The notes under the pieces: model-generated
The model's input: the letters and a program-made list of their open reading frames with translations, nothing else
The model's database searches: none
What the model was told of the DNA's origin: nothing
Part shown: piece by piece, positions 1 through 64,000 of the stretch
Position numbering within the stretch: position 1 is the stretch's first letter
Layout of the letters: every line of letters begins with the position of its first letter
Origin: an uncultured Chloroflexia bacterium
GTDB taxonomy: Bacteria > Chloroflexota > Limnocylindria > Limnocylindrales > CSP1-4
Length of the DNA: 64,000 nt
Assembly: GCA_963752475.1 (NCBI GenBank)
Contig: CAVVYR010000007.1
Span: forward strand, 1-64,000
Direction: 5' to 3'
Made by a program: the position numbers and the translations under genes

Positions 1-86
1 CCGGACGCTTCCCAGAGCGAACCGACTCGCTGCTTCAAGAGGGCCCGCCGTGTTGGGCCCTTCGGCTTGGGCGAAAGGACGTCTGG

Positions 87-821
87 CTACCTGTCGGTTG
101 GTGCCTGCGCGTCGTCGGCAGCCGCAGCCGCGATGTCTTCGGCGGTCGCGGAGGCGTCGACCACGGTCGTGCCTGCCGCATCCGACACGCCGGCGCGGGC
201 GGTCACGCCACCTTCGTCGGCGACGATCCCAAAGGCCGCCAGCTCGGTGGGGGAGGAGACGACCTGGGTGGCCGCCACGCCTGCCTCGCTGACCACCATG
301 GCCATGAGGATGTCCTTGCGCAGGTTCAGGGCCGTGCTGATCCTGCCCGAGATGTCAGCCGCGAGGGACAGCGTGTCCTCCTTGGTGGTCTGCTGGCGGA
401 CCGACTCGACGAAGTCCTGGCTGGTGGTGACCACGAGGGCTGAGCTGCCCGGGGTCAGGGCCGCGCCGAGCTGCTTGATCGAATCGTCATCGAAGCCGCC
501 ATCGGTGTGGGCAGCGATGCCGCCGAGCGCCGCACCGGCACCGGCGCCTATGACGATGCCGGCCGGTCCACCGAGGACGCCGATGATGCCACCGAGGAGC
601 GCGCCGACCCCGGCACCCTTACCGGTGCTCATGTCACCGGTTTCGTTGGTGTGGATCTTGCCGTTGGCGTCGCAGCGCACGACCACCGCATCATCGAAGT
701 AGAACTGCTGTGCGTCTCGCGCCTGCTTCAGATCGTCGAGCGTGGCGTCAGCTCTGTTCTCGTCCACGTAAGCGGCCACGAGCAGGCCAACACCGGGGAC
801 TCCTTGATCCTGGTTCGTCAT
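87..821 (-). CDS. DUF1269-family membrane protein (glycine-zipper)
   Basis: DDAVVVRCDANGKIH motif, GAGVGALLGGIIGVLGGPAG glycine zipper, LTPGSSALVV; GGAG-type RBS upstream. Confidence 0.8.
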   Translation of the reverse strand: MTNQDQGVPGVGLLVAAYVDENRADATLDDLKQARDAQQFYFDDAVVVRCDANGKIHTNETGDMSTGKGAGVGALLGGIIGVLGGPAGIVIGAGAGAALGGIAAHTDGGFDDDSIKQLGAALTPGSSALVVTTSQDFVESVRQQTTKEDTLSLAADISGRISTALNLRKDILMAMVVSEAGVAATQVVSSPTELAAFGIVADEGGVTARAGVSDAAGTTVVDASATAEDIAAAAADDAQAPTDR

Positions 822-868
822 CCTGAGACTCCTTGTCTATCTGTGGACCCCCGGAGGAATCCGTCTAC

Positions 869-940
869 CTAGAGGATTTGCTCGACGACGTCGTCGAGCT
901 TCCAGGTCTTGTCCATGTAGCCCGCTGGCGGACCCTGGAA
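869..940 (-). pseudogene. 3'-terminal remnant of a DUF1214-type gene
   Basis: Translates FQGPPAGYMDKTWKLDDVVEQIL*, similar to the C-terminus of 11787..13346 (IYSPTEAYFDKTWQAGEIELID). Confidence 0.5.
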
Positions 941-947
941 CGGCTGG

Positions 948-1487
948 CTACGAGCCGCTGTCGTGGGACATCTGGTCGATGCAGACGGCGACGGCAAGGA
1001 TCACGATGTCGTTCTGTCCTGGCTCGATCTCGACGCCGTAGCTGTCGCGGACTCGGAACCACTTCTTCGACACCTGGGCCACCTCCTGGTCGCCCGCCTT
1101 GAGGGTGTACTCGTGGTCGACGATGTTGCCCTTGACGTCAAGATCAGGGCTGCCATCCATCTCGACGCTGATGCGATCGCGGACCGGTGAGATGACGGCC
1201 TTCTTTACCTCGGCGACCTGCTGCCCATCCGGGGTCAGGATGGCCATGCTTTCCTTCAGCCGAAGCTTGCGCTCCTGGATGGTGCAGACCACGTTGCCGT
1301 TGAGGTCTTTGAAGTCGAGCGTGTTGCGTACGCGCACGGCCTTGCCATCGACCTTGAAGACGTTGTCGCCGTCGCCGTTCTCGATCCAGAAGTCGTCCCC
1401 GATGGAGACCATCTTCTCGCGCATCTGGTAGCGGTGATGAAGGTCGTCGGCAGCGCCGTGACCTGCTGCGTTGCGTCTGCGTCTCAT
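948..1487 (-). CDS. LURP-one-related / scramblase (Tubby-C-like) protein
   Basis: YQMREKMVSIGDDFWIE, VKGNIVDHEY, VSKKWFRVRDSYGVEI motifs; AGGAG RBS. Confidence 0.88.
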   Translation of the reverse strand: MRRRRNAAGHGAADDLHHRYQMREKMVSIGDDFWIENGDGDNVFKVDGKAVRVRNTLDFKDLNGNVVCTIQERKLRLKESMAILTPDGQQVAEVKKAVISPVRDRISVEMDGSPDLDVKGNIVDHEYTLKAGDQEVAQVSKKWFRVRDSYGVEIEPGQNDIVILAVAVCIDQMSHDSGS

Positions 1488-1584
1488 CGAGGGGTCTCCT
1501 GGATTTACCCGCGAGTGCGACAGCTACGCTGCCGCCAGAACGAGGGTCGGATGTCAGACTGGGTTGTCGCATGGACCTTCGCTA

Positions 1585-1599
1585 CACCCGGTTCGGGTG
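1585..1599. promoter_or_regulatory. Palindromic operator site 1 (CACCCGGTTCGGGTG), between divergent genes
   Basis: TATGCT at 1622-1627 (+, 22-nt gap) and CAGTCT at 1556-1561 (-, 23-nt gap); motif recurs 10 times. Confidence 0.75.
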
Positions 1600-1676
1600 G
1601 AACCGCACCTCGCGCGCCCGGTATGCTCCAAGTCCCGAGAGGAACGAAGCATCCGCAGGCGATCGTAGGGAGGACC

Positions 1677-4364
1677 GTGGACGTCACCGAACCCACATTC
1701 GTCCCGACCAAGACGCAAGCACCACGCGTGCCCGCGAGCGCCATCGAGCGTCTCGGTGTGCACGACCGGCTCGACGCGGTGCTCGACCACCCGCTCACGC
1801 TGGTCACCGCGCCGGCCGGCTTCGGCAAGTCCTGGGCTCTCGCGGGCTGGCTGCAGGGAGCGGCGGCGCCACCCTCCTGCTGGGTCTCGCTCGACCCCTA
1901 CGACGATGACGCCATGCGCCTCTGGACCCACGTCATCGGCGCGGTCCGCGGCTCCGGCCAGCCTGCCGCCGCGACCGAGGCGACCGAGCTCATCAGCGGC
2001 TCGCCCGCGGGCTGGCCCCGCATCGTCGACGCGCTCGCGGCCGGACTGGCGGAGCAGGCCCAGCCGCTGGTCATCGTGCTCGACGACATCCATGCCGTCA
2101 GCAACCCCGAGGCCCTCGCCTCGCTGGGCCAGTTCCTCGCGCAGCTGCCGGCCACGAGCCACCTCGTGCTCGTGGGCCGCCACGACCCGGACATCCCGCT
2201 GGCGCGCTGGCGGGTCACCGGCGAGCTGCTCGAGATCCGCACCGGCGAACTGCGCTGCAGCCTGGCCGAGTCCGAGGCCCTCGTGTACGAGGCCCTGGGG
2301 CTGCAGCTCGCTGACAAGGACGTGGCCACCATCCACGAGCGCACCATGGGCTGGCTGGCCGGCATCCGCCTCGCAGCCACCGCGCTCTCGCGCCGTCCCC
2401 GCAGCGCGGCCGGGGCCGCGGCCCTCACCGGCGTGGGCACCATCGAGGGCGCCTACGAGGCCCTCGGTGACTACCTCATCGAGGAGGTCCTCGACACGCT
2501 CGAGGAGGACACGCGTCGGTTCCTGCTCGACATCTCGGTCCTGACCCGCCTCGACGTGGGCCTCTGCGACCACGTGGCCCAGACCACCGCCAGCGCGACC
2601 ATCCTCAGTGGCTTCGAGCGCTCGGGCTCGTTCATCACCCGCACCGCCGACGGCACCTACCGCCTCCATGACCTCGTCCGTGATGCCCTGCGCACCATCC
2701 TCCACCGCCAGGCCCCCGCCCGCGAGACCGAGCTGCTCCTGCGCGCCGCGCACTGGTTGCACGATCATGGCCAGCCCGTCGACGCGGTCAGCTACGCGCT
2801 CGAGGCCGAGCGCCCCGAGCTTGCCGAGCGCTGGCTCATCGAGTCCACCCGCGCCCTGCTCGAGGCCAAGCAGATCGAGACGCTCTGCGCGCTCTTCGAT
2901 CGCCTCGATGCGACGGGCTTCGAGATGTCGCCATCGGCGCTGCTGATGTGGATCTCCACCATCCTCTACAGCAGCCGGCCAGCGGCCCAGATCGACCGAG
3001 TGCTGGAGCGGGCCATGAAGTCGTACCTGGAACTGACCCCGGAGCAGGAACAGCAGTTGGCCCTCGACCTACTGGATGCGCCACATCTGTATCACGAGTC
3101 GGTCACCGAGTTGCGCTTGGTGACCATGTCGGCGATCGCCCACCGCGCCGGTGATCTCGAGTCGGCCCTGCAGTCCATGGCCTCTCTTGAGTCCGCACCC
3201 AGCGACAATGGCTTCATCGAGGCGGCGGCCGGTGAGGCGCGCATCTTCCAGGAGCAGTACGCCGAAGGGATCGGCCTGCTGCGGAGGTGGATCGATTGGG
3301 CCTCCCACGTGCAAGGATTGATGGCCGTGAACCTCGCATACGGTCTGTCGTTCTTCGCCTACGGCCTGCTTGGGCAGGGCAAGCTCACCGAGGCCGAGCG
3401 CGTGGCCGAGCAGGCCATCGAAGCGCTGGGGGCCATCGGGCTGACCGAGCTGCCGGCGTATGCCATCGGTGCCCTGCCGGCTGGCTGGGTAGCCTGGGAG
3501 CGCGGTGACCTCACAGCCGCGGAGACGATCGTCGACGCGGTGGCGCCGGCGATCGGAGCCTACGGCGAGGTCCCCACCACGGTACTGGCGCGCATGCTCC
3601 AGGCCCGCGTGCGCTTCTCGAAGGGCGACCCCGAGGCCGCTTTCGCGGCGCTCGAGGAAGCCCGGGTCATGAGCACCGGCCGTCCGGTACGGGGCCACTT
3701 CGCGGAGCGCCTCACCTTCGAGCAGCTGCGCCTGCACCTGCTCCTGGGCGATCCCGCCGCGGCCAGGCTCGACCTGCCCGACTGGCGCGAGCGTATCGAG
3801 CGGGGCCCCACCGGCATGCGCGAGCAGCTGCTCCTCGCGCGGCTGCTCATCGAGTCCGGCGCGGACGCCACGACCCTGCTCGACGAACTGCCCGAGGGCG
3901 CCGAGGTCACCGTCGTCCATGACATGGAGCTCGCGAAGTTGCGGGCCCTCGTGGCCCTGCGCGACGGCGACGAGACCGCCGCGCTCGAGCACCTCACCGC
4001 GGCCATGCGTATCGCGGTCCACAGCGGCCACCGCCAGATGTTCCTCGACTCCGAGCGGGCCTTGGGGGCCGTGCTCGACAACGCCGCCGCACGGAGCGGC
4101 TTCCTGCTGCGCTTCGACCGCGACGCTCCCCCGGTGGCCCCGCTCGAGGGTGCGCAGGCGATCCTCATCGAGCCGCTCTCGGACCGGGAGCTGGAGCTGC
4201 TGCGCCTGCTGCCCAGCCATCTCTCGTACCGCGAGATCGGTGCGCACATGTTCCTCTCCACCAACACCGTCAAGTCCTACGTCCAGTCCATCTACCGCAA
4301 GCTCGACGCCGAGCGTCGCTCCGAGGCGGTCGAGCACGCCCGTTCCCTGGGCCTGGTGCCCTAG
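1677..4364 (+). CDS. MalT-like STAND ATPase / LuxR-HTH transcriptional activator, paralog 1
   Basis: PTKTQAPR start motif, Walker A APAGFGKS, Walker B VIVLDDIH, ERTMGWLAGIRL, C-terminal LuxR HTH EPLSDRELELL...STNTVKSYVQSIYRKL; GTG after GGGAGG RBS. Confidence 0.93.
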   Translation: MDVTEPTFVPTKTQAPRVPASAIERLGVHDRLDAVLDHPLTLVTAPAGFGKSWALAGWLQGAAAPPSCWVSLDPYDDDAMRLWTHVIGAVRGSGQPAAATEATELISGSPAGWPRIVDALAAGLAEQAQPLVIVLDDIHAVSNPEALASLGQFLAQLPATSHLVLVGRHDPDIPLARWRVTGELLEIRTGELRCSLAESEALVYEALGLQLADKDVATIHERTMGWLAGIRLAATALSRRPRSAAGAAALTGVGTIEGAYEALGDYLIEEVLDTLEEDTRRFLLDISVLTRLDVGLCDHVAQTTASATILSGFERSGSFITRTADGTYRLHDLVRDALRTILHRQAPARETELLLRAAHWLHDHGQPVDAVSYALEAERPELAERWLIESTRALLEAKQIETLCALFDRLDATGFEMSPSALLMWISTILYSSRPAAQIDRVLERAMKSYLELTPEQEQQLALDLLDAPHLYHESVTELRLVTMSAIAHRAGDLESALQSMASLESAPSDNGFIEAAAGEARIFQEQYAEGIGLLRRWIDWASHVQGLMAVNLAYGLSFFAYGLLGQGKLTEAERVAEQAIEALGAIGLTELPAYAIGALPAGWVAWERGDLTAAETIVDAVAPAIGAYGEVPTTVLARMLQARVRFSKGDPEAAFAALEEARVMSTGRPVRGHFAERLTFEQLRLHLLLGDPAAARLDLPDWRERIERGPTGMREQLLLARLLIESGADATTLLDELPEGAEVTVVHDMELAKLRALVALRDGDETAALEHLTAAMRIAVHSGHRQMFLDSERALGAVLDNAAARSGFLLRFDRDAPPVAPLEGAQAILIEPLSDRELELLRLLPSHLSYREIGAHMFLSTNTVKSYVQSIYRKLDAERRSEAVEHARSLGLVP

Positions 4365-4564
4365 GGGGATCGCCCCGGGGTACGTGGCACATCGCGTGGG
4401 GCGGATGCGGAGCGTGGCGGCCTGCTGACCACGCGCGCCGACCCTCATCGACGGCCCCTGCGCGATCGAGGCTTCCTGCGGCAACCGGGCCTGCTGCTGG
4501 GCCGTGCGCTCTACTCTTGATCAGGGCGTCACTGGCCACCCGGTGGAGATGTGAGTCCCGGCCA

Positions 4565-4586
4565 CCTGAGCCTGGACAGGCTCAGG
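4565..4586. terminator. Hairpin CCTGAGCCTG-ga-CAGGCTCAGG at the mscS stop, between convergent genes
   Basis: Perfect inverted repeat, no U-tract. Confidence 0.4.
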
Positions 4587-5469
4587 GTCCTGGCGAGCGC
4601 ACCGCTGACGGCTCCGGCGCGCTGCCGTCGGTGGGGCCCTGGCCCGAAGTCGATGCGGAAGTCTGGACGAAGAGCTGAGGTGGAGGAAGGCTGATCCCGG
4701 CATCGGAGATGGCGCGCTGCAGGGCCCTGATGGCCTTGTCCATCACCGCCGTGTCGTTGTGGGTGTCCGGCCCGAACCAGAAGCGGATAGAGAGGTTGAT
4801 GGCGCCATCACCGAAGCTCCTCGCGAGCACGAGCGGAGCCGGGTCCGCCACGACCGTGTCAACACCAGCGACAGCGTCGATGAGCGTCCGGCTCACGGCA
4901 TCGAGATCGGCGTTGGGGTCGACTCCAAGGTCGATGCAGACCCTTCGCTTCTTGAAGGCCGTGTAGACGATGATGGTCGTGCCCAGGACCTGCGTGTTGG
5001 GGATGTGCACGCGCGTCCCCTCTGGGGTCTTGAGGGCGGTCGTGCGCGCGCTGATCTGGACCACTTCTCCACGATAGCCAGCGACTTCCAGTTGATCGCC
5101 AACTCCGAATGAGGGACGCGCCTGCAGCAGGAGGCCGGCCGCTGAGTTCTCGATAAGCGGCCGGATCATCAGGATGACGACCACGACGATGACGAGCACC
5201 ACCGCCACGAGCCAGCCCGCGTCGAGACCCATGACGCTCAGGGCCAGGGACCACGAGACCAGCAACACGGCGTATTGCGCGATCCGACCCACGTCGTTCG
5301 TGATCTCGGCGGAGACACCCGGTACCTTGGCCACGCCACGCCGAGCCCACCGCCCTGCCCATCGGGAGACGGGTAGCGCGACGAGTACGACCGCCAGCGC
5401 CAGGATCACGTCCCAGCCTGTCAACCCCAGAGACTGGATCAGGGTCGTGGCTTCGTCGACGATCTGCAC
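4582..5469 (-). CDS. mscS: Small-conductance mechanosensitive channel family protein
   Basis: Three TM segments, ENSAAGLLLQARPSFGVGDQL, GEVVQISARTT, VHIPN. Confidence 0.85.
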   Translation of the reverse strand: MQIVDEATTLIQSLGLTGWDVILALAVVLVALPVSRWAGRWARRGVAKVPGVSAEITNDVGRIAQYAVLLVSWSLALSVMGLDAGWLVAVVLVIVVVVILMIRPLIENSAAGLLLQARPSFGVGDQLEVAGYRGEVVQISARTTALKTPEGTRVHIPNTQVLGTTIIVYTAFKKRRVCIDLGVDPNADLDAVSRTLIDAVAGVDTVVADPAPLVLARSFGDGAINLSIRFWFGPDTHNDTAVMDKAIRALQRAISDAGISLPPPQLFVQTSASTSGQGPTDGSAPEPSAVRSPGP

Positions 5470-5680
5470 TCTGCCTCGTTCTCCTTCGGGTCGAGCTCCT
5501 TCGCTGTGCGCCAGCGCGGACGATCGGCTAGCTCATCCCGCGGCACGCAATGCCGCCAGGCACTGCATGGACCCTCGGTCAGGCACGGACTCCCTGAGCG
5601 GCGAGATCAGGTTCGTTAGGGACGGGGCCGCAAGCCGATCCCGTCGACCCGTTCCATGTCGCGAGGGGCGTCAGAGAGAC

Positions 5681-6001
5681 CTACTCCCCGTCCGTCTTGT
5701 AGATCGACTGGCCATATTCGGCGGCCGTGCGCCGGTTCGAGATGGCCTGGCCCCAGTTCAGGAGGTCAAGGATCACGCCGAGGGCGATCCACAGCCATTC
5801 CCAGCCGTCGATGCCGAGCGGCGTCCAAGCCAGGATGTACATGATCGTGGTGTACGGGAGGAAGAGGATGCCGAGGAGTGGCAGCAGGAATTCGCCCTGC
5901 CAGACGGTCACCCAGCGATCGCTGAATATCCAGGCGAGCACGAGGATCACCCGAGGAGCCACTGCTATGCCGAGCGCTAGGAAACAGCCGAGCAAAATCA
6001 C
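5681..6001 (-). CDS. Small hypothetical membrane protein
   Basis: Hydrophobic 106 aa with PLLGILFLPYTT and GWEWLWIALG; AGAGGG upstream; lies downstream of operator site 2. Confidence 0.75.
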   Translation of the reverse strand: MILLGCFLALGIAVAPRVILVLAWIFSDRWVTVWQGEFLLPLLGILFLPYTTIMYILAWTPLGIDGWEWLWIALGVILDLLNWGQAISNRRTAAEYGQSIYKTDGE

Positions 6002-6090
6002 AAATCTACCCTCTCTGCATTCGCCATCCGCACCGACCCTTGTCGGATCTGGTTGACAAGAGGGTCGCGCTCATCGACCCTCTGCGGCTA

Positions 6091-6105
6091 CCCCCGAATC
6101 GGGTG
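6091..6105. promoter_or_regulatory. Operator site 2 (CCCCCGAATCGGGTG)
   Basis: One mismatch to consensus; GACCCT on - strand at 6061-6066 (24-nt gap). Confidence 0.65.
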
Positions 6106-6163
6106 TTTCGGCCGGTCGCTACATCTCGGCTGAGCCGAGCTCGATGGCGAACGCCACTCGCTA

Positions 6164-6178
6164 CACCCGGTTCGGGTG
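6164..6178. promoter_or_regulatory. Operator site 3 (CACCCGGTTCGGGTG), autoregulatory position
   Basis: Identical to site 1; TATGCT at 6201-6206. Confidence 0.75.
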
Positions 6179-6256
6179 GAACCGCACCTCGCGCGCCCGG
6201 TATGCTCCAAGTCCCGAGAGGAACGAAGCATCCGCAGGCGATCAGTAGGGAGGACC

Positions 6257-8923
6257 GTGACCTTCGTCCCGACCAAGACACAGCCACCGCGCGTGCCCGC
6301 GAGCGCCATCGAGCGCCTCGGTCTGCACGACCGGCTCGGCGCGGTCCTCGACCATCCGCTCACGCTGGTCACCGCACCCGCCGGCTTCGGCAAGTCCTGG
6401 GCCGTCGCCGGCTGGCTGCAGGGCGATGCGGCCCCGGCCTCGTGCTGGGTCTCGCTCGACCCCTACGACGATGACGCCATGCGCCTCTGGGCCCACCTCA
6501 TCGGCGCGGTCCGCGGCTCCGCCCAGCCCGCCGCCGCGACCGAGGCGACCGAGCTCATCAGCGGCTCGCCCGCGGGCTGGCCCCGCATCGTCGACGCCCT
6601 TGCGGCCGGACTGGCGGAGCAGGCCCAGCCGCTGGTCATCGTGCTCGACGACATCCAGGCCGTGACCAACCCCGAGGCCCTCGCCTCGCTGGGCCAGTTC
6701 CTCGCGCAGCTGCCGGCCACCTGCCACCTCGTACTGGCGGGCCGCCACGACCCGGACATCCCGCTCGCGCGCTGGCGGGTCACCGGCGAACTGCTCGAGA
6801 TCCGCACCGGCGACCTGCGCTGCAGTCTGGCCGAGTCCCAGGCCCTCGTGCACGAGGCCCTGGGGCTGCAGCTCGCTGACAAGGACGTGGCCACCATCCA
6901 CGAGCGCACCATGGGCTGGCTGGCCGGCATCCGCCTCGCGGCCACCGCGCTCTCGCGCCGTCCCCGCAGCGCGGCCGGGGCCAGCGCCCTCACCGGCGTG
7001 GGCGCCATCGAGGGCGCCTACGACGCGCTCGGCGACTACCTCATCGAGGAGGTCCTCGACACGCTCGAGGAGGACACGCGTCGGTTCGTGCTCGACATCT
7101 CGGTGCTGACCCGCCTCGAGGTGGCCCTCTGCGACCACGTGGCGCAGACCACCGCCAGCGCGGCCCTCCTCTCGGACTTCGAACGCTCGGGCTCGTTCAT
7201 CACCCGTACCGCCGACGGCACCTACCGCCAGCATGACCTCGTGCGTGATGCCCTGCGCACCATCCTCCACCGCCAGGCCCCCGCCCGCGAGACCGAGCTG
7301 CGCCTGCGCGCGGCCCACTGGTTCCACGATCACGGCCAGCCCATCGACGCGGTCAGCTCCGCGCTCGAGGCCGAGCGCCCCGAGCTCGCCGAGCGCTGGC
7401 TCATCGAGTCCACCCGCGCCCTGGTCGAGGCCAAGCAGATCGAGACGCTCTGCGCCTTCTTCGACCGTCTCGATGCCACGGGCCACGAGTTCTCGCCGTC
7501 GGGGCTATTCATGTGGAGTGCCTCCAACCTCTATGGCAACCGCCCCGCGATCGAGATCGACCGCGTTCTCGACCGCGCGCGCCGGGCGTTTGCGTCGCTC
7601 AGCGACGAGGATCGCGATCAAGGCGAGAGTGATCTTGTCTATCTCGCTGGATCGTACGCATCGCTGGATGAGATCCGTCTCTTCCTGGAGGCGATAGTCG
7701 GCCACCGAGAGGGCAATCCCGAACGGGCCGGACGAGCCGCGGAGGCCCTGGGACAGCCAAGCTTGAGCGGCTTGACCGAAGCCCTGGCTGGTGTCTCACT
7801 GATCTTTCGAGAACAGTATTCAGCAGGCATGGACCTGGGGCGACGATGGCAAGCGTACGTGGAGCGGTCCATAGGGGTAGCGGCGTCGAACCTCGGCCAC
7901 AGCCGCTCCTGGCTCGCCTACGGGCTCCTCGGCCAAGGCAAGCTCACCGAGGCCGAGCGGGTCGCTGGCCGGGCTAGCGAGACTCTCCGGGCTATGGGGC
8001 TGACGGAAGTGCCGGCCTATGCATTGGTGACCCTGCCTGCAGGCTGGGTGGCCTGGGAGCGCGGGGACCTCACGGCCGCGGAGACGATCGTCGACGCGGT
8101 GGCGCCGGCGATCGGAGCCTACGGCGAGGTCCCCACCACGGTACTGGCGCGCATGCTCCAGGCCCGCGTGCGCTTCTCGAAGGGCGACCCCGAGGCCGCC
8201 TTCGCGGCGCTCGAGGAAGCCCGGGTGATGAGCACCGGCCGTCCGGTACGGGGCCACTTCGCGGAGCGCCTCATCTTCGAGCAGCTGCGCCTGCACCTGC
8301 TCCTGGGCGATCCCGCCGCGGCCAGGCTCGACCTGCCCGACTGGCGCGAGCGTATCGAGCGGGGCCCCACCGGCATGCGCGAGCAGCTGCTCCTCGCGCG
8401 GCTGCTCATCGAGTCCGGCGAGGACGCCACGACCCTGCTCGACGAACTGCCCGAGGGCGCCGAGGTCACCGTCGTCCATGACATGGAGCTCGCGAAGTTG
8501 CGGGCCCTCGTGGCCCTGCGCGACGGCGACGAGACCGCCGCGCTCGAGCACCTCACCGCGGCCATGCGTATCGCGGTCCACAGCGGCCACCGCCAGATGT
8601 TCCTCGACTCCGAGCGGGCCTTGGGGGCCGTGCTCGACAACGCCGCCGCACGGAGCGGCTTCCTGCTGCGCTTCGACCGCGACGCTCCCCCGGTGGCCCC
8701 GCTCGAGGGTGCGCAGGCGATCCTCATCGAGCCGCTCTCGGACCGGGAGCTGGAGCTGCTGCGCCTGCTGCCCAGCCATCTCTCGTACCGCGAGATCGGT
8801 GCGCACATGTTCCTCTCCACCAACACCGTCAAGTCCTACGTCCAGTCCATCTACCGCAAGCTCGACGCCGAGCGTCGCTCCGAGGCGGTCGAGCACGCCC
8901 GTTCCCTGGGCCTGGTGCCCTAG
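6257..8923 (+). CDS. MalT-like STAND ATPase / LuxR-HTH transcriptional activator, paralog 2
   Basis: Same motifs as paralog 1 with an identical HTH; GTG after GGGAGG. Confidence 0.93.
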   Translation: MTFVPTKTQPPRVPASAIERLGLHDRLGAVLDHPLTLVTAPAGFGKSWAVAGWLQGDAAPASCWVSLDPYDDDAMRLWAHLIGAVRGSAQPAAATEATELISGSPAGWPRIVDALAAGLAEQAQPLVIVLDDIQAVTNPEALASLGQFLAQLPATCHLVLAGRHDPDIPLARWRVTGELLEIRTGDLRCSLAESQALVHEALGLQLADKDVATIHERTMGWLAGIRLAATALSRRPRSAAGASALTGVGAIEGAYDALGDYLIEEVLDTLEEDTRRFVLDISVLTRLEVALCDHVAQTTASAALLSDFERSGSFITRTADGTYRQHDLVRDALRTILHRQAPARETELRLRAAHWFHDHGQPIDAVSSALEAERPELAERWLIESTRALVEAKQIETLCAFFDRLDATGHEFSPSGLFMWSASNLYGNRPAIEIDRVLDRARRAFASLSDEDRDQGESDLVYLAGSYASLDEIRLFLEAIVGHREGNPERAGRAAEALGQPSLSGLTEALAGVSLIFREQYSAGMDLGRRWQAYVERSIGVAASNLGHSRSWLAYGLLGQGKLTEAERVAGRASETLRAMGLTEVPAYALVTLPAGWVAWERGDLTAAETIVDAVAPAIGAYGEVPTTVLARMLQARVRFSKGDPEAAFAALEEARVMSTGRPVRGHFAERLIFEQLRLHLLLGDPAAARLDLPDWRERIERGPTGMREQLLLARLLIESGEDATTLLDELPEGAEVTVVHDMELAKLRALVALRDGDETAALEHLTAAMRIAVHSGHRQMFLDSERALGAVLDNAAARSGFLLRFDRDAPPVAPLEGAQAILIEPLSDRELELLRLLPSHLSYREIGAHMFLSTNTVKSYVQSIYRKLDAERRSEAVEHARSLGLVP

Positions 8924-9018
8924 GGGGATCGCCCCGGGGTCCGTGGCACATCGCGTGGGGCGGATGCGGAGCGTGGCGGCCTGCTGACCACGCGCTTGGT
9001 GGGTTCCTCTTGGCGTTT

Positions 9019-9035
9019 CACCCACATCGGGGGTG
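9019..9035. promoter_or_regulatory. Operator site 4 (degenerate, CACCCACATCGGGGGTG)
   Basis: Upstream of the lipoprotein gene; GACTGT at 9060-9065. Confidence 0.5.
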
Positions 9036-9131
9036 GCTCGTCCCTCGCGCTCGGTGGTTGACTGTGAGTGGAGCCGCTCTCACGTCTTCCGCGCGAGATG
9101 CGCAGCCCCACCCCAAAGAGGTGGACCAGCA

Positions 9132-9704
9132 ATGTCAACTCGAAGCTCCGTGCGTCGGCCGGCCCTGTTGCTGGCGCTGGCGGTGAGTGCTGTCCTGCTG
9201 ATCGCGGCCTGTGATGACGGCGCTGATGCAACGCCGGCCGCAGAGACGGCATCAGAGGCGTGGGCCAGCAGCGTGTGTGGTGCTGTGGCTACCTGGGAGG
9301 ACTCGATCAGGACCATCACGACCGACTTCAGCGATGGCATCTCCAAGGATGTCGTCACCGAGAAGGTCGATGACGCGGGGAAAGCCACGCAAGACCTCGT
9401 CGCTTCCCTGCGGGATGTCGGTGCACCCGAGACCGACGCTGGCCAGGACGCGAAGACGGCGATCGAGCAGTTCGCCGACGAACTCGAGTCAGGCGTCGAC
9501 TCGATCAAAGCTGATGTGCAGGACCTCGCGGACTCCGGTGCTGGAGGCGTCGCCTCAGGCGTGACCGATATCGCTACGCAGCTGAGCACGCTCATCGCGG
9601 ACGGTCAGGCCACACTCGGAGATATCCAGGGCCTGGACGCCGCGGAGGAGCTCAAGGCGGCCATCGAGAACGACGAGACCTGTCAGTCCCTTAGAGCCGA
9701 ATAG
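9132..9704 (+). CDS. Predicted lipoprotein, alpha-helical
   Basis: Signal peptide ending in LIAAC lipobox; WASSVCGA...C cysteine pair; GAGGT RBS. Confidence 0.8.
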   Translation: MSTRSSVRRPALLLALAVSAVLLIAACDDGADATPAAETASEAWASSVCGAVATWEDSIRTITTDFSDGISKDVVTEKVDDAGKATQDLVASLRDVGAPETDAGQDAKTAIEQFADELESGVDSIKADVQDLADSGAGGVASGVTDIATQLSTLIADGQATLGDIQGLDAAEELKAAIENDETCQSLRAE

Positions 9705-9803
9705 GGGGCGCCTGTCGGCCCAAGGTCGACGCCATCAAGGACGCAAGGTCGTGCCACGTCGGATGGCACGACCTTGTCGGATCATGCGCGGGGGCGAGAG
9801 AGA

Positions 9804-9877
9804 TCAGGGTCCTGGCGAGCGCACCGCTGGCGGCTCCGGCGCGCTGCCGTCGCTGGAGCCCTGGCCCGAACTCGATG
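9804..9877 (-). pseudogene. 74-nt copy of the mscS 3' end (4582..4655)
   Basis: 70/74 nt identical by manual alignment, including the stop codon. Confidence 0.85.
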
Positions 9878-9917
9878 GTGTGTCCGGCCCGAACCCGAAT
9901 CGGACTGCCTCGCTTGC

Positions 9918-10373
9918 TCAGTCGGCCTCGTCCTGGTCATCGGCATCATCGCGGCGTCGACCAGCCAGCGGGCGCTGCGAAGCGATGCGAGAGATGAGTG
10001 CTGCCATGACGCCCAGCCCGGCGATGCCGTAGATGACGGTCACGATCTTGCTCAGGTCAGTCGTTGGGGCGATGTCGCCGTAGCCGATGGTAGCGAGGGT
10101 GATGAAGCTGAAGTAGAAGCCGTCGACCAGCGACAGGTCCTCGAGGACCATGAAGATGAGCGTGCCGGCCACGAGCAGCATCCCGGCTGCCACCAGGATG
10201 CTTCGGCTGGTTGCATCGCGCCAGATGCTGCGAAGCGCCACGTACGTGATCACGAAGGGCATGGCCATGGTGCCCGGAATCGCGACCAGCGCCTTGCCCG
10301 CTGTCTTCGCCGCGTGCCTGTCGTGTGGTTTGGGTGGCTGATCGCCGGCTGAGTTATCTGGCTCGCTGGTCAT
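9918..10373 (-). CDS. Two-TM potassium channel family protein (pore-only, Ion_trans_2)
   Basis: DGFYFSFITLATIGYGDIAP selectivity filter signature. Confidence 0.92.
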   Translation of the reverse strand: MTSEPDNSAGDQPPKPHDRHAAKTAGKALVAIPGTMAMPFVITYVALRSIWRDATSRSILVAAGMLLVAGTLIFMVLEDLSLVDGFYFSFITLATIGYGDIAPTTDLSKIVTVIYGIAGLGVMAALISRIASQRPLAGRRRDDADDQDEAD

Positions 10374-10555
10374 GGGTCACCCCCGTGCTGGTGCAGATGG
10401 CTATGTCTCGCGTCGGCCGGCGGGCGGCGTTCTTGGCCATGGCGAACACCACACGGGCCACGTCCCAGCGATGCGCTCACCACGATAGTGCGCCCAGCCT
10501 CGCTAGATGTGAGGCCTGGCTGTCTCAACGTTGCCACGTGCCATCCCTCCGGCCA

Positions 10556-10570
10556 CACCCGGAGTGGGTG
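10556..10570. promoter_or_regulatory. Operator site 5 (CACCCGGAGTGGGTG)
   Basis: Divergent intergenic region; CAACGT on - strand at 10528-10533 (22-nt gap). Confidence 0.65.
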
Positions 10571-10619
10571 AATCCGAGCCCACGCCAGCACCGGACGGCA
10601 AGAGCAGCGACGCCAAATC

Positions 10620-10634
10620 AACCCGATTCGGGTG
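10620..10634. promoter_or_regulatory. Operator site 6 (AACCCGATTCGGGTG)
   Basis: Heads the long + strand operon; CATCCT at 10659-10664 (24-nt gap). Confidence 0.65.
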
Positions 10635-10722
10635 TATCGCCGGCCCCGGTCGTCGTCGCATCCTCCGCTTGGTGCCGATCGCACGCATCGGACGACTCAA
10701 CACACGAGAGGAGCAATTCACC

Positions 10723-11722
10723 ATGGCCGACAAGATCGTCACCGGACCCGTCCAGGTCTTCGTCATCGGTTTCGAGAAGCCCGACTTCAACGGGCGCATC
10801 CTCGCCGAGCTCAAGAAGGCCCGCAAGCGCGGCGTCATCCGCCTCGTGGACCTGCTCTTCGTGCAGAAGGACGCCGGCGGTTCCATCAGCTCGACGATGC
10901 ACATGACAGGCCTTAGTGAAGCCGAGCGCCTGCGCCTCGGTGCCGTGGCCGGCGGCCTCATCGGCCTCGAGGTCGGCGGCCTCGAAGGCATGGAGGAAGG
11001 CGCTGCCCGCGGTGAGCTCCGCGTGACCGCCCGTGACTACGGCATGAGTAGCGCCCAGCTGGCCGACCTCGCCGACAGCATCCCGGCCAACAGTGCCGCC
11101 GCGGTCATGGTCATCGAGCACCACTGGGCGGCGAGCCTGCGTGACGCGCTCGCCGACGCCGGTGGCGAGCTCCTGCTGCAGGCCATGATCGGACCGGACC
11201 TGCTGCTGACCATCGGGGCCGGGCTGGAGGCCCGTCTCGAGGCCGAGGAGGCCATCGAGGAGGCCGAGGCCATCAAGTACGCGGCCGCGGTCGAGGTCGC
11301 CCAGACCCTCGCTGAGGCCGAGATCATCGAGGAGCTGGCCATGGAAGAGGCGGCTGACGTGGTCGCCACCGCGATGGCCATCGAGGATGCCGTCGCGGCC
11401 GACGTGGCCGAGGCGCTCATCGAGGCCGAGTTCATCGAGGACGTCGCCGCCGACGAGGCCGCGGCAGCGGTCGAGGAAGCCCTGGCCATCGAGGACGAGG
11501 CTGCCGCTGAGGCGGCCGATGCGGTCGAGACCGCGGCCGAGATCAAGGCCGCCGCCGCGGTCGAGGCCCTGCGCGCGCTCTACGTCGCCAAGGTCATCGA
11601 AGACGAGGCCGCCCAGGAGGCCGTCGACGCCCTCGTGGCTGCCGAGATCATCGAGGACGAGGCTGCCGCCGAGGCCCTCGACGCCGTCATCGCTGCCGAG
11701 GAGGTCGAAGCAGGAAGCCTGA
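10723..11722 (+). CDS. DUF6325/DUF1269-like protein with long acidic Ala/Glu repeat tail; probable frameshift just before the stop
   Basis: GPVQVFVIGF, GVIRLVDLLFVQKD, IEHHWA motifs; GAGGAG RBS; TGA at 11720-11722 is out of frame and the literal ORF reads on to 11871, overlapping the next gene. Confidence 0.75.
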
Positions 11723-11786
11723 GTCGACGAGGGCGATGGATGCGCCACAGCCAAGCCAACACACGTAGCGAACAGGAGTACACACC

Positions 11787-13346
11787 ATGGCCAAGAAACG
11801 GGGAACGGCATTCGACGTCCCGTCGAACGTCTTCGTGCCCGATGAGCTGGACTCACGGCTGGGCAAGCTGACCTTCACTGACGGGGCACCCAGCGACGAG
11901 ACCGTCGAGAAGATCTACGACAACCTCGACTTCACCCGCGCACTCGACGCCTACATGAACGGCTACCAGCTGGCCTCCCTGAAGGCCATGCACAACGGCC
12001 TGCTGGCCCACGGCGCCGAGGACAACGGCGGCGTGATGATCTGGTCGAAGCTGATGGATTCCCAGTCCCTCTTCCTGACCGCCAATGCCGACACGATCTA
12101 CTACATCTTCACCATCAACCTCAACGAGGGACCGATGGTCGTCGAGACCCCGCCGGATGCGCTGGGCCTCTTCGATGACTTCTGGTTCCAGCACGTCATC
12201 GACTTCGGCCGGCCGGGTCCGGATCGCGCGAAGGGTGGCAAGTTTCTCCTGGTGCCTCCGGGCTATGACGGCCCGATGCCGGACAGCGGCTTCCACGTGG
12301 GCGCCTGTACGTCGATGTTCGTGATGGCCTTCGGCCGCAACTTCCTGCAGGACAACGACCCCAAGCCGGTCGTCAAGTCGATCAAGGACACCCTCAAGAT
12401 CTATCCCTACACGCCGGGTGGTTACGGCACCAGCATCGCCACGCTGCTCGAGGGCAAGACGACTCCGGGCAAGCCGGCGGCAGTCAAGCCGACCCACTTC
12501 GTGGAGGGCACCGGCCTGGACATGAACACGCTGCCCCCCAGCGACCACACCTACTTCGACATGCTCAACGAGATCGTGCAGGAGGAGCCGAGCGGCGTGA
12601 TCTCCAAGGAGATCATGGGCTCGTTCGCGGCCATCGGCATCGTCAAGGGCCAGAAGTTCAAGCCGAATAAGCGCATGCAGAAGATCCTCGCCGACGCTGC
12701 GGCGGTCGCTTGCGCCACCGGGCGTTCGCTGAACTGGCGCTTCCGAGATGAAGACGGCTGGGCGTTCTATCCGGGATCTGCCTGGTACAACATGCTCTGG
12801 CAGGGCGGCTACAACTACGAGACGCCGCCGCCGGAAGTGACCAAGGACGGCATCAAGCCCTACCCGCCGACCGGCTACCGCATGCTCAACGCCCGCTTCG
12901 GCTTCTTCTCCATCGCCACCGGGGTCACCCCGGCCATGTGCATGCGCTTGACGGGCATCGGCTCGCAGTACCTGATCGCCGACGTCGACGCCGACAAGAA
13001 CTACTTCGACGGCGCCAAGACCTACAAGTGCACCTTGCCCGCGAACATCCCGGAGGTCAACTTCTGGTCGTTCACGGTCTACGACAACCAGACCCGCTCC
13101 ATGCTGCGGACACCCCAGGGTTACCCGAGGGCCGGCAGCCAGTCGTACCCCAGCCCGGCGGCCGTCCACAACAAGAACGGCACCGTGGACATCTACTTCG
13201 GCCCGGTGGCGCCCAAGGGCAAGGAAGCCAACTGGATCCAGACCGTACCCGGCAAGGGTTGGTTCACGATCCTGCGCATCTACAGCCCCACGGAGGCCTA
13301 CTTCGACAAGACCTGGCAGGCCGGCGAGATCGAGCTGATCGACTGA
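11787..13346 (+). CDS. DUF1254/DUF1214 domain protein
   Basis: LFLTANADTIY, GPDRAKGGKFLLVPPGY, FWSFTVYDNQTRS, NWIQTVPGKGWF; CAGGAG RBS; no evident signal peptide. Confidence 0.92.
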   Translation: MAKKRGTAFDVPSNVFVPDELDSRLGKLTFTDGAPSDETVEKIYDNLDFTRALDAYMNGYQLASLKAMHNGLLAHGAEDNGGVMIWSKLMDSQSLFLTANADTIYYIFTINLNEGPMVVETPPDALGLFDDFWFQHVIDFGRPGPDRAKGGKFLLVPPGYDGPMPDSGFHVGACTSMFVMAFGRNFLQDNDPKPVVKSIKDTLKIYPYTPGGYGTSIATLLEGKTTPGKPAAVKPTHFVEGTGLDMNTLPPSDHTYFDMLNEIVQEEPSGVISKEIMGSFAAIGIVKGQKFKPNKRMQKILADAAAVACATGRSLNWRFRDEDGWAFYPGSAWYNMLWQGGYNYETPPPEVTKDGIKPYPPTGYRMLNARFGFFSIATGVTPAMCMRLTGIGSQYLIADVDADKNYFDGAKTYKCTLPANIPEVNFWSFTVYDNQTRSMLRTPQGYPRAGSQSYPSPAAVHNKNGTVDIYFGPVAPKGKEANWIQTVPGKGWFTILRIYSPTEAYFDKTWQAGEIELID

Positions 13347-13422
13347 CGGCCTGCCACTGTCCACGGAGGTGACCGCCGCCTTGGCGGTCGCCTCCACCCC
13401 CAAACGTAGTCGAGGACATCCG

Positions 13423-13920
13423 ATGACCAGACTTGACCAGACCGACGAAGCTATGGACAACATGGCGAGCGCGGACCCCAAGGAGATCGAGGCGCTGTAC
13501 GTGCAGAACGCCGCGAGCACCGCATTCGATGGTGAGCGCCTGACGCTCGCCGGCGTGGGACCGACCACGCTGCTCTTCTCCGATCGACCGGACCGCGTCA
13601 CCGCGCACGTGCCCACCACGGAGTTCGTGGACGGCTGGGGCGATGGCGATGACAGCTTCGCCTCCAACCCACCCAACGCAGTGCTCTCGTCCTTCGACGG
13701 CGACGAGGTCAACGACGTGGTCGTGGTGCTCAGCGAGCCCGTGCTCAAGGGTTCCGACCTGAGTTACCTGGTGACCATCACCGACGGTGAGCTCGCGGCG
13801 TCGAGCGCCGAGTCGTCGATGTTCATCGACAGTATCGGACGGCCGCTTTCGCCCGTCTCGGTCGCCGGAGCTCGGCGTCGAGGCCGCCGCCGGACTCGAC
13901 GCAGGGTCGGCCGGCGTTGA
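13423..13920 (+). CDS. Hypothetical protein with Arg-rich C-terminal tail
   Basis: LYVQNA, FSDRPDR, SNPPNAVLS; ends IGRPLSPVSVAGARRRGRRRTRRRVGRR; GAGGA RBS. Confidence 0.8.
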   Translation: MTRLDQTDEAMDNMASADPKEIEALYVQNAASTAFDGERLTLAGVGPTTLLFSDRPDRVTAHVPTTEFVDGWGDGDDSFASNPPNAVLSSFDGDEVNDVVVVLSEPVLKGSDLSYLVTITDGELAASSAESSMFIDSIGRPLSPVSVAGARRRGRRRTRRRVGRR

Positions 13921-14022
13921 GGCTGAACGATCTCAGAACGCGATCGGTGATGCGCATGGGATGAGCTGCCACATCGTCCAACCGGTTCAACAGGAACACT
14001 GCAGACACCTAGGAGAAGACCA

Positions 14023-14643
14023 ATGACTGACGATCAGAACACCCAGGATGCGGCCGTCGCGAGCGAGGCTGACGACACCGGCGCGACCGTGGTGGCCGCT
14101 GTCGGCGACGACACCGGCGTGCAGGCCGCAGGCGCGGTCGTAACCGACTATGACAATGCGGCCATCGTGGCCGTCTTCAACGACGAGGACGCGGCCATCG
14201 CGGCATACGGCAACCTCCAGGATGCCGAGTCCAACGCCGGCCTCGGCATCGAGGGCGTGCTCGTCATCAAGACCGATGACAAGGGCAAGGTCAAGATCCA
14301 GAAGATGACCGACCACAGCACCAAGACCGGTGTCAAGTGGGGCGTGGTCGGCGGCATCGTGCTGGGCCTGCTCTTCCCGCCCGCGCTCATCGCCACCACC
14401 GTCGGTGTCGGCGTCGTCGGCGGTGTGCTCGGCAAGGTCCGCAATGAGTGGCACAAGTCCGAGGCCGGTGACGCCCTCACCGGCGACCTCGGACCCAACC
14501 AGTCGGGCATCCTCGCCCTCGTCGTGGCCGCCGACGTGGCTGCCGTCACGGCGGCCATGCCGGCCGCAACCAGCGTCAAGAGCGCTGGCGTGGACGACAA
14601 GACCGCCCAGTCCATCAAGGATGCGGCGGCCCAGGCCTCCTAG
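14023..14643 (+). CDS. DUF1269-family membrane protein
   Basis: IEGVLVIKTDDKGKV, GVKWGVVGGIVLGLLFPPA; AGGAG RBS. Confidence 0.85.
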   Translation: MTDDQNTQDAAVASEADDTGATVVAAVGDDTGVQAAGAVVTDYDNAAIVAVFNDEDAAIAAYGNLQDAESNAGLGIEGVLVIKTDDKGKVKIQKMTDHSTKTGVKWGVVGGIVLGLLFPPALIATTVGVGVVGGVLGKVRNEWHKSEAGDALTGDLGPNQSGILALVVAADVAAVTAAMPAATSVKSAGVDDKTAQSIKDAAAQAS

Positions 14644-14655
14644 TCCGTTTCACCT

Positions 14656-14696
14656 CCCTCGCCGGGCAAGCTCCCCTGAGGCCTACCCGGCGAGGG
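14656..14696 (+). terminator. Intergenic stem-loop (CCCTCGCCGGG / CCCGGCGAGGG)
   Basis: 11-bp perfect inverted repeat after the stop codon; attenuator or mRNA stabiliser. Confidence 0.55.
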
Positions 14697-14771
14697 CCTT
14701 GATACCAAGCACCAGGCAGCCGAGTACCCAATGGACCGGTGCGACCAGGACCCGGATCCCGGAGGATCACG

Positions 14772-16559
14772 ATGAGTCAGGCAACCGATAGCGCGTCGAG
14801 TCCAGCCCAGGGCGCGTCCCGTCCCGTCCCCACGGCGCCGACGACCCTCGAGCGGTGGTTCCCCATCGCGGTCTGGCTGCGCCAGTACGACTGGGGCAAG
14901 TCGTTCACGCCTGACCTCATCGCCGCCGTCAGCGTGGCGGCCCTGCTCATCCCCGAATCCATGGGCTACGCCTCGGTCGCCGGCGTCCCCGCACAGTACG
15001 GCCTCTACGCAGCCCCGCTGGCACTGCTCGCCTACGCCATGTTCGGTGGCTCCAGGCTGCTGGTCTTCGCAGCGGCTGGCTCCGTCGCGGCCATCAGCGC
15101 ATCCATCGTCGGCGGGATCTCTGACGGCGATTCGAGCATCGCCATCACGCTCACGGCCGGACTCGCCATCGGCACCGGCGTGGTCTATCTCGTATTCGGC
15201 CTTGCCAAGATGGGCTGGGTCGCGAACTTCATCTCCAAGGCCGTCATGGCCGGCTTCATCTTCGGCATGTCCATCCAGATCATCGTGGGCCAGTTCGGCA
15301 AGCTGTTCGGGGTCGAAATCAGCGATGGCAGCGCGGCCGAGAAGCTCTGGGCAGCTGTCACCAGCATCGGCGACTGGAACATCAGCGCCAGCGTGGTCGG
15401 CATCGGAGCGCTCCTCCTCATCTTTGGGCTGCAGCGCTTCATGCCCAAGGTGCCCGCGGCGCTCAGCGCGGTCATCATCGCGTCGGCCCTCGTGGCCGTG
15501 CTCAGCCCCTCCATCGACATCGTTGCCGAGATCCCCCAGGGCCTGCCCTCCTTCGGGGTGCCCACCGGGATCGATCTCGAAACCTGGCTCACGCTGATCG
15601 TCGGCGGCATCATCGTCCTCCTCGTCGGCTTCTCGGAGGGGTGGGGGGCCGAGTCGAGCCTCGCCGAGAAGACGCACGACGACCTTGACACCAACCAGGA
15701 GTTCCGGGCCTACGGCCTTGGCAACATCGGTGCCGGCCTGCTCGGCGGCATGGGCGTCACGGGCAGCCTCTCGAAGTCCTCGGCAGCGGTGGCAGCCGGA
15801 GCCAAGTCGCAGTTCTCCAATATCCTGCTCGCAGGTTTCGTGATCCTGACGCTGCTCTTCCTGGCGCCGCTCTTCCAGTGGCTGCCGGAGACCGTCCTGG
15901 CGGCCATCGTCATCAACGCTATGTCAGGCTCGGCCAGCCCGCGCAAGCTCGAGCGGCTATGGAAGGTCGATCGCATCGACTTCGCGTTTGCCCTGGTGAC
16001 CTTCCTGATCGTCTTCTTCGCCGACCTGCTACCGGCCATGATCGCGGGCATCGTGATGTCGGTCGTCTACATGATCTATCGCATCAGCTTCCCCGGCCGG
16101 TCCACCCTTGGCCGGGTGCCTGAGACCGGCGACTACGAGGCCATGAAGTGGGAGTACGGCCGTCGCAGCGGCACGACCCACTCGGACGCTGAGGCGGTAC
16201 CGGGCGTCATCGTCTATCGCTTCGCGTCGCCGCTGATCTTCGCCAATGCCGAAGCCTTCAAGCAGACCGGGCAGAACCTGCTCATCAGCGCGGCCAAGGA
16301 TGGACCGCTGCCACACACGATGGTCATCGACTTCGAGGAGGTCATCCTCGCCGACTCGACCGGCACAGCCCAACTCAGCGCTTTCTTCAAGTACGCGCAA
16401 CGCTATGGCGTGGACCTGCTGCTGGCGCGCGTGCACTCAGGCACACACAAGCTCCTCGAGCTCGCCGGCACGGCCGACGAACTCGGCGAGGAGCGCTTCT
16501 ATCACACCGTCCGCGACGCAGTCGATGCAGCCGTCGCCAAGCACGGTCAGCCCAAGTAG
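14772..16559 (+). CDS. SulP (SLC26) anion transporter with STAS domain
   Basis: DLIAAVSVAALLIPESMGYA, GLYAA, NQEFRAYG, YRFASPLIFANA; GGAGG RBS. Confidence 0.93.
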   Translation: MSQATDSASSPAQGASRPVPTAPTTLERWFPIAVWLRQYDWGKSFTPDLIAAVSVAALLIPESMGYASVAGVPAQYGLYAAPLALLAYAMFGGSRLLVFAAAGSVAAISASIVGGISDGDSSIAITLTAGLAIGTGVVYLVFGLAKMGWVANFISKAVMAGFIFGMSIQIIVGQFGKLFGVEISDGSAAEKLWAAVTSIGDWNISASVVGIGALLLIFGLQRFMPKVPAALSAVIIASALVAVLSPSIDIVAEIPQGLPSFGVPTGIDLETWLTLIVGGIIVLLVGFSEGWGAESSLAEKTHDDLDTNQEFRAYGLGNIGAGLLGGMGVTGSLSKSSAAVAAGAKSQFSNILLAGFVILTLLFLAPLFQWLPETVLAAIVINAMSGSASPRKLERLWKVDRIDFAFALVTFLIVFFADLLPAMIAGIVMSVVYMIYRISFPGRSTLGRVPETGDYEAMKWEYGRRSGTTHSDAEAVPGVIVYRFASPLIFANAEAFKQTGQNLLISAAKDGPLPHTMVIDFEEVILADSTGTAQLSAFFKYAQRYGVDLLLARVHSGTHKLLELAGTADELGEERFYHTVRDAVDAAVAKHGQPK

Positions 16560-16568
16560 ACCCAGTGA

Positions 16569-16599
16569 CGACCAGCCAGCCGGCGAGGCTGGCTGGTCG
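16569..16599 (+). terminator. Intergenic hairpin CGACCAGCCAGCC / GGCTGGCTGGTCG
   Basis: 13-bp perfect inverted repeat. Confidence 0.5.
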
Positions 16600-16628
16600 A
16601 TCCACCACCGATCGAGAGGGAGACGAAC

Positions 16629-18803
16629 GTGAGCACCCTGGACAAGCTGGTGACTGTCTATCGGACTGAGATCCAGCTGCTTTGGGACTGGCGTTCGGGT
16701 ACCGGCGCGCTGCTGAAGCGAGCGCTCATCTCACTGGTGGTGAGCATCCTTGCCTTCAACATCACGGCGTGGCTGCTGCCAGGCCTGCTCAGCATCGAGG
16801 AGGTGGGCGGCGGGCTCATCGCCATCCTGTTCATCTCCGCTCTGAACCTGGTGGTGCGGCCGGCGATCCTGGTGCTCGTGGCCAGCCGCTCCGTCATCTT
16901 GCAGGTCCTGATCAGCCTGCTCTTCCAGACGCTGGTCATCTGGCTGCTCACGCCGCTCATCCCCGGCGTCACCGTGCACGGCGGCATCCTCGGCGCCTTA
17001 GCCGTGTCGTTCATCCTGGGCTTCTTCAATGGAGCTGCCGGCATCCTGTTCGGCCTGGGCGATGACGACTCGTACTACGGCACGCTGGCCCGGACACTCG
17101 CGACCAAGCGCGAGGATGTCATCCACAGCGACGAACCGGGCCTGGTCGTCATCCAGGTCGATGGCCTGGCGCACGATGTGCTGACTCACTCGCTCCGGGC
17201 AGGTCGTGTCCCCTTCATGGCTCAGCAGATCCGCGATGGCAGCCACAAGCTGGACCGCTGGGAGGCATTGCTGCCTTCGACGACGCCAGCCAGCCAGGCC
17301 GGCATCCTCCACGGCAACAACGACGGCATCCCCAACTTCCGCTGGTGGGAGAAGAAGGCCCGCCAACTGCTCGTCGCCAACCATCCCGAGGACGCCACCG
17401 AGATCGAGCAGCGCATCTCGAACGGCGAAGGTCTGCTCAGCCCGGGCGGCGCGAGCATCAGCAACATCTTCACAGGCGATGGCGATCGCGCCTTCCTGGT
17501 GATGTCGACCATCAAGGTCAAGGAGCGTGGCCTGGGCCAGAGCAATGCCTTCGCGATGTTCTTCCTGAGCCCCTACAACTACCTCACGATGATCGCCAAG
17601 TACCTCGCAGAGGTCGTGAAGGAGCGGGTGCAGTCGTTTCGCCAGAAGCGTGCAGGGATCGAGCCGCGCATGCATCGCGGCTTCCCCTATCCCTGGGTCC
17701 GGGCCGCGACCAACGTGGCCCTGCGCTCGCTGGGCACCTCGCTGGTCATCCAGGAGATGCTGCGGGGTACGCCGGTCATCTACATGGATTACACCGACTA
17801 CGACGAGATCGCCCATCACAGCGGACCCGAGCGGGGCGAGTCGCTCGACGCCCTCGACGGGGTCGATCGCGAGCTGCGTACGCTCCACAAGGCTGCCCGG
17901 AACGCTCCGCGGCCCTATCGTTTCGTCTACCTGGCCGATCACGGCCAGAGCCTGGGGGCCACCTTCCTGCAGCGCTATGGCGTGACCCTGCAGGACGTGG
18001 TGCAGTCGCTCATGGGCGGCAGTGCCTCGGTGGCCGCGGCCACCGAGCAGATCGAGGACTGGGGACAGCTCAACACCTTCCTGACCGAGGTCTCTGAGGC
18101 AGACGGCGTGGCAGGCTCGGTGGCACGAACGGCCACCCAGGGCCACCGCAAGGACGGGAACGTCAAGCTCGGACCGCAGGATGCGGTCAAGACCGACGCT
18201 GACGGTGAAGAGGATCCCGACCTCGTCGTCGTGGCCGGCGGCAACCTTGGCCTGATCTACTTCAACGCCATCGATGAGCGGCTCACGCTCGAGCAGATCG
18301 AGGAGCTCTACCCGGACCTGGTCCAGGCCCTTGCGGCACACCCCGGCATCGGCTTCGTGTTGGTCCGGTCGAAGGCCCGTGGGCTCCTGTGTCTGAACAA
18401 GGACGGTATCCACTGTCTCGATGACGGAGAGGTCGAGGGAGTCGACCCGCTGGCTATCTACGGAGAGCACGCCATCGCTTCGGTTAAGCGCCTTGATGCG
18501 ATCGAGCACGTGGGTGACATCGCGGTGGTCAGCCAGTTCGATCCCGAGACCGGTGAGATCGCGGCCTTCGAGGAGCTCATCGGAGCGCACGGTGGGTTGG
18601 GCGGGCCCCAGACCCGACCATTCCTGCTTCATCCGGCCGACTGGGAGCTTGACCTGGCGCCCCTGCTGGGCGCACCGATGGTGTACCAGCAGCTGCGCCG
18701 CTGGATGGAAGGGGAACTCGGGATGACGTTCGGCAAGCAGGATGGCGACAAGCTAACCCCGGCGCCGGACCCGTCGGAACCGAACAGGGAAGAAACGACG
18801 TGA
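16629..18803 (+). CDS. 4-TM phage-holin-like domain fused to an alkaline phosphatase/phosphodiesterase superfamily domain
   Basis: N-terminal TM block (LNLVVRP); IQVDGL, PSTTPASQAGILHG, DYDEIAHHSG, LADHGQ, HGGLGGPQ metal-site motifs. Confidence 0.85.
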   Translation: MSTLDKLVTVYRTEIQLLWDWRSGTGALLKRALISLVVSILAFNITAWLLPGLLSIEEVGGGLIAILFISALNLVVRPAILVLVASRSVILQVLISLLFQTLVIWLLTPLIPGVTVHGGILGALAVSFILGFFNGAAGILFGLGDDDSYYGTLARTLATKREDVIHSDEPGLVVIQVDGLAHDVLTHSLRAGRVPFMAQQIRDGSHKLDRWEALLPSTTPASQAGILHGNNDGIPNFRWWEKKARQLLVANHPEDATEIEQRISNGEGLLSPGGASISNIFTGDGDRAFLVMSTIKVKERGLGQSNAFAMFFLSPYNYLTMIAKYLAEVVKERVQSFRQKRAGIEPRMHRGFPYPWVRAATNVALRSLGTSLVIQEMLRGTPVIYMDYTDYDEIAHHSGPERGESLDALDGVDRELRTLHKAARNAPRPYRFVYLADHGQSLGATFLQRYGVTLQDVVQSLMGGSASVAAATEQIEDWGQLNTFLTEVSEADGVAGSVARTATQGHRKDGNVKLGPQDAVKTDADGEEDPDLVVVAGGNLGLIYFNAIDERLTLEQIEELYPDLVQALAAHPGIGFVLVRSKARGLLCLNKDGIHCLDDGEVEGVDPLAIYGEHAIASVKRLDAIEHVGDIAVVSQFDPETGEIAAFEELIGAHGGLGGPQTRPFLLHPADWELDLAPLLGAPMVYQQLRRWMEGELGMTFGKQDGDKLTPAPDPSEPNREETT

Positions 18804-19711
18804 TCAGCGACGTACTGGTAACCATCACCCAGGTAGGGATGCTCGTCTTCATCGTGGCCAGCATGGCAGCGATGGGTCTGGGCCTGACCATCAAGCAGAT
18901 CATGGAGCCGCTGCGCGATGTGCGCATGCTGCTGTTGTTGCTGACGGTCAACTTCGTGGTGGTTCCCATCGTGGCCATCGCGGCCGCCAGGTTGCTGCCC
19001 ATGGGCGACGATTCTGCGACCGCGGTCATCATCATCGGCTGCTGCGCCGGAGCGCCCTTCCTGCCCAAGCTGGCCCAGCTGGCCAAGGGTGACGTGGCCG
19101 TCTCGGTAGGCGCCATGGTCCTGCTCATGGTCGTGACCGTCATCTACGCCCCGATCGTCGTGCCGCTCGTCGTCGAGGGAGCCGAGGTCGACCCGCTCGA
19201 CATCGCCAGTTCGCTCATCCTGTTCATGCTCGTCCCGCTTGGCATCGGCCTGATCATCAAGGCCCGCTACGCGGAGCTCGCCGACGGCTGGGTCGGTCCG
19301 GTCGGGCAGATCTCCAGCGTGGCCATGCTGCTGGGTGTCGGTGCGGCGCTGTTCGTCAGCTGGCAGGACATCGTCGGCGCTATCGGCAGCTGGATCTTCA
19401 TCGGCACCGTCATCGTCCTCCTCACCGGGTTGGCTACGGGCTACCTCTCTGGTGTCGGACGCTCGCAGAGCGACAAGACCGTGCTCGGGTTCGCAACGGC
19501 ACAGCGCAACATCAGCGCTGCCATCGTGGTTGCCACCTCCCTCGGCGGCACTGTCCTCGTGCTCACGCTGGTCGGCGCACTGATCATCCCCATCGCGCTC
19601 ATCATCCTGGCCGCTGAAACGGGCAAGCGGGCAGCTGAAGCAGCGGCTGCCGTGGCCGCCGCCACGAGCACGGAGCCTGCGGCTACGGATCCGCCAAGCG
19701 CATCGACATGA
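18800..19711 (+). CDS. Bile acid:sodium symporter (BASS) family transporter
   Basis: MGLGLT, NFVVVP, AGAPFLPKLA, TAQRNIS; GTGA overlap with the upstream stop. Confidence 0.9.
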   Translation: MISDVLVTITQVGMLVFIVASMAAMGLGLTIKQIMEPLRDVRMLLLLLTVNFVVVPIVAIAAARLLPMGDDSATAVIIIGCCAGAPFLPKLAQLAKGDVAVSVGAMVLLMVVTVIYAPIVVPLVVEGAEVDPLDIASSLILFMLVPLGIGLIIKARYAELADGWVGPVGQISSVAMLLGVGAALFVSWQDIVGAIGSWIFIGTVIVLLTGLATGYLSGVGRSQSDKTVLGFATAQRNISAAIVVATSLGGTVLVLTLVGALIIPIALIILAAETGKRAAEAAAAVAAATSTEPAATDPPSAST

Positions 19712-19783
19712 CCGTCCGACCGTGCCTTTGTGTCGTGCCCAATGGGCCCTACCCGGCGTGGACGATGGGAGGACCGTTTCACT

Positions 19784-20575
19784 ATGACTGATCGACCGGA
19801 CCCGGAGGCCACGCCGCAGCCGCCTGATGGGTCGAACTTGCCCGCCGCGGAGGACACGGACGTCCCGGATCAGGCGAGCACGCCCGTGGCTGAGCCGCCG
19901 TCAGACCCGATCGACCCGCCCGCGGACGCACCCCGGCACTTGGTGCGGCTCCATGCCTGGCTGGACCAGCGGTCCTCGCCCAAGGCTCGCCGCCGCCTGG
20001 GTGTCGTGGTCGGGTTCGGCGCGGCTCTTCTGGCAACGCTCATCGCGGCCGGCCTGGCCAAGCGCGTCGGGCTGGACATCCCGTGGGCCGCGTGGATCGG
20101 GCTCTTCCTCGCCAACTGGATCGGGAACGGCGGCATCCTCGTTCCCATCCCGGGCTTGCGCCTGGTGGGTATGACGATGACGGCGCACCAGGGCGCGGAG
20201 GGGGCCACGATCTTCGTCGGGCTCGTCGCTGGCTTCGCCATGGCCCTGGGGCAGACCTCGTTCTACCTCACCGCCGCGAGCGGCTCGAAGCACCTCCAGG
20301 GTTCCAAGGACAAGAAGGAGAAGAAGGCCAGAGACGGACGCGTCGCCGTCCTCCTGCGCAGGGCCCAGGACAAGGTCGCGGATTTTGTCGACCGGCACGG
20401 GTTCCCCACCATCTTCACGCTCTCGACCTTCCCCAACCCGCTCACGACCTTCGCGACCATCACCGCGGGCAGCATGGGCATGGGCTTCCGGGAGTTCCTC
20501 GTTGCCAACTTCCTTGGGCACGTGATCCTCGGGCTCATCCTGGCCTTGTTCGGTCAGTGGCTCCTGGGCGTCTAG
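19784..20575 (+). CDS. DedA/VTT (SNARE-associated)-like membrane protein
   Basis: ILVPIPG, ALGQTSFY, GFPTIFTLSTFPNP, AGSMGMGFREF. Confidence 0.7.
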   Translation: MTDRPDPEATPQPPDGSNLPAAEDTDVPDQASTPVAEPPSDPIDPPADAPRHLVRLHAWLDQRSSPKARRRLGVVVGFGAALLATLIAAGLAKRVGLDIPWAAWIGLFLANWIGNGGILVPIPGLRLVGMTMTAHQGAEGATIFVGLVAGFAMALGQTSFYLTAASGSKHLQGSKDKKEKKARDGRVAVLLRRAQDKVADFVDRHGFPTIFTLSTFPNPLTTFATITAGSMGMGFREFLVANFLGHVILGLILALFGQWLLGV

Positions 20576-20605
20576 CCCACCAGGGCTGCGGCAGCCCGAC
20601 ACAGC

Positions 20606-20624
20606 TACACCCGATGCGGGTGTA
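20606..20624. promoter_or_regulatory. Operator site 7 (TACACCCG-ATG-CGGGTGTA, perfect extended palindrome)
   Basis: CATGCT at 20646-20651 (23-nt gap), upstream of the FUSC gene. Confidence 0.75.
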
Positions 20625-20695
20625 CCGGCGATATATCCACACCGTCATGCTGGGGCTTGGATCCAGATAGGCGATCAGCAGTGAGGAGGGTCAGG

Positions 20696-21775
20696 ATGCT
20701 CGCGCAACTCCGCACACTGCTGACCTTTGACCTTGACGCGATCGACCTGCGCAAGGGCGTGATGGGCGTCGTGGCCATCGGTATCGTCGTCATCTTCGTG
20801 GCCATCTTCGGCACGGTAGGTATGACGGCTGGGCTGGCCGCGCTCTTCGTGATCATGGCCGACCAGCCGGGATCGCTGCGCGACCGAAGCTTGGCCATCG
20901 TGCTCATGACGGTCCTCGGTGCGCTGATCGCGCTGGTGGCGGTCTGGGCCGGGACGAGCCACGTCTGGGTGGCCACGTTGCTGACGTTCGTCGTCACCGG
21001 CGTCGCTACGCTGGTTTCGGGCTTCGGCCCTGGCGCGGCCGTCCGTGGCCTGCTCCTTTCGATCTGGGCCATCGTGGCCTTGACCTTCGGTGGCGACACA
21101 GAGTCGGCCGTCCAACTCGCCGTTGCTTTCGCCCTGGGTGGCGTGATCGCCGCGGGCATCATCTGGCTGCGCGACCGAGCCCTGCCGGAGCCATCAGCCG
21201 AGGTCGAGGTAAAGGCTGCGACTCGCACGCTCGGCGACCTCGCCCGCTCACCGCTGGGTTGGTTCTCGCTCCTGCGGGCGAGCGCCGCCGCACTGGCCAT
21301 GGCCCTGGGTGCTGTGCTCTTCCCCGAGCACGCCATATGGGCCGCGCTGACCGTCATGCTGGTCATGAAGCCCAAGGCAGGGGAGGCCGTCGCGGCCGGG
21401 GTGCTGCGAACCCTTGGGACACTCGCCGGCGTAGTAGCGGCTGAGGTTGTGCTGGACATCAGCAATGGACAGGACGCAGTCATCATCATCGGTTTCTTGA
21501 TCTCCGCCTTCGGCATGGCCGCCTTCAAGAAGGTCAACTACGCGATCTTCGTGCTCTTCCTCACGGCTCTGCTGGTCCTTTCGCAGGCGCTCATCGGCGA
21601 GTCTGCTGACACTGCGGCCACCGACCGGCTGTTGGCCACGATCATCGGCGCGGTCATCGCGTTCATCGGCATCGGCGTCGGGCGCTGGGCCCTTGCCCGA
21701 AGTACCGAGGACGGCGGCGGGGCGCCCGATCCAACCACTGACGAACTGGGAGACATGGACACGACACCGGGCTAG
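20696..21775 (+). CDS. FUSC-family (aromatic acid exporter-like) membrane protein
   Basis: EHAIWAALTVMLVMKP, RTLGTLAG, DRLLATIIG. Confidence 0.85.
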   Translation: MLAQLRTLLTFDLDAIDLRKGVMGVVAIGIVVIFVAIFGTVGMTAGLAALFVIMADQPGSLRDRSLAIVLMTVLGALIALVAVWAGTSHVWVATLLTFVVTGVATLVSGFGPGAAVRGLLLSIWAIVALTFGGDTESAVQLAVAFALGGVIAAGIIWLRDRALPEPSAEVEVKAATRTLGDLARSPLGWFSLLRASAAALAMALGAVLFPEHAIWAALTVMLVMKPKAGEAVAAGVLRTLGTLAGVVAAEVVLDISNGQDAVIIIGFLISAFGMAAFKKVNYAIFVLFLTALLVLSQALIGESADTAATDRLLATIIGAVIAFIGIGVGRWALARSTEDGGGAPDPTTDELGDMDTTPG

Positions 21776-21892
21776 GCAAGCACACGGTAGGCAAGCGACG
21801 CCGCCCACTTCTGCGGCAACTATCCGGGTCTTCGCCATCGCGACGATCACCCGATGTAATGGTGATCACGAACGAGAGGGACATGAGCGATT

Positions 21893-24064
21893 ATGAGTGA
21901 CCTATCGGCGACTGATGTACTGGACAAGAGCGAGACTGTGAGCGGCGGCAAACGGCCTGTACCGTCTTGGCTTGAGAACCTCGCGGCACTCGGCTGGCGT
22001 GTGCTCGTAATCGTCGCCCTGGTCGTGGTCCTCGCGTACGCCGGCTCGCTCATCTGGAACGTGGTGGCCTCGATCGGCCTGGCCATCGTCGTGGCCATCG
22101 TCCTGGCGCCCATGGTGATGCGGATGCGGGACAGCGGGCGCTCCCGGAGCTCGGCCGCGGGCATCGCCTGGCTCGTGGGCATCGGCGTGGGCTTGGCGCT
22201 CTTGCTCCTGGTCGCGGTTTCGCTCGTGCCCTACGTGGTGGACATCGTGGAGGCGCTACAGGCGGGACAGGACGAGGTCGAGTCCTTCGTGGCAGACCTC
22301 CAGTTGCCGACCTGGCTCAGCACCGCGCTCACGGATGCCCTCGAGCAGGCCGAAGGTGTCAGCGGCGATGCCGTGTCTGCTGCTGTGGGCTCGGTGGCGA
22401 ACGTGGCGGGCATCGTCGTCCTTGGCGTCTTCCTGCTCTACTTCTTCTTGCGAGACGGCGACAAGGCCTGGATGTGGCTGTTCCAGACGGTCGGCGAAGA
22501 CCAGCGGGAGCGCATCACGACCGTTGGCGACGAGACATTGGGCCGCGTCGGCAACTATGTCCGTGGCACTACGGTCGTGGCCACGACCGTGGCGGTGACG
22601 AGCTTCATCTTCATGCTGGTGCTCGGGACGCCGCTCGCGCTGCCGCTCGCGCTCCTTGCGTTCGTGACCGCCTTCATCCCGTACTTCGGTGGTGCGATCG
22701 CCTCGCTCATCATCGTGGTCGTCACATGGGGAGCCGTCGACTCGACCGCGGCGCTGATCATGGCGGGACTGCTGCTGGCGCGGTTCGCCCTCGTCGAGAC
22801 CTTCGTCCGCCCCAGAGCCTACGAGCAGGCGCTGTCGATCCAGCCGGCGCTCATCCTCATCGTGCTGCCCATCGGGCTGCAGGTGGGCGGGCTGGCCGGT
22901 CTCATCCTGGCCGTTCCGCTGACGGCCGTGGTCGTGAGTGTGGCGCAAGGGATCACCAGGATCTTGGGACCGGACCGGCCCTCGAGCCTGCCAGAGGTCG
23001 TGCCGGCCTGGCTCGACCGTGTCGCACAGTGGAGCTGGCGAGCCCTCGTGGGCATCGCGTTCGTGGCACTGCTCGGTCTGATCGTGGTGACGCTCCCGCT
23101 CGTGACGCTGCCGGTCATCCTGGCCCTGATCTTCGCCTCCACGGTCCTGCCCCTGTTCGACGCGGTGTTGCGCCGCGGGCAGTCGCGGGGGATCGCCGCG
23201 GCGGTCGCGGTCGGTGGCGCCACCGTCGCGGTCGTGGGCGTGCTGGCGCTGACGCTGGTGTCGCTCGTGGACCAGGCCGAGGAGCTCGGCGACGCGGCCA
23301 CGAGTGGTGCCGCGGAGATCGACGACGCGGCCGGGGGCATCCTTGGCTTGGGCACCGACGCCGTCGCCTCCGGCTCGGAGTCAGCCGTTCAGACGATCCT
23401 GGACGTGTCGAGCCAACTGGCCGGCATCGGGGTCGCGCTGATCCTCACGGTCCTGCTCACCTTCTACTTCCTTCGTGATGGCGGTCGCCTCTGGGCCGGG
23501 CTCATGTCACACGTCGCCGATGACGCCGCCAGCCAGCTGAACGCGGCCGGCTCGAAGGCCTTCGGCGTGTTGGGTGGCTACATGGTCGGTACGGCCGCGA
23601 TCTCGTTCGTGGGTGCCGCCAGCCAGGCGGGGATCATGTGGATCCTCGGTCTGCCGCTGGTGATGCCGGTCTTCGTGCTCTCGTTCTTCGGCGGCTTCAT
23701 CCCGTACATCGGCAGCCTGCTCACGACGGGTCTGGCGTTCCTCATCGCGGTCCAGGTCGGCACCACGGTCGACGTCGTCGTCATGGGCATCTGGACCCTG
23801 GTCTTCAACATCGTGCAGGGCAACGTGGTCGCGCCGGCCGTGTACAACCGCACGACGAGCATCCATCCAGCCATCGTGCTGGCCTGCATTCCCGCGGCCT
23901 CGGCCGTGGCCGGCATCCTGGGCATGTTCCTCGTCGTGCCGGTCCTGGGTGTGGTCCTCTCCACCTGGCGAACCATCCTGCGGGTGATCGGCTCCGATGA
24001 GCCGGCCGAAGACTCGCCGGGGGTGGCTCAGCTTGACGAGGTCGCTGCGCCCGAACCGGGCTGA
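21893..24064 (+). CDS. AI-2E family transporter with two tandem AI-2E domains
   Basis: Twice FFLRDG / YFLRDG, FIPY(F/I)G, SI(Q/H)PA, G..LAVP / G.FLVVP. Confidence 0.9.
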   Translation: MSDLSATDVLDKSETVSGGKRPVPSWLENLAALGWRVLVIVALVVVLAYAGSLIWNVVASIGLAIVVAIVLAPMVMRMRDSGRSRSSAAGIAWLVGIGVGLALLLLVAVSLVPYVVDIVEALQAGQDEVESFVADLQLPTWLSTALTDALEQAEGVSGDAVSAAVGSVANVAGIVVLGVFLLYFFLRDGDKAWMWLFQTVGEDQRERITTVGDETLGRVGNYVRGTTVVATTVAVTSFIFMLVLGTPLALPLALLAFVTAFIPYFGGAIASLIIVVVTWGAVDSTAALIMAGLLLARFALVETFVRPRAYEQALSIQPALILIVLPIGLQVGGLAGLILAVPLTAVVVSVAQGITRILGPDRPSSLPEVVPAWLDRVAQWSWRALVGIAFVALLGLIVVTLPLVTLPVILALIFASTVLPLFDAVLRRGQSRGIAAAVAVGGATVAVVGVLALTLVSLVDQAEELGDAATSGAAEIDDAAGGILGLGTDAVASGSESAVQTILDVSSQLAGIGVALILTVLLTFYFLRDGGRLWAGLMSHVADDAASQLNAAGSKAFGVLGGYMVGTAAISFVGAASQAGIMWILGLPLVMPVFVLSFFGGFIPYIGSLLTTGLAFLIAVQVGTTVDVVVMGIWTLVFNIVQGNVVAPAVYNRTTSIHPAIVLACIPAASAVAGILGMFLVVPVLGVVLSTWRTILRVIGSDEPAEDSPGVAQLDEVAAPEPG

Positions 24065-24067
24065 CGC
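22099..24067 (+). repeat. ~1.97-kb direct repeat, copy 1 (copy 2 at 30169..32137)
   Basis: Constant offset of 8070; only about five differences seen, all near the ends. Confidence 0.95.
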
Positions 24068-24152
24068 TACGGTGGCGACCCAGGAGGCAGCGACACGGCA
24101 ACTGACTGATCGGTCACTCGACCGCGTCGAACCTAGAGGAGGGCGGAGGACG

Positions 24153-25217
24153 ATGAGCAGCAGCAAGGACCAGGGCAAGGGCGCCGCTGCGACCAAGCAG
24201 TCCCTGGCGCCGACGGGCAAGCTGGGATTCCGGGGTCGCAGCGCGACACCAGAGGAACAGGCACAGGTCTTCGACGCCTTCTTCTTCGAAGGCAAGCGAA
24301 GGATCCCCTACCTGCAGCAGTTCTTCACGCTGATGGTGCTGTCGGCGGCGATCGCCGCTTTCGGTCTCGTCAACAACTCGGCCGCGGTGGTCATCGGGGC
24401 CATGCTCGTGGCGCCGCTGATGACACCCATCCTCGCGATCGCCGCCGCCGTCGTGCAGGGCTGGGGCAGCCGAGTAGTGGAGTCCTTTGCCATCGTCGGT
24501 GCGGGCGCCCTCGCAGCCATCGCCGTAGGCGTGGTGATCTCATTCATCACCCCTGTGCTGCGTACCGACCTGCCGCTTCCGGGCGAGATCCTGGCACGCA
24601 CCAGTCCCAACCTCATCGACCTGTGCATCGCCCTTGCCGCCGGTGCGACCGGTGGCTTCGTGGCCGTGCGTACCGAAGCCAGCGGCGCTCTACCGGGTGT
24701 CGGCATCGCCGTCGCCCTGGTACCGCCCCTCGCGACGGTGGGCCTGACTGCCGGGCTGGGTTTGTGGAGTCTGTCGTTCGGGGCGCTGCTGCTCTTCGCT
24801 ACCAACCTGGTGGCGATCGTGCTGGCTGCCGGACTGGTCTTCGTGGCCGCGGGCCTCGCCGCCTTCCGCGATGACCGCGGGTTGGCGCAATCCAAGGTCG
24901 CCTCAGCCATCATCGTGATCGCCGTCGTCGTGGTCGCGGTGCCGCTGTTCATTCACTCGCTCCAGCGTTTGGAGCAGGGTGACGCGATGGCCGCGGTGGC
25001 CGAGCAGACGTCTGACTGGGCGCCCGACCTCATGCTCACGCACGTCATCGTCGATCGAGATGTCGATCCCATCAGGGTCACTATCGCGGTCACCGGCGCG
25101 GACAGCCCACCAGACGCGGACCTACTCGCGGCGAGGCTGGCCGCGAGACTCAGCACGGCCGTGGATGTCGACGTGGTCTTCGCGCCGATTACCACAGGCA
25201 GCGCGCCGGCGCCATAG
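24153..25217 (+). CDS. DUF389 (TIGR00341-like) membrane protein
   Basis: SAAVVIGAMLVAPLMTPI, EILARTSPNLIDL, LPGVGIAVALVPPL. Confidence 0.92.
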   Translation: MSSSKDQGKGAAATKQSLAPTGKLGFRGRSATPEEQAQVFDAFFFEGKRRIPYLQQFFTLMVLSAAIAAFGLVNNSAAVVIGAMLVAPLMTPILAIAAAVVQGWGSRVVESFAIVGAGALAAIAVGVVISFITPVLRTDLPLPGEILARTSPNLIDLCIALAAGATGGFVAVRTEASGALPGVGIAVALVPPLATVGLTAGLGLWSLSFGALLLFATNLVAIVLAAGLVFVAAGLAAFRDDRGLAQSKVASAIIVIAVVVVAVPLFIHSLQRLEQGDAMAAVAEQTSDWAPDLMLTHVIVDRDVDPIRVTIAVTGADSPPDADLLAARLAARLSTAVDVDVVFAPITTGSAPAP

Positions 25218-25247
25218 GCGCGGTTCCGTCTCCGACGGGCTTCCTCG

Positions 25248-25775
25248 CTAGCTGGGCTCGGTCGGGGCGTCTGCCTTGATCGAGCCGCAGCCCCAGCGAG
25301 TGTCGGCCAGGATGCTCAGCTTCGGAGCACCGTCGGGGAGCGCCTCCGGGTCACCGGCCTCGACCGCAAGCTCGGAGAGCAGGCCCAGCGACACCTGCTT
25401 GATCTCGACGGCCCAGCCCTCGGGTACGACGACCTCGACACGGGCGAACGAGGTCACCAGGTCGAGATGCGCGCCCTTCGGGTCAAGCGTCGCCTGGCGC
25501 AGATCGATCCGCGTTCGGCCCAGTAGCGTCATCACGCTGCCGTACCTGAAGGGTGAGGCGCCGATGGTCAGGTCCTTGCCGGTCATGATGGTCATGAAGC
25601 TGAAGTCATCGGTGTCCTCATCGCCGCGACTCAGTCCTTTCGCGACGACCTGGGCGGAGGCATAGGCCCCGGCGACCGCACCGGCCACCATCACCAGCTG
25701 CAGCATCCTTCGGATGAGCCTGCCCTTCACTTTGGCGGCGACCACGTCCGTGGCCATCTGTAGAGCTCTCTTCAT
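25248..25775 (-). CDS. LiaF/DUF2154-like membrane-anchored protein
   Basis: One TM, IDLRQATLDPKGAHLDL, VEVVVPEGWAV; AAGGAG RBS. Confidence 0.7.
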   Translation of the reverse strand: MKRALQMATDVVAAKVKGRLIRRMLQLVMVAGAVAGAYASAQVVAKGLSRGDEDTDDFSFMTIMTGKDLTIGASPFRYGSVMTLLGRTRIDLRQATLDPKGAHLDLVTSFARVEVVVPEGWAVEIKQVSLGLLSELAVEAGDPEALPDGAPKLSILADTRWGCGSIKADAPTEPS

Positions 25776-25827
25776 CGTCGTCTCCTTGTCGATCTTGGGG
25801 GTCTGTGGTCGGCGTGCTCGCGAGTCC

Positions 25828-27534
25828 CTAGGCAGTGGCAGCGGCCTCCGCGGGGGACTCGGCAGCGGCCGCAAGGAAGGCGGCCACGCCGTCGTCGACC
25901 TCAAGGTAGATGCGTTCCGCGCCGACGCGCTCTTCGATGCGGGAGTCCTGCAATTCGTCGCGAAGCTCGGTGCGTACGCGCGCGAAGGCGAGGGCGATAT
26001 CCCGGTCCTCGAGCATGTCAAGCAGCTCGTTGATGGCCTGAGCGCCCGACGAATCCACGTCGCTGATGGCTTCCGCGTCGATGAGCACCATGCGCACCTG
26101 CGGATCGGCGTCCTCGACCGCGGCCGAGATGTCATCGCGCAAGCGCCCGGCATTGGCGAAGAAGAGCGGTGCATCGAAGCGATAGATGAAGAGCCCCGGG
26201 TACGTTTCGGCACCCTCGTGGTCGTCGACGTCCCGGTAGGTGTCCGTGCCGGGCAGCCGGCCGAGCGTGGCCGTGCTCGGCTCAGCAGCCCGCAGCACGA
26301 CCATCAGGAGCGACAATCCGACCGCGATGAGGATGCCGGCGAGCATGCCCAGCACCAGCACCGCCACGGCGGTGAACACGGCCATCCAGAACTCCGCCCG
26401 TCGGTAGCGGTAGATGGCCTTGAAGTCGGTGATGTCGAGCAGGCCCAGGCCGGCCACGATGACGATGCCGGCGAGGGCCGCTGACGGCAAGAAGGCGAAG
26501 ATGCCCGACAGGAACAGCAGGGTCAGCAACACGAAGCCGGCCGCCCACAGGTTGGCGACCTGGCTCTTGGCACCGGCATCACCAGCCACGAAGCTCCGCG
26601 ACTGGCTGCCGTTGACGGGGATACCGCCGAGGAAGCCGGCGCCGATGTTGGCCGCGCCCACGCCGAAGAACTCGCGATCCGCATCGAGGCGGTACTTGCC
26701 CACCACCGCGAGCGAGCGCCCGGTGAGCACGCTGTCGGGGTAGACCAGCAAGGCTACTGCCACGGCCGGGCCGATGAGCGTGAGCACGGTGTCCAGCCCC
26801 ACGCCCGGGAACGATGGCGTGGGCACGCCCGATGGGAAGGAGCCCACGACCTCGACCTCGGAGTCGAGCCCGAACACCGCCACGAGGACGATCGAAGCGA
26901 CGACCACGACGAGAGCCCCCGGGATGCGCCGGTTGACGCGCCGCAGGCCCATGACGATGACGATGGCTCCCGCGCCGATGGCCAGCGCCAGCAGGTTCGT
27001 ATCGCCGAGGTTGCGCACGATGCCGCCGAGGTCGGTGGCGTAGAGCGCCTTGTCGACATCGATGCCGAAGAGCGCCGTGAGCTGGCTGCCGATGATGAGC
27101 AGGCCGGAGCCGAAGACGTAGCCGGCCAGGATCGGTCGGGAGAGGAAATCGGCGATGCGCCCCAGGCGGAGCAGACCGCCGACGACCAGCACGATGCCCA
27201 CGAGGATGGCCAGCGTGGCTGCGAGGGCGATGTACTCCTCGCTGCCCACGACCGCGAGCGGGGCCAGGATAGTGGCGACCATGATGGCCACCGTCGATTC
27301 CGGGCCCACGTTCAGCTCACGGCTACTGCCCCACAGCCAGTAGAGCAGCAGCGCGCCGAAGGCGGTGTAGAGGCCGTACACCGAGGGCACGCCCGCGAGC
27401 GTGGCGTAGCCCATGGCCTGGGGCACGAGGATGGCCCACACCGTCACCCCCGCCACGAGATCGGGTGTCAGCCAGCCTCGCTGGTAGGAACGGAGGGCTG
27501 CCAGCCCTGGAACCATGCGCCCGAGCAGCTCCAT
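25828..27534 (-). CDS. SulP (SLC26) anion transporter with STAS domain
   Basis: DLVAGVTVWAILVPQAMGYA, GPEST, YRFDAPLFFANA. Confidence 0.93.
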   Translation of the reverse strand: MELLGRMVPGLAALRSYQRGWLTPDLVAGVTVWAILVPQAMGYATLAGVPSVYGLYTAFGALLLYWLWGSSRELNVGPESTVAIMVATILAPLAVVGSEEYIALAATLAILVGIVLVVGGLLRLGRIADFLSRPILAGYVFGSGLLIIGSQLTALFGIDVDKALYATDLGGIVRNLGDTNLLALAIGAGAIVIVMGLRRVNRRIPGALVVVVASIVLVAVFGLDSEVEVVGSFPSGVPTPSFPGVGLDTVLTLIGPAVAVALLVYPDSVLTGRSLAVVGKYRLDADREFFGVGAANIGAGFLGGIPVNGSQSRSFVAGDAGAKSQVANLWAAGFVLLTLLFLSGIFAFLPSAALAGIVIVAGLGLLDITDFKAIYRYRRAEFWMAVFTAVAVLVLGMLAGILIAVGLSLLMVVLRAAEPSTATLGRLPGTDTYRDVDDHEGAETYPGLFIYRFDAPLFFANAGRLRDDISAAVEDADPQVRMVLIDAEAISDVDSSGAQAINELLDMLEDRDIALAFARVRTELRDELQDSRIEERVGAERIYLEVDDGVAAFLAAAAESPAEAAATA

Positions 27535-27543
27535 GGCTCTGGA

Positions 27544-29355
27544 CTAGTCCTCGACCTGGTCGGTGTTCTGTCCGTCATCGGGCTGGGCCGTGCCAGCGCC
27601 GTCGTCGGCCTCGTCGTGGTCCGCGTCAGCGGCGTCAGTGCCGGCCAGGCCTCGTGGACCGTCCCGCTCGAAGGTGGCCACCGCGGCACCCACGCTGGGG
27701 AAGATGGGCGCGTTGGCGAGCACGCCGAGTCGACCCAGGATCTCCGCGACTCGCGTCTTGATCCGCGCAGCCCAGACCTCGATGCCGACTTCGCGCAGCT
27801 CCGCGATGAGATCCCGGAGCACGCCCACGGCGGTCGAATCGATGTCACTGATGGATTCGGCGTCGATGAGCACCACTTGCGGCTTGGGGTCGGCTGCCGC
27901 GATCGCCTCGAGCACGTCGTCGGCGAAGACGTTGGCGTTGGCAAAGAAGAGGTCGGCGTCGAAGCGGAAGATGAGCAGCCCCGGAACCGTCTTGCCCTCA
28001 GGGTGCGCCTCGAGGCTTTGGTATGCGATGTCGTCGGACCCTGCGTCCTTCGTACGTCCCAGGATCGCCCACCGGGGACGGCTGGCCCGCGCGAGGATGA
28101 GTAGGAACGAGACGCTCACGGCGATCACGAGGCCCGCGAGGATGTCGAAGGCGAGCACACCCAGCAAGGCGGCCAGCCCGGCCCAGAAGTCGTCGCCGCG
28201 GATCTTCCAGTAGCGGCTGACCTTGCTGAAGTTGATGAGGTGCCAGACGGCGTGGATGACGATGGCACCCAGCGTCGCTTCGGGCAGGTTCTCGAACAGG
28301 CCGGTCAGGAAGAGGATGGTGATGAAGACCGCTGCGGTGAGCCCGATGGAGGCCAGCTGCGTCTTCTGGCCGGCCTGGTCAGCGGCTGCGGACTTCGAGA
28401 GGCTGCCATCGACGACGAAGGAGCCCACCAGGCCGGAGGCGGCGTTGGCCGCACCAAGGGCGATCAGCTCCTGGTTGGCGTCGACCTTGTAGCCGTACTT
28501 GCGCGCGTACGTACGCGCAGCTGCGACCAATTCGGCGAAGCCCACGACGACGATGGCGATCGCGCCCGGGATGAGGCTGACCCACTGGGTCAAGGTGATA
28601 TCTGGCCAGGCCAGCGACGGCAGACCGGCAGGGATCTCGCCGATGATGGCGACGCCGTCTTGGGCGAGGTCGAGGACGGAGACGATGGCGATGGCCAGGC
28701 CGGCCACCACGAGTGCTGCTGGGATGCGCGGGATGAAGCGCTCCATGGTGAAGAGCAGCGCCAGACTGCCGACACCGAGGACCAGCGTGGCCAGCACGGT
28801 CTCGTCGAGGTTGGCGACGACCGCGAAGATGTCACCGAAGAAGTTCTCGCCCGTCTCCTCGATCCCGAAGAGCTTGTGCACCTGGCCGGCGGCGATGGTC
28901 AATGCCAAGCCGACGATGAACCCATCGAGCACCGGTTTGGACATGAAGTCGGCCAGGAAGCCCAGCTTCACCAGACCGGCGACGATGAAGAAGGCGCCCG
29001 TCAGGATGGCCAGGCCGATGGTCAGGGCGTAGAACGTACTCGGGTCGCTGCCCGCGGCGAGCCCGCCGATGACCGAGAAGGACAGCACCGCGACCGTCGA
29101 GCTGGGGCCGACGTTGAGCTGTCGAGAGGTACCGAAGATGGCGTACGCGAGCGGCGCCACGAGCGCGGCATAGAGGCCGGTCTCGGGCGGCATCCCCGCC
29201 AGCGAGGCATAGGCCATGGCCTCGGGCACCACCAGTGCCCAGACCGTCAGGGCAGCAACGAGGTCCGTTGCGAGATAGCCCTTCTCGTAGCTGGCGATCC
29301 AGAACGAGATAGGGATGTAGGTGCGCCAGCTTGGGCGCTGTCCCGTGCTAGTCAT
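27544..29355 (-). CDS. SulP (SLC26) anion transporter with STAS domain
   Basis: DLVAALTVWALVVPEAMAYA, DANQELIALG, FRFDADLFFANA. Confidence 0.93.
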   Translation of the reverse strand: MTSTGQRPSWRTYIPISFWIASYEKGYLATDLVAALTVWALVVPEAMAYASLAGMPPETGLYAALVAPLAYAIFGTSRQLNVGPSSTVAVLSFSVIGGLAAGSDPSTFYALTIGLAILTGAFFIVAGLVKLGFLADFMSKPVLDGFIVGLALTIAAGQVHKLFGIEETGENFFGDIFAVVANLDETVLATLVLGVGSLALLFTMERFIPRIPAALVVAGLAIAIVSVLDLAQDGVAIIGEIPAGLPSLAWPDITLTQWVSLIPGAIAIVVVGFAELVAAARTYARKYGYKVDANQELIALGAANAASGLVGSFVVDGSLSKSAAADQAGQKTQLASIGLTAAVFITILFLTGLFENLPEATLGAIVIHAVWHLINFSKVSRYWKIRGDDFWAGLAALLGVLAFDILAGLVIAVSVSFLLILARASRPRWAILGRTKDAGSDDIAYQSLEAHPEGKTVPGLLIFRFDADLFFANANVFADDVLEAIAAADPKPQVVLIDAESISDIDSTAVGVLRDLIAELREVGIEVWAARIKTRVAEILGRLGVLANAPIFPSVGAAVATFERDGPRGLAGTDAADADHDEADDGAGTAQPDDGQNTDQVED

Positions 29356-29416
29356 GCCACTTCCGTTGGGTACGATCCGACAGGTTGAGGGTAGGAGGGC
29401 CGCCCGCTGCGTGATA

Positions 29417-29431
29417 CACCCGCATCGGGTG
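29417..29431. promoter_or_regulatory. Operator site 8 (CACCCGCATCGGGTG)
   Basis: TACCCT on - strand at 29388-29393 (23-nt gap), upstream of the sulP pair. Confidence 0.75.
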
Positions 29432-29499
29432 GTTCAAGTGGTCGACCGTCGGCGATGACGGCCGACCCAGGCGTACGACTCCTCGCTCGCCTTCTCGAC

Positions 29500-30168
29500 C
29501 TACGCAGGCTCGTCGGGCTCTTCTTCGGGCGAGACTGAGGCGCCGAGCATCTCTTCGATGGCAGTCACTCGATCTTCGAGATCTTTCTGGCGCGTACGCA
29601 TCTTGGAGATCTGGTTTGACTGGTCGGCTACGACGGACTCGCGCGAACCTACTCGATCCTCGAGTGCGGAGGTGTCCTGGTTCTTCAGTCCCTTGTTGAG
29701 GTCCCTGACCTTCGCGTCGATACCCTCGACGTCCGTGCGCAGCCCGGGCACGTCCAGCTCGCGTACGTCTTCGCGCGTCCTGCTGATGCGATTGTCCAGG
29801 CGGATGAGCTCAGAGGTCAGAGCAGCAGCATCGGTCTGGGTCACATCGACGAGCGGCTCTTCGGAGGTCAGGACGACCTCGCCGTCTGCATCGGAGAGAT
29901 CGAGGATGGCCTCCTCGAGGTTCCAAGACTCGACGTTGGCCAGGAGCGGGATGAACGCATCCTCGACCGATCGAGCCGGGTCCAAGCACGGAGCAAGGGT
30001 GGATCCCATCTCACCTGCGAAGGAGATCTCAGAGCCATCCAGCTCGTAGGTTCCGACGAACGTGTTGCAGCCACTGTTGCCGCTGACTTCGCCGTCTTCG
30101 AGGTACATGGTGACCTCGACCCCGAACGGGATCGGAGGGGTGGTGCCGTCAACGGTCTAGGCCAGAAG
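29500..30168 (-). pseudogene. 5'-truncated META-domain + coiled-coil protein
   Basis: VSGNSGCNTFVGTY and GSTLAPC META motifs; upstream frame LLA*TVDGTTPPIPFGVEVT has an in-frame TAG and ends at the AI-2E duplicate junction. Confidence 0.75.
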
Positions 30169-32134
30169 CGTCCTGGCGCCCATGGTGGTGCGGATGCGGG
30201 ACAGCGGGCGCTCCCGGAGCTCGGCCGCGGGCATCGCCTGGCTCGTGGGCATCGGCGTGGGCTTGGCGCTCTTGCTCCTGGTCGCGGTTTCGCTCGTGCC
30301 CTACGTGGTGGACATCGTGGAGGCGCTACAGGCGGGACAGGACGAGGTCGAGTCCTTCGTGGCAGACCTCCAGTTGCCGACCTGGCTCAGCACCGCGCTC
30401 ACGGATGCCCTCGAGCAGGCCGAAGGTGTCAGCGGCGATGCCGTGTCTGCTGCTGTGGGCTCGGTGGCGAACGTGGCGGGCATCGTCGTCCTTGGCGTCT
30501 TCCTGCTCTACTTCTTCTTGCGAGACGGCGACAAGGCCTGGATGTGGCTGTTCCAGACGGTCGGCGAAGACCAGCGGGAGCGCATCACGACCGTTGGCGA
30601 CGAGACATTGGGCCGCGTCGGCAACTATGTCCGTGGCACTACGGTCGTGGCCACGACCGTGGCGGTGACGAGCTTCATCTTCATGCTGGTGCTCGGGACG
30701 CCGCTCGCGCTGCCGCTCGCGCTCCTTGCGTTCGTGACCGCCTTCATCCCGTACTTCGGTGGTGCGATCGCCTCGCTCATCATCGTGGTCGTCACATGGG
30801 GAGCCGTCGACTCGACCGCGGCGCTGATCATGGCGGGACTGCTGCTGGCGCGGTTCGCCCTCGTCGAGACCTTCGTCCGCCCCAGAGCCTACGAGCAGGC
30901 GCTGTCGATCCAGCCGGCGCTCATCCTCATCGTGCTGCCCATCGGGCTGCAGGTGGGCGGGCTGGCCGGTCTCATCCTGGCCGTTCCGCTGACGGCCGTG
31001 GTCGTGAGTGTGGCGCAAGGGATCACCAGGATCTTGGGACCGGACCGGCCCTCGAGCCTGCCAGAGGTCGTGCCGGCCTGGCTCGACCGTGTCGCACAGT
31101 GGAGCTGGCGAGCCCTCGTGGGCATCGCGTTCGTGGCACTGCTCGGTCTGATCGTGGTGACGCTCCCGCTCGTGACGCTGCCGGTCATCCTGGCCCTGAT
31201 CTTCGCCTCCACGGTCCTGCCCCTGTTCGACGCGGTGTTGCGCCGCGGGCAGTCGCGGGGGATCGCCGCGGCGGTCGCGGTCGGTGGCGCCACCGTCGCG
31301 GTCGTGGGCGTGCTGGCGCTGACGCTGGTGTCGCTCGTGGACCAGGCCGAGGAGCTCGGCGACGCGGCCACGAGTGGTGCCGCGGAGATCGACGACGCGG
31401 CCGGGGGCATCCTTGGCTTGGGCACCGACGCCGTCGCCTCCGGCTCGGAGTCAGCCGTTCAGACGATCCTGGACGTGTCGAGCCAACTGGCCGGCATCGG
31501 GGTCGCGCTGATCCTCACGGTCCTGCTCACCTTCTACTTCCTTCGTGATGGCGGTCGCCTCTGGGCCGGGCTCATGTCACACGTCGCCGATGACGCCGCC
31601 AGCCAGCTGAACGCGGCCGGCTCGAAGGCCTTCGGCGTGTTGGGTGGCTACATGGTCGGTACGGCCGCGATCTCGTTCGTGGGTGCCGCCAGCCAGGCGG
31701 GGATCATGTGGATCCTCGGTCTGCCGCTGGTGATGCCGGTCTTCGTGCTCTCGTTCTTCGGCGGCTTCATCCCGTACATCGGCAGCCTGCTCACGACGGG
31801 TCTGGCGTTCCTCATCGCGGTCCAGGTCGGCACCACGGTCGACGTCGTCGTCATGGGCATCTGGACCCTGGTCTTCAACATCGTGCAGGGCAACGTGGTC
31901 GCGCCGGCCGTGTACAACCGCACGACGAGCATCCATCCAGCCATCGTGCTGGCCTGCATTCCCGCGGCCTCGGCCGTGGCCGGCATCCTGGGCATGTTCC
32001 TCGTCGTGCCGGTCCTGGGTGTGGTCCTCTCCACCTGGCGAACCATCCTGCGGGTGATCGGCTCCGATGAGCCGGCTCAAGACTCGCCGGGGGTGGCTCA
32101 GCTTGACGAGGTCGCTGCGCCTGAACCGAGCTGA
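30169..32134 (+). pseudogene. 5'-truncated duplicate of the double AI-2E gene (ORF 30182..32134, lacks first 73 aa)
   Basis: Near-identical to 22099..24064; no own RBS or promoter seen. Confidence 0.8.
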
Positions 32135-32200
32135 CGCGGGGGCTGCCGCTGCGATCGCGAAATAGGTCGTTCGGCAGGACGTGCGCTCAGCGCCGGCAAG

Positions 32201-33694
32201 TCAGACGCCTTTGACGACCTCCATCCGGCCTTCCTTGGCGGCCGCGGCGAAGGCCTCGTAGTCCTGCTTGTTCTGATCGGCGTAGGCCACTGCGAACGAG
32301 CCCATGGCCTTGTCGAACGCCTCGCTCTTGCCCAGATAGCCGGAGATGGCAGTGGCGCCACCCGATCGAGCGTGTGCACGGGCGAGAGCCTCCGCACAGA
32401 CCTCGACGTAGTTGCTCAGATGCCGTTCGTCCATCTTTCCGATGTTTGCCGAAGCCTTGTAGTCGTTGAGCTGACGCACGTAGAAGTCCATCTTCTGTCG
32501 CTTGCTGGTGCCGCTGGCGAAGCCCAGGAAGGTGTCGCTCGAGGCCTGCATCAGGCGTTGTCCGAAGACGACACGCGCGCCCTGCTGCTTGAAGATGTCG
32601 CTGATGGTGTAGCGCTCGAGCACCGAATCGTCAGCTTCCTTCAGCTGCAGGAAGAGCGCGTCGCCGTGACGCGTGCCGATGAGCAGCAGCACGAACGCCT
32701 GCGTGCCGACCGACCCGACCCCGACCACCTTGCGCGCGAAGTCGACCACCTTGTAGTGGTGCATCAGCGGCAGCAGGTGCTTGGGCAGTGAGTCGAGGTA
32801 CTGCCTGTAGAAGTCACCCAGTCGCTTGCGCAGCTCGGGCGTGACGTGGGCTCGCTCGATGAGTGGCGGCTCGTCCTTGATCCGCCACTGGCCATCCACG
32901 CGCTCTGCGAGGCGATCGAGGGCACCCGTATTGGTCTTGCGTTGCGCCTTCGCCTGCGTCTTCTTGGCGGTCTTGATATCGGACTTGGAAGCGGACTCGC
33001 GGGCCGCCTCCAGGCGATCTCGAACGTCGACATGCGAATACCAGACGTCGAGGAAGTTCATGCGTGAAAGCGCGCGCATCTGCTGGCGATAGCGTGAGGC
33101 GGCATGCTGGGCGATGGCACGGCTGGCCTTGCGTGGAATGCCGTTGTCATCGCTGGCCACGACGATGCTGGCGGCCAAGCGCATGACATCCCACTCGAAT
33201 GGTGCCGGGTGGGATTCATCGAAGTCGTTGACGTCGAAGGCCGCCGTTCGCTCAGGCGTCGCGAACATGCCGAAGTTGGAGACGTGCGCATCCCCGCAGC
33301 ACTGCACGTAGATGCCGCTCGATGGTGTCCGAGCCAGGTCCGCAGCCATGACCAGGGCTCCGCCGCGGTAGAAGCTGAAGGGAGAGGCCAGCATGCGGCC
33401 GTGGCGGATAGGGACCAGGCTTTGGACCCGGTTCGCTGATTGCTCGAGGATCAGGGCGACCGGATCAGGGCGATCTGCTGCTGGGGCCCAGTCGCGCTGC
33501 GTGGAGCGCGGGACCTCGTTGCGGATGGCCGCACCGGCGGCGGCCGTCTCCTTGGGCGTGTCGCCCTCGACCGTTCGCCTGGGCGCGCGAGGGGGCTTTG
33601 GATCAGCCCCTGGCATGCTCTTGCTGGTCACCTGGGCCGTAGCGGAGCCGGAGCTGACCGCCTTGCTGCCCTTTCCATCTCGATCTCCGGACAT
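32201..33694 (-). CDS. DUF2252 family protein (kinase-like)
   Basis: RHGRMLASPFSFYRG, CGDAHVSNFG, FDVNDFDE, KVVGVGSVGT, LARAHARSG. Confidence 0.93.
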   Translation of the reverse strand: MSGDRDGKGSKAVSSGSATAQVTSKSMPGADPKPPRAPRRTVEGDTPKETAAAGAAIRNEVPRSTQRDWAPAADRPDPVALILEQSANRVQSLVPIRHGRMLASPFSFYRGGALVMAADLARTPSSGIYVQCCGDAHVSNFGMFATPERTAAFDVNDFDESHPAPFEWDVMRLAASIVVASDDNGIPRKASRAIAQHAASRYRQQMRALSRMNFLDVWYSHVDVRDRLEAARESASKSDIKTAKKTQAKAQRKTNTGALDRLAERVDGQWRIKDEPPLIERAHVTPELRKRLGDFYRQYLDSLPKHLLPLMHHYKVVDFARKVVGVGSVGTQAFVLLLIGTRHGDALFLQLKEADDSVLERYTISDIFKQQGARVVFGQRLMQASSDTFLGFASGTSKRQKMDFYVRQLNDYKASANIGKMDERHLSNYVEVCAEALARAHARSGGATAISGYLGKSEAFDKAMGSFAVAYADQNKQDYEAFAAAAKEGRMEVVKGV

Positions 33695-33756
33695 GGCTGC
33701 TCCTCTCGCGGTCGGTCAACGTCTGCCGGCCGGCATCGTCCCTCGTGACACCGGGC

Positions 33757-33855
33757 CTAGATGGCCTCGTCGTCAGAGCGGACGCGATACGCGACCAGGC
33801 CCGCGACTGCCAGCACTACTGCGACGATCACGAACTTGCGGATGATGCTCGACAT
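33757..33855 (-). CDS. 32-aa single-TM small protein (MSSIIRKFVIVAVVLAVAGLVAYRVRSDDEAI)
   Basis: AAGAGGGGAAG RBS; first ORF downstream of operator site 9; below the ORF track length cutoff. Confidence 0.7.
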   Translation of the reverse strand: MSSIIRKFVIVAVVLAVAGLVAYRVRSDDEAI

Positions 33856-33917
33856 GGCCTGCTTCCCCTCTTGCGGTGTGGTCCGCCAACGATGAGGGCG
33901 TATCTCGCTCTTGGCTA

Positions 33918-33932
33918 CCCCCGAAGCGGGTG
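33918..33932. promoter_or_regulatory. Operator site 9 (CCCCCGAAGCGGGTG)
   Basis: CATCGT on - strand at 33889-33894 (23-nt gap). Confidence 0.7.
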
Positions 33933-33963
33933 GTACCTCGTCCCGTTCGACCCTGGGGGTCGC

Positions 33964-34210
33964 TCAGTCGGCCAGGTCGAGTCGGTAGCTGAGGTCGCCA
34001 CCCGGACTGGTACCAGGCTCGCGCACGAACCCGTAGCGCTCGAGCAACCGCGTCGATGCCGTGTTCTCCATCGCGACGCCACCGACGATCGAACCGACAT
34101 CCCCTCGAGCCCGGCACCAGGCCACACCGCCGCCGAGCAGTTCACGCCCAGCCCGCGACCCCAGGCGTCCTCTGCGAGCAGGTAGCCGAGCCGCAGTTCG
34201 GTGCCCTCTG
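33964..34210 (-). pseudogene. GNAT acetyltransferase 3' fragment, frameshifted
   Basis: ELRLGYLLAEDAWGRGLG / ELLGGGVAWCRAR...ENTASTRLLE parallels the intact GNAT at 59349..59867. Confidence 0.8.
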
Positions 34211-34214
34211 GCAC

Positions 34215-34445
34215 GTGGGTCAGCATCAACTCCTGGGTCACTCCCGCCGTCGGCCTGGCGGCGTCTCCTGACGAGTACCACGGCAGCCTTGTGCAGCGGA
34301 TCGCCGAGATGATCACTGCCGGTGGCTGGCCTGACAACCTGGGGTCGACCCCCGAGCAGGCGCAACGGCTTGTCCGGGGCTACGTCGCAGAGATCGGCCG
34401 AACGGATATCCAGCGCGTTGATGGTGTACGCCGAGACCCCGAGAA
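34215..34445 (+). pseudogene. Internal fragment of an AAA+/DUF4143-type ATPase
   Basis: ITAGGWP...RGYVAEIGRTDIQRVDGVRRDP. Confidence 0.55.
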
Positions 34446-34573
34446 CTCCCAACTCGGGGATGCCGACCGGGAACTACGAAGGTTGGATAGTTGCGCCAGC
34501 AACTAATCTACCGTGTCCATCTCTCACAACTCTGGATACTGGACGGCCATCCCGCAGAGCGGATCGAACGCCC

Positions 34574-34850
34574 TCAGTCATTCGCCGTCAATCCCAGGGC
34601 GACCTCGAAGACGCTCTTGTTGGCGGCGTCAAGGGCCGTCGCAGCTGCGGAAGGCGGGGCGTCCAGGAAGCGACGACCGCGGGTGAGTTCATCCCACACG
34701 ACCAGCAGCGACACGGCCTCGGCGCCGAACCGCTCCGCGACCGCGAGGGTCGTGGCCGTCTCCATCTCCACCGACAGGAGGCCCTCTTCGTCAGCGCGCC
34801 ATCATGGACGATGACTCCGCGAACAGCGACGAGAACGTGATGTGTGGCCC
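34574..34850 (-). pseudogene. Nucleoside phosphorylase C-terminal fragment
   Basis: GLLSVEMETATTLAVA...SLLVVWDEL. Confidence 0.6.
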
Positions 34851-35061
34851 GACGTGGACATCGTGGCCTCGCTGTCGCAAGGAGGCGCTGGCCCGCTCAA
34901 CGTGTCGCTGCGTCGCGCGGACCGTGTCTGCCTCCGCATAGTGGTGATACTCGCTGCCCGCGCACCTGACAGCCGGCTATGAGCCCATACACGCCGACGA
35001 CGCGGCCACGGTCCGGCCGTTGCCGAGCGGCCGGGTCGCGACGCTCGGTCACACCTTGAGG

Positions 35062-35680
35062 TCAGGCCTCCGGTGCCGGCTCCTCGGTCGGCTCTGGCGT
35101 GTAGCAGGGGAACTCATACGGCGGCGTCGCCTCTGGGTCGAAGCTGTAGTCCGGCGGCAATGCGAGATCCGGAGGGAAGGTGAAGTCCGGCGGGAGCGTC
35201 GCCTCGGGATCGAAGCTCTCGTCAGGACCCAGGCTCGGACATGGGCCCATGGTCCACTCGGGCGTGGGCTCCGGCTCAGGCGTGGGCTCCGGCTCCGGCT
35301 CCGGCGTGGGCTCCGGCTCCGGCTCAGGCGTTGGCTCCGGCTCCGGCTCGCGCGTCGGCTCCGCGCGTCGGCTCCGGCTCCGGCTCGCGCGTCGGCTCCG
35401 GCTCCGGCGTGGGCTCCTCCGTGGGCTCCGCGGTGGCCTCTTCCGACGATCCTGGTGACGGGCTGACGATGAGCGTCGGCTCAGGCGACGAGGTCGACTC
35501 CTCCGGATCGAGGAAGCCCCCGAACAGGACGGCGCCAGCGACGATCAGCACGCCCACCGCGATGATGGCGATCCACCACCTGTTCCCCGCGGGGCCGCTC
35601 GGCTCGGTCGAAGCCTCCTCAGCTGGCGCATCCTCGGGCGTCTTCTCGTCGGTCATCTTGGGCGTCTCCTCGTCGGTCAT
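35062..35680 (-). CDS. Membrane-anchored Pro/Thr/Glu-repeat protein, frameshift near 35362
   Basis: GGGGAG RBS, one TM, EPTPEP repeats; frame switches inside the repeat tract and continues into 35062..35250. Confidence 0.7.
35258..35430. repeat. Imperfect hexamer tandem repeat (GGCTCC/GGCGTG/GGCTCA) encoding EP/TP
   Basis: Visible directly. Confidence 0.9.
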
Positions 35681-35849
35681 GATGCGGTGCTCTCCCCGGC
35701 AACAGTCATCCTCTATCTGACCATCACACTAGGATATCGACTGGTCGCCGCTTTGCGTATCACGCTCTGCTCTGGGCGGGCGCTACAGGGCGGCCGCGGC
35801 TCCTCTGTGGCCGCTCCCGAAGCGTCGCCAAGAAGGGCGTGCACCGCTA

Positions 35850-35864
35850 CACCCGAAGCGGGTG
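35850..35864. promoter_or_regulatory. Operator site 10 (CACCCGAAGCGGGTG)
   Basis: GACGCT on - strand at 35821-35826 (23-nt gap); last copy in the window. Confidence 0.7.
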
Positions 35865-36145
35865 GATTCCGGACCGCGCTCTCCGCTCCCGGGAGCGGAG
35901 AGCCTCCGCAAGGCCGAACGGTCGCCTGGGCAACATCGACGCTGGGTAGACTCGGCCCAGCCTGGTGCCTGCGAGCCGCGAGGGAAGGATAAGGTGGAAG
36001 TCTTACGGTGAAGTCCGCTGGTACATCGGGCTCTCGAAACTCTCGATACCTGCAGGATCGGAATGGCTACCATGCGCCTGGCTCTCGCCGGGCGCGCCAT
36101 AACCACGTTCTCGGTAAGGGCTTCGTGTTGAACGACGCCCAGCTC

Positions 36146-36556
36146 TCAGGTCTCCGCTGGCCGGGTCCTGGCGTCGGAGCCCTCGATCCCGAGCACCTCG
36201 AGTGCCGCGGCGAAGCCTTCCAGGTCGTCCACGCCGACATAGAACACCGGTACGGACAGCCGGAACCATCGAACGGGTCTCTTGAGCTCAAGCCGCACGC
36301 CGCCGCGGGCGCTCCCGGCGAATGACAGCTCGCCGCTCCGGATGCCTCGACGAACGCCGATGGCGGTGATCGAGCGCCATGGGCCCTCGATGCGCCACCC
36401 TTCGATACCGTCGACCGGAAGGCTGAGCTCCCACCAGCCGAAGCGAGCCGTGAGCGTCTTCGCATCCAGATCGACCCACGCCTTCTCCTCGTTGGCACCG
36501 AACGCCAGCCGGACCAGCCGCCGCCACGTCTTCTCGATGCGGATCGGGTATCGCAT
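36146..36556 (-). CDS. Hypothetical protein (possible PH-like fold)
   Basis: Plausible globular ORF: ARFGWW, GPWRSITAIGVR, VGVDDLEGF. Confidence 0.7.
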   Translation of the reverse strand: MRYPIRIEKTWRRLVRLAFGANEEKAWVDLDAKTLTARFGWWELSLPVDGIEGWRIEGPWRSITAIGVRRGIRSGELSFAGSARGGVRLELKRPVRWFRLSVPVFYVGVDDLEGFAAALEVLGIEGSDARTRPAET

Positions 36557-36708
36557 GGTGTGCATCGTCGCAGGTATCACGGTGCCAGGCGATCGATCCG
36601 CCAGGCGTCCTCGTTACGCAGGTAGCGGAAGCGATCGTGCATGCGATCCCGCCAGCCCTGCCAGAACACACTAGGGCATGACGACCCTCTCGCGCTACGC
36701 TGACGACG

Positions 36709-38136
36709 ATGCCTACCAGCCTGGTCCATCCGGATCGCATCAAGGTCCTGAGCGACCGTGACGCGGAGCCTGCCGCCGCAGGCTATGTCCTCTACTGGAT
36801 GCAGCGTGCGCAACGCAGTCAGCACAACGATGCACTCGAGCACGCTGCGAGGCTGGCCAACGAGCACGCGGTGCCGTTGCTCGCCTGCTTCGGGCTGACC
36901 GACGACTACCCCGAGGCGACCAGCCGACACTACCGCTTCATGCTGGACGGGCTGGCTGAGACCGCCGCCGCCCTGGAGCGACGCGGCATCGGCTTCACCA
37001 TCCGCCGAGGTTCGCCGCCCGACGTCGTTGCCGACCTCGCCAGGGACGCGGTGCTCATCGTGGTCGATCGTGCCTACGAGCGGCACCTCGCGAGCTGGCG
37101 TCGTGAGATCATCGACGCGGTCGCCTGTCCGACGATCCAGGTGGAGAGCGACGTCGTCGTGCCGGTGGAGGTCACATCCGACCGTCGCGAGTATGCCGCT
37201 CGTACGATCCGCCCCAAGATCCACGCGCACCTCGAAGACTTCGTCGAAGAGCTCACCACGACCAGCGTCGACCACGCACTCACGGACGCGCCCGCGAGCG
37301 ACGTCGACCTCGGTGACGTCGACGGCGTGCTGGAGCAGCTCGGCATCGAGTGCGCCGAGGATCCACTCGTGTTCCTGCGTGGCGGCACGTCGCAGGCTCG
37401 GGCGCACCTCCGTCGCTTCGTCGACGACGGTCTCGTCGGCTACGCCGACCGGCGGCCCGACCCCCTGCAGCCGAAGGTCAGCCACCTCAGCCCGTACCTC
37501 CACTTCGGGCAGATCTCACCCACCGCGGTCCTGCTCGAGGTCCGCGCCGCCGATGCCCCCGACGCCGACGTGACGGCCTTCACCGAGGAGCTCGTGGTCC
37601 GTCGCGAGCTGGCCGTCAACTACGCGCGATACGAGCCGGACTACGACGCGTATCGGGCGCTCCCCGACTGGGCCCGCACCACCCTGGACGAGCATCGCGA
37701 CGACGCCCGCGAGCCTGGCTACACTGCCACCGAGTTGGCCGAAGGCCGAACGCACGACCAGGCCTGGAACGCCGCGATGGCCGAGATGCGCGCGACCGGC
37801 TACCTCCACAACCACCTGCGGATGTACTGGGGCAAGCAGGTCCTGCGGTGGGCAAGCAGCCCGGAGCACGCCTTGCGCACCATCCTTGCGCTCAACGATC
37901 GCTACTTGCTCGACGGCCGCGACCCCTCGGGCTTCGCCAACGTGGCCTGGGTGCTCGGCCTGCACGACCAGGCGTTCGCCGAGCGGCCCGTGACCGGCAA
38001 GACCCGCCCCATGACCCGCAGCGGCCTCGATCGCAAGTTCGATGTGGCGGCCTGGCTCGACGATGTCCGCTCGCGGCTCGGCGATGCCGCAGTGGACGGG
38101 CCCGACGGCGAGGCAAGCGCAGATGAGGGAGGGTAG
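36709..38136 (+). CDS. phrB: Class II CPD DNA photolyase
   Basis: VLYWMQRAQR, SHLSPYLHFGQIS, GYLHNHLRMYWGK, LDGRDP. Confidence 0.93.
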   Translation: MPTSLVHPDRIKVLSDRDAEPAAAGYVLYWMQRAQRSQHNDALEHAARLANEHAVPLLACFGLTDDYPEATSRHYRFMLDGLAETAAALERRGIGFTIRRGSPPDVVADLARDAVLIVVDRAYERHLASWRREIIDAVACPTIQVESDVVVPVEVTSDRREYAARTIRPKIHAHLEDFVEELTTTSVDHALTDAPASDVDLGDVDGVLEQLGIECAEDPLVFLRGGTSQARAHLRRFVDDGLVGYADRRPDPLQPKVSHLSPYLHFGQISPTAVLLEVRAADAPDADVTAFTEELVVRRELAVNYARYEPDYDAYRALPDWARTTLDEHRDDAREPGYTATELAEGRTHDQAWNAAMAEMRATGYLHNHLRMYWGKQVLRWASSPEHALRTILALNDRYLLDGRDPSGFANVAWVLGLHDQAFAERPVTGKTRPMTRSGLDRKFDVAAWLDDVRSRLGDAAVDGPDGEASADEGG

Positions 38137-38269
38137 CCGCGCCTACTTCGACCGCCTGAGCGACTACCGCGATGACGGTCGTCCAGGGTAGCCGTGCCGG
38201 CACCGTCTAGGCTAGACAGCCGAGCCCGCCACGGCGCAGGCTCTCCGACGACTGGAGGAGGTATCGAGG

Positions 38270-39181
38270 ATGCGCGCTGTTCGAGTACGCACCTATGACG
38301 AGCCGCCGGCGACCGAAGACATCGAGACGCCCGGCGCGCCCGACTCGGGGCAGCTGGCCATCGAGGTCGCCGCCGTTGGCGTCGGCTCCTGGGACGTGGG
38401 TGTCGCCACGGGTCGCCTTGCTCGGTTCGTCGACTTGGAGCCTCCGTTCGTGATGGGCGCGGAGCTGGCAGGCCGGATCGCCGAAGTCGGTCCCGAGGCC
38501 GAGGGCTTTGCGGTCGGCGATCGCATCATCGCCAACCCCGGGATCGTCGGGGCCTGGGCTGCTCGCGTGAACATCGCCGCCGATGCCTGCGGTCCGGCAC
38601 CAGCGGCGCTCGACGACATCCAAGCTGCGGCCATCCCGGTCGGCGCCGTGACGGCGCTCCAGTCGCTCGATCTGCTGGCTCTGGCGCCTGGTGCGTCGCT
38701 GCTCATCCTTGGCGCCGGCGGCAGCGTCGGGCGGGCGGCCATCCAGCTGGCACGCGCCCGCGGCCTGCGTGTGCACGTACTGGTGCGGACCGGGGATGTC
38801 GAGCGATGCCGCGAGCTTGGCGCGGAGACCGCGCTCGATCAGGCGGGCGACTGGGTGGGGCAGCTGGCGGGGCCGGTCGATGGCGTTCTCGACCTCATCG
38901 GCGGCGAGCAGCTCGAGCGATCAGCGGCGGTCCTGCACTCCGACGGCCGCGCAGTCACGACCCTTGCCCGATCGATGCGTTCGCTAGTCGCCTCGCGGAT
39001 CCCGCTGCGCTACCTTCGCATGCGCAGCACGACCCGTGATCTGGCACTGATCTCGGCCCACGTAGACGCTGGCGACTTGTCGCTACCCGTGGGGGTCGTG
39101 CTCCCGGTCGAGGAGGTCCGCTCAGCGCTCGATGGCGTGGAGGAAGGCGTGGACCGCGGTAAGCACGTCCTCGAGTTCTAG
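38270..39181 (+). CDS. NADP-dependent MDR/quinone oxidoreductase-like protein
   Basis: GAELAGRI..VG, AAAIPVGAVTALQ, GAGGSVG. Confidence 0.87.
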   Translation: MRAVRVRTYDEPPATEDIETPGAPDSGQLAIEVAAVGVGSWDVGVATGRLARFVDLEPPFVMGAELAGRIAEVGPEAEGFAVGDRIIANPGIVGAWAARVNIAADACGPAPAALDDIQAAAIPVGAVTALQSLDLLALAPGASLLILGAGGSVGRAAIQLARARGLRVHVLVRTGDVERCRELGAETALDQAGDWVGQLAGPVDGVLDLIGGEQLERSAAVLHSDGRAVTTLARSMRSLVASRIPLRYLRMRSTTRDLALISAHVDAGDLSLPVGVVLPVEEVRSALDGVEEGVDRGKHVLEF

Positions 39182-39550
39182 CGAGTGTGCCGCCGCGGGG
39201 GCGCTCGCGCGGTTGTCATCGGTCCAGCCCTACGGTTTGCGTCACCCTATGTCGCCAGGTTGGGGGCGTGCTGCCTCGCGAGCGGGACCGGGCTACGAGG
39301 CCTACTGCCATCCTGCGCTGTCGGTCGCAGATCGCCTGTACCGCATCACGCGTGCCGTGAGCCCATGCGCCTTGACGCGGTCGCACCCGTCCTGCTTTCG
39401 GTTCGGAACCAGATCCCCGCGGCGGGAAGACCCGGCGCCTCCGTGGTCGAGGAAGATGGAACCGACTGGGCGGACGGAGTCCCTTAGTGAGTAGGAGCGC
39501 CCTGGGGGGTCGTGCCTGGGCGCGCCCATGGGGGGTGAAGGAGAGGCTTC

Positions 39551-40102
39551 GTGAGGAAGCGACTCACTACCCGGAGGATGTCGGCGTTGGTCAGCGCGCT
39601 GCTCCTGACCCTGGTCATGGCCGTGCCGGCGAGTGCGGGAGGAAACGGAGCGACCCAGATCTCAGGGGTCGGCCTGCCGGATACGTCCTACGTTTGCGAC
39701 GATTTCTCGCAGAAGGACATCTACTACGCCATCATCATGGACGAAGGCAGCCTCAACGGCTGTGTGTACGGCTTCTACGACCCTGACTTCAAGATCGGAC
39801 CGAGCGGCGTAGCCAAAGAGCGCGCTGACGAGATGTTCATCGGCTCGTACGACAACGGAACCCCAGATGAACCCGAGGACGACCTAGTAGGGACGTTCCG
39901 CATGACGGAGAACTGGCACGCGAAGTACGACCCTGCCTCGGGGATCCAGAAGTTCGGGTTCTGCAAGCACCCGATCGTCAGGGGCAGCGGCACAGGAGAC
40001 TTCGAAGGTGTCCGCGGCCGTCTCGATTTCAGGGATGATCTCACCGGTGGCCCCGGCAAGGAGCGCTTCCCCTACAAGGGTCACCTCAAGAACCTCGACT
40101 AG
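39551..40102 (+). CDS. Secreted hypothetical protein (start may be ATG 39578)
   Basis: Signal peptide ending in ASA; CKHPIVRGSGTGDFEGVRGRLDF beta-rich motif. Confidence 0.75.
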   Translation: MRKRLTTRRMSALVSALLLTLVMAVPASAGGNGATQISGVGLPDTSYVCDDFSQKDIYYAIIMDEGSLNGCVYGFYDPDFKIGPSGVAKERADEMFIGSYDNGTPDEPEDDLVGTFRMTENWHAKYDPASGIQKFGFCKHPIVRGSGTGDFEGVRGRLDFRDDLTGGPGKERFPYKGHLKNLD

Positions 40103-40127
40103 CAGCCAGGAGAGGATCCAGACCGAA

Positions 40128-40157
40128 ACGAGACCCCTGCTCCGGCGGGGGTCTCGT
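40128..40157. terminator. Stem-loop ACGAGACCCC / GGGGTCTCGT
   Basis: 10-bp inverted repeat 25 nt after the stop codon. Confidence 0.65.
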
Positions 40158-40821
40158 CATCTCAGGGGTGAAGCCCGATCCGGCTGCGAAGGCAACCCCT
40201 CCAGCTGCGCGCCCATGAGCGCGTCCTGCCCGGCCTCGCGGTCGGTCATGGAGGCGACGGACGCCTCCGTTCACGCGCCGTACCCACACCCTGCCGCCTG
40301 GACCACGCTGAGACACTGGCGGACCCGGCCCGCGCGTCAGTCCCGATGCGTTCGAGGGGAAGCCGAGGAGATCGCTAGTGCCGCAATTCATAACGTCGGG
40401 TGTTGAATTCGCGGCAGGGTGCATTCACGCTGCCGGCCTCGAATTCGCTCCCCAACGTTGTGGCATGGAGCACTAGTGACGCGGTGCACCGGAGCCCACC
40501 TCACGGTCCTTGCTACCAGGGCTCGCCACTCCTAGGCTCTGCGGCGCGGCCGCGCCGCGCGATGCGGCCCGTCTGGCCGAGGCTCGCCCACGGCGCGACC
40601 TGAACCAGTCAGGCTCGTGTCCGCAGGTGCGACCGGGAGTGCGACCGTGACGCACCCATCGACGACCTCTCTCAGGCACCCGCGCCAGCTGCAGGGGTCC
40701 ACGGTCCAGCAGCGGAACGAAACTCCTATCGTCCTGGACGATGGATGCCCTACCCTCTCCACGTGGATATCGCACTTGACGATGACCGCTGTGCCTGGGG
40801 GTCTGGGCTCCTGACCGCAGC

Positions 40822-42282
40822 GTGATACCCGTTACCCGAACGCAGGTCCTCCTGCGCCCTGATGCCCGGCGGGTCGTCATCAAGCCCTTCATGCCCGGCG
40901 CCCACATTCCGTCGAATGGCCATAAGCGAGCCCGCCAGGTCATCGATCGGATCCTTGGCCTCTCAGGGGCTGAGGTGGCCTCCACGCTCACGTCTACGCT
41001 CACCCAGTTCGCCGCACGGCACCCCGACCTCCCTGGAGCACTACTGCGCAACTACGAGGCCGTAGCTGGACTCATCGAGGACGCTGATCGCCTCACCCAG
41101 GATCAGCGGGTGCTCATCGGTGCCTACTTCACGCACGAGTACGCGATCGAAGCCGCGGCGCTCTCGAACCCGTCCATCGTCCGGGCTCCCGACCAGACCG
41201 GCCTCGATGCCGGGGAGCAGCGCTTCGTCCTGAGCTTGCGGGCGATCGGGGAGGGGCACCTGTCCTCGATCGAGTTCCGCTCAGGCGTCATCGACACGAG
41301 CGGCTACATCACCCTCGAGCAGCCAAGCCGCTTCACGACGATCGGAGAGCGCCGCGAGCCGCTCTATCACCGCGATACCTTTGGCGCGAAACTCCGAGAG
41401 CTTGGGGTGCACAACGAGATCGCCGGCCTGGTGCTCGACCCCCTGCCGGCTCAATTCACGATCGTCCAGCTCGAAGCCGCCATCGCGGACCTGGACGAGC
41501 ATGGCGTGGACCGGGTCGTGGCATATGAGACCACGAGGATCATCCACTGGGTCGCTGCGTCGAACTACACCATCGAGTTTGCGGCCGAGTCGCAGATCTC
41601 CGAGCGGGTCATCTTCCCTTCCGGCCCGGCCGAGAGCCAGGGCATGGAAGACGCTCGTTTCGTTCGCTTCAGCCGCGACGATGGCACCGTCGTCTACTAC
41701 GCCATCTACACCGCCTTCGACGGCTTCGAGATCCTGCCGCAACTCATCGAGACGGCCGACTTCCGCATGTTCAAGGTCGCCACGCTCAATGGCGATGCCG
41801 CTCGCAACAAGGGCATGGCCCTGTTCCCGAGGATGATCGACGGGCGCTATGCCGCGCTCTCACGACAGGACAACGAGAGCAACTTCCTGATGCTCTCCGA
41901 CGATGTCCGATTCTGGCATGAGCCGATCCGGATCCAGCAGCCCGAGCAGCCCTGGGAGCTGATGCAGCTCGGCAATTGCGGTTCGCCGCTGGAGACCGAG
42001 GCAGGCTGGCTCGTGGTCACCCACGGGGTCGGTCCGATGCGCCGCTACGCGCTGGGGGCGATCCTCCTCGACCTTGACGATCCGCGGCAGGTCATCGGTC
42101 ATCTCGAAGAGCCGCTGCTGGCGCCGAACGAGGCGGAACGCGACGGGTACGTGCCCAACGTCGTCTACTCGTGCGGCAGCCTGATCCATGGCGACGACCT
42201 CGTGATCCCGTACGGCTTCTCCGACCTCGGAAGTGGCATCGCGGCCATCCCGCTCGCGGATATCCTCGAGCGGCTTACCTGA
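40822..42282 (+). CDS. Glycoside hydrolase family 130-like protein (long form)
   Basis: GMEDARFVRF, RNKGMALFPR, GNCGSP, ERDGYVPNVVYSCG. Confidence 0.9.
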   Translation: MIPVTRTQVLLRPDARRVVIKPFMPGAHIPSNGHKRARQVIDRILGLSGAEVASTLTSTLTQFAARHPDLPGALLRNYEAVAGLIEDADRLTQDQRVLIGAYFTHEYAIEAAALSNPSIVRAPDQTGLDAGEQRFVLSLRAIGEGHLSSIEFRSGVIDTSGYITLEQPSRFTTIGERREPLYHRDTFGAKLRELGVHNEIAGLVLDPLPAQFTIVQLEAAIADLDEHGVDRVVAYETTRIIHWVAASNYTIEFAAESQISERVIFPSGPAESQGMEDARFVRFSRDDGTVVYYAIYTAFDGFEILPQLIETADFRMFKVATLNGDAARNKGMALFPRMIDGRYAALSRQDNESNFLMLSDDVRFWHEPIRIQQPEQPWELMQLGNCGSPLETEAGWLVVTHGVGPMRRYALGAILLDLDDPRQVIGHLEEPLLAPNEAERDGYVPNVVYSCGSLIHGDDLVIPYGFSDLGSGIAAIPLADILERLT

Positions 42283-43354
42283 CCGCCCGGCTTCCGGCCA
42301 GCCGGTGCTGGGCGATGACCTGCCGATAGACGTCGAGATAGGCATCGACCATCCGGTCAAGGTCGAAGCGCTGCTCAACCGAGGCGCGCACCGCTCGCCG
42401 ATCGATGTCGGCGCAGGAGTGGACGGCGGCTACGGCTTCATCGAGGCCACGCACCAAGTACCCGCCTTCTCCATGGCGCACGATCTCCGGCATCGATCCC
42501 CGGGCATTGGCGATAACGGGGGTGCCGCAGGCCATGGCCTCGACCACGCTGTAACCGAAGGGCTCCTCGAAGTCGATGAGGTGCAGCAGTGCCCGTGCCC
42601 CCGCGAGCAGGTCGGCGCGAGCCTCGGGCCCGATGGGACCGATGTATCTGACCCGCTCTCCGTCGAGCCGCGGCTCAACCAGGCGCTCGAAGTACTCGTG
42701 GTCTTGGATGATGCCCGCGATGATCAGCGGCAGCCCAGTCCGCTCGGCGACGTCGATGGCGGTAGCGGTGCCCTTGTCGGGGTGGATCCGGCCGAAGAAC
42801 AGCAGATACGTGCCCGCCGCCGAACGCGCCTCGAATGCGGCCAAGTCGATGCCGTGGTGGATGGTGGCGACGTAGTGAAGCCGCGCATGTCGGTCCGCCT
42901 CGCTGATCGCAACGTAGTGGCCCCGCTCGTCGTACTTCTCATAGACGGCCACGATGCGTTCCGATGAGAAGCCGTGGATGGTCGTGACGACCGGCGTCTC
43001 CACCAGTCCGCTGTAGGTGAGTGGCAGGAAGTCGAAGCTGTTGTGGATCAGGTCGAACTCGCCGGCGCGCTCGAAGAGCGCAGCGATGTGCAGGCTCTCC
43101 GCGACCTTGGGGTCGAGCGAGGGATCCTCGGAGTACCCACGCGGGACGCAGGCACTGAGTCGAGCACTCGTGATCGAGTCGGCCGTGGCGAACAGAGTGA
43201 CATCCACGCCGCGGCTGACGAGACCCTCTGTCAAGAGCGACACGAATTGCTCCCAGGGACCGTAGTGACGTGGCGGTACCCGCCACGAGATGGGGGCGAG
43301 CATGGCGACCCGGAGGGGGCTATCCACGGTTGCCTGCGTGTCTGATCGAGGCAC
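42275..43354 (-). CDS. Glycosyltransferase family 4
   Basis: VPPRHYGPWE, GRIHPDKG, EEPFGYSVVEAMACGTPV. Confidence 0.92.
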   Translation of the reverse strand: MPRSDTQATVDSPLRVAMLAPISWRVPPRHYGPWEQFVSLLTEGLVSRGVDVTLFATADSITSARLSACVPRGYSEDPSLDPKVAESLHIAALFERAGEFDLIHNSFDFLPLTYSGLVETPVVTTIHGFSSERIVAVYEKYDERGHYVAISEADRHARLHYVATIHHGIDLAAFEARSAAGTYLLFFGRIHPDKGTATAIDVAERTGLPLIIAGIIQDHEYFERLVEPRLDGERVRYIGPIGPEARADLLAGARALLHLIDFEEPFGYSVVEAMACGTPVIANARGSMPEIVRHGEGGYLVRGLDEAVAAVHSCADIDRRAVRASVEQRFDLDRMVDAYLDVYRQVIAQHRLAGSRAVR

Positions 43355-43407
43355 GTCGCGGCGACCTCATCGCGGCGTCGATCGTGCCCCCTCGCGGCCG
43401 GCCGCCA

Positions 43408-44508
43408 TCAGGCCACGGCTCCGAAGGCCTCACGCGATCTCGGGGTCGAATGCGCGCTTCGAGCCCGCAGGTCGCGGGTGTGCTCAAGAGCGATGAGCCA
43501 CATCAGCGTGGATTCGGCTCCCTGGTTGCGGCTGACGCCAGCCGGACCGATGCCGTCAGCACCGGCGCCCGATGTCGGATCGGCGACGGGTGCGTGGGCA
43601 TCGTTGCGACCCAGGAACCAGCCATAGGCGGACTCCACGGCATCGCGGTAGCGTGGGTCGGCGGTCTCCTCGAACGCGGTCTCGGCCGCGAGGAGCATCG
43701 TCGTCGTGGAGATCGGTTGCTGGTCGTAGCGAGCCACCCATCCACCTCGCGGCCACCAGCCCGCGTTGCCCACGGTCCGCAGATCCCCGTGCGCGCCCAT
43801 CTGCGCATCGATGAGCCAGTCAAGGACGTGCAATCCGGCCTGGACCATACGTGGGCGCCTCAGCCGGCGACCGGCGACGATCAGGGCCTGCGGCAGTAGC
43901 TCGTTCTCGTACGTGACCAACGCCTCCGGCCAGGGCCAGTCGGTGTCGGATTCGCAGCGGGCAAAGGACTTCCACAGGTCGTTCGCCACCCGCTGGTAGA
44001 CGTCGGCCATCACATCGGACCCTCTTGTGCGGGCCACCGCTTCGCAGGCCAGGATCACCGTCGCCTGTGGCCGCAGCGAGCTGACGCGGCTCGCGGTCGA
44101 GAACGAGCGCTCGAACAATGCCGAGGCGTCGTCGCGCACGGTGCCAGCAGGGGCCGACGCGATGACCTCGGCAAGCGCCTGCAAGGCCCGCGCGTTGGCA
44201 TCCTCCGATCCGGGAAGGTCCAGCCAGGCACCATCCCATCGCCGGAGGTTGCGGAAACGGCCGGTCGAGCTCTCGAATGCTTGGGCCAGGAATCTCACGT
44301 TCCGCTCGGCGCTCGCGACGACAGCTGACCAGCCGAGCTGGCGGTGGTGCAACAGATCGACCATCAGGGCCCGTGCCACGTCATCGGTGCAGTAGCCGTG
44401 GCTCGGGTCCGGCTGGGCACCGTGCGCGTGCTGCATGATCCCGATCTCGGTGGTCAGGATGTCGAGATGATGACGACTGACCGGGAACAGCGGGAAGAGT
44501 TCAGGCAC
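43408..44508 (-). CDS. Six-hairpin-glycosidase-like partner of GT4
   Basis: GIMQHA...HGYCTDDVARAL, WPWPEALVTYEN, YDQQP, WFLGRND, NQGAEST; GTG overlaps the upstream stop. Confidence 0.8.
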   Translation of the reverse strand: MPELFPLFPVSRHHLDILTTEIGIMQHAHGAQPDPSHGYCTDDVARALMVDLLHHRQLGWSAVVASAERNVRFLAQAFESSTGRFRNLRRWDGAWLDLPGSEDANARALQALAEVIASAPAGTVRDDASALFERSFSTASRVSSLRPQATVILACEAVARTRGSDVMADVYQRVANDLWKSFARCESDTDWPWPEALVTYENELLPQALIVAGRRLRRPRMVQAGLHVLDWLIDAQMGAHGDLRTVGNAGWWPRGGWVARYDQQPISTTTMLLAAETAFEETADPRYRDAVESAYGWFLGRNDAHAPVADPTSGAGADGIGPAGVSRNQGAESTLMWLIALEHTRDLRARSAHSTPRSREAFGAVA

Positions 44509-45760
44509 CCTGCACAGCCGGCGCTGGGAGGCCCAGGACGGCCATATTGCTCGGTGCCACCTGCGGTCGTCTGAAGAGTCGCTCGTAGTCCGCTGCGACT
44601 CGGGACCAGAGCATGCTCCGTCCGTGAAGGTAGGCACGCTGCGCCATCGCGGCACGGAGGCCGTGGTCCTGGAGCAACTCGATGAGTGCGTCGGCCATGG
44701 CACCCGGGTCGCCCGGCGGTACCAGTCGGCCGCGTCCATCCGCGAGGATCTCGGAGGCGTAGAGATAGGGGGTGGATACCGTCGCCTTGCCGGCGGCCAT
44801 CGCGTAGGAGAGCGTCCCCGAGACGATCTGGTCGAGGTTCGGATACGGCGTCACGAACACGTCTGCCGCTTCCAGCCATCGACTCAGCTCGTGCTGACTC
44901 ACGAAGCGATCGACGAAGACGACGTGCTTGCTCATGCCCAGGTCGGCCGCCAGGGTCTCGAGCAGGGTCCGGTAGCGCTCGCCTTCGGTCCGCTGGAGCT
45001 CAGGATGCGTGGCTCCAAGGATGACGTAGCGGGCGTTTGGCACCGCACGCACCACATCGGGCATGGTTTCGATGACCGACTCATAGCCCTTGCTCGGCCC
45101 GACCAGCCCGAAGCTGAGAAGGAGCTGGCGGCCGCCCATGCCAAGTCCCGCCTTCACGCTGTCGGGGTCGACGAAGGGCAGATCAGGCACACCATGGGGG
45201 ATGATCTCCACGCGGCTCGGATCGGCGGCGTAGCGGTCGACCAGGATCCTGGCTGCGGCCGACGACATCACGACCGTAGCTGCGGTGGCATCAAGGATGC
45301 CCCGCATCACTCGACGCTGCCCGACGGTCGGGTGGCGCAGCACTGTGTGCAGTGTCGCTACCGCCGGCATGGAGAGCGCGGCCAGGAAGTCGAGGACGCC
45401 CTCGCCGTCGTTCCTGCCCCAGATGCCGTACTCGTGCTGCACGGAGACCGCGCTGACGCCGCACTCGCCGAGTGAACGGGCGGCACGGGCATAGTCGGCA
45501 CGAACATCGGTCCGGATGACGTGATGGACCGGGTGGGTCATCGCCAACGTGGGACCAGGGCTGTTGAGGGCCACGATCTCACCCTCCCCGAGAGCCCGCT
45601 CGAGGTCAGCTGTGAACGTGGCGATGCCGCAGCGTCGTGGTGGATAGGTGGAGACAAGCGCGATAGGTGCCACCGAGGCCCTGCTAGCGTCCCGCGCGCC
45701 GCGCGGGGTCGGGGCCGACGACAGATCGATGCTTCGACTTCCGACCTGTCGTGAAACCAT
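44501..45760 (-). CDS. Glycosyltransferase family 4
   Basis: STYPPRRCGIATFT, QHEYGIWG, QIVSGTLSYA. Confidence 0.92.
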   Translation of the reverse strand: MVSRQVGSRSIDLSSAPTPRGARDASRASVAPIALVSTYPPRRCGIATFTADLERALGEGEIVALNSPGPTLAMTHPVHHVIRTDVRADYARAARSLGECGVSAVSVQHEYGIWGRNDGEGVLDFLAALSMPAVATLHTVLRHPTVGQRRVMRGILDATAATVVMSSAAARILVDRYAADPSRVEIIPHGVPDLPFVDPDSVKAGLGMGGRQLLLSFGLVGPSKGYESVIETMPDVVRAVPNARYVILGATHPELQRTEGERYRTLLETLAADLGMSKHVVFVDRFVSQHELSRWLEAADVFVTPYPNLDQIVSGTLSYAMAAGKATVSTPYLYASEILADGRGRLVPPGDPGAMADALIELLQDHGLRAAMAQRAYLHGRSMLWSRVAADYERLFRRPQVAPSNMAVLGLPAPAVQGA

Positions 45761-46158
45761 GTTGCACCTTGGTCAAGCAGACGGCGATCGACCACGGCCA
45801 AGCAGAACGGCGCGTCGTGCGCTTCGGGTCGTCAGCGACCCGGCGAAGCTCGGCCTCCTCTGCGATTTCAACGATGCGCGCGATCACAGGCTTTGTCAAT
45901 CGCTCCAGAAGCCTCATCTCGCGGGCCGCCACCCACCCTGAGCGTGAAATGGCCCCTTCGGGCGCACTGGAGTGGTCTCTCTCGTCCCGTCGCATGTACC
46001 GAGTTGGTCGCCGTTGGGTACGGTCCACAGCCCGATGCCGTCGTTGGCGAGTCCGACCACGATGCCGGCCGCTCGCGAGCCGCGGCCAACTACGCGGCCA
46101 TACCGCGGAGGGGCCCATTCCGAGGCTGTCTTCTGTGCCAGCGATGTTGCGACCCCAC

Positions 46159-47406
46159 TCACGTATCGGACTCCTGGTGGACGACCTCTGGGCCCGCAGC
46201 GAGGCGGTCTCCACAGACGACGTAGAGTGCCCCACGACCACTGACGATCCACGCCAAGCCATCCGGACCGACGCGGAGGTCAAGGGCGCCCCGTCCGGAA
46301 TCGGGGATCTTGACACGGTAGAAGTCGGCGCCGTCGTAGACGTGCAGGCCGATGCCATAGACCGAGAACCAGACCCGGCCATCAGGGTCGACCGTGATGA
46401 TGTTCGGCGCAGTGGGATCCCAACCGGTCCAGACGTCAAGCCTCCCTTGCGGCATCCCTTGTTCCGGGCCGATGGCCGACCATGTGCCCTCGTCGTACCG
46501 CAGGAGCACGTACTCACCTGGCCGGTTGTCGTGAAGCCTGCGATCCGCGATCGCCCAGAGCGATCCATCCGGGCCGACCGAGAGTCCGAGCACCCTGGGT
46601 ACCTCGGCGGTTCCGATCTCGTCGCCACTCCAGCCTGCTTCGTCGTACGTGGCGATACCGCCGGGGCGGTATCCACGATCGATGCCCAGCCATACTCGCC
46701 CGTCGGTCGTGCGCGCGAAGTCGTAGTGACCCGCACCGCCGGCGAGGGGCTCCTCGAGACCGACCGACTCGGAGGACACCCAGGCTTCCCCCTCCAGCTT
46801 GACGATTTCACTCGTTCGATCCCGGGAACGTGTGACACGCCACACGGAACCATCGTCCAGCGTTCCTACCGAGTGCCCGGCGCTGCGCATGCCACCCGAA
46901 CGATCGACCCAACGTCCATCCTCGGCCACCACGGTCGAGCCGCCATCCTCCACGGCCCAGAGCTCGCCCCATGGCGCGAGATGGAGGAAGCGGACGAACG
47001 AACGCCAGCCGTCGGTCCTCGGCACGATCGCGCCCGGCTCGCCAAGCTCGATGACTCGACGTCCCTGCGCGACCACGATGGTCCCGTCGCTGCCGACCTC
47101 GACCTCGCGGATCCGACCACCATCGAATCGGTGGCCGGCCTGATCGGCGATCACCTGCAGGACGCCAGGCCCGACGGCCTTGGTCACCAGCCCCTCCTGC
47201 ACCTCACATATCGGTGATGGGCTAGTGGCCGATGCGCCGGGGTCGATGCCGGCGACATCGGCCGGGGCAGCCAGCAGAGCGATGACCACCAGCGCGCTGC
47301 CCGTGAGGAGAGCGCGGCGTGGTGAGGCGGCGCGCGGTAGTCGTGATGCGAGACCGTGCCCAGGCAAAGGGAGAACAACGCGCACATCCGGTCGATGCGA
47401 CGTCAT
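46159..47406 (-). CDS. Secreted beta-propeller repeat protein (Reg_prop-like)
   Basis: Arg-rich signal peptide; repeated DGSVW/DGRVW/PDGSLW blades with YDG turns; GAGGT RBS. Confidence 0.8.
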   Translation of the reverse strand: MTSHRPDVRVVLPLPGHGLASRLPRAASPRRALLTGSALVVIALLAAPADVAGIDPGASATSPSPICEVQEGLVTKAVGPGVLQVIADQAGHRFDGGRIREVEVGSDGTIVVAQGRRVIELGEPGAIVPRTDGWRSFVRFLHLAPWGELWAVEDGGSTVVAEDGRWVDRSGGMRSAGHSVGTLDDGSVWRVTRSRDRTSEIVKLEGEAWVSSESVGLEEPLAGGAGHYDFARTTDGRVWLGIDRGYRPGGIATYDEAGWSGDEIGTAEVPRVLGLSVGPDGSLWAIADRRLHDNRPGEYVLLRYDEGTWSAIGPEQGMPQGRLDVWTGWDPTAPNIITVDPDGRVWFSVYGIGLHVYDGADFYRVKIPDSGRGALDLRVGPDGLAWIVSGRGALYVVCGDRLAAGPEVVHQESDT

Positions 47407-47487
47407 CGGCGTGAGACCTCGAGGCCAGGGCCGCGCTCAAGGCCCCACTGGTCGGAATGCGCACCGCTGGATCCAGAGGTAAATGTA
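47404..47487 (-). ncRNA. Candidate structured 5' leader, copy A (with -10 TACATT at 47482-47487)
   Basis: GCGGUGCGCAUUCCGACCAGUGGGGCCUUGAGCG core at 47434-47467; three copies in the window. Confidence 0.65.
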
Positions 47488-47565
47488 GTCCCTGGTATCC
47501 GCGCATGCGGTCAACGAACCGTGGATGGCCGGTGTCGTTTCCGATATCTCCAGCGCCGCAGCGCG

Positions 47566-47754
47566 TCAGAAGCCCGGCGGTGACTCGATCACGAGCCACG
47601 CGAGCAAGGCCACGACGGCCGCCATCGCGATGGCCGCGATGAGCGCCGCGCGTCCGTTGCTGCCGGAATCATCATCGTGGTCGGGCTCGGGTTGGACTTC
47701 CCAGCGTGGGTCGTCCTCGAACTGGTCTAGCCGATGGTCAGTGCGCATGGTCAT
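47566..47754 (-). CDS. Small C-terminally anchored membrane protein
   Basis: Acidic N-terminus plus one TM; ATGA overlap with the upstream gene. Confidence 0.65.
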   Translation of the reverse strand: MTMRTDHRLDQFEDDPRWEVQPEPDHDDDSGSNGRAALIAAIAMAAVVALLAWLVIESPPGF

Positions 47755-48179
47755 CTGCCTCGCTTCTTCAAGATGCTCCTCGCTGGTGCGCCGAGCGGTC
47801 GCAGTCGGACGACGTGTGGCGAGAGCGCGCGTCTGCGAGCACCTCCTGATCGCTCATCCGCGTCATCCCTGGCGAGACGCACGGCTTGAGCGTCGGGGGC
47901 CTCCGTCGGCGCCGACGAGCGAGATGGTGCTTCCGCCACGAGAACGTGGATCCGCCAGAGCTGCTTCAGGTGTGTCCCGGGGGAAGGCGATTGCGCGACG
48001 ATGACGCCCCAGGGTTCACGAGTGCGGACGACGCGCGTCGCGTTGACGCTGGTGCCGGCCCATGCCGCCGCCGCGAGCGCGTCGGCGAGGCCAAGCCCGA
48101 TCAGGTCAGGGACGACCGTCGTCGTGGCCGGCGCCGGTGCGGCTGGAGCCCTGCTCGTGTCGTGCGCGAGCTCAGTCAC
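47751..48179 (-). CDS. Single-PASTA-domain protein, no signal peptide
   Basis: VVPDLIGLGLADA...GVIVAQSPSPG; GTGA overlap at 48176-48179. Confidence 0.7.
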   Translation of the reverse strand: MTELAHDTSRAPAAPAPATTTVVPDLIGLGLADALAAAAWAGTSVNATRVVRTREPWGVIVAQSPSPGTHLKQLWRIHVLVAEAPSRSSAPTEAPDAQAVRLARDDADERSGGARRRALSPHVVRLRPLGAPARSILKKRGR

Positions 48180-48730
48180 TTGCCGATCGATCTGACGCGG
48201 TCGATCGACGACGGGTTCTTCTCTGCGAGTCGCGCCAGGGTCAGCGCCACGACCGACCCGTCCGTGAGCAGCGTGCCTGCAGACGGGTGAGTCGACACGA
48301 TGTGGCCAGCCGGCACGCTCCTCGACGCACGCCGCCCCTTGACCAGCGGCACGAAGCCCAGCCAACACAGCAGCTCGAGCGCGGCTTCGAGCGGCAGCCC
48401 CCGGACGTCCGGGACCGGTGCGAGCGGCCGACCGGAGACGATGACGCGGATCCTCCCGCCTCGCCGTACACGCGTGCCGGCTTCAGGTCGCTGGTCGACC
48501 ACCAAGCCCCATGGCCCGATCGTGGTCTCCCACACCGAGACGGACAGCCGAACGCCAGCCATCCTGGCCGCGGCGTGTGCTTCGAGTGCTGGAAGGCCAA
48601 CGAGATCCGGAGCGAGGCACGGCACACGTCCCGGCGAGTCGGTCTGACGGGCGGGGAGCTCCAGCGCGGGACCGGGGGAGAGTCCCTCGTCCGCCGGGCC
48701 CGGGATGAAGATGCGGTCGCCGGTGATCAC
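48176..48730 (-). CDS. Two-PASTA-domain protein, no signal peptide
   Basis: APDLVGL...VVDQRPEAGTRV; VPDVRGL...GHIVSTHPSAGT. Confidence 0.8.
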   Translation of the reverse strand: MITGDRIFIPGPADEGLSPGPALELPARQTDSPGRVPCLAPDLVGLPALEAHAAARMAGVRLSVSVWETTIGPWGLVVDQRPEAGTRVRRGGRIRVIVSGRPLAPVPDVRGLPLEAALELLCWLGFVPLVKGRRASRSVPAGHIVSTHPSAGTLLTDGSVVALTLARLAEKNPSSIDRVRSIGK

Positions 48731-49008
48731 GGGTGCCGTGGGCGACCGGATCGCCGCAAGGCCGCATCGAGTGCTCTTCGCATCCGTGTTCGATCCGATG
48801 GGGATCGCCCGTAGACGGCGGGGACGTCGACAGGCGATGTGGTCGCCGCGCTGGTGAGACCCGGGACGGGGACCTCTCCAGCCCGGCGTCGCTCAGCCGC
48901 CGCCCTCGCCTCCAGGCGTCGCACGGCACGAGATCGCGTCGCAGACGCATCGCGACCTCCCTCGACCGGTGCCTGCGGGCTGCTGGGTGGAAGTTGGCCG
49001 CCGCTCAC
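48727..49008 (-). CDS. Hypothetical basic protein, translationally coupled on both sides
   Basis: GTGA overlaps at both ends; no recognisable domain. Confidence 0.45.
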   Translation of the reverse strand: MSGGQLPPSSPQAPVEGGRDASATRSRAVRRLEARAAAERRRAGEVPVPGLTSAATTSPVDVPAVYGRSPSDRTRMRRALDAALRRSGRPRHP

Positions 49009-49445
49009 GCCAGTGTCTCCATGGGTCGGCCAGAGCGGAAGAGCGTATCGACGACATCGTGGTCGACATAGGCACCGGGCTTCGTGCGCTTGCGTGGCTC
49101 GCCCGGAAGCACCTCATAGTCGATGCGAGATCCGGCCGAGACCAACGACCCGACTCGAGGGTTCGTCCGGATGACGACCTCGGAGCGACCAGACACCGGT
49201 CGCGGTGCCGGGTCGCGGCGACCTGGCACGAGTCCCGCAGCAACGAAGTCCGCACGGGCCTCACTCTCGGTGCTCAGCACCACGTCGGGGACGCGGACGT
49301 GCGAGCGGGCGGCGACGCCGCGCGTGACCGTGTCGTCGTCGGCGTTCACTCCACCAGCTGAACCGAGGCTCGCATCGCCTGTCATGGGGATGGGTTCGGC
49401 GGGTGCGCCGAACAAGACAGACACATCAACCCGATGCGTCGCCAT
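49005..49445 (-). CDS. Single-PASTA-domain protein, no signal peptide
   Basis: VRVPDVV...AAGL...VVIRTNPRVGSLV; GAGGT RBS. Confidence 0.7.
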   Translation of the reverse strand: MATHRVDVSVLFGAPAEPIPMTGDASLGSAGGVNADDDTVTRGVAARSHVRVPDVVLSTESEARADFVAAGLVPGRRDPAPRPVSGRSEVVIRTNPRVGSLVSAGSRIDYEVLPGEPRKRTKPGAYVDHDVVDTLFRSGRPMETLA

Positions 49446-49526
49446 CAGCCGGAACCTCGAACATCGTGGTGTCGCTCAAGGCCCCAGGTGGTCGGAGTGC
49501 GCACCGCGTCTTCGCGCCGGAATGTA
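49443..49526 (-). ncRNA. Candidate structured 5' leader, copy B (with -10 TACATT at 49521-49526)
   Basis: GCGGUGCGCACUCCGACCACCUGGGGCCUUGAGCG core at 49473-49507. Confidence 0.65.
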
Positions 49527-49646
49527 CACCCGGCGGTGGCCCGCGGATGCGTAACGATGCGTGTCGACTCGATTGCGGAACCTTAACCAACCGAGGACCC
49601 GCCGGCTCGTCGTCTCCTGAGGTCCCCGTGGGTTCCGATTTGGGTA

Positions 49647-49675
49647 TTGCGTTCCTCTGTCGAAGGTCGTACATT
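49647..49675 (+). promoter_or_regulatory. Sigma70-type promoter TTGCGT-N17-TACATT
   Basis: Canonical spacing, directly upstream of leader copy C. Confidence 0.65.
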
Positions 49676-49687
49676 CCCGCGCACGAT

Positions 49688-49751
49688 CGTGGTGCGCAGT
49701 CCGACCGCAGTGGCCTTGAGCGCCACCACGACGATGAGGTCACGGCCGATG
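49688..49751 (+). ncRNA. Candidate structured 5' leader, copy C
   Basis: CGUGGUGCGCAGUCCGACCGCAGUGGCCUUGAGCGCCACCACG, then GAGGU-N8-AUG. Confidence 0.65.
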
Positions 49752-50369
49752 TGGCGCACCTTCTCCACCGCACATGGTGGCTGTTTCCCCCTGCACGGAG
49801 ACCCTGGACCTGCGTTCCCCGCCACTCATCATCACGGGACGCGCGAGGAGTCGTTGAGCACACGGCCCACCCTCGGGTCGGTGACGGTTCCGGACCTCGT
49901 CGGCATGTCATCGCAGGATGCTCGACGCACGGCGCGATTGAGTGAGCTCGGTCTGTTCCTCGAGGAGAAGCCTGCCGACTCCGGCCTTCGCGGTCGTGTG
50001 ATCCGGCAGGACCCCGAACCGGGTACCCTCGCGCGACCCGGAGACGTCATCGACGCCCAGGTCGGAGGGAGGCCGGGAGTGGCCGTTCCCGATGTGCGCG
50101 GAGCTGACGAGCAGGACGCGCTGGTGTCGCTGCGCACGGCCGGTCTGACCCCGACTCGGCGTGTCGTACGACGGTCCAGCTCCGTCGCGCCAGGCCTCGT
50201 GATCCGTACTCGCCCCCGCGCCGGCACCGAGGTCCCGGTCGGGACCCGTGTCAGCTACGTGATCGCATCCGCGGCGCGCGAACGGGCATCCGCGAAGCGA
50301 GCGGCCAGGCGGTCACGGGTGCGATGGATCCCCGATGGGGCCTTCCTCTCCATGCCGGACCGGGAGTGA
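49749..50369 (+). CDS. Two-PASTA-domain protein, no signal peptide (alternative start TTG 49854)
   Basis: VTVPDLVGMS...VIRQDPEPGT; VPDVRGA...GLVIRTRPRAGTEV. Confidence 0.82.
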   Translation: MWRTFSTAHGGCFPLHGDPGPAFPATHHHGTREESLSTRPTLGSVTVPDLVGMSSQDARRTARLSELGLFLEEKPADSGLRGRVIRQDPEPGTLARPGDVIDAQVGGRPGVAVPDVRGADEQDALVSLRTAGLTPTRRVVRRSSSVAPGLVIRTRPRAGTEVPVGTRVSYVIASAARERASAKRAARRSRVRWIPDGAFLSMPDRE

Positions 50370-51188
50370 ACGCGCTGGCCGAGGCGGGTAGCGGCCGTCG
50401 GGTCGCGAGCACCTGGGACGAGGGCAGCGCGTACGAGTCGTTCATGGGGCGATGGAGCCGACTCATCGCAGCCAGCTTCGTGGAGTGGCTCGACATCGCG
50501 CCCGGTGGGATCTGGCTCGACGTGGGTTGTGGGACTGGAGCCCTCACCTCGGCGATCTGTGACATGGCCGACCCCGTCGCGGTCACCGGGATGGATGCAT
50601 CACCCGAGTTCGTCTCGCACGCGGCCGATCTCTCGTGCACCGACACGGCTAGCTACGTCGTGGGAGAGGCGTCGTCGATACCGTTCGTCGACGGCATCTT
50701 CGATGTCGCCGTGTCAGGACTCGTCCTCAACTTCCTGCCGGACCCGGTCGCGGCGCTCAACGAGCAATCGCGCGTCGTCGCCCCGTCCGGAACGATCGCC
50801 GCCTACGTCTGGGACTACGCCGAGGGGATGCGGCTGCTCCGCCACTTCTGGGATGTGGCGAGGCGGGTCGTCCCGTCGGCCGTCGCGCTTGATGAGGCAG
50901 TGCGCTTCACCAACTGCGACTCCCAGAGGTCTCGAGCGCATGTTCGAGGCTGCCGGGTTGGGCCCGGTGGCCACGACGACGCTGGAGACCGAGAGCACCT
51001 TCCGCGACTTCGACGAGCTCTGGGCCTCGTTCCTGTCTGGACAGGGGCCTGCGCCAGGGTTCGTCGCCACCCTTGACGATACCGATCGGGCGTCGCTCAG
51101 GGATGGCCTCGCGACGGTCTTGCCAGTGGGTTCGGACGGTTCGATCCGTCTTGCAGCACGGGCCTGGGCCATCCGCGCCAGCGCCTGA
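50366..51188 (+). CDS. Class I SAM-dependent methyltransferase, +1 frameshift near 50918
   Basis: YESFMGRWS, WLDVGCGTG, YVWDYAEGM; C-terminus GQGPA...ARAWAIR lies in another frame. Confidence 0.82.
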
Positions 51189-51252
51189 ACCATGGTCGTG
51201 AGTGCCGCGAGACGGCGCGTCGTGGATTGCGGATTCTTCATCGATGATCAGA

Positions 51253-51281
51253 TTGACAATCGCCTCCATTAGGCGTACACC
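51253..51281 (+). promoter_or_regulatory. groES promoter TTGACA-N17-TACACC
   Basis: Perfect -35 at 51253-51258 upstream of CIRCE. Confidence 0.75.
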
Positions 51282-51288
51282 TACCGTC

Positions 51289-51315
51289 TTAGCACTCTCA
51301 TTGGTAGAGTGCTAA
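51289..51315. promoter_or_regulatory. CIRCE element (HrcA operator)
   Basis: Exact TTAGCACTC-N9-GAGTGCTAA. Confidence 0.98.
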
Positions 51316-51355
51316 TCGGCCCACCCGAGGGCTGGTATCCAGGAGGACACCTCAG

Positions 51356-53348
<1,993 letters not shown>

Positions 53349-53629
53349 CGGTTTCGAGCGCCCACGTCGCCGATCGACGGCTGTGGCGACCACGTTGATC
53401 CAGATCCCTGAGCCCATCGTCGAACACGTCGGGGTGGACGACCCCGGGACCGCTCACGGCGGAAGTCCTCGGCGGATGCCAGGCCCGCCCGTCCCAGGCG
53501 GTCTGGTGACACGCGTGCGAGCGCCCGTCGTTCCGCCGACGAAGGTTCGACGCATCGGCATGAGGCCATCGGGGCCCAGCATCCGTTGAGATCGCCGGGT
53601 CTTCGGCGGTAGTCGAAGGGACTGGACCG

Positions 53630-53842
53630 ATGGAGTATCGAGCCATCTCAGTGCCGTGGTTGCATGAGACTGAGCAGCGAGAGGCGCCGGGCATCTACCG
53701 GGCAACGAGGCACGAGGCTGCCGTCAACGAACTCGCTCGTGACGGGTGGGAGTTGGCGACGACCACGTATCTGCCCGACGCTGATCGTGCCGGCATGGGC
53801 CGGATCATGATGTTCTTCAAGCGACCGCTTCGAACGAACTAG
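53630..53842 (+). CDS. DUF4177-like small protein
   Basis: MEY...NELARDGWEL...FFKRP. Confidence 0.72.
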   Translation: MEYRAISVPWLHETEQREAPGIYRATRHEAAVNELARDGWELATTTYLPDADRAGMGRIMMFFKRPLRTN

Positions 53843-54089
53843 GCGTTCTAGCTCTGGCGCCACTCGACCACCCGGAGCATCGGTTTGGTGCCTTGCGTCT
53901 GGCTCTCGCCGGGCGCGCCATTCCCCCTTGGCGTCTTGTCCGCGCCTCTGGCCTCCGCGTCGCACAGCGGGCAGACGCGTCTCCGGCGGGTCGGTTTCGA
54001 GGTGACAGGGCAGGTCGCTATCGCTACGATCGAGTCGGCACATCAGCCCGCCGATCCTGCGGGGCAGCGAAGCCTTAGGGGAGAGAACG

Positions 54090-54995
54090 ATGATGCTCCA
54101 TCCACGCCGAGCGGCGCTACTCGGAACGCTCACCATGGCGCTTGTGATGGCTGCGCCCGCCGCGGCCCAGAGCGAGCCCGTGCCCTATCTGGACCCGGAG
54201 GGTACGGAGCTGGGGGCGATCACCATCCGTGAGATCGCCGACCCCTACGCCGAGTTCGAGCCGACGCGACCGCCTGCCGAAGGTCAGCGCTATGCGCTGC
54301 TGACGGTGACATTCGAGGCTGCAGAAGACCAGACGTTCCCGACGGACCCCCGATTGATCCAGTTGCAGGACTCCGCTGGCTACCTGCACTTCCCCGGCAG
54401 CGTCCCGCGTCCGGCGGATGCGACGCTACCGGAGCTCCAGAGCCAGGTCCTCGCGCCCTTCGATCGTGTCAGCGGGGTCGTGGGCTACGTCCTCCCTGCG
54501 GAAGCCGACATCGTGCGCATCCTGTATCGCGGGGACGGCAGCCGACTCATGCCCATCGCTGCTCCAGGTGCCACCGGTGCGGTCGCGATCGCGGAAGCGC
54601 AGACCTTGGCCGACGCAGAGGGCACCCCCCTCGGCAGCATCACCGTCCGCGAGATGGCCGACCCGTACACGGACTTCGAGCCCACCCGTCCACCGGCTGA
54701 AGGCCAGCGCTATGTGCTCCTGACGGCGGTCTTCGAAGCCGCTGAGGACCAGGCCCTGTATGCCGACCCGAGGGCCATCTATGTGGTCGATCGCAACGGC
54801 ACCGTCTACCGGCCGGCACAGGTCCCGCGGCCCGCCGGCGAGCTGCTGCAGAACCTGGAGCTCCAGCCGCTGTCCCCGGCGGACCGCATCTCCGGCGTCG
54901 TCGGCTACCAGGTCCCGGCCGACGCCGTCCTCGACTCGATCGTCTACGAGTCAGAGACCAACCGCTTCGTACCGATCGCCGACATCGGCGGGTGA
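54090..54995 (+). CDS. Secreted protein with two tandem DUF4352-like Ig-fold repeats
   Basis: Signal peptide; internal duplication ITIREIADPY.EFEPTRPPAEGQRY...R(V/I)SGVVGY.(L/V)PA. Confidence 0.8.
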   Translation: MMLHPRRAALLGTLTMALVMAAPAAAQSEPVPYLDPEGTELGAITIREIADPYAEFEPTRPPAEGQRYALLTVTFEAAEDQTFPTDPRLIQLQDSAGYLHFPGSVPRPADATLPELQSQVLAPFDRVSGVVGYVLPAEADIVRILYRGDGSRLMPIAAPGATGAVAIAEAQTLADAEGTPLGSITVREMADPYTDFEPTRPPAEGQRYVLLTAVFEAAEDQALYADPRAIYVVDRNGTVYRPAQVPRPAGELLQNLELQPLSPADRISGVVGYQVPADAVLDSIVYESETNRFVPIADIGG

Positions 54996-55062
54996 GGCGG
55001 CCTCCGCCGGCCGCTGTCGTATCCGACACTTCTTGGGCTGCAGGACGGCTACGATTCATCCC

Positions 55063-56124
55063 ATGAGCCGACACCACTACGGGGCCAGGGTCCGCGACTT
55101 CACCGAAGCTGGTCGCCGCGTCCTCGCGCTGGAGAACGAGCTGATCCGCGTGGAGCTGCTGCCGGACAAGGGCAGCGACATCGTCTCGTTCGTCCACAAG
55201 CCGACCGATACCGATTTCATGTGGCGCACCGCCAAGGGGCTGCGCCCGCCCATCCCCGGCGGGAGGTTGCCCGGCCCCAGTGACGCGGTCAACTTCGACG
55301 AGTACGAAGGCGGCTGGATGGAGTGCTTCCCCAACGGCGGCGGCGGCCTCACCTACCGCGGCGCGCCGCTGCCGTTCCACGGCGAGCTGTGGTCGGCCGG
55401 CTGGGACGTGGCCATCGCAGAGGACACCCCCGAACGCGTTTCGGTGACCCTCACCGTCGAGACCCCGCGCACGCCCTTCCGCGTCCAGAAGCGACTCACG
55501 CTCCAGTCCGGCCGCGCCGCGCTGATCATCGACGAGTCGATCACCAACCTGTCATCGACCCCGATCGACTACATGTGGGGCCATCATCCGGTCTTCGGGC
55601 CTCCGTTCCTCGACGAGACCTGCCGCATCGATATCCCCGCCGCGAGCGGCTCGACCTCGCGCCCGGGCCCGATGCCCACGAGCGCGATCGAGTTCGACAC
55701 CGAGTTCGACTGGCCGCACGCACCACTCATCGACGGCGGCACCACGGACCTCACGGTCATCCCGAGCCCCGACGAGGGACGCCTCGAGTGGGCCTGCCTC
55801 AAGGAGCTCCGCGAAGGCTGGTACGGCATCACCAGCGCGAGCCGCAACGTCGGCTTCGGTCTGCGCTGGGACGTCGAGGTCTTCCCCTTCGTCTGGTACT
55901 GGCAGTGCTGGGGTGGCGAGCCCGACTATCCCTGGTGGGGCCGCCACTACAACTGTGCGCTCGAGCCCTGGACCAGCTGGCCCGACGGACTCGACAACGC
56001 CATGGCCAACGGCACCGCCCGCGTGCTCGACGGGGACGCCACCGTGGAGACCCGCCTCATCGCCGTGGCCTACGCGGACCGCGAGCGCATCGGCGGCATC
56101 GACGAGGCCGGCGAGGTCTACTAG
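55063..56124 (+). CDS. Aldose 1-epimerase/DUF4432 (galactose-mutarotase-like) protein
   Basis: LENELIRV, GGWMECFP, HGE, MWGHHP, LEPWTS; apparently leaderless. Confidence 0.85.
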   Translation: MSRHHYGARVRDFTEAGRRVLALENELIRVELLPDKGSDIVSFVHKPTDTDFMWRTAKGLRPPIPGGRLPGPSDAVNFDEYEGGWMECFPNGGGGLTYRGAPLPFHGELWSAGWDVAIAEDTPERVSVTLTVETPRTPFRVQKRLTLQSGRAALIIDESITNLSSTPIDYMWGHHPVFGPPFLDETCRIDIPAASGSTSRPGPMPTSAIEFDTEFDWPHAPLIDGGTTDLTVIPSPDEGRLEWACLKELREGWYGITSASRNVGFGLRWDVEVFPFVWYWQCWGGEPDYPWWGRHYNCALEPWTSWPDGLDNAMANGTARVLDGDATVETRLIAVAYADRERIGGIDEAGEVY

Positions 56125-56138
56125 AGCAGCGACCGACC

Positions 56139-57380
56139 CTACGGATACGACAGCGAGCCATCCCGCTTGCGCGCCTGCGTCCATTCGATGACCTCGGCCT
56201 GCGCCCCGAATCGCCCGGCAGCGCTCTCGTCCACGTCGATCCCCAAGCCCGGGCGCTCGTTGGGGTAGAGATACCCGTCCCGCAGCTCGGGCAGGCCGTC
56301 GAAGATCTCCGCCTCCTGCTCGCTGAACGAGGGGAACTCCTGGATGCCGAAGGCGTGGCTGGCGAGGTCGAGGTGGAGCTGTGCGGCGTGGCCGACCGGC
56401 GAGACGTCCTTGGGCCCGTGCCACGCCGTCCGCACGCCGTGCGCCTCGCACACCTGGGCCGCGCGCCAGGCCGGGGTCAGGCCACCGACCGCCGAGACGT
56501 GCAGCCGAAGGAAGTCGATGAGCTTGCCGCTGACGAGCGGCAGCCACTCGGCCGGGTGGACGAACAGCTCGCCGACCGCCTGTGGTGTCGTCGTCGCTGC
56601 TCGCAGGCGCTCGTACCAGTCGAGGTGCTCCGGCGGCAGCGCGTCCTCGAGGAAGAGCAGCCCGAATGGCTCCAGCCGCCGGGCGAAGTCGACCGCATCC
56701 GCGGGGGCCAGGCGCGAGTGGACGTCGTGCAGGAGCCCCACGTCCTGGCCCAGCCGATCACGCAGGAGCCCAAGCGCCTCGATCGTCGTGCGTTGGTAGA
56801 CACCTGCGTCGAAGTAATCACCCGGCAGGGCACCATCAGGCGGTGAGCCGGCCAGGGTCGCTCCACCGTACCCGGCGGTCGCGGCAGCCAGGTCGCCCAA
56901 CGGCCGCGGGTCCTTGCTCAGCTGCACGCGGACGTTGCGCACGCCCTGCTCCACGAGCGCGGCCGCCTGGTCGCCCAGCTCCTCGGCATCGCGCCCCGAG
57001 GCATGCTGGTACACCTCCGCTGCCTCTCGGACCTTGCCACCGAGCAGGTCGTAGACCGGCATCCCGGCCCGCTTGCCCTTGATGTCCCAGAGCGCCTGGT
57101 CGACCCCGCTGACCGCGTTGTTCAGCACCGGCCCGTTGCGCCAGTAGCCGTTGACGTGCATCAGCCGCCAGAGCTCGCCGATGCGCGCCGGATCGCGACC
57201 CACCACCAGCGGCTCGAGGTAGGTCTCGACGACCTCGACCGCGGCCGCATACCGCTGCGTGAACGTGGCGCAGCCCCAGCCGTACAGCCCCGGCTCCGAG
57301 GTCTGCACCTTGACCAGCACCAGGTTCTCGGTCGTGGGCCGCACCGCGATGGCGCGGACGGACTCGATCGTGAGCGTCAC
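56139..57380 (-). CDS. Enolase-superfamily sugar-acid dehydratase, RspA/ManD subgroup
   Basis: GYWRNGPVLNNA, LLHDVHSRL, AWHGPKD.SPVG. Confidence 0.88.
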   Translation of the reverse strand: MTLTIESVRAIAVRPTTENLVLVKVQTSEPGLYGWGCATFTQRYAAAVEVVETYLEPLVVGRDPARIGELWRLMHVNGYWRNGPVLNNAVSGVDQALWDIKGKRAGMPVYDLLGGKVREAAEVYQHASGRDAEELGDQAAALVEQGVRNVRVQLSKDPRPLGDLAAATAGYGGATLAGSPPDGALPGDYFDAGVYQRTTIEALGLLRDRLGQDVGLLHDVHSRLAPADAVDFARRLEPFGLLFLEDALPPEHLDWYERLRAATTTPQAVGELFVHPAEWLPLVSGKLIDFLRLHVSAVGGLTPAWRAAQVCEAHGVRTAWHGPKDVSPVGHAAQLHLDLASHAFGIQEFPSFSEQEAEIFDGLPELRDGYLYPNERPGLGIDVDESAAGRFGAQAEVIEWTQARKRDGSLSYP

Positions 57381-58126
57381 CTCGTCGTCCCCTGGGCCAG
57401 GTAGCCGCCGTCGATGATGAAGTCCTGCCCCGTGATCCAGGCCGCGTCATCGGACAGCAGGAAGGCCACCAGGCCCGCGACGTCGCTCGGCTGCCCGATC
57501 CGGCCGAGCGGATACATCTCGATATGGCGCTGGTGTTCGGCCCCAGGATCGTCACTGGCGGCGATGTAGCGCTCGTACATCGGCGTCTCGATGGTGCCCG
57601 GACAGACCGCGTTGCAGCGGATGCCATCGGGCGCGCCGTCCATGGCGATGCCGCGGGTCATGCCCAGCACGGCGGCCTTGCTCGCAGAGTAGGCCAGCTG
57701 CCCGGGGCCGCTGTTGTAGGCCATGATCGAGGCGCAGTTGACGATCGAGCCGCCACCGGCTGCGCGCATGGGGCCGAAGGCGTGCTTGGCCGCGAGCATG
57801 TCGCCCGCGACGTTGACGTCGAGCATCCGATGCCAGTCGTCGAGCGTCTGCTGTTCGACCGAGGCGCCGACCATGATGCCGGCGTTGTTGACCACGCCGT
57901 GCAGCCGACCTTCCGGGTCGCACGCCGCCAGGACGGCCTCGCGCACGACTTCCTCGTCGGCCACGCTGCCGACGACCGAGTCGATCCCGGTCGCCTCGGG
58001 CCCGACCTGTTCGAGGTCGAGGACGGTGACCGCGGCACCCTCGTCTGTCAGTCGTCGTGCGACCCCGGCACCGATGCCGCTGGCACCACCGGTCACCAGG
58101 ATGTGCTTGCCCACGAAACGCTCCAT
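57377..58126 (-). CDS. SDR family oxidoreductase
   Basis: TGGASGIG, NNAG, YSASK, NAVCPG. Confidence 0.93.
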   Translation of the reverse strand: MERFVGKHILVTGGASGIGAGVARRLTDEGAAVTVLDLEQVGPEATGIDSVVGSVADEEVVREAVLAACDPEGRLHGVVNNAGIMVGASVEQQTLDDWHRMLDVNVAGDMLAAKHAFGPMRAAGGGSIVNCASIMAYNSGPGQLAYSASKAAVLGMTRGIAMDGAPDGIRCNAVCPGTIETPMYERYIAASDDPGAEHQRHIEMYPLGRIGQPSDVAGLVAFLLSDDAAWITGQDFIIDGGYLAQGTTR

Positions 58127-58187
58127 CGCGCCACGATAGCGCGTGAGGAAGCCTACGGAGCGATTGTCGGGCCGGGGCTCGCGGGGC

Positions 58188-59339
58188 CTACCAGTTGGTG
58201 ACGGAGCCGTCCTTTCGCTTCCAGTGCGGCGCTTCCCAGAACCGGAAGTCGTCCGTGCCGATGAGGCTCTCGTCGATCTCGATGCCCAGCCCAGGCGCAT
58301 CGTCGACCCGGTAGACCACGCCATCGAGCCTCGGCCGACGCGCGAAAAGCTCGGGGTCGTCTTCGGCGAGGTAGTCATCGGCCTCGCCCACGCGCACCTC
58401 CAGCCAGGCGAAGTTCGGCACCGCGGCCGCGAGGTGGATCGAGGCGGCCGTGCAGATCGGCCCCAGCGGATCGTGGGGCATGAGGTCGACGTAGTGTGCC
58501 TCGCTCCAGGCGGCCACCTTCATCGCCTCGGTCAGCCCGCCCACGTTGCACACGTCGAGGCGGTTGAACTGGTGGATGTCGCGCTCGATGTACGGCAGGA
58601 ACTGCCACTTCGAGGCGAACTCCTCGCCCACCGCGAACGGGATCGTCGTCATCCGTCGTAGCGCCTCGTAGGCCTCCGGCGTCTCGTCGCGGATGGGTTC
58701 TTCCAGGAAGTCGAGCGTGCCCGCGGGCAGCTTGGCGCAGAACGAGGCGGCCTCCGCCACCGACAGGCGGTGATGCCAGTCGATGCCCAGCACGACCTCT
58801 GGGCCCAGCGCCTCACGCGCCCGCACGCACAGGTCCGCCGAGGCCGCGATCGACTCGCGTGGCTCGAAGACCTCGCTGCCGTCGTCGACGGGGAAGAGGC
58901 GGATGCAGCCCCAGCCCTGGTCCTTCAGTCCGTACGCCTGCGCCAGCGCGGTCTCGACGTCACGCGCCGTGGCGCTCGCGAAGGTCGGCACCGTGTCGCG
59001 CTGTCGGCCGCCGAGCAGCTCGTAGACCGGTACGCCCAGCGCTTTGCCCTTGAGGTCGTGAAGTGCGATGTCGACCGCCGAGATCGCCGCCTGCAGCACG
59101 CGCCCGCCCTCGAAGTACTGCGATCGATACATCTCCTGCCACAGTGCGCCGATGGCCATCGGGTCACGGCCCACGAGGAACCGCTCGAAGTGCGCCAGCG
59201 CCCCGAGGACCGCCTGCTCGCGCCCGGAGAGCCCACTCTCACCCCAGCCGAAGACGCCCTCGTCGGTCTCGACCTTGACGATGAGCTGGTTGCGGGCCCC
59301 GATCCAGACGGGAAACGGGCGAACGGCGGTGATCCTCAC
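58188..59339 (-). CDS. Mandelate racemase/galactonate dehydratase-like enolase-superfamily enzyme
   Basis: SAVDIALHDLKGK, FLEEP, AVGEE, MPHDPLGPI. Confidence 0.88.
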   Translation of the reverse strand: MRITAVRPFPVWIGARNQLIVKVETDEGVFGWGESGLSGREQAVLGALAHFERFLVGRDPMAIGALWQEMYRSQYFEGGRVLQAAISAVDIALHDLKGKALGVPVYELLGGRQRDTVPTFASATARDVETALAQAYGLKDQGWGCIRLFPVDDGSEVFEPRESIAASADLCVRAREALGPEVVLGIDWHHRLSVAEAASFCAKLPAGTLDFLEEPIRDETPEAYEALRRMTTIPFAVGEEFASKWQFLPYIERDIHQFNRLDVCNVGGLTEAMKVAAWSEAHYVDLMPHDPLGPICTAASIHLAAAVPNFAWLEVRVGEADDYLAEDDPELFARRPRLDGVVYRVDDAPGLGIEIDESLIGTDDFRFWEAPHWKRKDGSVTNW

Positions 59340-59348
59340 CCGGTGATG

Positions 59349-59867
59349 CTAGCGCGACGAGACCGGTAGCCGATACATCAGCTCCTCGCCCGACTCGTCG
59401 TCGGCCACGAAGCCTTGTCGCTCCAGCAGCCGGATCGAGGCGGTGTTCTCACGGGCCACGCCACCGATGATCGAACAGACCTCCGGCCGCGCGCGGCACC
59501 AGGCCACGATGCCACCGAGCAGCTCGCTGCCGAGGCCCTGGCCCCAGGCCTCTTCGGCCAGCAGGTAGCCCAGCCGCACCTCGACGCCGTCATCGGTCGG
59601 CTCCTCGAACAGCAGCACCAGGCCCACCGGCCGGTCACTCTCCCGTGAGACGACCATCAGCACCGGCCCCTCCGCGTCCCGCTCGGCGATCCACACTGAG
59701 GCTCGCGCGCGCGTGTACGCACCTTGCCAGTGCGGCGGCAGCCAGCGTGTGACCGGCTCGGTCAGCATCTGGGAGATCACGGTCGGCAGGTCCTCCACCG
59801 ACCCAGCCGCGGTCTCGTGCCAGGCACAGGCGCTCAGCCGCTCCGTCTCGAACGTCGCCTCGGACAC
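59349..59867 (-). CDS. GNAT (RimJ/RimL-like) N-acetyltransferase
   Basis: LGYLLAEEAWGQGLGSE, ENTASIRLLERQGF. Confidence 0.88.
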   Translation of the reverse strand: MSEATFETERLSACAWHETAAGSVEDLPTVISQMLTEPVTRWLPPHWQGAYTRARASVWIAERDAEGPVLMVVSRESDRPVGLVLLFEEPTDDGVEVRLGYLLAEEAWGQGLGSELLGGIVAWCRARPEVCSIIGGVARENTASIRLLERQGFVADDESGEELMYRLPVSSR

Positions 59868-60008
59868 TGTCGCACCACCTTTCGCTGCCCGTCTGCAGGG
59901 TAGCTGGCGGCAACGCAGCGGTCGGCGATTGCGTTGCGAGGGATAATCGGAGTGTCACAGACTGAGCCGTCCCCCAGCTCCGTACGTAGCAGCGGGGGAG
60001 AGCATCCC

Positions 60009-61019
60009 ATGTCCAGACATCCCACCGGTCGCGTAGTGGCGCTCTGCGCCTCAGTGGCCCTTCTGGCCAGCTTCACCGTCGCCGTCCCGGTCGCGGCCGA
60101 GGAGACCTACACCTGCCTTGGGCATGAGGCCACGATCGTGGGCACAGCCGGCGCGGATGTCCTCGAAGGCACGCCCGGGGCCGACGTCATCGTCGGACGC
60201 GGCGGGGCCGACATCATCTACGGCCTCGGCGGCAACGACCTCATCTGCGGCGGCCTGGGTGCCGATCGTATCGTGGGCAACGGCGGCAACGACCGCATCC
60301 TCGGCAATGCCGGGCCCGACCGCATGTTCGGCGGCCGCGGCCACGACCGCATGTTCGGCGGCGTGGGCAACGACCTGCTCGCGGGCCGCAAAGGCAGCGA
60401 CCTGCTCGACGGCGGCCCGGGCACCGACCGCTGCTACCAGAACCTGGGCTCCGGCATCGAAGCTCGTTGCGAGTTGCCGGCCAAGGTGGTGAAGGCACCC
60501 GAGCCGAAGAACCTGGCCGTCGCCTACTCGAACCTCGATGGAGTCGACGGTTTCCAGGAAGGCGGCAAGGACGTCCTCATCGCCAAGCTCGTCGACACCA
60601 ACCTGGATGGGGTGCTCAGCAAGGGCGACTCCGTCGTGATGGGCAAGTACCCCACCAAGCTGCAACCAGGGGCACCGTATGCTGCTTGGAGCGAGAAGAA
60701 CCACGTGGTCGAGAAGATCGACTTGGCAGACAAGGACGAAGTGCATCTCATCTCGACGAGCGGCGGCACTCACGTTTGGATCACTGCCGAAGACCAGGAG
60801 GTCTATTCGGAAGGAGGCACCGTGAACGGCGCCAGCCCAGCCGTCAGTCGACCTGAGAGTGGGATCGGGGACTGGATCCTCGACGATTCTGAGATGGACA
60901 AGATCACCGTGCAACTCGGTTCACCCAGCTTGCCGGCCACGGCGGCCTGCGACGCGAACACCGATCCCGGCAGCCAGTCGTTCCTCGACGTGGACATCAA
61001 CGTCAAGGTCACGTACTAG
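60009..61019 (+). CDS. Secreted RTX/hemolysin-type Ca2+-binding repeat protein
   Basis: Signal peptide, C.G..ATIVGT, about 9 GGxGxDxLx nonapeptides, DTNLDGVLSKGD EF-hand-like loop. Confidence 0.85.
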   Translation: MSRHPTGRVVALCASVALLASFTVAVPVAAEETYTCLGHEATIVGTAGADVLEGTPGADVIVGRGGADIIYGLGGNDLICGGLGADRIVGNGGNDRILGNAGPDRMFGGRGHDRMFGGVGNDLLAGRKGSDLLDGGPGTDRCYQNLGSGIEARCELPAKVVKAPEPKNLAVAYSNLDGVDGFQEGGKDVLIAKLVDTNLDGVLSKGDSVVMGKYPTKLQPGAPYAAWSEKNHVVEKIDLADKDEVHLISTSGGTHVWITAEDQEVYSEGGTVNGASPAVSRPESGIGDWILDDSEMDKITVQLGSPSLPATAACDANTDPGSQSFLDVDINVKVTY

Positions 61020-61104
61020 CCCGACCGACCGAGGGGTACGCCCACAGGTCGAGCCTCCGTCGACGCTGCTGCCCACGTGGCGCATGACAAGCATCGACTC
61101 GGAC

Positions 61105-61116
61105 GCATCATGATGC
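61105..61116. promoter_or_regulatory. Palindrome GCATCATGATGC, probable VapBC autorepression operator
   Basis: Perfect 12-bp palindrome abutting CAAACT, just upstream of vapB. Confidence 0.6.
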
Positions 61117-61128
61117 CAAACTCAGTGC

Positions 61129-61359
61129 ATGCGTACGACGGTCAACCTTGACGACGACGTGGCTGCTGGGGTCGAGCGGCTCCGACAGCAGCAAGGCATG
61201 GGTCTCAGCGAGGCGGTGAACCAGCTGGCCCGGGCTGGTATGCGTCAGAAGCCAAGGCGCACGTCATTCCGGCAGCGAACAGCAGACATCGGCCTGACGG
61301 TCGACGTCTCGAACGTCGCGGAGGCGCTCGAGCAACTCGACGGCCCCTCTTCTCGCTGA
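61129..61359 (+). CDS. vapB: VapB-type ribbon-helix-helix antitoxin
   Basis: MRTTVNLDDDV...GLSEAVN.L.R.G. Confidence 0.9.
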   Translation: MRTTVNLDDDVAAGVERLRQQQGMGLSEAVNQLARAGMRQKPRRTSFRQRTADIGLTVDVSNVAEALEQLDGPSSR

Positions 61360-61371
61360 GGCCGGACTGCC

Positions 61372-61804
61372 ATGCTCATCGATGCGAACCTGCTCATCTA
61401 CGCGGTGGACGCCACCGCACCCGAGCATCGCCGGGCCTCCGACTGGCTGACCGACCGACCGACTGAACGGTGATCGACGGGTCGGCCTGCCCTGGGAGTC
61501 GCTGCTGGTCTTCCTTCGCATCACCACGCACCCACGGGCCACGCTCCATCCACTGCAGCCGGCCGATGCCTGGCGCTTCATCAGGGACTGGCTCGCGCTC
61601 GAGGTGGTCTGGGTGCCGGTGGCCACGGAGCGACACGCCGACGTGCTCACCGGCCTGATCGACCGCTATCGGATCGCCGGGAACCTCGTCCCAGACGCCC
61701 ACCTCGCCGCTCTTGCCATCGAGCACGGCCTCGAGATCTGTTCGGCCGATACCGATTTCGCCCGCTTCACCGAGGTGCGCTGGCACAACCCCTTGGCCGG
61801 CTGA
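61372..61804 (+). pseudogene. vapC: VapC PIN toxin disrupted by a 4-bp tandem duplication
   Basis: MLIDANLLIYA...GNLVPDAHLAALAIEHG..SADTDFARF; removing one CCGA at 61449-61463 restores a 142-aa ORF. Confidence 0.88.
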
Positions 61805-61855
61805 CGGACGGCCAAGCAGCCGAGCGCCCATACAGCGAGCACCTGGTTGCCTGTC

Positions 61856-63766
61856 CTACCACGCCGGTCCTCCGACCGTGACGAGCGCCTCCGCGACCTG
61901 GCCGAACGGACGTCCACCAGCGATCAGCTCGATCGCGATCGGCTGCCGCCGGCACTCTCCCTCGACCGTCAGGCTCAACTCACAGCTCACTTCGGCCCGG
62001 GCTTCGGCCGTGAGGGTCGCGCCACCGCAGGTCCAGCCCGCCGGACCCACGAGACGGACCTGGAGCGTGGTCGCCTCGGGTAGCGGATTGCGCACGGTCG
62101 CCCGCACCGTGGTGGTCTCACCGTCGTGGAGGTGGAGACGATACGGCCAGAGCCATCCGCCCCACGAGTCCACATCGAAGTGGACCTCCGAATCGTCCAG
62201 CGGCATCGCGCGCCGATGCACCCCTTCGTACAGCCGGGCCCGCTCATCGACAAGGTCGAAGAAGCCCTCGTTGGCTCGGAACGGCGCCCAGTGGCCGCTG
62301 AGCACGATGTCCGGGCGTTGCTCCTTCAGCCACGCGGCCGAGTGCGCGAACGAGTCGAGGCGTGCACCGCCGCGGTAGACGTGGTTCTCCTGGTGCGTGA
62401 CCCCCGACCAATCCGAGATCACCTCGCCCTTAGTGGTCGGACCGTGCGATCCCGGAAGTCCGACTCGTCGATGAAGCCGTATTGGTCGCCGCTGTGCGCG
62501 AATCGAAGGCCATCGACCTCGAAGCCGATGAGGCTCTGGAAACGGGTGTGTCCGCTGGCCGCCTCCAGCTCGAACTCGATCCCCTCCCATGTCACCGTCT
62601 CGCCATCGCGCAGCCGCCGGTGGACACGCGTGGGGACCGGGTTATCACAGGGGAACTGGTGTGCCTCGGGTCGCTCCAGCAGGTCGGCGAAGACTTCGTG
62701 TGCCCAGCATTCGGTGCCCTGACTACGCTGGAGGAACGGGATGCCCGCCACGTGGTCATCGTGATAGTGGGACGGGATGACGACATCGATGCGCTCCACC
62801 CCGGCCTGCCCGCGCAGGGCCTCGAGCGTGTGCGCCAGGGCCCGCGACCGATACGTGTCGAAGGGATAGCCCTGCCACCATCGCTGGGCGTGGTAGCCGT
62901 AGTCGAGCGCGAGCGCAGCGCCGGATGCGCCGACCACGAACACGCACGAGCTGGCCGAGTGCTGCGAGAGCCAGACGTGCTCGCTCAGCCGCATGAGTGC
63001 CGGCTGTCCGCCGTCTGCCCGCGCTGCCTCGAGTTCCGCCGACTCCTCGGGTCGCGTGGCGCATAGCGCCTCCATCGTCTGCTGCACTGCCCCCAACGCT
63101 TCCTCGGCAGCGGTCGTGATGGGCGAGCCCAGACTGGGCAGCAGGACGTCGGTCCCTCTGCGGCGCAGGTCGGCGGCAGCATGCCAGACCTCCACCGCGC
63201 CCCAAAGGCCGGCGTAGTCGTATTGCAGCGGTGCCACCCGCGGCACGCGGCCGTGATGAGTGGATGGTCTCGCCCGAGCAAACGGCCCGCAGCGACGTTC
63301 CCGGTACCTCGAATCCCAGGCCGACCTGGTTCATCGTCGCGCCGGACAGGGGGATGACCTCCACGTCCAGGCCAGCGAGCTCGATCCGCTCGTAGTCGCG
63401 GAGGACGCCGGCAACGGGGATCGGCTCGATGGGGGCGAAGTGATCCCAGTAGTTGACATAGACGATGTAGGTCTTGCGGGAGCGGAAGTGCTCGAGCGGA
63501 TCGGCGAAGAGTTCCCGCTCGCGCTCCGGCACCAGGACAGGGATCCCGAGCTCCTCGGCTGCGCGGGCGGCGCCTGCACTGTGATCACGGAAGAAGTGCG
63601 TACAGGCCAAGGCCACGGGTCGGTCGGGGAGCTCGCCAACGTGGTCGATCCAGGCCCCGGTACCGGCGTCGACGACGAGGACGCCCTGCGGTCCTCGGAT
63701 GGCATACACGTTGCAGCTGTCCGGCCACATCCAGACACCCGGAAGGATCGTTCGCCACTCAGACAT
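61856..63766 (-). CDS. Tandem metallo-beta-lactamase-fold hydrolase split by two frameshifts (~63250, ~62430)
   Basis: THFFRDHS (degenerate) and SHYHDDH motifs, GHT, SGD, LSGH across three consecutive frames. Confidence 0.78.
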
Positions 63767-63873
63767 CACAGCTCCCTCGTGCGCGGTCACGCGCCCGGCA
63801 CGCGTCCCGACTCCATCGAGCAACATACACGCTGCTGCGGCGGCACCAACGAGTCTCTGATGCTGGCTTCAGC

Positions 63874-64000
63874 TCAGTCCGCCCGAACCACTTCGACGTC
63901 GTAAGCGTCAAGGGCGTCGTCGACCGTCACGAGGGGCACGCCCTCCAACTGGGCTTGTGCGATGAGGAGCCGATCGAACGGATCGCTGTGATGACGCGGC
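63874..64000 (-). CDS. vapC: 3' end of a second PIN/VapC toxin (continues beyond the window)
   Basis: HHSDPFDRLLIAQAQLEGVPLVTVD. Confidence 0.88.
   Translation of the reverse strand, partial: PRHHSDPFDRLLIAQAQLEGVPLVTVDDALDAYDVEVVRAD

Follow-up and report, generated by a model that had tools for sequence, protein, structure and literature searches.

A regulon of membrane proteins under a MalT-type activator has been described in Actinoplanes SE50/110, where deletion of malT lowers, and its overexpression raises, the transcripts of the so-called MRLGR, whose transcription also increases on maltose (PMC7567727). The 3´ boundary of its motif, TCATCC-N5-GGATGA, lies 34.4 nt from the transcription starts; the binding of MalT to it is presented in that report as an assumption, and a second MalT-like gene has only slight effects. 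The genes of the region include three for DUF1269 proteins and one for an AI-2E protein (Table S3), accompanied by poorly annotated membrane proteins and, in the account given there, by no maltose genes, while DUF2252 is present in the region of A. missouriensis (Table S4, PMC7567727). An inverted repeat with a CACCCG-like half-site has been footprinted in Streptomyces as the site of the BldM homodimer, which carries an HTH of the LuxR/NarL type (PMC4125116). The literature searched, mostly outside subscription journals, contained nothing on the motif variant described below or on its DUF families as a group.

The locus analysed here lies in a window of 64,000 nucleotides (the whole stretch of DNA under study). 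A sequence-only reading had listed ten copies of the palindrome C(A/C)CCCG-N3-CGGGTG in a 36-kb island. The motif or a near copy stands at every one of these positions, but the pattern itself is exact at only seven (1585, 6091, 6164, 20608, 29417, 33918 and 35850), with one mismatch each at 10556 and 10620 and two at 9019. Exact strand matches number 12 in the window against 0.09 expected from shuffles; matches at the two-mismatch level barely exceed expectation (14 versus 10.4), so the 9019 site is weak. All ten sites are intergenic, as had been claimed, within the 14% of positions 1–36,200 that is non-coding, and no copy with at most one mismatch occurs in 36–64 kb, again in agreement with that reading.

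Across the 4.25-Mb genome, the perfect form CACCCG-N3-CGGGTG occurs five times, every copy within 1585–35864. Of 44 copies that deviate at no more than one position, nine lie in the same stretch, where 0.38 would be expected by length (Poisson p ~1e-9, one duplicate dropped). The total of five is ordinary, as other spacer lengths yield 0–5 perfect copies, scattered across contigs and in nine of 12 cases inside coding sequence. The palindrome repeat is real, and the signal is the clustering of its copies, not their genome-wide number. Within the window the boxes are confined to the 36 kb claimed, but on the left the island runs up to the end of the contig, which hides its border, and an eleventh site (C7:664461) outside the window lies in a paralogous promoter, adjoining a second, decayed island fragment. 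GC content and skew gave no island signature.

The perfect box at 1585..1599 serves both directions. On the + strand it faces the gene of the MalT-like regulator A (1677..4364), with TATGCT 22 nt after the box, and on the − strand a unit (87..1487) of a LURP-one-related gene (948–1487) and a DUF1269 gene (87–821), with CAGTCT 23 nt after it; both hexamers are retained in a related locus (L102). The box at 6091..6105 (−, one mismatch to the palindrome) faces a small membrane protein (5681–6001) and an MscS channel (4582–5469; unit 4582..6001, −), with GACCCT 24 nt after it. The perfect box at 6164..6178 (+) faces the gene of regulator B (6257..8923, +), with TATGCT 22 nt after it. Copies before both MalT-like genes had been noted correctly, yet they do not count separately: gene and upstream region were duplicated together, and the 6164 and 1585 boxes are one duplicated promoter. 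The weak box at 9019..9033 (+) faces the gene of an unnamed protein of 190 aa, hydrophobic at its N-terminus (9132..9704, +), and has no NANNNT hexamer at 22–24 nt.

Further along, the box at 10556..10570 (−, AACGTT 23 nt after) faces the gene of a two-helix ion channel (Ion_trans_2) of the K+ channel type (9918..10373, −), and that at 10620..10634 (+, CATCCT 24 nt after) faces a run of eight + strand genes (10723..20575) for DUF1269-like and DUF1254/DUF1214 proteins, two unnamed proteins, a SulP-STAS protein, a holin-like and phosphodiesterase fusion, an SBF symporter and a VTT-domain protein. The perfect box at 20608..20622 (+, CATGCT 23 nt after) faces FUSC-like, double AI-2E and DUF389 genes (20696..25217, +), and the perfect box at 29417..29431 (−, TACCCT 23 nt after) faces two SulP-STAS genes and a gene for a 169-aa protein (25248..29355, −). 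At 33918..33932 (−, one mismatch to the palindrome, CATCGT 23 nt after) the box faces a 32-aa membrane peptide (33757–33855) and DUF2252 (32201–33694; unit 32201..33855, −), and the perfect box at 35850..35864 (−, GACGCT 23 nt after) faces a membrane-anchored Pro/Glu-rich ORF (35324..35680, −), probably frame-shifted in a repeat. No box accompanies a META-domain ORF (29500–30108, −) or a 5´-truncated duplicate of the AI-2E gene, 99.7% identical (~30169–32137, +). Of the 13 gene units within 1–35.9 kb, 11 face a box, both regulator genes included, one of these units facing only the weak 9019 site. Pfam confirmed the gene families that had been named, with the exception of DUF6325, for which only a custom-built profile gave a match. 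Where island genes have paralogues on other parts of the genome (contigs C6, C8, C19, C5 and C32), these mostly lack a good box.

Nine of the ten sites end 22–24 nt before a −10-like NANNNT hexamer (background 0.078 per position triple), which places the box centre near −43, an activator position. In related loci the NANNNT offset is exactly 23 nt for 39 of 72 oriented sites, overlapping and kin loci being counted, and 0–6 sites have any other offset. The box adjoins a poor −35 hexamer, and no consensus sigma-70 promoter was found in 1–20 kb. The GCTA or GATA flank previously remarked on at the 5´ side of many copies has its explanation here: it is the reverse complement of the hexamer at the −35 position. 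From the −10-like hexamers, and by analogy with Actinoplanes, we infer that transcription would start about 34–35 nt past the box.

This geometry bears on the idea that the copies are a REP-like repeat, the end of a mobile element or an RNA hairpin, spread by duplication and with no regulatory role. The duplicated 1585/6164 pair, the C7:664461 copy in its paralogous promoter and a 6-bp stem with a 3-nt loop that could fold would fit such an origin, but the flanks of the other copies are unrelated, the spacing to the −10 hexamer is fixed at 23 nt with no T-tail, an Rfam search of the window gave no match, and paired positions show no co-variation (6/10 being G–C in 17, G–G in 9, C–C in 8 and C–G in 2 of 43). 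Many genome-wide copies, homologous flanks and compensatory pairing, the marks of REP or structured-RNA elements, were not found, and such an origin, strongly disfavoured, seems scarcely credible. It is very improbable, too, that the local regulators repress through the box or that it serves an alternative sigma factor as upstream promoter element. A sigma element would also show a fixed −10 distance, and the box does touch the −35 position; however, it is palindromic and serves both directions at 1585, the −10 hexamers follow the housekeeping NANNNT pattern in promoters without a consensus −35, the island proteins that were scanned included no sigma factor, and the Actinoplanes homologue is described as an activator (PMC7567727).

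The two regulators show the STAND/LAL-type LuxR architecture, with a P-loop NOD, an arm, a TPR-like sensor and a C-terminal LuxR HTH. Regulator A has 895 aa, with Walker A and B motifs (invariant in the regulator alignment) and Pfam matches to AAA (below cut-off), TPR_MalT and GerE; B has 888 aa, the last 69 of which, forming the HTH, are identical to those of A. Their DNA identity is 83–100% except in one diverged segment of B (7478..8017, +; ~residues 405–590, the arm end and first sensor repeats), where it falls to 48–77%. The structure model (pLDDT 84.7) matches the folds of MalT and PH0952 (8bob, 6mfv, 1hz4), and the profile match to MalT structure 8bob reaches E 2e-62. Both proteins score 246–250 against the NCBIfam MalT equivalog NF003420, below its cut-off of 537, and the Pfam scan of the island proteins found no maltose transport or degradation families.

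The association of box and regulator was examined in 30 loci chosen by the regulator protein alone, blind to the motif. These loci, totalling 203 kb, gave 39 matrix matches, against one for the reversed and none for the swapped matrix; loci related in this way do carry the box. It lies at most 450 nt upstream of 15 of the 24 subfamily regulator genes (reversed 0) and is missing from the other nine; in the wider clade, 16 of 54 loci have no intergenic box. The box type tracks the regulator clade, other MalT-like clades having palindrome variants of their own; in the profile of the window's box, position 3 is C in 96% and the preceding base is T in 12%. In Nonomuraea gerenzanensis, a tandem pair of MalT-like genes occurs with homologues of DUF1269 and AI-2E and with eight intergenic boxes (reversed 0). 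There, as in the wider clade, CACCC and CATCC half-sites are mixed, so the window's box is a variant within one motif family. The recognition helices of clades with differing boxes look much alike, and no residue-level code linking HTH and operator was readable in the tree; no simple residue code was therefore found.

Other sampling schemes were tried and set aside. DUF1269, used as an unbiased island marker, led to 40 actinobacterial regions (770 kb) with only six exact-matrix matches (reversed 2), so DUF1269 loci do not generally share this exact variant but carry other variants or none. Plain pattern counts in 60 relatives (0–7 copies each, control 0–4) were inseparable from chance. DUF2252 loci on four plasmids (two from Streptomyces, one each from Rhodococcus and Embleya) had no MalT-like gene and 0–3 relaxed matches (reversed 0–1), and three weak matches, but no island cargo, were present on a Streptomyces plasmid that carries two MalT-like genes. 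RNA-library contigs from two studies cover pieces of 4–24 kb at no less than 92% identity; they were not used as expression support because such contigs reveal neither transcript starts nor strand nor level, and could derive from DNA.

It is unlikely, though less so than the two explanations above, that the box is an activator site for another LuxR/NarL-type regulator whose gene lies elsewhere (a short paralogue of the MalT-like type or a response regulator resembling BldM), with the local pair being only regulon members. BldM binds TCACcCgnncGgGTGA, with the same half-site (PMC4125116), the genome has, besides A and B, 12 proteins with a LuxR-type HTH, several of them MalT-like, and the slight effects of the second MalT-like gene in Actinoplanes point the same way. 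A genome of the same genus (G022, 70% complete) contains island pieces with the same box and flanks, but no regulator orthologue was found there (best HTH 51%). Against this stand the N2 spacing of BldM, whose five perfect copies here are scattered, four of them in coding sequence, the restriction of perfect N3 boxes to the island, and box variants that follow the clade of the adjacent regulator; next to a short MalT-like gene of contig C1 lies a T-flanked variant that belongs to that gene.

Thus the two local MalT-like regulators very probably use the palindrome as their operator, for activation, as the earlier reading had proposed. This predicted role agrees with the promoter geometry, the boxes near motif-blind relatives, the clade-specific variants and the experimentally shown system of Actinoplanes, whose geometry is the same and whose cargo overlaps (PMC7567727). 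The box-free subfamily genes and wider-clade loci, the similar recognition helices of clades with differing boxes, the 9019 site without −10 spacing, the G022 boxes with no regulator orthologue found in that incomplete genome and the further LuxR-type proteins weigh against it. By analogy with E. coli MalT and Actinoplanes, a small ligand would bind the arm/TPR sensor, the ATPase core would then open and oligomerise, and two HTH domains would occupy the half-sites and recruit RNA polymerase. Boxes at the regulators' own promoters would give positive feedback, and the output would be a set of membrane and ion-transport proteins. As A and B share the HTH and differ in the arm/sensor segment, these twin activators may let two inducers act on a single regulon. 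That the system serves ion, pH or weak-acid balance is plausible, though a tentative guess from the cargo. More speculative still is a cross-phylum family of STAND-controlled membrane regulons, with per-clade operator variants (palindromes of 15, 17, 16 and 14 bp) and a function in ion/pH or weak-acid balance instead of sugar use, the twin activators here forming a two-signal OR gate; if true, it would offer a common regulatory handle on DUF1269, DUF2252, DUF389, DUF1254 and DUF7144.

BldM differs from the present regulators as a response regulator without STAND domains that has a 16-bp site with a 2-nt centre and a genome-wide developmental regulon (PMC4125116). With E. coli MalT the present system shares the NOD–arm–TPR sensor–LuxR HTH architecture and a proximal box at the −35 region. 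The E. coli boxes, however, are described as repeats of an asymmetric GGA(T/G)GA core (PMC7567727) where a palindrome is found here, and the island has no mal genes and regulators below the equivalog cut-off. The likeness to the Actinoplanes region, drawn from motif, predicted promoter position, gene layout and cargo, includes CAYCC-N5-GGRTG geometry touching the −35 (in the island the corresponding 17-mer would reach to about −35), a pair of MalT-like genes within the region (here 1677–4364 and 6257–8923), a palindrome before most units (here ten sites and 11 of 13 units), shared cargo (here two DUF1269, two AI-2E and DUF2252) among other poorly characterised membrane proteins, and an absence of maltose genes. 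The island differs in not matching the exact TCATCC-N5-GGATGA consensus, having CACCCG, a conserved G-N-W-N-C centre and no flanking T/A, in its probable Chloroflexota host, in its near-identical twin regulators with one diverged segment, in three SulP, SBF, FUSC, MscS, K+ channel, DUF389 and DUF1254 genes, and in the lack of arginine deiminase, amylase and peptidase genes. Two points of the sequence-only reading are weaker than they seemed, the ion/pH/osmotic role and the novelty: the system is not new in kind and reveals no new kind of regulation. One predicted switch here covers a dozen membrane families that are so far uncharacterised, and a type of regulon established by experiment in actinobacteria gains a member in a distant host. 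The twin activators provide a natural controlled pair for finding non-maltose ligands of MalT-like sensors. The closest known system is the MalT-activated region of Actinoplanes, and the island is not a new system but a new, distant example of that kind.

The palindromes C(A/C)CCCG-N3-CGGGTG at the head of the window are very probably a real and well-supported set of predicted operators for the pair of MalT-like activators encoded among them (A, 1677..4364, and B, 6257..8923, both on the forward strand). The sequence-only reading listed ten copies: those at 1585, 6091, 6164, 20608, 29417, 33918 and 35850 fit the pattern exactly, while 10556 and 10620 have one mismatch and 9019 has two, a level at which about 10 matches per window arise by chance alone. 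In the window, 12 strand matches to the pattern were found against 0.09 expected. Across the genome (4.25 Mb in 38 contigs, the window being the first 64 kb of contig C7), the island at 1585-35864 holds five of the five perfect copies and 9 of the 44 copies with at most one mismatch, where 0.38 would be expected (p about 1e-9, computed with one duplicate dropped). Each other spacer gave 0-5 perfect palindromes; these are dispersed, 9 of 12 of them inside coding sequence. The genome scan that had been proposed, against coding sequence and genome-wide spread, confines the perfect copies to the island and places the sites outside genes. The copies are intergenic as claimed, since 10 of 10 lie outside curated genes, and these genes cover 86% of 1-36,200. 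Two copies do precede the MalT-like genes, but 1585 and 6164 represent a single promoter duplicated with the regulator gene.

An eleventh site lies outside the window at C7:664461, upstream of a paralogue of the unit comprising a 32-aa peptide and DUF2252. The stretch C7:664461-672569, at the opposite end of the contig, is a decayed second island fragment with a box, DUF2252 remnants, and DUF389, amidohydrolase-like, transposase-like and SulP sequences. A second mini-island of the same genome, also outside the window (C1:17246-21686), comprises a short MalT-like gene, next a T-flanked box at 19689 with a -10-like hexamer at 23 nt, and after these DUF6325-like and DUF1254-like genes, names that rest on sequence likeness.

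When the sites are oriented to the next gene, a -10-like hexamer (NANNNT) occurs 22-24 nt past the 15-mer at 9 of 10 (background 0.078), a spacing that would place the box end at about -36 and the box centre at about -43. The -35 position is occupied by TA(G/T)C on the promoter side of the box; the GCTA or GATA flank described from the sequence is present, but it is the other-strand reading of this element. Site 1585 has a hexamer on each side of the box. A consensus scan of 1-20 kb returned no sigma-70 promoter. At 23 related loci, 39 of the 72 oriented sites have the hexamer precisely 23 nt away, with 0-6 sites at each other offset, and in the wider clade 45 of 113 do; these counts are non-independent, because overlapping and related loci are among them, as are some fetched for a motif match, spacing itself being no selection criterion.

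Thirty loci chosen by the regulator protein alone (203 kb) gave 39 matrix matches, compared with one for the reversed matrix, and a box lies at most 450 nt upstream of 15 of 24 subfamily genes (reversed, 0). On a tree of 116 MalT-like proteins (128 found, 12 left out as duplicates or cut), relaxed intergenic boxes reach 2.7 per 10 kb in the window's subclade (8 loci, 2 fetched for motif matches), 1.2 in the rest of the large clade (54 loci, with a box in 38) and 0.26 in the outgroup (37 loci), the last being under its reversed control. Unsupervised dyad counts gave ACCCG-N3-CGGGT for the subclade, with 15 copies at 7 of 8 loci against 0.19 expected, and TCACC-N7-GGTGA for the large clade, with 25 copies at 13 of 54 loci. 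One outgroup branch gave TCACC-N6-GGTGA (8 copies at 8 of 17 loci), and a nested branch gave TCCCC-N2-GGGGA (7 copies at 4 of 5 loci, 4 genomes). In the large clade, 35 loci had been picked by the regulator; at least two boxes are present in 13 of the 14 with at least two island families versus 5 of the 21 without; this association supports a link between box and regulator and is not proof of it, because kin have both traits in common.

The box could instead be read by another LuxR-type HTH regulator, of which the genome encodes 12 besides the local pair; another genome of the genus (70% complete) has boxes, with no orthologue of the regulator found there. This is quite unlikely, and the boxes at regulator-picked loci and the clade-specific variants favour the local regulators, the predicted assignment already made by the sequence-only reading.

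Other elements accompany more distant regulators. A nested clade (helix STVRTQIKSIY; L065, L070, L072, L073, L080) adjoins a different element, TCCCCTAGGGGA followed after about 12 nt by a GGTGATG half-site, which stands in several copies 23-24 nt before a TAYGCT hexamer. The outgroup MalT-like genes L018, L015, L131, L135, L138, L150 and L154 have one 16-bp TCACCA-N4-TGGTGA palindrome each, and DUF4386 neighbours occur at 9 of 32 outgroup loci.

Both A and B have Walker A/B motifs, a TPR sensor and a LuxR HTH, and the predicted model of B gives fold matches to MalT and PH0952. They are 90-100% identical, except for residues 401-550 (30-56%) and 551-600 (76%), and their final 69 residues are the same. 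MalT is described as a NOD-arm (1-442) followed by a sensor (443-803) (PMC6468293); aligned to it, the diverged part covers the arm end and the first sensor repeats, which are reported to form jointly the high-affinity inducer site (PMC4381067). Different ligands do not follow from the divergence alone, since this region is the most variable in other regulator pairs too. The sharp difference is limited to the arm/sensor junction, at 7478-8017 in B and about 2930-3490 in A. The 97-100% DNA identity downstream of 8077 suggests that gene conversion or a swap of segments took place.

Pfam recovered these families in the island: DUF1269 (two, one slightly below cut-off), LURP-one, MscS, an Ion_trans_2 channel, DUF1254/1214, SulP (three), a holin-like/phosphodiesterase fusion, SBF, VTT, FUSC, AI-2E (two), DUF389, META and DUF2252, plus the two MalT-like regulators. 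A rough hydropathy count gives a membrane segment in 19 of 23 cargo proteins. A box faces 11 of 13 gene units, the others being a truncated AI-2E duplicate (99.7%) and the adjoining META ORF.

Several local features accompany this gene set. The AI-2E double gene is mostly duplicated (22099-24067 and 30169-32137, 99.7% identical, the second copy without its 5′ end), either recently or as an assembly artefact. The DUF1269-like ORF at 10723-11871, whose tail is an acidic Ala/Glu repeat, runs 85 nt into the next gene; a frameshift in the window's copy is likely, because relatives' contigs carry indels near 11711-11747. A 74-bp repeat (4582-4655 and 9804-9877, 95% identical) lies 3′ of the MscS gene and of the K+ channel gene, respectively. 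A GNAT acetyltransferase remnant at 34024-34208 is 76% like 59406-59591, part of an intact gene (59349-59867), and 33950-35000 looks like pseudogene debris. Just beyond the island, a cluster at 40822-45760 encodes a GH130 phosphorylase, two glycosyltransferases and one unnamed protein, with no box. A groES-groEL pair is found at 51356-53348, with more groEL copies at C7:391 kb and C6:851 kb.

Past boxes with a -10 hexamer at 58 loci, 215 genes were collected, the largest groups being DUF1269-type (36), an unnamed 113-aa group (14), DUF1254 (13), DUF7144 (10), SulP (7) and AI-2E (6); a minority encode glutamate decarboxylase (2), HdeD-like (4, below cut-off) and ClC-like (3) proteins, K+ channels and P-type ATPases (3). 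Arginine deiminase, ornithine carbamoyltransferase, carbamate kinase, glutamate decarboxylase, HdeD and ClC have roles in acid resistance, and none of them is in the window. An ion/pH role is plausible and unproven, since the acid-resistance link comes from general background and the window is without those genes.

The closest titled relatives of the regulator come from a Chloroflexota bin (73%) and from actinobacterial bins (42-47%). Of 48 other genomes in the genus, one gave a match at orthologue level, and of 200 others in the class, one was found to have the box together with its TA flank, a patchy presence that suggests lateral transfer. The half-site is identical to that of BldM as given in the available text of PMC4125116 and PMC8914203, but the spacing differs, with a 2-nt centre in BldM and N3 here. 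In Actinoplanes, the accessible part of PMC7567727 describes a 51-gene region with TCATCC-N5-GGATGA 34.4 nt before 17 start sites, including two MalT-like genes, three DUF1269, one AI-2E gene, arginine deiminase, ornithine carbamoyltransferase and carbamate kinase. There, transcripts of 42 genes fall on malT deletion and those of 39 rise on overexpression, the motif being the putative MalT site. In Nonomuraea gerenzanensis, a best match for several of those genes (Table S3 of PMC7567727), two MalT-like genes stand in tandem, homologues of DUF1269 and AI-2E are present, and CATCC and CACCC half-sites are mixed in 8 boxes, which bridge the Actinoplanes (CATCC) and window (CACCC) variants. As far as that account describes it, a regulon of this kind is already published for Actinoplanes (PMC7567727), and the operator set of the window is a further member.

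Follow-up and report, generated by a model that had tools for sequence, protein, structure and literature searches.

The window analysed here, a stretch of 64,000 nucleotides from a contig of an uncultured Chloroflexia bacterium, carries two large regulator genes in tandem. Regulator A (1677-4364, forward strand) encodes 895 amino acids and regulator B (6257-8923, forward strand) 888 amino acids, both with the architecture of a MalT-like STAND ATPase followed by a LuxR-type helix-turn-helix (HTH). Both reading frames are intact and open, and each has a GTG start 7 nt past the motif GGGAGGA. The Pfam families TPR_MalT (70.4 bits in A, 63.1 bits in B; cut-off 45) and GerE (46.0 and 45.2 bits, respectively; cut-off 23.5) are detected in either protein; AAA_16 alone stays below its threshold (24.8 vs 32.6 bits). 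The Walker A motif (GxxxxGK[ST]) is found as APAGFGKS at residues 45-52 of A and the Walker B motif (hhhhDD) as LVIVLDD at residues 131-137; both are the same in B, and their columns are conserved to at least 90% among 122 aligned homologs. At the HTH end, the final 66 residues are the same in A and B. The AF2 models are of high confidence (pLDDT 92.2 for A, 93.0 for B).

MalT of Escherichia coli serves as the type example for both STAND transcription factors and the LAL family. It was matched (chain 8bob_C) by phmmer with an E-value of 2.1e-30, by Foldseek with an E-value of 1.7e-17 and a TM-score of 0.87 on the target, and by structural alignment (VIA) with Z 38 and an rmsd of 3.0 over 405 aligned residues. 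The isolated MalT domain III (1hz4) aligns with Z 27 over 339 residues, corresponding to model residues 457-814. The family features, that is, the P-loop core, the NOD and arm fold, the TPR/SUPR-like sensor and the C-terminal GerE/LuxR HTH, are all present, and A and B are MalT-type STAND/LuxR regulators. Identity to MalT is 24-26% and genes for maltodextrin uptake or metabolism are absent among the ORFs scanned in 1-43 kb; A and B were accordingly rejected as orthologs of the maltose regulon activator. Further paralogs within the genome do not exceed 34% identity. Among 24 genomes of the same genus and 16 of the same order, orthologs above 31% identity were not found, so that no synteny series could be built there. 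A scan of a genome collection yielded one partial locus (L011) plus more distant homologs, and a scan of JGI metagenome contigs gave one close locus (L017), which covers the upstream side of A and its first 224 codons.

The neighbourhood is made up largely of channel and transporter genes. Between A and B lie, both on the reverse strand, a gene for an MscS-type mechanosensitive channel (4582-5469; Pfam MS_channel_2nd and MS_channel_3rd) and one for a small hydrophobic protein of 106 amino acids matching no Pfam family (5681-6001). Downstream of B, a 74-nt remnant of the 3' end of the MscS gene (9804-9877, reverse strand), which is 94.6% identical to 4582-4655, marks a once larger duplicated unit. 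It is followed by a K+ channel gene (9918-10373, reverse strand), a DUF1269-like gene (10723-11871), a FUSC_2 gene (20657-21775) with AI-2E and DUF389 genes behind it, a SulP/STAS gene (27544-29355, reverse strand) and a DUF2252 gene (32201-33694, reverse strand).

Dispersed over this island is the palindrome CACCCG-N3-CGGGTG. The 4.25-Mb genome contains five exact copies, all of them in the window, and none of the reversed control pattern; all five lie in gaps between called genes, upstream of A, of B, and of transporter and small-membrane-protein genes. The copy CACCCGGTTCGGGTG, the candidate operator, occupies 1585-1599 and is centred 85 nt before the start codon of A; its counterpart before B is found at 6164-6178. 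The remaining exact copies are located at 20608-20622 (centred 42 nt before the FUSC_2 gene), at 29417-29431 (centred 69 nt upstream of the SulP/STAS gene) and at 35850-35864 (about 177 nt upstream of a small ORF at 35324-35680 on the reverse strand). With one mismatch allowed, the window holds nine sites against 0.67 expected from shuffles, and the whole genome 44. These include CCCCCGAATCGGGTG at 6091-6105, between the small hydrophobic-protein gene and B, a pair at 10556-10570 and 10620-10634 between the K+ channel and DUF1269-like genes, and a site at 33918-33932, some 230 nt upstream of the DUF2252 gene. Eight of the nine lie between called genes and upstream of one; the site at 33918 falls inside a weak ORF call (33745-34185).

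Distribution of the palindrome among relatives follows that of the regulator. In the 24 same-genus genomes that lack a close homolog it occurs at background (37 sites vs 29 of the control), whereas each of two genomes with a homolog of 49% identity has 10 sites vs 1; a third genome has 4 vs 2 and a fourth 0 vs 0. No exact copy is contained in the one genome with a 44% homolog. The pair at 10556 and 10620 recurs in L011 at positions 2795 and 2853, and in the two genomes with the 49% homolog the sites adjoin the same gene families as here, namely DUF1269, DUF2252 and DUF1254/1214, as do those in L011 and in the homolog locus L012; in L012, a DUF2252 gene has one site 92 nt before it. By these counts, the palindrome is a putative regulatory element, confined to this island, maintained in relatives and newly noticed here, and it is predicted to be the operator bound by A and B. 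It could instead belong to another regulator or be a structural repeat unrelated to A and B. This is rather unlikely, yet of some weight, as its 6-bp arms and 3-nt spacer would also suit an RNA or DNA hairpin and, in L012, the site nearest to the start of the homolog is as far as 941 nt upstream. What speaks against it is the same placement upstream of both regulators, the clustering that follows the regulator clade across genomes, and the retention of the palindrome in L017, where the promoter spacer, which is the same in A and B, has changed and palindrome, TATGCT and ribosome-binding site are kept. Furthermore, the ORFs scanned in 1-43 kb yielded no DNA-binding family apart from that of A and B, and Rfam assigns no family to positions 1-40000. 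From the alignment with L017, TATGCT may be read as a -10-like element, which places the palindrome at about -41; a scan of 1400-1700 for a consensus sigma-70 promoter and for terminators returned nothing.

Comparison of the two copies reveals a mosaic. The shared promoter and leader (1579-1676 for A, 6158-6256 for B, both forward strand) comprises the palindrome, the -10-like TATGCT and the ribosome-binding site GGGAGGA; 86 nt (1579-1664 and 6158-6243) are identical, with 99% identity across the 102 columns that reach to the start codon, which bears out the common promoter proposed in a sequence-only reading of this DNA. The duplicated unit had also been said to begin at the operator, and indeed the repeat starts 6 nt before the palindrome in either copy (1585 and 6164). 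By blastn, 1579-2998 matches 6158-7563 with 91.8% identity over 1422 columns, 3355-4436 matches 7914-8995 with 96.6% over 1083 columns, and no alignment is returned between these two blocks. At the protein level, identity amounts to 92% over residues 1-405, drops to 47% over residues 415-600 and reaches 99% over residues 601-895, so that the high similarity of the ATPase and arm region and the near-identity of the last 295 residues including the HTH hold as first described. Along 3477-4436, A and B disagree at just 10 of 960 bases, and their longest uninterrupted match measures 519 nt (3863-4381). Breakpoints were placed by a two-rate likelihood scan at 2919 and 3483 in A coordinates, with 42.3% differing sites inside vs 4.1% outside and a likelihood-ratio statistic of 483. 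The diverged segment thus lies where it had been seen before (2919-3471), but its edges are not sharp: they form graded shoulders of about 45-60 codons, along which identity in 30-codon windows falls through 0.97, 0.88, 0.74, 0.66 and 0.50 on the left and recovers through 0.58, 0.71, 0.72, 0.81, 0.94 and 1.00 on the right.

Three parts are therefore distinguished in A, all on the forward strand: an N part (1677-2918; NOD and most of the arm, about 93% nucleotide identity to B, dN 0.042), a variable middle (2919-3483, residues ~415-602; 7484-8042 in B) and a constant C part, which consists of the rest of the sensor and the HTH and runs on for 72 nt past the stop codon (3484-4436). Those 72 nt are shared behind B (8924-8995, forward strand; 98.6% identical to 4365-4436). 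The synonymous divergence between A and B is 0.138 in the N part, 1.405 in the middle and 0.030 in the C part, and the parts consequently differ in age. This 10- to 47-fold difference at synonymous sites is beyond the reach of selection on the protein. It needs to be read together with the partial locus L011, as over the same 86 codons of the middle A and L011 differ by dS 0.905 and dN 0.249 (A and B by dS 1.418 and dN 0.335) vs a C-part dS of 0.355 between A and L011, so that the contrast reflects in part rate or composition rather than age. Over those 86 codons A is nearer to L011 than to B, whereas in the C part the two copies of the one genome (A-B dS 0.030) are much closer to each other than A is to L011.

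The trees agree with different histories of the parts. A and B are joined in the N and C trees (support 99/99 and 100/99), whereas in the middle tree B falls outside a group of A, P0002, P0004 and L011 (88/88). The topology of the middle is rejected for the C part by the AU test (p = 0.037); the reverse constraint, A and B as sisters in the middle, is not (p = 0.114), so that the protein tree does not fix how far back the middles parted relative to speciation. When the A-type protein P0001 and the B-type protein P0134 of another assembly are included, five variable columns of the C part follow the pattern in which copies of one genome agree and none that in which orthologs agree, the numbers being small; in the N part, the same comparison gives one column of the genome pattern and five of the ortholog pattern. 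Along the N part, the B-type proteins of other assemblies switch between states resembling A and states resembling B, a pattern that chimeric metagenome assembly could also produce. The third-position GC content (GC3) is 0.93-0.95 in the flanks, 0.855 in the middle of A and 0.739 in that of B, in line with the weaker GC bias noticed earlier in the second segment; window genes of more than 200 amino acids have a mean of 0.84 (sd 0.06), and L012 and L013, which are single-copy homologs, stay at 0.79-0.82 throughout. GC-biased conversion raises the GC content of converted tracts, and the raised flank values fit this concept. Taken together, the grouping of the C part by genome and the raised GC3 of the flanks indicate that gene conversion has acted on the flanks repeatedly; the N part would be the older and the C part the recently converted tract. 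Conversion seems still to be active, judging from the column counts of the C part and from the promoter spacer, which A and B have in common but L017 has not.

Alternatively, the gene may have duplicated recently and one copy may then have exchanged its middle for that of a remote, unsampled homolog; the flanks would in that case be young rather than converted. Such an import seems unlikely, although several observations agree with it: the GC3 of the B middle is low against both the A middle and the window, its branch is long (0.78), the nearest other species (P0002, P0004 and L011) all have middles of the A clade with no B-type gene seen, and the A-type gene of L011 adjoins the K+ channel, where the window has B. 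With B-type genes missing from the nearest species, an old duplication requires losses, unless short contigs missed the partner. Against import, the B middle still groups within the same seven-member clade (99/98), a single recent duplication fails to account for three flank ages (promoter 0, C part 0.03, N part 0.14), and both the grouping of the C part by genome and the graded shoulders are left unexplained. Moreover, no donor came to light. When 1.84 billion representatives were searched exhaustively with phmmer, the B middle had 14 matches, the best outside its own cluster at 42% identity; this library merges proteins more than 50% identical, so that orthologs of the B type from sister species could be hidden in it. 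Among 5.8 billion clustered proteins, a word-based search returned only P0003 and P0001. The earlier suggestion of either cassette-like recombination or conversion of the flanks can accordingly be narrowed: the mosaic is real, and conversion is the better of the two, given the dS contrast, the grouping by genome, the GC3 values and the donor searches. We infer that conversion rather than import made the mosaic. Full-text literature searches on gene conversion between LAL/LuxR paralogs or in the sensor domains of bacterial regulators retrieved no relevant paper, nor any account of partial conversion among LAL regulators.

Divergence in place, in which one sensor piece would have changed fast under positive or relaxed selection with no recombination involved, is very improbable. 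The region is the fastest-evolving of the family and A and B middles as sisters pass the AU test, but synonymous sites of the middle are near saturation (pS 0.64 vs 0.03-0.13 in the flanks), and comparison of strains shows the middle conserved to the same degree as the flanks (97-100%); on synonymous divergence this explanation was rejected. A targeted mutagenesis system that might act on the variable stretch was not detected among the ORFs scanned.

Both middle types recur elsewhere. Another assembly has the A-type P0001 and the B-type P0134 on one contig of 54,829 nt, a third has both types on one contig of 136,334 nt, and in these two assemblies the C parts are about 98% alike. Assembled metagenome contigs, rather than raw reads, were searched in four runs from four studies; all four cover both middles at a depth close to that of the unique spacer, although for contigs such depths do not translate into copy numbers and rare variants drop out. 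Metagenome contigs bridge the joins between N part and middle (X2, X3) and between middle and C part (X1) of A, between the spacer and the B promoter (X1, X2), and between N part and middle of B (X6). Two runs show a third upstream flank, which is absent from the bacterium's own genome when searched as a 26-base pattern with at most two mismatches. In the window, three other assemblies and the four runs, only two types of middle occur, and between strains the A type is conserved to 97.3% and the B type to 98.9-100% (P0134, P0003). That diverged copies or strain variants were merged during assembly or polishing, giving falsely identical flanks, is hardly credible in view of these other assemblies and the four metagenome studies and of the 672,569 nt of the window's contig, even though the draft genome comprises 38 contigs, contamination stands at 5.8% and short-read contigs of other samples break inside the repeated parts; the pair is not the consensus-collapse artefact that had initially been considered. 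With open frames, confident models and middle types conserved between assemblies, both copies look functional.

The position of the variable segment is informative. MalT residues 1-417 align to model residues 7-444 and MalT domain III to 457-814; on this basis, the segment corresponds in the predicted models to the final two arm helices and the five helical hairpins with which the sensor begins (helices 419-608), and so takes in the arm end and the initial 145 residues, or 40%, of the MalT-like sensor. The same ten helices are predicted for B as for A. Among 116 homologs, it is the least conserved region (1.79 bits vs 2.14-2.78 elsewhere). In MalT, the high-affinity inducer site needs both arm and sensor and is assembled at their junction (PMC4381067), and the groove mutants W524R/I532R lie within the part that matches the variable piece; the inducer site was not visible in the cryo-EM work on MalT itself (both PMC10427625). 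The assignment of the segment to the sensing region, originally made from the letters alone, is hence upheld by structural alignment. It would follow that the two pieces bind different ligands, and A and B probably read two different signals.

In the proposed scenario, to which a probability of roughly 0.6 is assigned, the tandem regulators A and B evolve in concert by gene conversion, keep a variable sensor piece and drive one palindrome-marked regulon. Following duplication, both copies would have remained functional, and conversion would repeatedly have overwritten the promoter, the ATPase and oligomerisation core, and the C-terminal half of the sensor together with the HTH. About 560 nt encoding the arm-sensor junction would have escaped and kept their old divergence. 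The outcome would be two proteins that share promoter, assembly core and DNA-reading head and differ in their ligand-contact surfaces, so that two signals would drive one regulon. The probable mark of this regulon is the palindrome TACACCCG-N3-CGGGTGTA, whose presence upstream of both regulator genes would imply autoregulation and which, in the first 36 kb of the window, also precedes channel and transporter genes. Two ligands would then feed one operator as an OR gate; mixed oligomers could give a different logic. A more speculative extension, which is tentative at best, is that conversion keeps core and head interchangeable for the sake of mixed A/B multimers on one operator, with selection blocking conversion at the arm-sensor junction; the pair would then act as a two-input integrator in an island for ion and osmotic homeostasis, and would represent a natural domain swap that narrows the module for ligand specificity in TPR-type STAND proteins down to about 185 residues.

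Several known systems share individual traits with this pair. MalT has the same order of domains (NBD-HD-WHD, arm, TPR/SUPR-like sensor, C-terminal LuxR/GerE HTH), and the variable piece of A and B covers what corresponds to its inducer-site region at the arm-sensor junction (PMC4381067). A and B differ from it in their low identity, in having channels and transporters as neighbours and in being two mosaic copies; the candidate site is here a palindrome of 15-19 bp. MalT boxes are asymmetric repeats. Actinomycete clusters of high-GC Gram-positives have several large ATP-binding LuxR-family regulators of the NysR and PikD type side by side. The paralogs there are generally divergent from end to end and belong to clusters for antibiotics, whereas A and B are near-identical except for one sensor piece and belong to an ion-transport island. 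Concerted evolution of bacterial paralogs by gene conversion is familiar from tufA/tufB and the rRNA operons. As there, the copies of one genome are closer than orthologs and tracts of different ages occur; unlike there, conversion would stop on either side of an internal block, the presumed specificity determinant, so that homogenisation and divergence coexist within one gene.

The immune receptors of the NLR/STAND type (Avs, plant and fungal NLRs) belong to the same superfamily and combine a conserved NOD with a divergent sensor; Avs3, Apaf-1 and NRC are among the structural matches of A and B, and gene conversion is reportedly discussed for fungal NLRs. The resemblance to NLR sensor diversification that had been suggested is weak, however, since A and B have two stable versions of the segment, each conserved to 97-100%, rather than many alleles, and their output is transcription and not cell death. 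RRNPP receptors (Rap, NprR, AimR) align to model residues 415-785 with Z of about 20-21.6 and an rmsd of 4.3-5.1. Identity is 7-11%, which amounts to a general likeness of TPR superhelices, RRNPP proteins have no NOD, and a peptide gene was not identified here; as the fold alone is shared, no functional conclusion is drawn.

How repeat-sensor STAND proteins choose their ligands is poorly mapped. A and B represent a natural chimera that varies only in the arm end and the first five hairpins of the sensor, the presumed specificity block. The pair would illustrate how conversion and divergence act within one bacterial gene, adding a second input and leaving the output side untouched. Beyond the two regulators, the palindrome next to SulP, MscS, K+ channel, DUF1269, DUF2252 and DUF1254/1214 genes would define, for one LAL clade in sediment actinobacteria, a conserved and apparently undescribed regulon.

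The two MalT-like STAND/LuxR (LAL) regulator genes lie in the window, the first 64 kb of a contig of 672,569 nt, which belongs to a draft genome of 4.25 Mb (38 contigs, 88.8% complete, 5.8% contamination). Regulator A (1677-4364, plus strand) and regulator B (6257-8923, plus strand) are open frames of 895 and 888 amino acids, respectively, each with a GTG start 7 nt downstream of GGGAGGA. Both match the Pfam families TPR_MalT (cut-off 45 bits; A 70.4, B 63.1) and GerE (cut-off 23.5 bits; A 46.0, B 45.2), and the AAA_16 match of either protein is below the Pfam threshold. Between them, the minus strand carries genes for an MscS-type channel (4582-5469) and a small hydrophobic protein (5681-6001). 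Downstream of B are an ORF without family that has a signal-peptide-like start (9033-9704), a K+ channel gene (9918-10373, minus strand) and, beyond it, a DUF1269-like gene (10723-11871), the C-terminal half of which contains at least six tandem repeats of 54 nt (11251-11711) encoding 18-residue units rich in alanine and glutamate. The island is rich in ion transport; in addition to the MscS and K+ channel genes, it comprises three SulP/STAS anion transporter genes (14739-16559, 25828-27534, and 27544-29355) in one 15-kb stretch, as well as SBF, DedA/VTT, FUSC_2, and two AI-2E genes. The AI-2E family transporter genes (21893-24064 and 30182-32134) are the copies of a second near-identical pair (22099-24067 versus 30169-32137; 1969 nt, 99.7%), of which the copy at 30182-32134 lacks about 70 N-terminal codons.

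A and B constitute a mosaic, which is real and well supported. Two blastn blocks, 1579-2998 versus 6158-7563 (91.8%) and 3355-4436 versus 7914-8995 (96.6%), enclose a stretch in which blastn found no alignable sequence, and protein identity is 92% over residues 1-405, 47% over the variable middle (residues 415-600), and 99% over residues 601-895. The first 86 nt of the repeat (1579-1664 and 6158-6243) are identical; over 3477-4436, A differs from B at 10 of 960 bases, with 519 consecutive nt identical. A two-rate likelihood scan placed the breakpoints at 2919 and 3483 (LRT 483), with 42.3% differing sites inside and 4.1% outside, in agreement with the limits 2919-3471 of the sequence-only reading. 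The boundaries, which had been described there as sharp, are graded, forming shoulders 45-60 codons wide, while the weaker GC bias noticed in the second copy was correct, GC3 being 0.739 in the middle of B, 0.855 in that of A, and 0.93-0.95 in the flanks. A second copy of the MscS gene 3′ end is found at 9804-9877 (74 nt, 94.6% to 4582-4655), from which it follows that the duplicated unit was formerly longer. The distance from the shared sequence to the MscS 3′ end is 808 nt behind B (8996-9803, including the ORF at 9033-9704) and 145 nt behind A; either one copy gained sequence by insertion or the other lost it by deletion.

Silent and replacement divergence between A and B, calculated according to Nei-Gojobori, is uneven between the parts, with dS values of 0.138, 1.405, and 0.030 and dN values of 0.042, 0.473, and 0.003 for the N part, middle, and C part, respectively. 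The contrast at silent sites is too large for protein-level selection, and the parts thus coalesce at different times. Part of it is due to rate or composition, since dS between A and L011, a partial relative locus of 81% DNA identity, is also higher in the middle (0.905, versus 1.418 for A-B over the same 86 codons) than in the C part (0.355, versus 0.030 for A-B). A is thus nearer to L011 than to B in the middle and nearer to B in the C part. Maximum likelihood trees of the segments agree with the dS comparison. In the N tree, A, B, their counterparts from other assemblies (A-type P0001, B-type P0003), and the related locus L017 form a clade (99/99) inside P0002 and P0004, the nearest proteins of other species. 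The middle tree places B and P0003 outside A/P0001, P0002, and P0004/L011 (88/88), while in the C tree the four sequences of the window species group together (100/99), with A and B of the window mutually nearest. In AU tests, the middle topology was rejected on the C part (p = 0.037), and A and B as sisters were not rejected on the middle (p = 0.114).

In the AlphaFold2 models of A and B, both confident (pLDDT 92.2 and 93.0; pTM 0.85 each), the variable part is built from the same ten helices. MalT 1-417 (8bob_C) aligns with model residues 7-444 (Z 38, rmsd 3.0, 405 aligned) and MalT domain III (1hz4) with residues 457-814 (Z 27, rmsd 4.1, 339 aligned), whereby residues 415-600 correspond to the last two arm helices and the first ~40% of the sensor. 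According to PMC4381067, maltotriose binding by the arm-sensor fragment 336-806 of MalT is ~1000-fold stronger than binding by the isolated sensor, which implies a bipartite inducer site. The groove mutants S383R/N386R and W524R/I532R are described as having reduced activity in PMC10427625; by structural-alignment offsets, the latter pair falls within the variable piece and the former just before it. Among 116 homologs, conservation is lowest in the variable stretch, at 1.79 bits; the rest of the sensor reaches 2.14, the NOD 2.64, and the HTH 2.78 bits. Each middle type is stable between strains (A-type, 97.3%; B-type, 98.9-100%), which fits two fixed specificities and not a hypervariable locus, so that the suggested NLR-like diversification is unsupported beyond common fold ancestry.

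Recurrent gene conversion sparing the presumed specificity block is the best explanation of the mosaic, and to this statement as a whole we assign a probability of roughly 60%. The flanks fall into three age classes: the promoter is identical, and dS is 0.03 in the C part and 0.14 in the N part. When A and B are compared with P0001 and the B-type protein P0134, five variable columns of the C part unite the copies of one genome and none unites orthologs, from which separate homogenization of the C part in two strains is concluded. In the N part, one column follows the genome pattern and five the ortholog pattern, while in 15 only B of the window is odd; B-type proteins of other assemblies show alternating A-like and B-like patches there, which chimeric assembly could mimic. 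A and B have an identical promoter spacer separating the palindrome from the -10-like box. The spacer differs in L017, a locus covering the upstream side and first 224 codons of A; the identity is thus not explained by constraint alone. GC-biased conversion would predict raised GC3 in converted flanks. The flank GC3 is ~1.6 sd above the window mean, and the single-copy homolog loci L012 and L013 have a uniform GC3 of 0.79-0.82. Of the two mechanisms offered by the sequence-only reading, conversion of the flanks is accordingly favored by flank ages, genome grouping, spacer, and GC3. The other, import of B's middle from an outside homolog, is considered rather unlikely: the low GC3 of this middle, its long branch, and the presence of A-clade middles in all of P0002, P0004, and L011 speak for it, but a donor was not found in protein searches. 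In an exhaustive phmmer search, B's middle gave 14 matches at E up to 0.001 among 1.84 billion representatives, the best outside its own cluster being 42% identical, and a word-based search of 5.8 billion proteins retrieved P0003 and P0001 only. The remaining LAL paralogs of the genome are at most 34% identical.

In L011 (locus positions 1-2317), a regulator with an A-type middle is directly followed by DUF1269 and K+ channel genes, which are the downstream neighbors of B. Such a layout may reflect either an ancestral single copy or a pair collapsed by recombination between shared C parts. The L011 contig is filed in a Chloroflexota bin, its closest matches are actinobacterial, and it may be misbinned.

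In another assembly, a 54,829-nt contig encodes both P0001 (98% to A) and P0134; one A-type and two B-type fragments are found on a 136,334-nt contig, and P0003 on an 8,186-nt contig. The stretch is present in eight studies. Assembled contigs from four metagenome runs (four studies) were placed on 3000-7910. Both middles are covered in all four runs at a depth near that of the unique spacer, where depth does not equal copy number because the sequences are contigs and not reads. Single contigs span the N part-middle join of A (X2, X3), its middle-C part join (X1), the join of spacer and B promoter (X1, X2), and the N part-middle join of B (X6). With both types co-occurring on contigs of other assemblies and the joins bridged in metagenome contigs, an artefact of this assembly is unlikely. 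In contigs of three runs, the LAL gene end (4317-4367) continues via nine extra letters into 6167, within the palindrome that precedes B; this joint, with a shorter side of only ~30 nt, may be a head-to-tail junction scar or another strain arrangement. In contigs of two runs, the unique spacer continues into 4308 or 4317, and a further upstream flank before 6150, absent from the own assembly, is found in two runs.

The palindrome CACCCGGTTCGGGTG begins 6 nt after the repeat starts 1579 and 6158. All five exact CACCCG-N3-CGGGTG sites of the whole genome are in the window (1585, 6164, 20608, 29417, and 35850), and the reversed control pattern has no site genome-wide. With one mismatch allowed, the genome has 44 sites; the window has nine, confined to its first 36 kb, versus 0.67 expected (sd 0.78, maximum 3, 100 shuffles). 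Eight of the nine are intergenic and upstream of a called gene; the ninth (33918, one mismatch) falls within a weak ORF call (33745-34185) and has DUF2252 as its downstream gene. The other putative targets are A and B, the small ORF preceding MscS, the divergent K+ channel/DUF1269-like pair (two sites), FUSC_2 followed by AI-2E and DUF389, a pair of SulP genes, and a further small ORF. The near-identical AI-2E pair shares its island region with the sites 20608 and 29417. Flanking bases lengthen the symmetry to TACACCCG-N3-CGGGTGTA. L017 conserves the palindrome, the RBS, and a TATGCT box located 22 nt downstream of the palindrome, with a variable spacer. If TATGCT is a -10 box, the palindrome center would be near -41, a typical activator position; a consensus promoter scan of the region upstream of A found none. 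In 24 genomes of the genus that lack a close homolog, 37 palindrome sites were counted versus 29 control sites, while two genomes with a 49% homolog contain ten versus one each, a third genome four versus two, and a fourth zero versus zero. In L012, genes for DUF2252, DUF1254/1214, and DUF1269 near the homolog have sites upstream; this homologous island, in a genome with a 49% homolog, also carries an inserted IS21-like element (L012 5217-6967; Mu-type transposase and IstB). The regulator clade has a distinctive recognition-helix region, STNTVKSY..IYRKL, in common. Among ORFs scanned in 1-43 kb, other DNA-binding families were not found, nor was any Rfam family in 1-40000. Judged from sequence, the palindrome is a candidate operator of A and B, and the putative conserved palindromic regulon is a new lead.

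A full-text literature search did not find an earlier description of such a pair. Systems for comparison are the tuf genes, the NysR/PikD regulators, and the MalT boxes; the pair combines known things, namely, LAL regulators and concerted evolution. By analogy with the MalT model (PMC4381067, PMC6468293, and PMC10427625), resting A or B would be a closed, ADP-bound monomer, in which a ligand bridging arm and sensor would open the NOD, allowing ATP exchange and multimerization. Binding of the palindrome by the HTH domains (residues ~825-895) of the multimer would then switch on transcription, also of the two regulator genes themselves. As the ligand-contact block alone distinguishes A from B, two signals would feed into a single channel/transporter regulon, with the output logic, an OR gate as proposed earlier or another, depending on whether mixed multimers form.

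Follow-up and report, generated by a model that had tools for sequence, protein, structure and literature searches.

A previously undescribed folded leader of roughly 60 bases precedes several small PASTA genes in one group of uncultured Chloroflexota

Results

Three near-identical leaders and the genes behind them

The window analysed here, a 64-kb stretch of the genome of an uncultured Chloroflexia bacterium, contains three near-identical leaders (copies A, B and C; Table 1), each spanning a conserved TACATT hexamer to the ATG of an open reading frame (ORF) and lying in the sense orientation to it. All three were found where the initial annotation had placed them and with the spacings it gave, namely TACATT, 13−14 nt, a G(C/U)GGUGCGCA-N-UCCGACC block, 5−6 nt, GGCCUUGAGCG, 13−14 nt, GAGGU and 8−9 nt before the ATG, and the stems described for each copy were present. 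Within the 64-kb window, the 16-mer GGTGCGCANTCCGACC matched without mismatch solely at the three leader sites; the 7 further listed matches carried 3 mismatches and stood at chance level (10 in total versus a shuffle mean of 7.2). Likewise, 0-mismatch matches to GGCCTTGAGCG were confined to the same three sites. A composite leader pattern occurred 3 times in the 4.25-Mb assembly versus 0 for the reversed control. A covariance model built from the leaders detected two more copies, so the annotated number of three holds for the window and the genome carries five.

The downstream genes turned out to be more related than had been claimed. ORFs B and C both encode PASTA proteins, and ORFs A and B share an N-terminal peptide (MxSHRxDVxV/MxTHRxDVxV). 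The single PASTA domain of ORF B scored 27.1 bits (E = 4.1e-6, cut-off 23.2), and the Pfam matches of ORF A were all below cut-off (Reg_prop, 19.3 bits against 20.4; Vgb_lyase, 18.5 against 50). ORF C, transcribed divergently from ORF B, has about 19 close relatives (48−85% identity) in a 5.8-billion-protein collection, where its other matches are PASTA regions of Ser/Thr kinases. Two further PASTA ORFs lie downstream of ORF B; they overlap, which makes the start of the second (47751−48368) uncertain. Leader searches found no separate leader before either, and both probably share a transcription unit with B. Overall, a PASTA-like ORF follows 35 of the 50 leaders whose downstream DNA was examined, with Pfam confirmation for a sample.

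Table 1 Features of the three leaders and their genes in the 64-kb window
Feature	Position	Strand	Description
Leader, copy A	47404−47487	−	3′ end at the ATG of ORF A
Leader, copy B	49443−49526	−	3′ end at the ATG of ORF B
Leader, copy C	49670−49751	+	3′ end at the ATG of ORF C
TACATT, copy A	47482−47487	−	Presumed −10 hexamer, putative promoter role
TACATT, copy B	49521−49526	−	Read from sequence
TACATT, copy C	49670−49675	+	Read from sequence
Hairpin, copy A	47425−47470	−	P1 CCAGCGGUG/CGGCCCUGG; P1a CGC/GCG; internal loop AUUCC/UUGA; P2 GACC/GGCC; loop AGUGG
Hairpin, copy B	49465−49508	−	P1 CGCGGUG/CACCACG, bulged A; CGC/GCG; loop ACUCC/UUGA; P2 GACC/GGCC
Hairpin, copy C	49688−49730	+	P1 CGUGGUG/CACCACG, bulged C; CGC/GCG; loop AGUCC/UUGA; P2 GACC/GGCC
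SD GAGG, copy A	47417−47420	−	9 nt before ATG 47404−47406; read from sequence
SD GAGG, copy B	49455−49458	−	Flanking UUCGAGGUUCC complementary to GGGGCCUUGAGC in the hairpin 3′ half
SD GAGG, copy C	49736−49739	+	9 nt before ATG 49749−49751; read from sequence
ORF A, 415 aa	46159−47406	−	N-terminus MTSHRPDVRVV; one hydrophobic segment; weak propeller-repeat matches
ORF B, 146 aa	49005−49445	−	N-terminal MATHRVDVSV; one PASTA domain; C-terminal YVDHDVVD
ORF C, 206 aa	49749−50369	+	N-terminus MWRTFSTAHGG; two PASTA domains (E = 2.1e-24)
PASTA ORFs downstream of B	47751−48730	−	48176−48730, two PASTA domains (E = 6.1e-23); 47751−48368, one PASTA domain (9e-8)

Genome searches place the leader family in a single genus

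The covariance model was also used on related genomes and metagenome contigs. Of the 49 congeneric genomes searched, 17, this one included, carried homologues, and the metagenome contigs gave 17 strong matches in 14 of 19 loci; no convincing homologue appeared in 150 genomes of the family, 150 of the class or a 185,579-species collection. Across the genomes searched, the leader family was thus restricted to a single genus. In support of the annotated interpretation, homologues were kept in the relatives, always in the sense orientation and at a fixed distance from the Shine-Dalgarno sequence (SD) and the ATG, and the leader was more conserved than the ORF behind it (identity 0.77−0.86 versus 0.61−0.66 for ORF DNA). 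In all, 51 distinct leader sequences were collected, and 39 type-1 leaders were aligned. Type-2 leaders retain the inner stem P2, though as GAUYC/GGRUY instead of the type-1 sequence (97.5% of 40 cells paired), and three "variant 3" leaders, which precede orthologous genes, keep P1 and P2 with a different internal loop.

Transcription start and termination

All 39 aligned type-1 leaders carry TACATT or, in a few cases, a single-base variant of it. A scan of 47300−49900 for σ70-type promoters (−35/−10 hexamers separated by 16−18 nt) returned 0 sites, and all that was present was a conserved TANNNT-type hexamer, TACATT; judged from this hexamer only, transcription would start upstream of the element. 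An RNA-library contig (run X18) covers 49288−49516 and stops 5 nt downstream of the copy B TACATT, a weak hint of a transcription start there.

With such a start, the hairpin would begin about 5−7 nt into the transcript. Because 5′-terminal stem-loops stabilise bacterial mRNAs, this position would suit a hairpin that mainly sets mRNA stability or marks a processing site, by warding off or recruiting a ribonuclease, rather than a switch. We consider this highly improbable, as it leaves unexplained both the invariant loop nucleotides and the covarying complementarity to the SD described below. An intrinsic terminator or attenuator, a GC-rich hairpin running straight into a U-tract, is unlikely, since none of the three copies has a U-run after P1. 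The terminator scan of 47300−49900 gave one site, a chance-level result (shuffle mean 0.6); the site falls within ORF B (49420−49440) and its tail is not conserved in homologues.

A hairpin with an asymmetric internal loop and a moderately covarying stem

The consensus hairpin (fold I) consists of an outer stem P1 of 6−8 bp with a one-base bulge, a short P1a stem (CGY/GCG), an asymmetric internal loop (5′ A-N-U-Y-C, 3′ (U)UGA), P2 of 4−5 bp and a variable apical loop. The isolated copy A hairpin folded as described, with 8 P1 pairs, and its P1 variant recurs in metagenome contigs L125 and L129; in copy C the hairpin is included in the whole-leader minimum free energy (MFE) structure (ddG 0.0). 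RNAalifold, unaided, recovered P1a and part of P1.

In the 39 type-1 leaders, 83.6% of 544 cells were paired in fold I. The covariation score of 0.125 exceeded the shuffle mean of 0.092 and was reached by 0 of 500 shuffles, and both-sides changes occurred in 13 cells versus 6.4 expected (1 of 500 shuffles), with the caveat that kinship among sequences alone can beat shuffles without any structure. A control slid by +3 scored 0.137, above the real value, but paired in 47.6% of cells. In an earlier alignment of the first 25 sequences, hairpin covariation was not significant (29 of 500 shuffles), and only about 5 compensatory events, read from the type-1 alignment, were judged independent. The stem is also imperfect, P1 positions 22/64 and 27/60 being unpaired in 27 and 14 of the 39 sequences. 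The annotated maintenance of outer-stem pairing despite changes in both strands is supported by compensatory changes; in metagenome copy L135, 3 P1 pairs are altered on both sides and all still pair. Taken together, covariation of the hairpin appears moderate, not decisive.

Folding energies gave no support of their own. Whole leaders of the three window copies showed no thermodynamic signal (z = −1.2, −0.15 and −0.13), and isolated hairpins had a mean z of −0.67 in type 1 and −0.01 in type 2; only 3 of the 47 fell below −2. Conservation also extends beyond the hairpin, upstream into a CGACAYC...CGTTAC block about 22 nt before TACATT and downstream into the first codons, which suggests that the whole module is conserved, not just the RNA. 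These observations would fit a purely DNA-level explanation, in which a repressor operator downstream of the start and a promoter-proximal element were carried along as a promoter-leader-N-terminus module was duplicated among paralogues. We regard this as very unlikely. The compensatory changes fall at non-conserved stem positions, and among 33 unique strand pairs the 5′ strand paired better with its own 3′ strand than with that of another copy (−12.7 versus −10.4 kcal/mol). Moreover, G-U pairs, which are mismatches on the other strand, occur in the stems (for example CGU/GCG in 7 of the 39 type-1 leaders), and the apical loop between the two conserved blocks varies from 4 to 8 nt in type 1 and more widely in type 2. 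Both are as expected for RNA and at odds with a DNA operator, and the DNA-level explanation does not account for the covariation in the SD-region complementarity.

A kink-turn, defined by a three-base bulge followed by tandem sheared G-A/A-G pairs next to a canonical stem, was considered and rejected, since after CGC-A-N-U the 5′ strand carries C-C instead of G-A in 39 of 39 type-1 leaders. On the 3′ strand of the hairpin, GA adjoins GCG.

A predicted competing helix pairs the conserved loop with the SD region

The "conserved loop" GGCCUUGA is complementary to the SD region, and the helix it forms there is mutually exclusive with the hairpin. In this alternative (fold II), the SD region CUCGAGGUYC is base-paired to GGGGCCUUGAG, which makes up the 3′ half of the hairpin. 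Fold II pairing extended to 84.7% of 386 cells, against at most 61% in slid controls, and its covariation score (0.164 versus 0.132 for shuffles) was reached by 0 of 500 shuffles; the comparative support for this helix equals that for the hairpin.

At the level of individual copies, the SD of copy A is wholly paired with GGGGCCUUGAG in the predicted whole-leader MFE structure. The anti-SD duplex of copy B reached −20.5 kcal/mol versus a control mean of −9.7 (rank 0 of 48), with a predicted probability of an unpaired SD of 0.00, and that of copy C −13.1 kcal/mol (rank 1 of 48). In 12 of 46 leaders, A and B included, the SD window gave a stronger duplex than any control ORF window. The pairing is not universal: 504 of 2155 control windows were at least as good overall, and the duplex was no better than control windows in the 8 type-2 leaders and in several divergent type-1 leaders. 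In the type-1 leaders, the SD was at least three-quarters paired in the MFE structure of 24 of 39, versus 13 of 39 with the hairpin enforced, at a mean cost of 4.1 kcal/mol; in most type-1 copies, the predictions favour fold II by about 4 kcal/mol. A helix competing with the candidate aptamer, as a riboswitch expression platform would provide, was found in type 1 only.

The initial annotation had taken the conserved loop and covarying stem as typical of ligand- or protein-binding RNA. The stem does covary, if moderately, but that inference is weakened by the loop: CCUUGA, its 3′ half, is complementary, together with the adjoining GG and G, to the SD region, which indicates that some of the conservation in the loop stems from anti-SD pairing and needs no ligand pocket. 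The 5′ loop strand A-N-U-C-C is the sole part of the loop without a pairing explanation.

The wobbles of fold II are themselves conserved (G-U at columns 49/79 in 33 of 39; U-G at 53/75 in 39 of 39). Wobble-rich anti-SD helices are a feature of SD-zipper thermometers such as ROSE and FourU, in which a pyrimidine-rich CCUU pairs with the SD through G-U wobbles as it does here. The same two folds could accordingly operate with neither ligand nor protein, the helix melting with temperature or, in a kinetic version, the hairpin forming first during transcription, so that translation is limited to young transcripts that have yet to refold into the closed form. The predicted ground state is the closed fold, the hairpin lies upstream of the SD and would therefore be made first, and no binding-partner gene was found beside the loci examined. 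We nonetheless judge a factor-independent leader rather unlikely. It leaves the near-invariant A-N-U-C-C strand and the CGY/GCG pairs without a role, type-2 leaders lack the anti-SD complementarity, and the leader, unlike ROSE and FourU, has invariant loop bases and, upstream, a rival hairpin that covaries in its own right. Membership in the ROSE or FourU families was rejected: the leader has no Rfam match, no thermometer family matching even at E up to 10, and the downstream genes encode PASTA proteins rather than stress chaperones, heat- or cold-shock proteins or virulence functions.

Comparison with known RNA families

None of the 4227 models of Rfam 15 reached its gathering score anywhere in the 64-kb window. 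In 47300−49900, relaxing the limit to E up to 10 yielded only two unrelated weak matches, both away from the leaders, and at E up to 1 six loci with type-1, type-2 and variant-3 leaders gave one unrelated weak match. These searches agree with the initial annotation, in which no known riboswitch had been matched: this roughly 60-base folded leader, found before several small cell-wall-sensor-like (PASTA) genes, is previously undescribed. The ydaO (c-di-AMP) and mraW families head cell-wall-related genes in Gram-positive bacteria and so resemble it in preceding envelope-related genes, but neither matched at any threshold used, and the present leader is far smaller than ydaO.

Discussion

We tentatively favour, at somewhat less than an even chance, a lineage-restricted cis-acting 5′ leader that switches between two exclusive folds and in this way governs translation initiation in a small regulon made up of stand-alone PASTA-domain proteins together with their small partner proteins. 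In fold I, the SD, 12−15 nt downstream of the hairpin, would be less occluded; in fold II, GGGGCCUUGAG would cover the SD region and block ribosome binding. The greater predicted stability of fold II suggests that something stabilising fold I turns translation on, and the likeliest target of such a trigger would be the conserved 5′ loop strand with the CGY/GCG pairs.

A dedicated RNA-binding protein seems somewhat more likely as the trigger than a small molecule. Protein-binding leader hairpins whose internal loops or bulges are conserved include the RAT/BglG-SacY antiterminator targets, PyrR sites, IRE-like elements and ribosomal-protein leaders. The present leader shares with them a short hairpin near the 5′ end, invariant unpaired bases, moderately covarying stems and use at several genes of one regulon; it differs in having no overlapping terminator and no similarity detected through Rfam, nor was a gene for a cognate RNA-binding protein evident next to the loci examined.

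Alternatively, the internal loop could be the pocket of a metabolite or second-messenger riboswitch whose ligand frees the SD. The xanthine/NMT1, THF-II/folE and NAD+-II/pnuC motifs are SD-sequestering translational riboswitches made of a small hairpin with a conserved internal loop. The leader resembles them in being a single 5′-UTR hairpin of about 45 nt whose stems covary, here moderately, around a conserved asymmetric internal loop, in having a second pairing predicted to occlude the ribosome-binding site, and in its several copies per genome before related genes. The gap of about 4 kcal/mol between the folds is also within what ligand binding can supply. We still hold a riboswitch to be unlikely, since anti-SD pairing explains half of the "pocket", the motif is very small and, across the genomes searched, limited to a single genus, no enzyme or transporter that would hint at a ligand figures among the regulated genes, and the variant-3 leaders of orthologous genes lost the loop sequence and kept the stems. 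Slightly less probable again is the specific proposal of a new riboswitch class with the hairpin as its aptamer, which would sense a small molecule linked to the cell envelope, for instance a precursor or fragment of peptidoglycan, or else a second messenger.

On our preferred reading of a two-fold translational switch, the predicted capacity of the leader to hide or expose the ribosome-binding site means that it probably controls the amount of PASTA proteins made. If the hairpin did represent a new riboswitch class, it would be the element switching on a stand-alone PASTA regulon in uncultured Limnocylindria-like Chloroflexota, and sensing at the RNA level would feed a protein family that itself binds cell-wall ligands.

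Three structured leaders in the PASTA locus

Reading the region 47100-50100 and aligning its elements confirmed three leaders, copies A, B and C, at the places named in the initial annotation and with its conserved blocks and spacings, each running from a TACATT hexamer to the ATG of the gene behind it (ORFs A, B and C). Both conserved blocks were free of mismatches at these three sites only in the 64-kb window, and the composite pattern occurred three times in the 4.25-Mb assembly, compared with zero occurrences of the reversed control. The 146-aa ORF B contains a single PASTA domain and the 206-aa ORF C two; the 415-aa ORF A has sub-threshold propeller-repeat matches only, and PASTA domains are also present in two more ORFs behind B. 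ORFs A and B have the N-terminus M-x-(T/S)-H-R-x-D-V-x-V in common, and only ~19 close relatives of the ORF C type were found among 5.8 billion proteins. The true start of the downstream member of the two overlapping PASTA ORFs is probably later than listed.

Coordinates of leaders, ORFs and associated features (contig of the window unless stated)
Feature	Position	Strand	Remarks
Copy A leader	47404-47487	-	TACATT to ATG
Copy B leader	49443-49526	-	TACATT to ATG
Copy C leader	49670-49751	+	TACATT to ATG
PASTA ORF	48176-48730	-	overlaps next by ~190 nt as listed
PASTA ORF, downstream	47751-48368	-	overlaps previous
62-aa ORF	47566-47754		after the overlapping PASTA ORFs, before promoter A
Terminator-like hairpin	49420-49440	-	U-rich tail; just inside ORF B
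N-terminal motif codons	49413-49445; 47374-47406	-	ORF B; ORF A
(Y/F)VD-x-D-x-x-D ending	~49020-49060	-	C-terminus of ORF B
CGACAYC-N-(T)CGTTAC block	49527-49570; 47488-47532	-	also in homologues
Fourth copy (L010)	88312-88395	+	source genome contig 8; heads 86-aa protein
Fifth copy (L059)	26687-26767	+	source genome contig 29; type 2; heads 169-aa PASTA protein
Variant-3 leaders	L132:1888-1969; L136:415-496; L133:6749-6830	-	head MWR-type two-PASTA genes
MATCAP-domain gene	L140:9244-11487	+	source genome contig 8; 747 aa

No Rfam 15 family reached its gathering score in the window, and none fell on the window's leaders at E up to 10 or on the leaders of six loci holding other variants at E up to 1. 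The term "PASTA domain" did not appear in titles or abstracts of the leading papers retrieved for PASTA domains, riboswitches and RNA motifs, and the leading papers on structured RNA or riboswitch candidates in Limnocylindria or Chloroflexota described no such motif by title or abstract; one 2026 preprint names Chloroflexota for a tandem-repeat cluster, with PASTA absent from the matching passage. Absent from Rfam and from the literature titles and abstracts searched, the leader family is new, and it belongs to an already known kind, the 5′ leader that sequesters the Shine-Dalgarno sequence (SD).

The leader family is conserved and lineage-restricted

The exact pattern gave no copy beyond the source genome in 200 genomes of the family because it was too strict, and a covariance model was needed. 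The first model (R1), built from the three window copies and the structure in the initial annotation, recovered a fourth copy in the source genome (contig 8) and many strong matches in genomes of the same genus. A second model (R2), built from 25 sequences, matched 17 of the 49 genus genomes at E up to 1e-3, including the source genome, where it found five leader copies. Outside the genus R2 gave only five weak matches (E 2.4e-4 to 9e-4, 24.6-26.3 bits) in a sample of 150 other family genomes and one (27.6 bits) in 150 class genomes. These were judged spurious, having no TACATT, broken stems and a location in DNA of GC 0.71-0.76; the ones displayed for inspection (four of the five family matches and the class match) had the appearance of ORF interior.

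A pattern scan of one genome per species (185,579 species) returned 61 loci, only 13 of which (14 matches) scored at least 59 bits with R2, the same as the genus matches; all 13 lay in MAGs titled uncultured Chloroflexia, Candidatus Limnocylindrales or Chloroflexota. The remaining 48 scored at most 25.9 bits and were taken as chance pattern matches. Metagenomes yielded 19 loci, 14 of them holding 17 strong matches, and 51 distinct leader sequences were collected in all. The leader family is conserved and lineage-restricted, and this narrow distribution limits its general importance.

Type-1 leaders (n=39) carry in order CGY, A-N-U-C-C, GRCC, a loop, GGCC, UUGA and GCG; type-2 leaders (n=8), among them the source genome's fifth copy, carry CGY, A-Y-U-Y-C, GAUYC, a loop, GGRUY, UGA and GCG. 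Three further leaders (variant 3) keep the outer and apical stems, the latter as GGCC/GGCC, and have the internal loop GUCGA / UGCCAG where the others have ANUCC / UUGA, so that these copies may differ in their response, unless the loop can be dispensed with. Opposite the fourth copy lies a divergent MWR... two-PASTA gene behind a degenerate leader.

Comparative support for the hairpin

The proposed hairpin consists of an outer stem (P1), the CGY/GCG pairs (P1a), an asymmetric internal loop, a second stem (P2) and a variable apical loop. This structure drew moderate support from comparison and none from single-sequence folding: the minimum free energy (MFE) structures of whole leaders differed from it, and whole leaders A, B and C folded no better than shuffles (z = -1.2, -0.15 and -0.13). 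Folding of the isolated hairpin stretch placed P1 and the CGY/GCG pairs in the MFE structure for 39/47 leaders, at ordinary energies (mean z -0.67 for type 1, -0.01 for type 2). Unaided RNAalifold predicted P1a and three P1 pairs.

With the first 25 sequences the hairpin covariation score was 0.167 versus 0.148, and 29 of 500 shuffles reached the observed value; with the 39 type-1 sequences it was 0.125 versus 0.092, reached by no shuffle in 500, with 83.6% of the hairpin cells paired and both-side changes in 13 cells versus 6.4 expected (1/500 shuffles). A control slid by +3 had a covariation score similar to that of the hairpin, yet only 47.6% of its cells were paired. About five independent compensatory events were counted by eye. 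Among individual cases, L135, one of the collected leaders, has three P1 pairs altered on both sides with pairing retained in all, a C-G pair replaces the G-C of the others in L010, L124 and L027, and L022 has a C-G swap at a different position. Strand swapping among 33 unique strand pairs showed 5′ strands to pair more stably with their own partner (-12.7 kcal/mol) than with the 3′ strands of other leaders (-10.4 kcal/mol), and the advantage was largest for divergent 5′ strands. Position 2 of P2 is A-C in 22, G-C in 15 and A-U in 2 type-1 leaders, and A-U in all eight of type 2, whose P2, at 97.5% paired, departs from that of type 1 in both sequence and length. G-U pairs occur and the distance between the conserved blocks varies, both of which favour an RNA over a DNA site; a DNA-level explanation is unlikely. 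The internal loop was considered as a possible k-turn, a reading that the test for this motif did not bear out.

A competing helix is predicted to occlude the Shine-Dalgarno region

Most full leaders have a predicted MFE structure in which the hairpin's 3′ half (GGGGCCUUGAG) is base-paired to the SD region and the SD itself is fully paired. Across the same 39 type-1 sequences, 84.7% of the cells of this 10-pair anti-SD helix were paired, versus at most 61% for slid controls, and its covariation score was 0.164 versus 0.132, with none of 500 shuffles reaching it. The duplex energy was the best against all same-ORF control windows in 12 of 46 leaders, A and B included, and in the 8 type-2 leaders and several divergent leaders of type 1 it was no better than that of the controls; of 2155 control windows in all, 504 were at least as good. 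Enforcing the hairpin cost type-1 leaders a mean of 4.1 kcal/mol in stability relative to the MFE, and the SD was at least three-quarters paired in 13/39 leaders with the hairpin enforced versus 24/39 in the MFE. Sequence comparison supports the two competing helices to a similar, moderate degree.

The hairpin and the anti-SD helix have one strand in common and are therefore mutually exclusive, an arrangement that, as modelled, is how a translational switch is built. The SD is predicted to be occluded in the ground state of most type-1 copies. The leader would be transcribed and would govern translation of the gene behind it, and some factor stabilising the hairpin would open the SD. The initial annotation had read the conserved loop as a binding site; much of that conservation is explained by anti-SD pairing, which leaves the A-N-U-C-C strand unexplained. 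As this strand and the CGY/GCG pairs are without a pairing explanation, a trans-acting factor is favoured over factor-free operation as a thermometer or kinetic device, which is the main rival. The factor would be a protein or a small ligand, with slightly better odds for a protein given that the element is very small and narrowly distributed and that its genes are non-metabolic. The annotated neighbourhoods contained no recognisable gene for an RNA-binding protein.

Pairing between the first codons and the hairpin's 5′ strand (GGUGCGC), striking in the MFE folds, was discarded as a general feature, since 877 of the 2109 same-ORF control windows paired at least as well. It ranked first (0/47 controls as good) in nine leaders, including copy C and its homologue on a metagenome contig (L127:660).

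Coding start and transcription start

Behind 25 of 38 type-1 leaders the ORF begins M-x-(T/S)-(H/D)-(R/H)-x-D-V, with His encoded by CAT in 23/23 and Asp by GAT in 22/23 cases, whereas CAT makes up 20% of His and GAT 29% of Asp codons in the window's genes overall. The motif codons make up the inverted repeat ACGCAUC-N5-GAUGUGU, with the variable part coinciding precisely with its loop, and their CAUC can also pair with the start-codon GAUG; the "conserved peptide" may thus be in part an RNA hairpin formed by the opening of the coding sequence. The same hairpin forms the stem of the terminator-like site in ORF B, the only such site in 47300-49900 and within chance, which was rejected as a terminator because its U-rich tail is not kept in homologues.

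A promoter scan detected no sigma-70-type promoter before the leaders, and the putative start site was placed from the conserved TACATT. One RNA-library contig (49288-49516) spans the ORF B start and the whole of leader B and stops 5 nt past the copy B hexamer; as a single low-depth contig with possible DNA carry-over, it is only a hint of where leader B starts. RNA-library contigs of at least 99% identity covered parts of 47847-50347, patchily and at low depth, leaving leaders A and C uncovered. The G directly before TACATT is also conserved, as is a block, CGACAYC-N-(T)CGTTAC, ~22 nt upstream of it. This block is too far from the hexamer to be a -35 element and may represent an unusual promoter or the site of a transcription factor, which suggests that the leader genes also have transcriptional control in common.

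Genes behind the leaders

The leader family is associated with PASTA genes, a PASTA-like ORF being present in the available downstream DNA of 35 of 50 leaders. Four of the other 15 have <500 nt of downstream sequence, and most of the rest stand before 80-90-aa proteins that carry TEW.ADL and (Y/F)VD.D..D motifs and gave no Pfam match. Leaders are better conserved than their genes, with an identity of 0.77-0.86 versus 0.61-0.66 for ORF DNA and 0.41-0.56 for protein. Divergent leader pairs like B/C recur at four loci (L021, L121, L127 and L137), and at the three variant-3 loci (L132, L133 and L136) a type-1 leader stands opposite the variant.

The (Y/F)VD-x-D-x-x-D ending of ORF B is found in many proteins behind leaders, including the small ORFs behind L010, L015, L016, L025-L027, L042 and L043, which also carry TEW-x-ADL. 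Many of the leader-headed proteins with this ending are without a signal peptide or membrane segment, and their Y-x-x-x-D pattern is reminiscent of the type VII substrate secretion signal. Contig 8 of the source genome also encodes a protein with a match (E = 6.4e-87) to MATCAP, the microtubule-associated tyrosine carboxypeptidase domain, a family unexpected in a Chloroflexota genome; its gene adjoins a glutathione-synthetase-like ATP-grasp gene.

To our knowledge, little is understood about stand-alone PASTA proteins, which have neither a penicillin-binding nor a kinase domain, and we know of nothing on their regulation in Chloroflexota. The candidate RNA family could be added to Rfam with about 50 sequences, and a leader of about 60 nt is a compact handle for experiments. 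As many as five genes in one genome have this leader with two folds in common and so make up a regulon, and its trigger, if it exists, would indicate the signal that the PASTA proteins answer.
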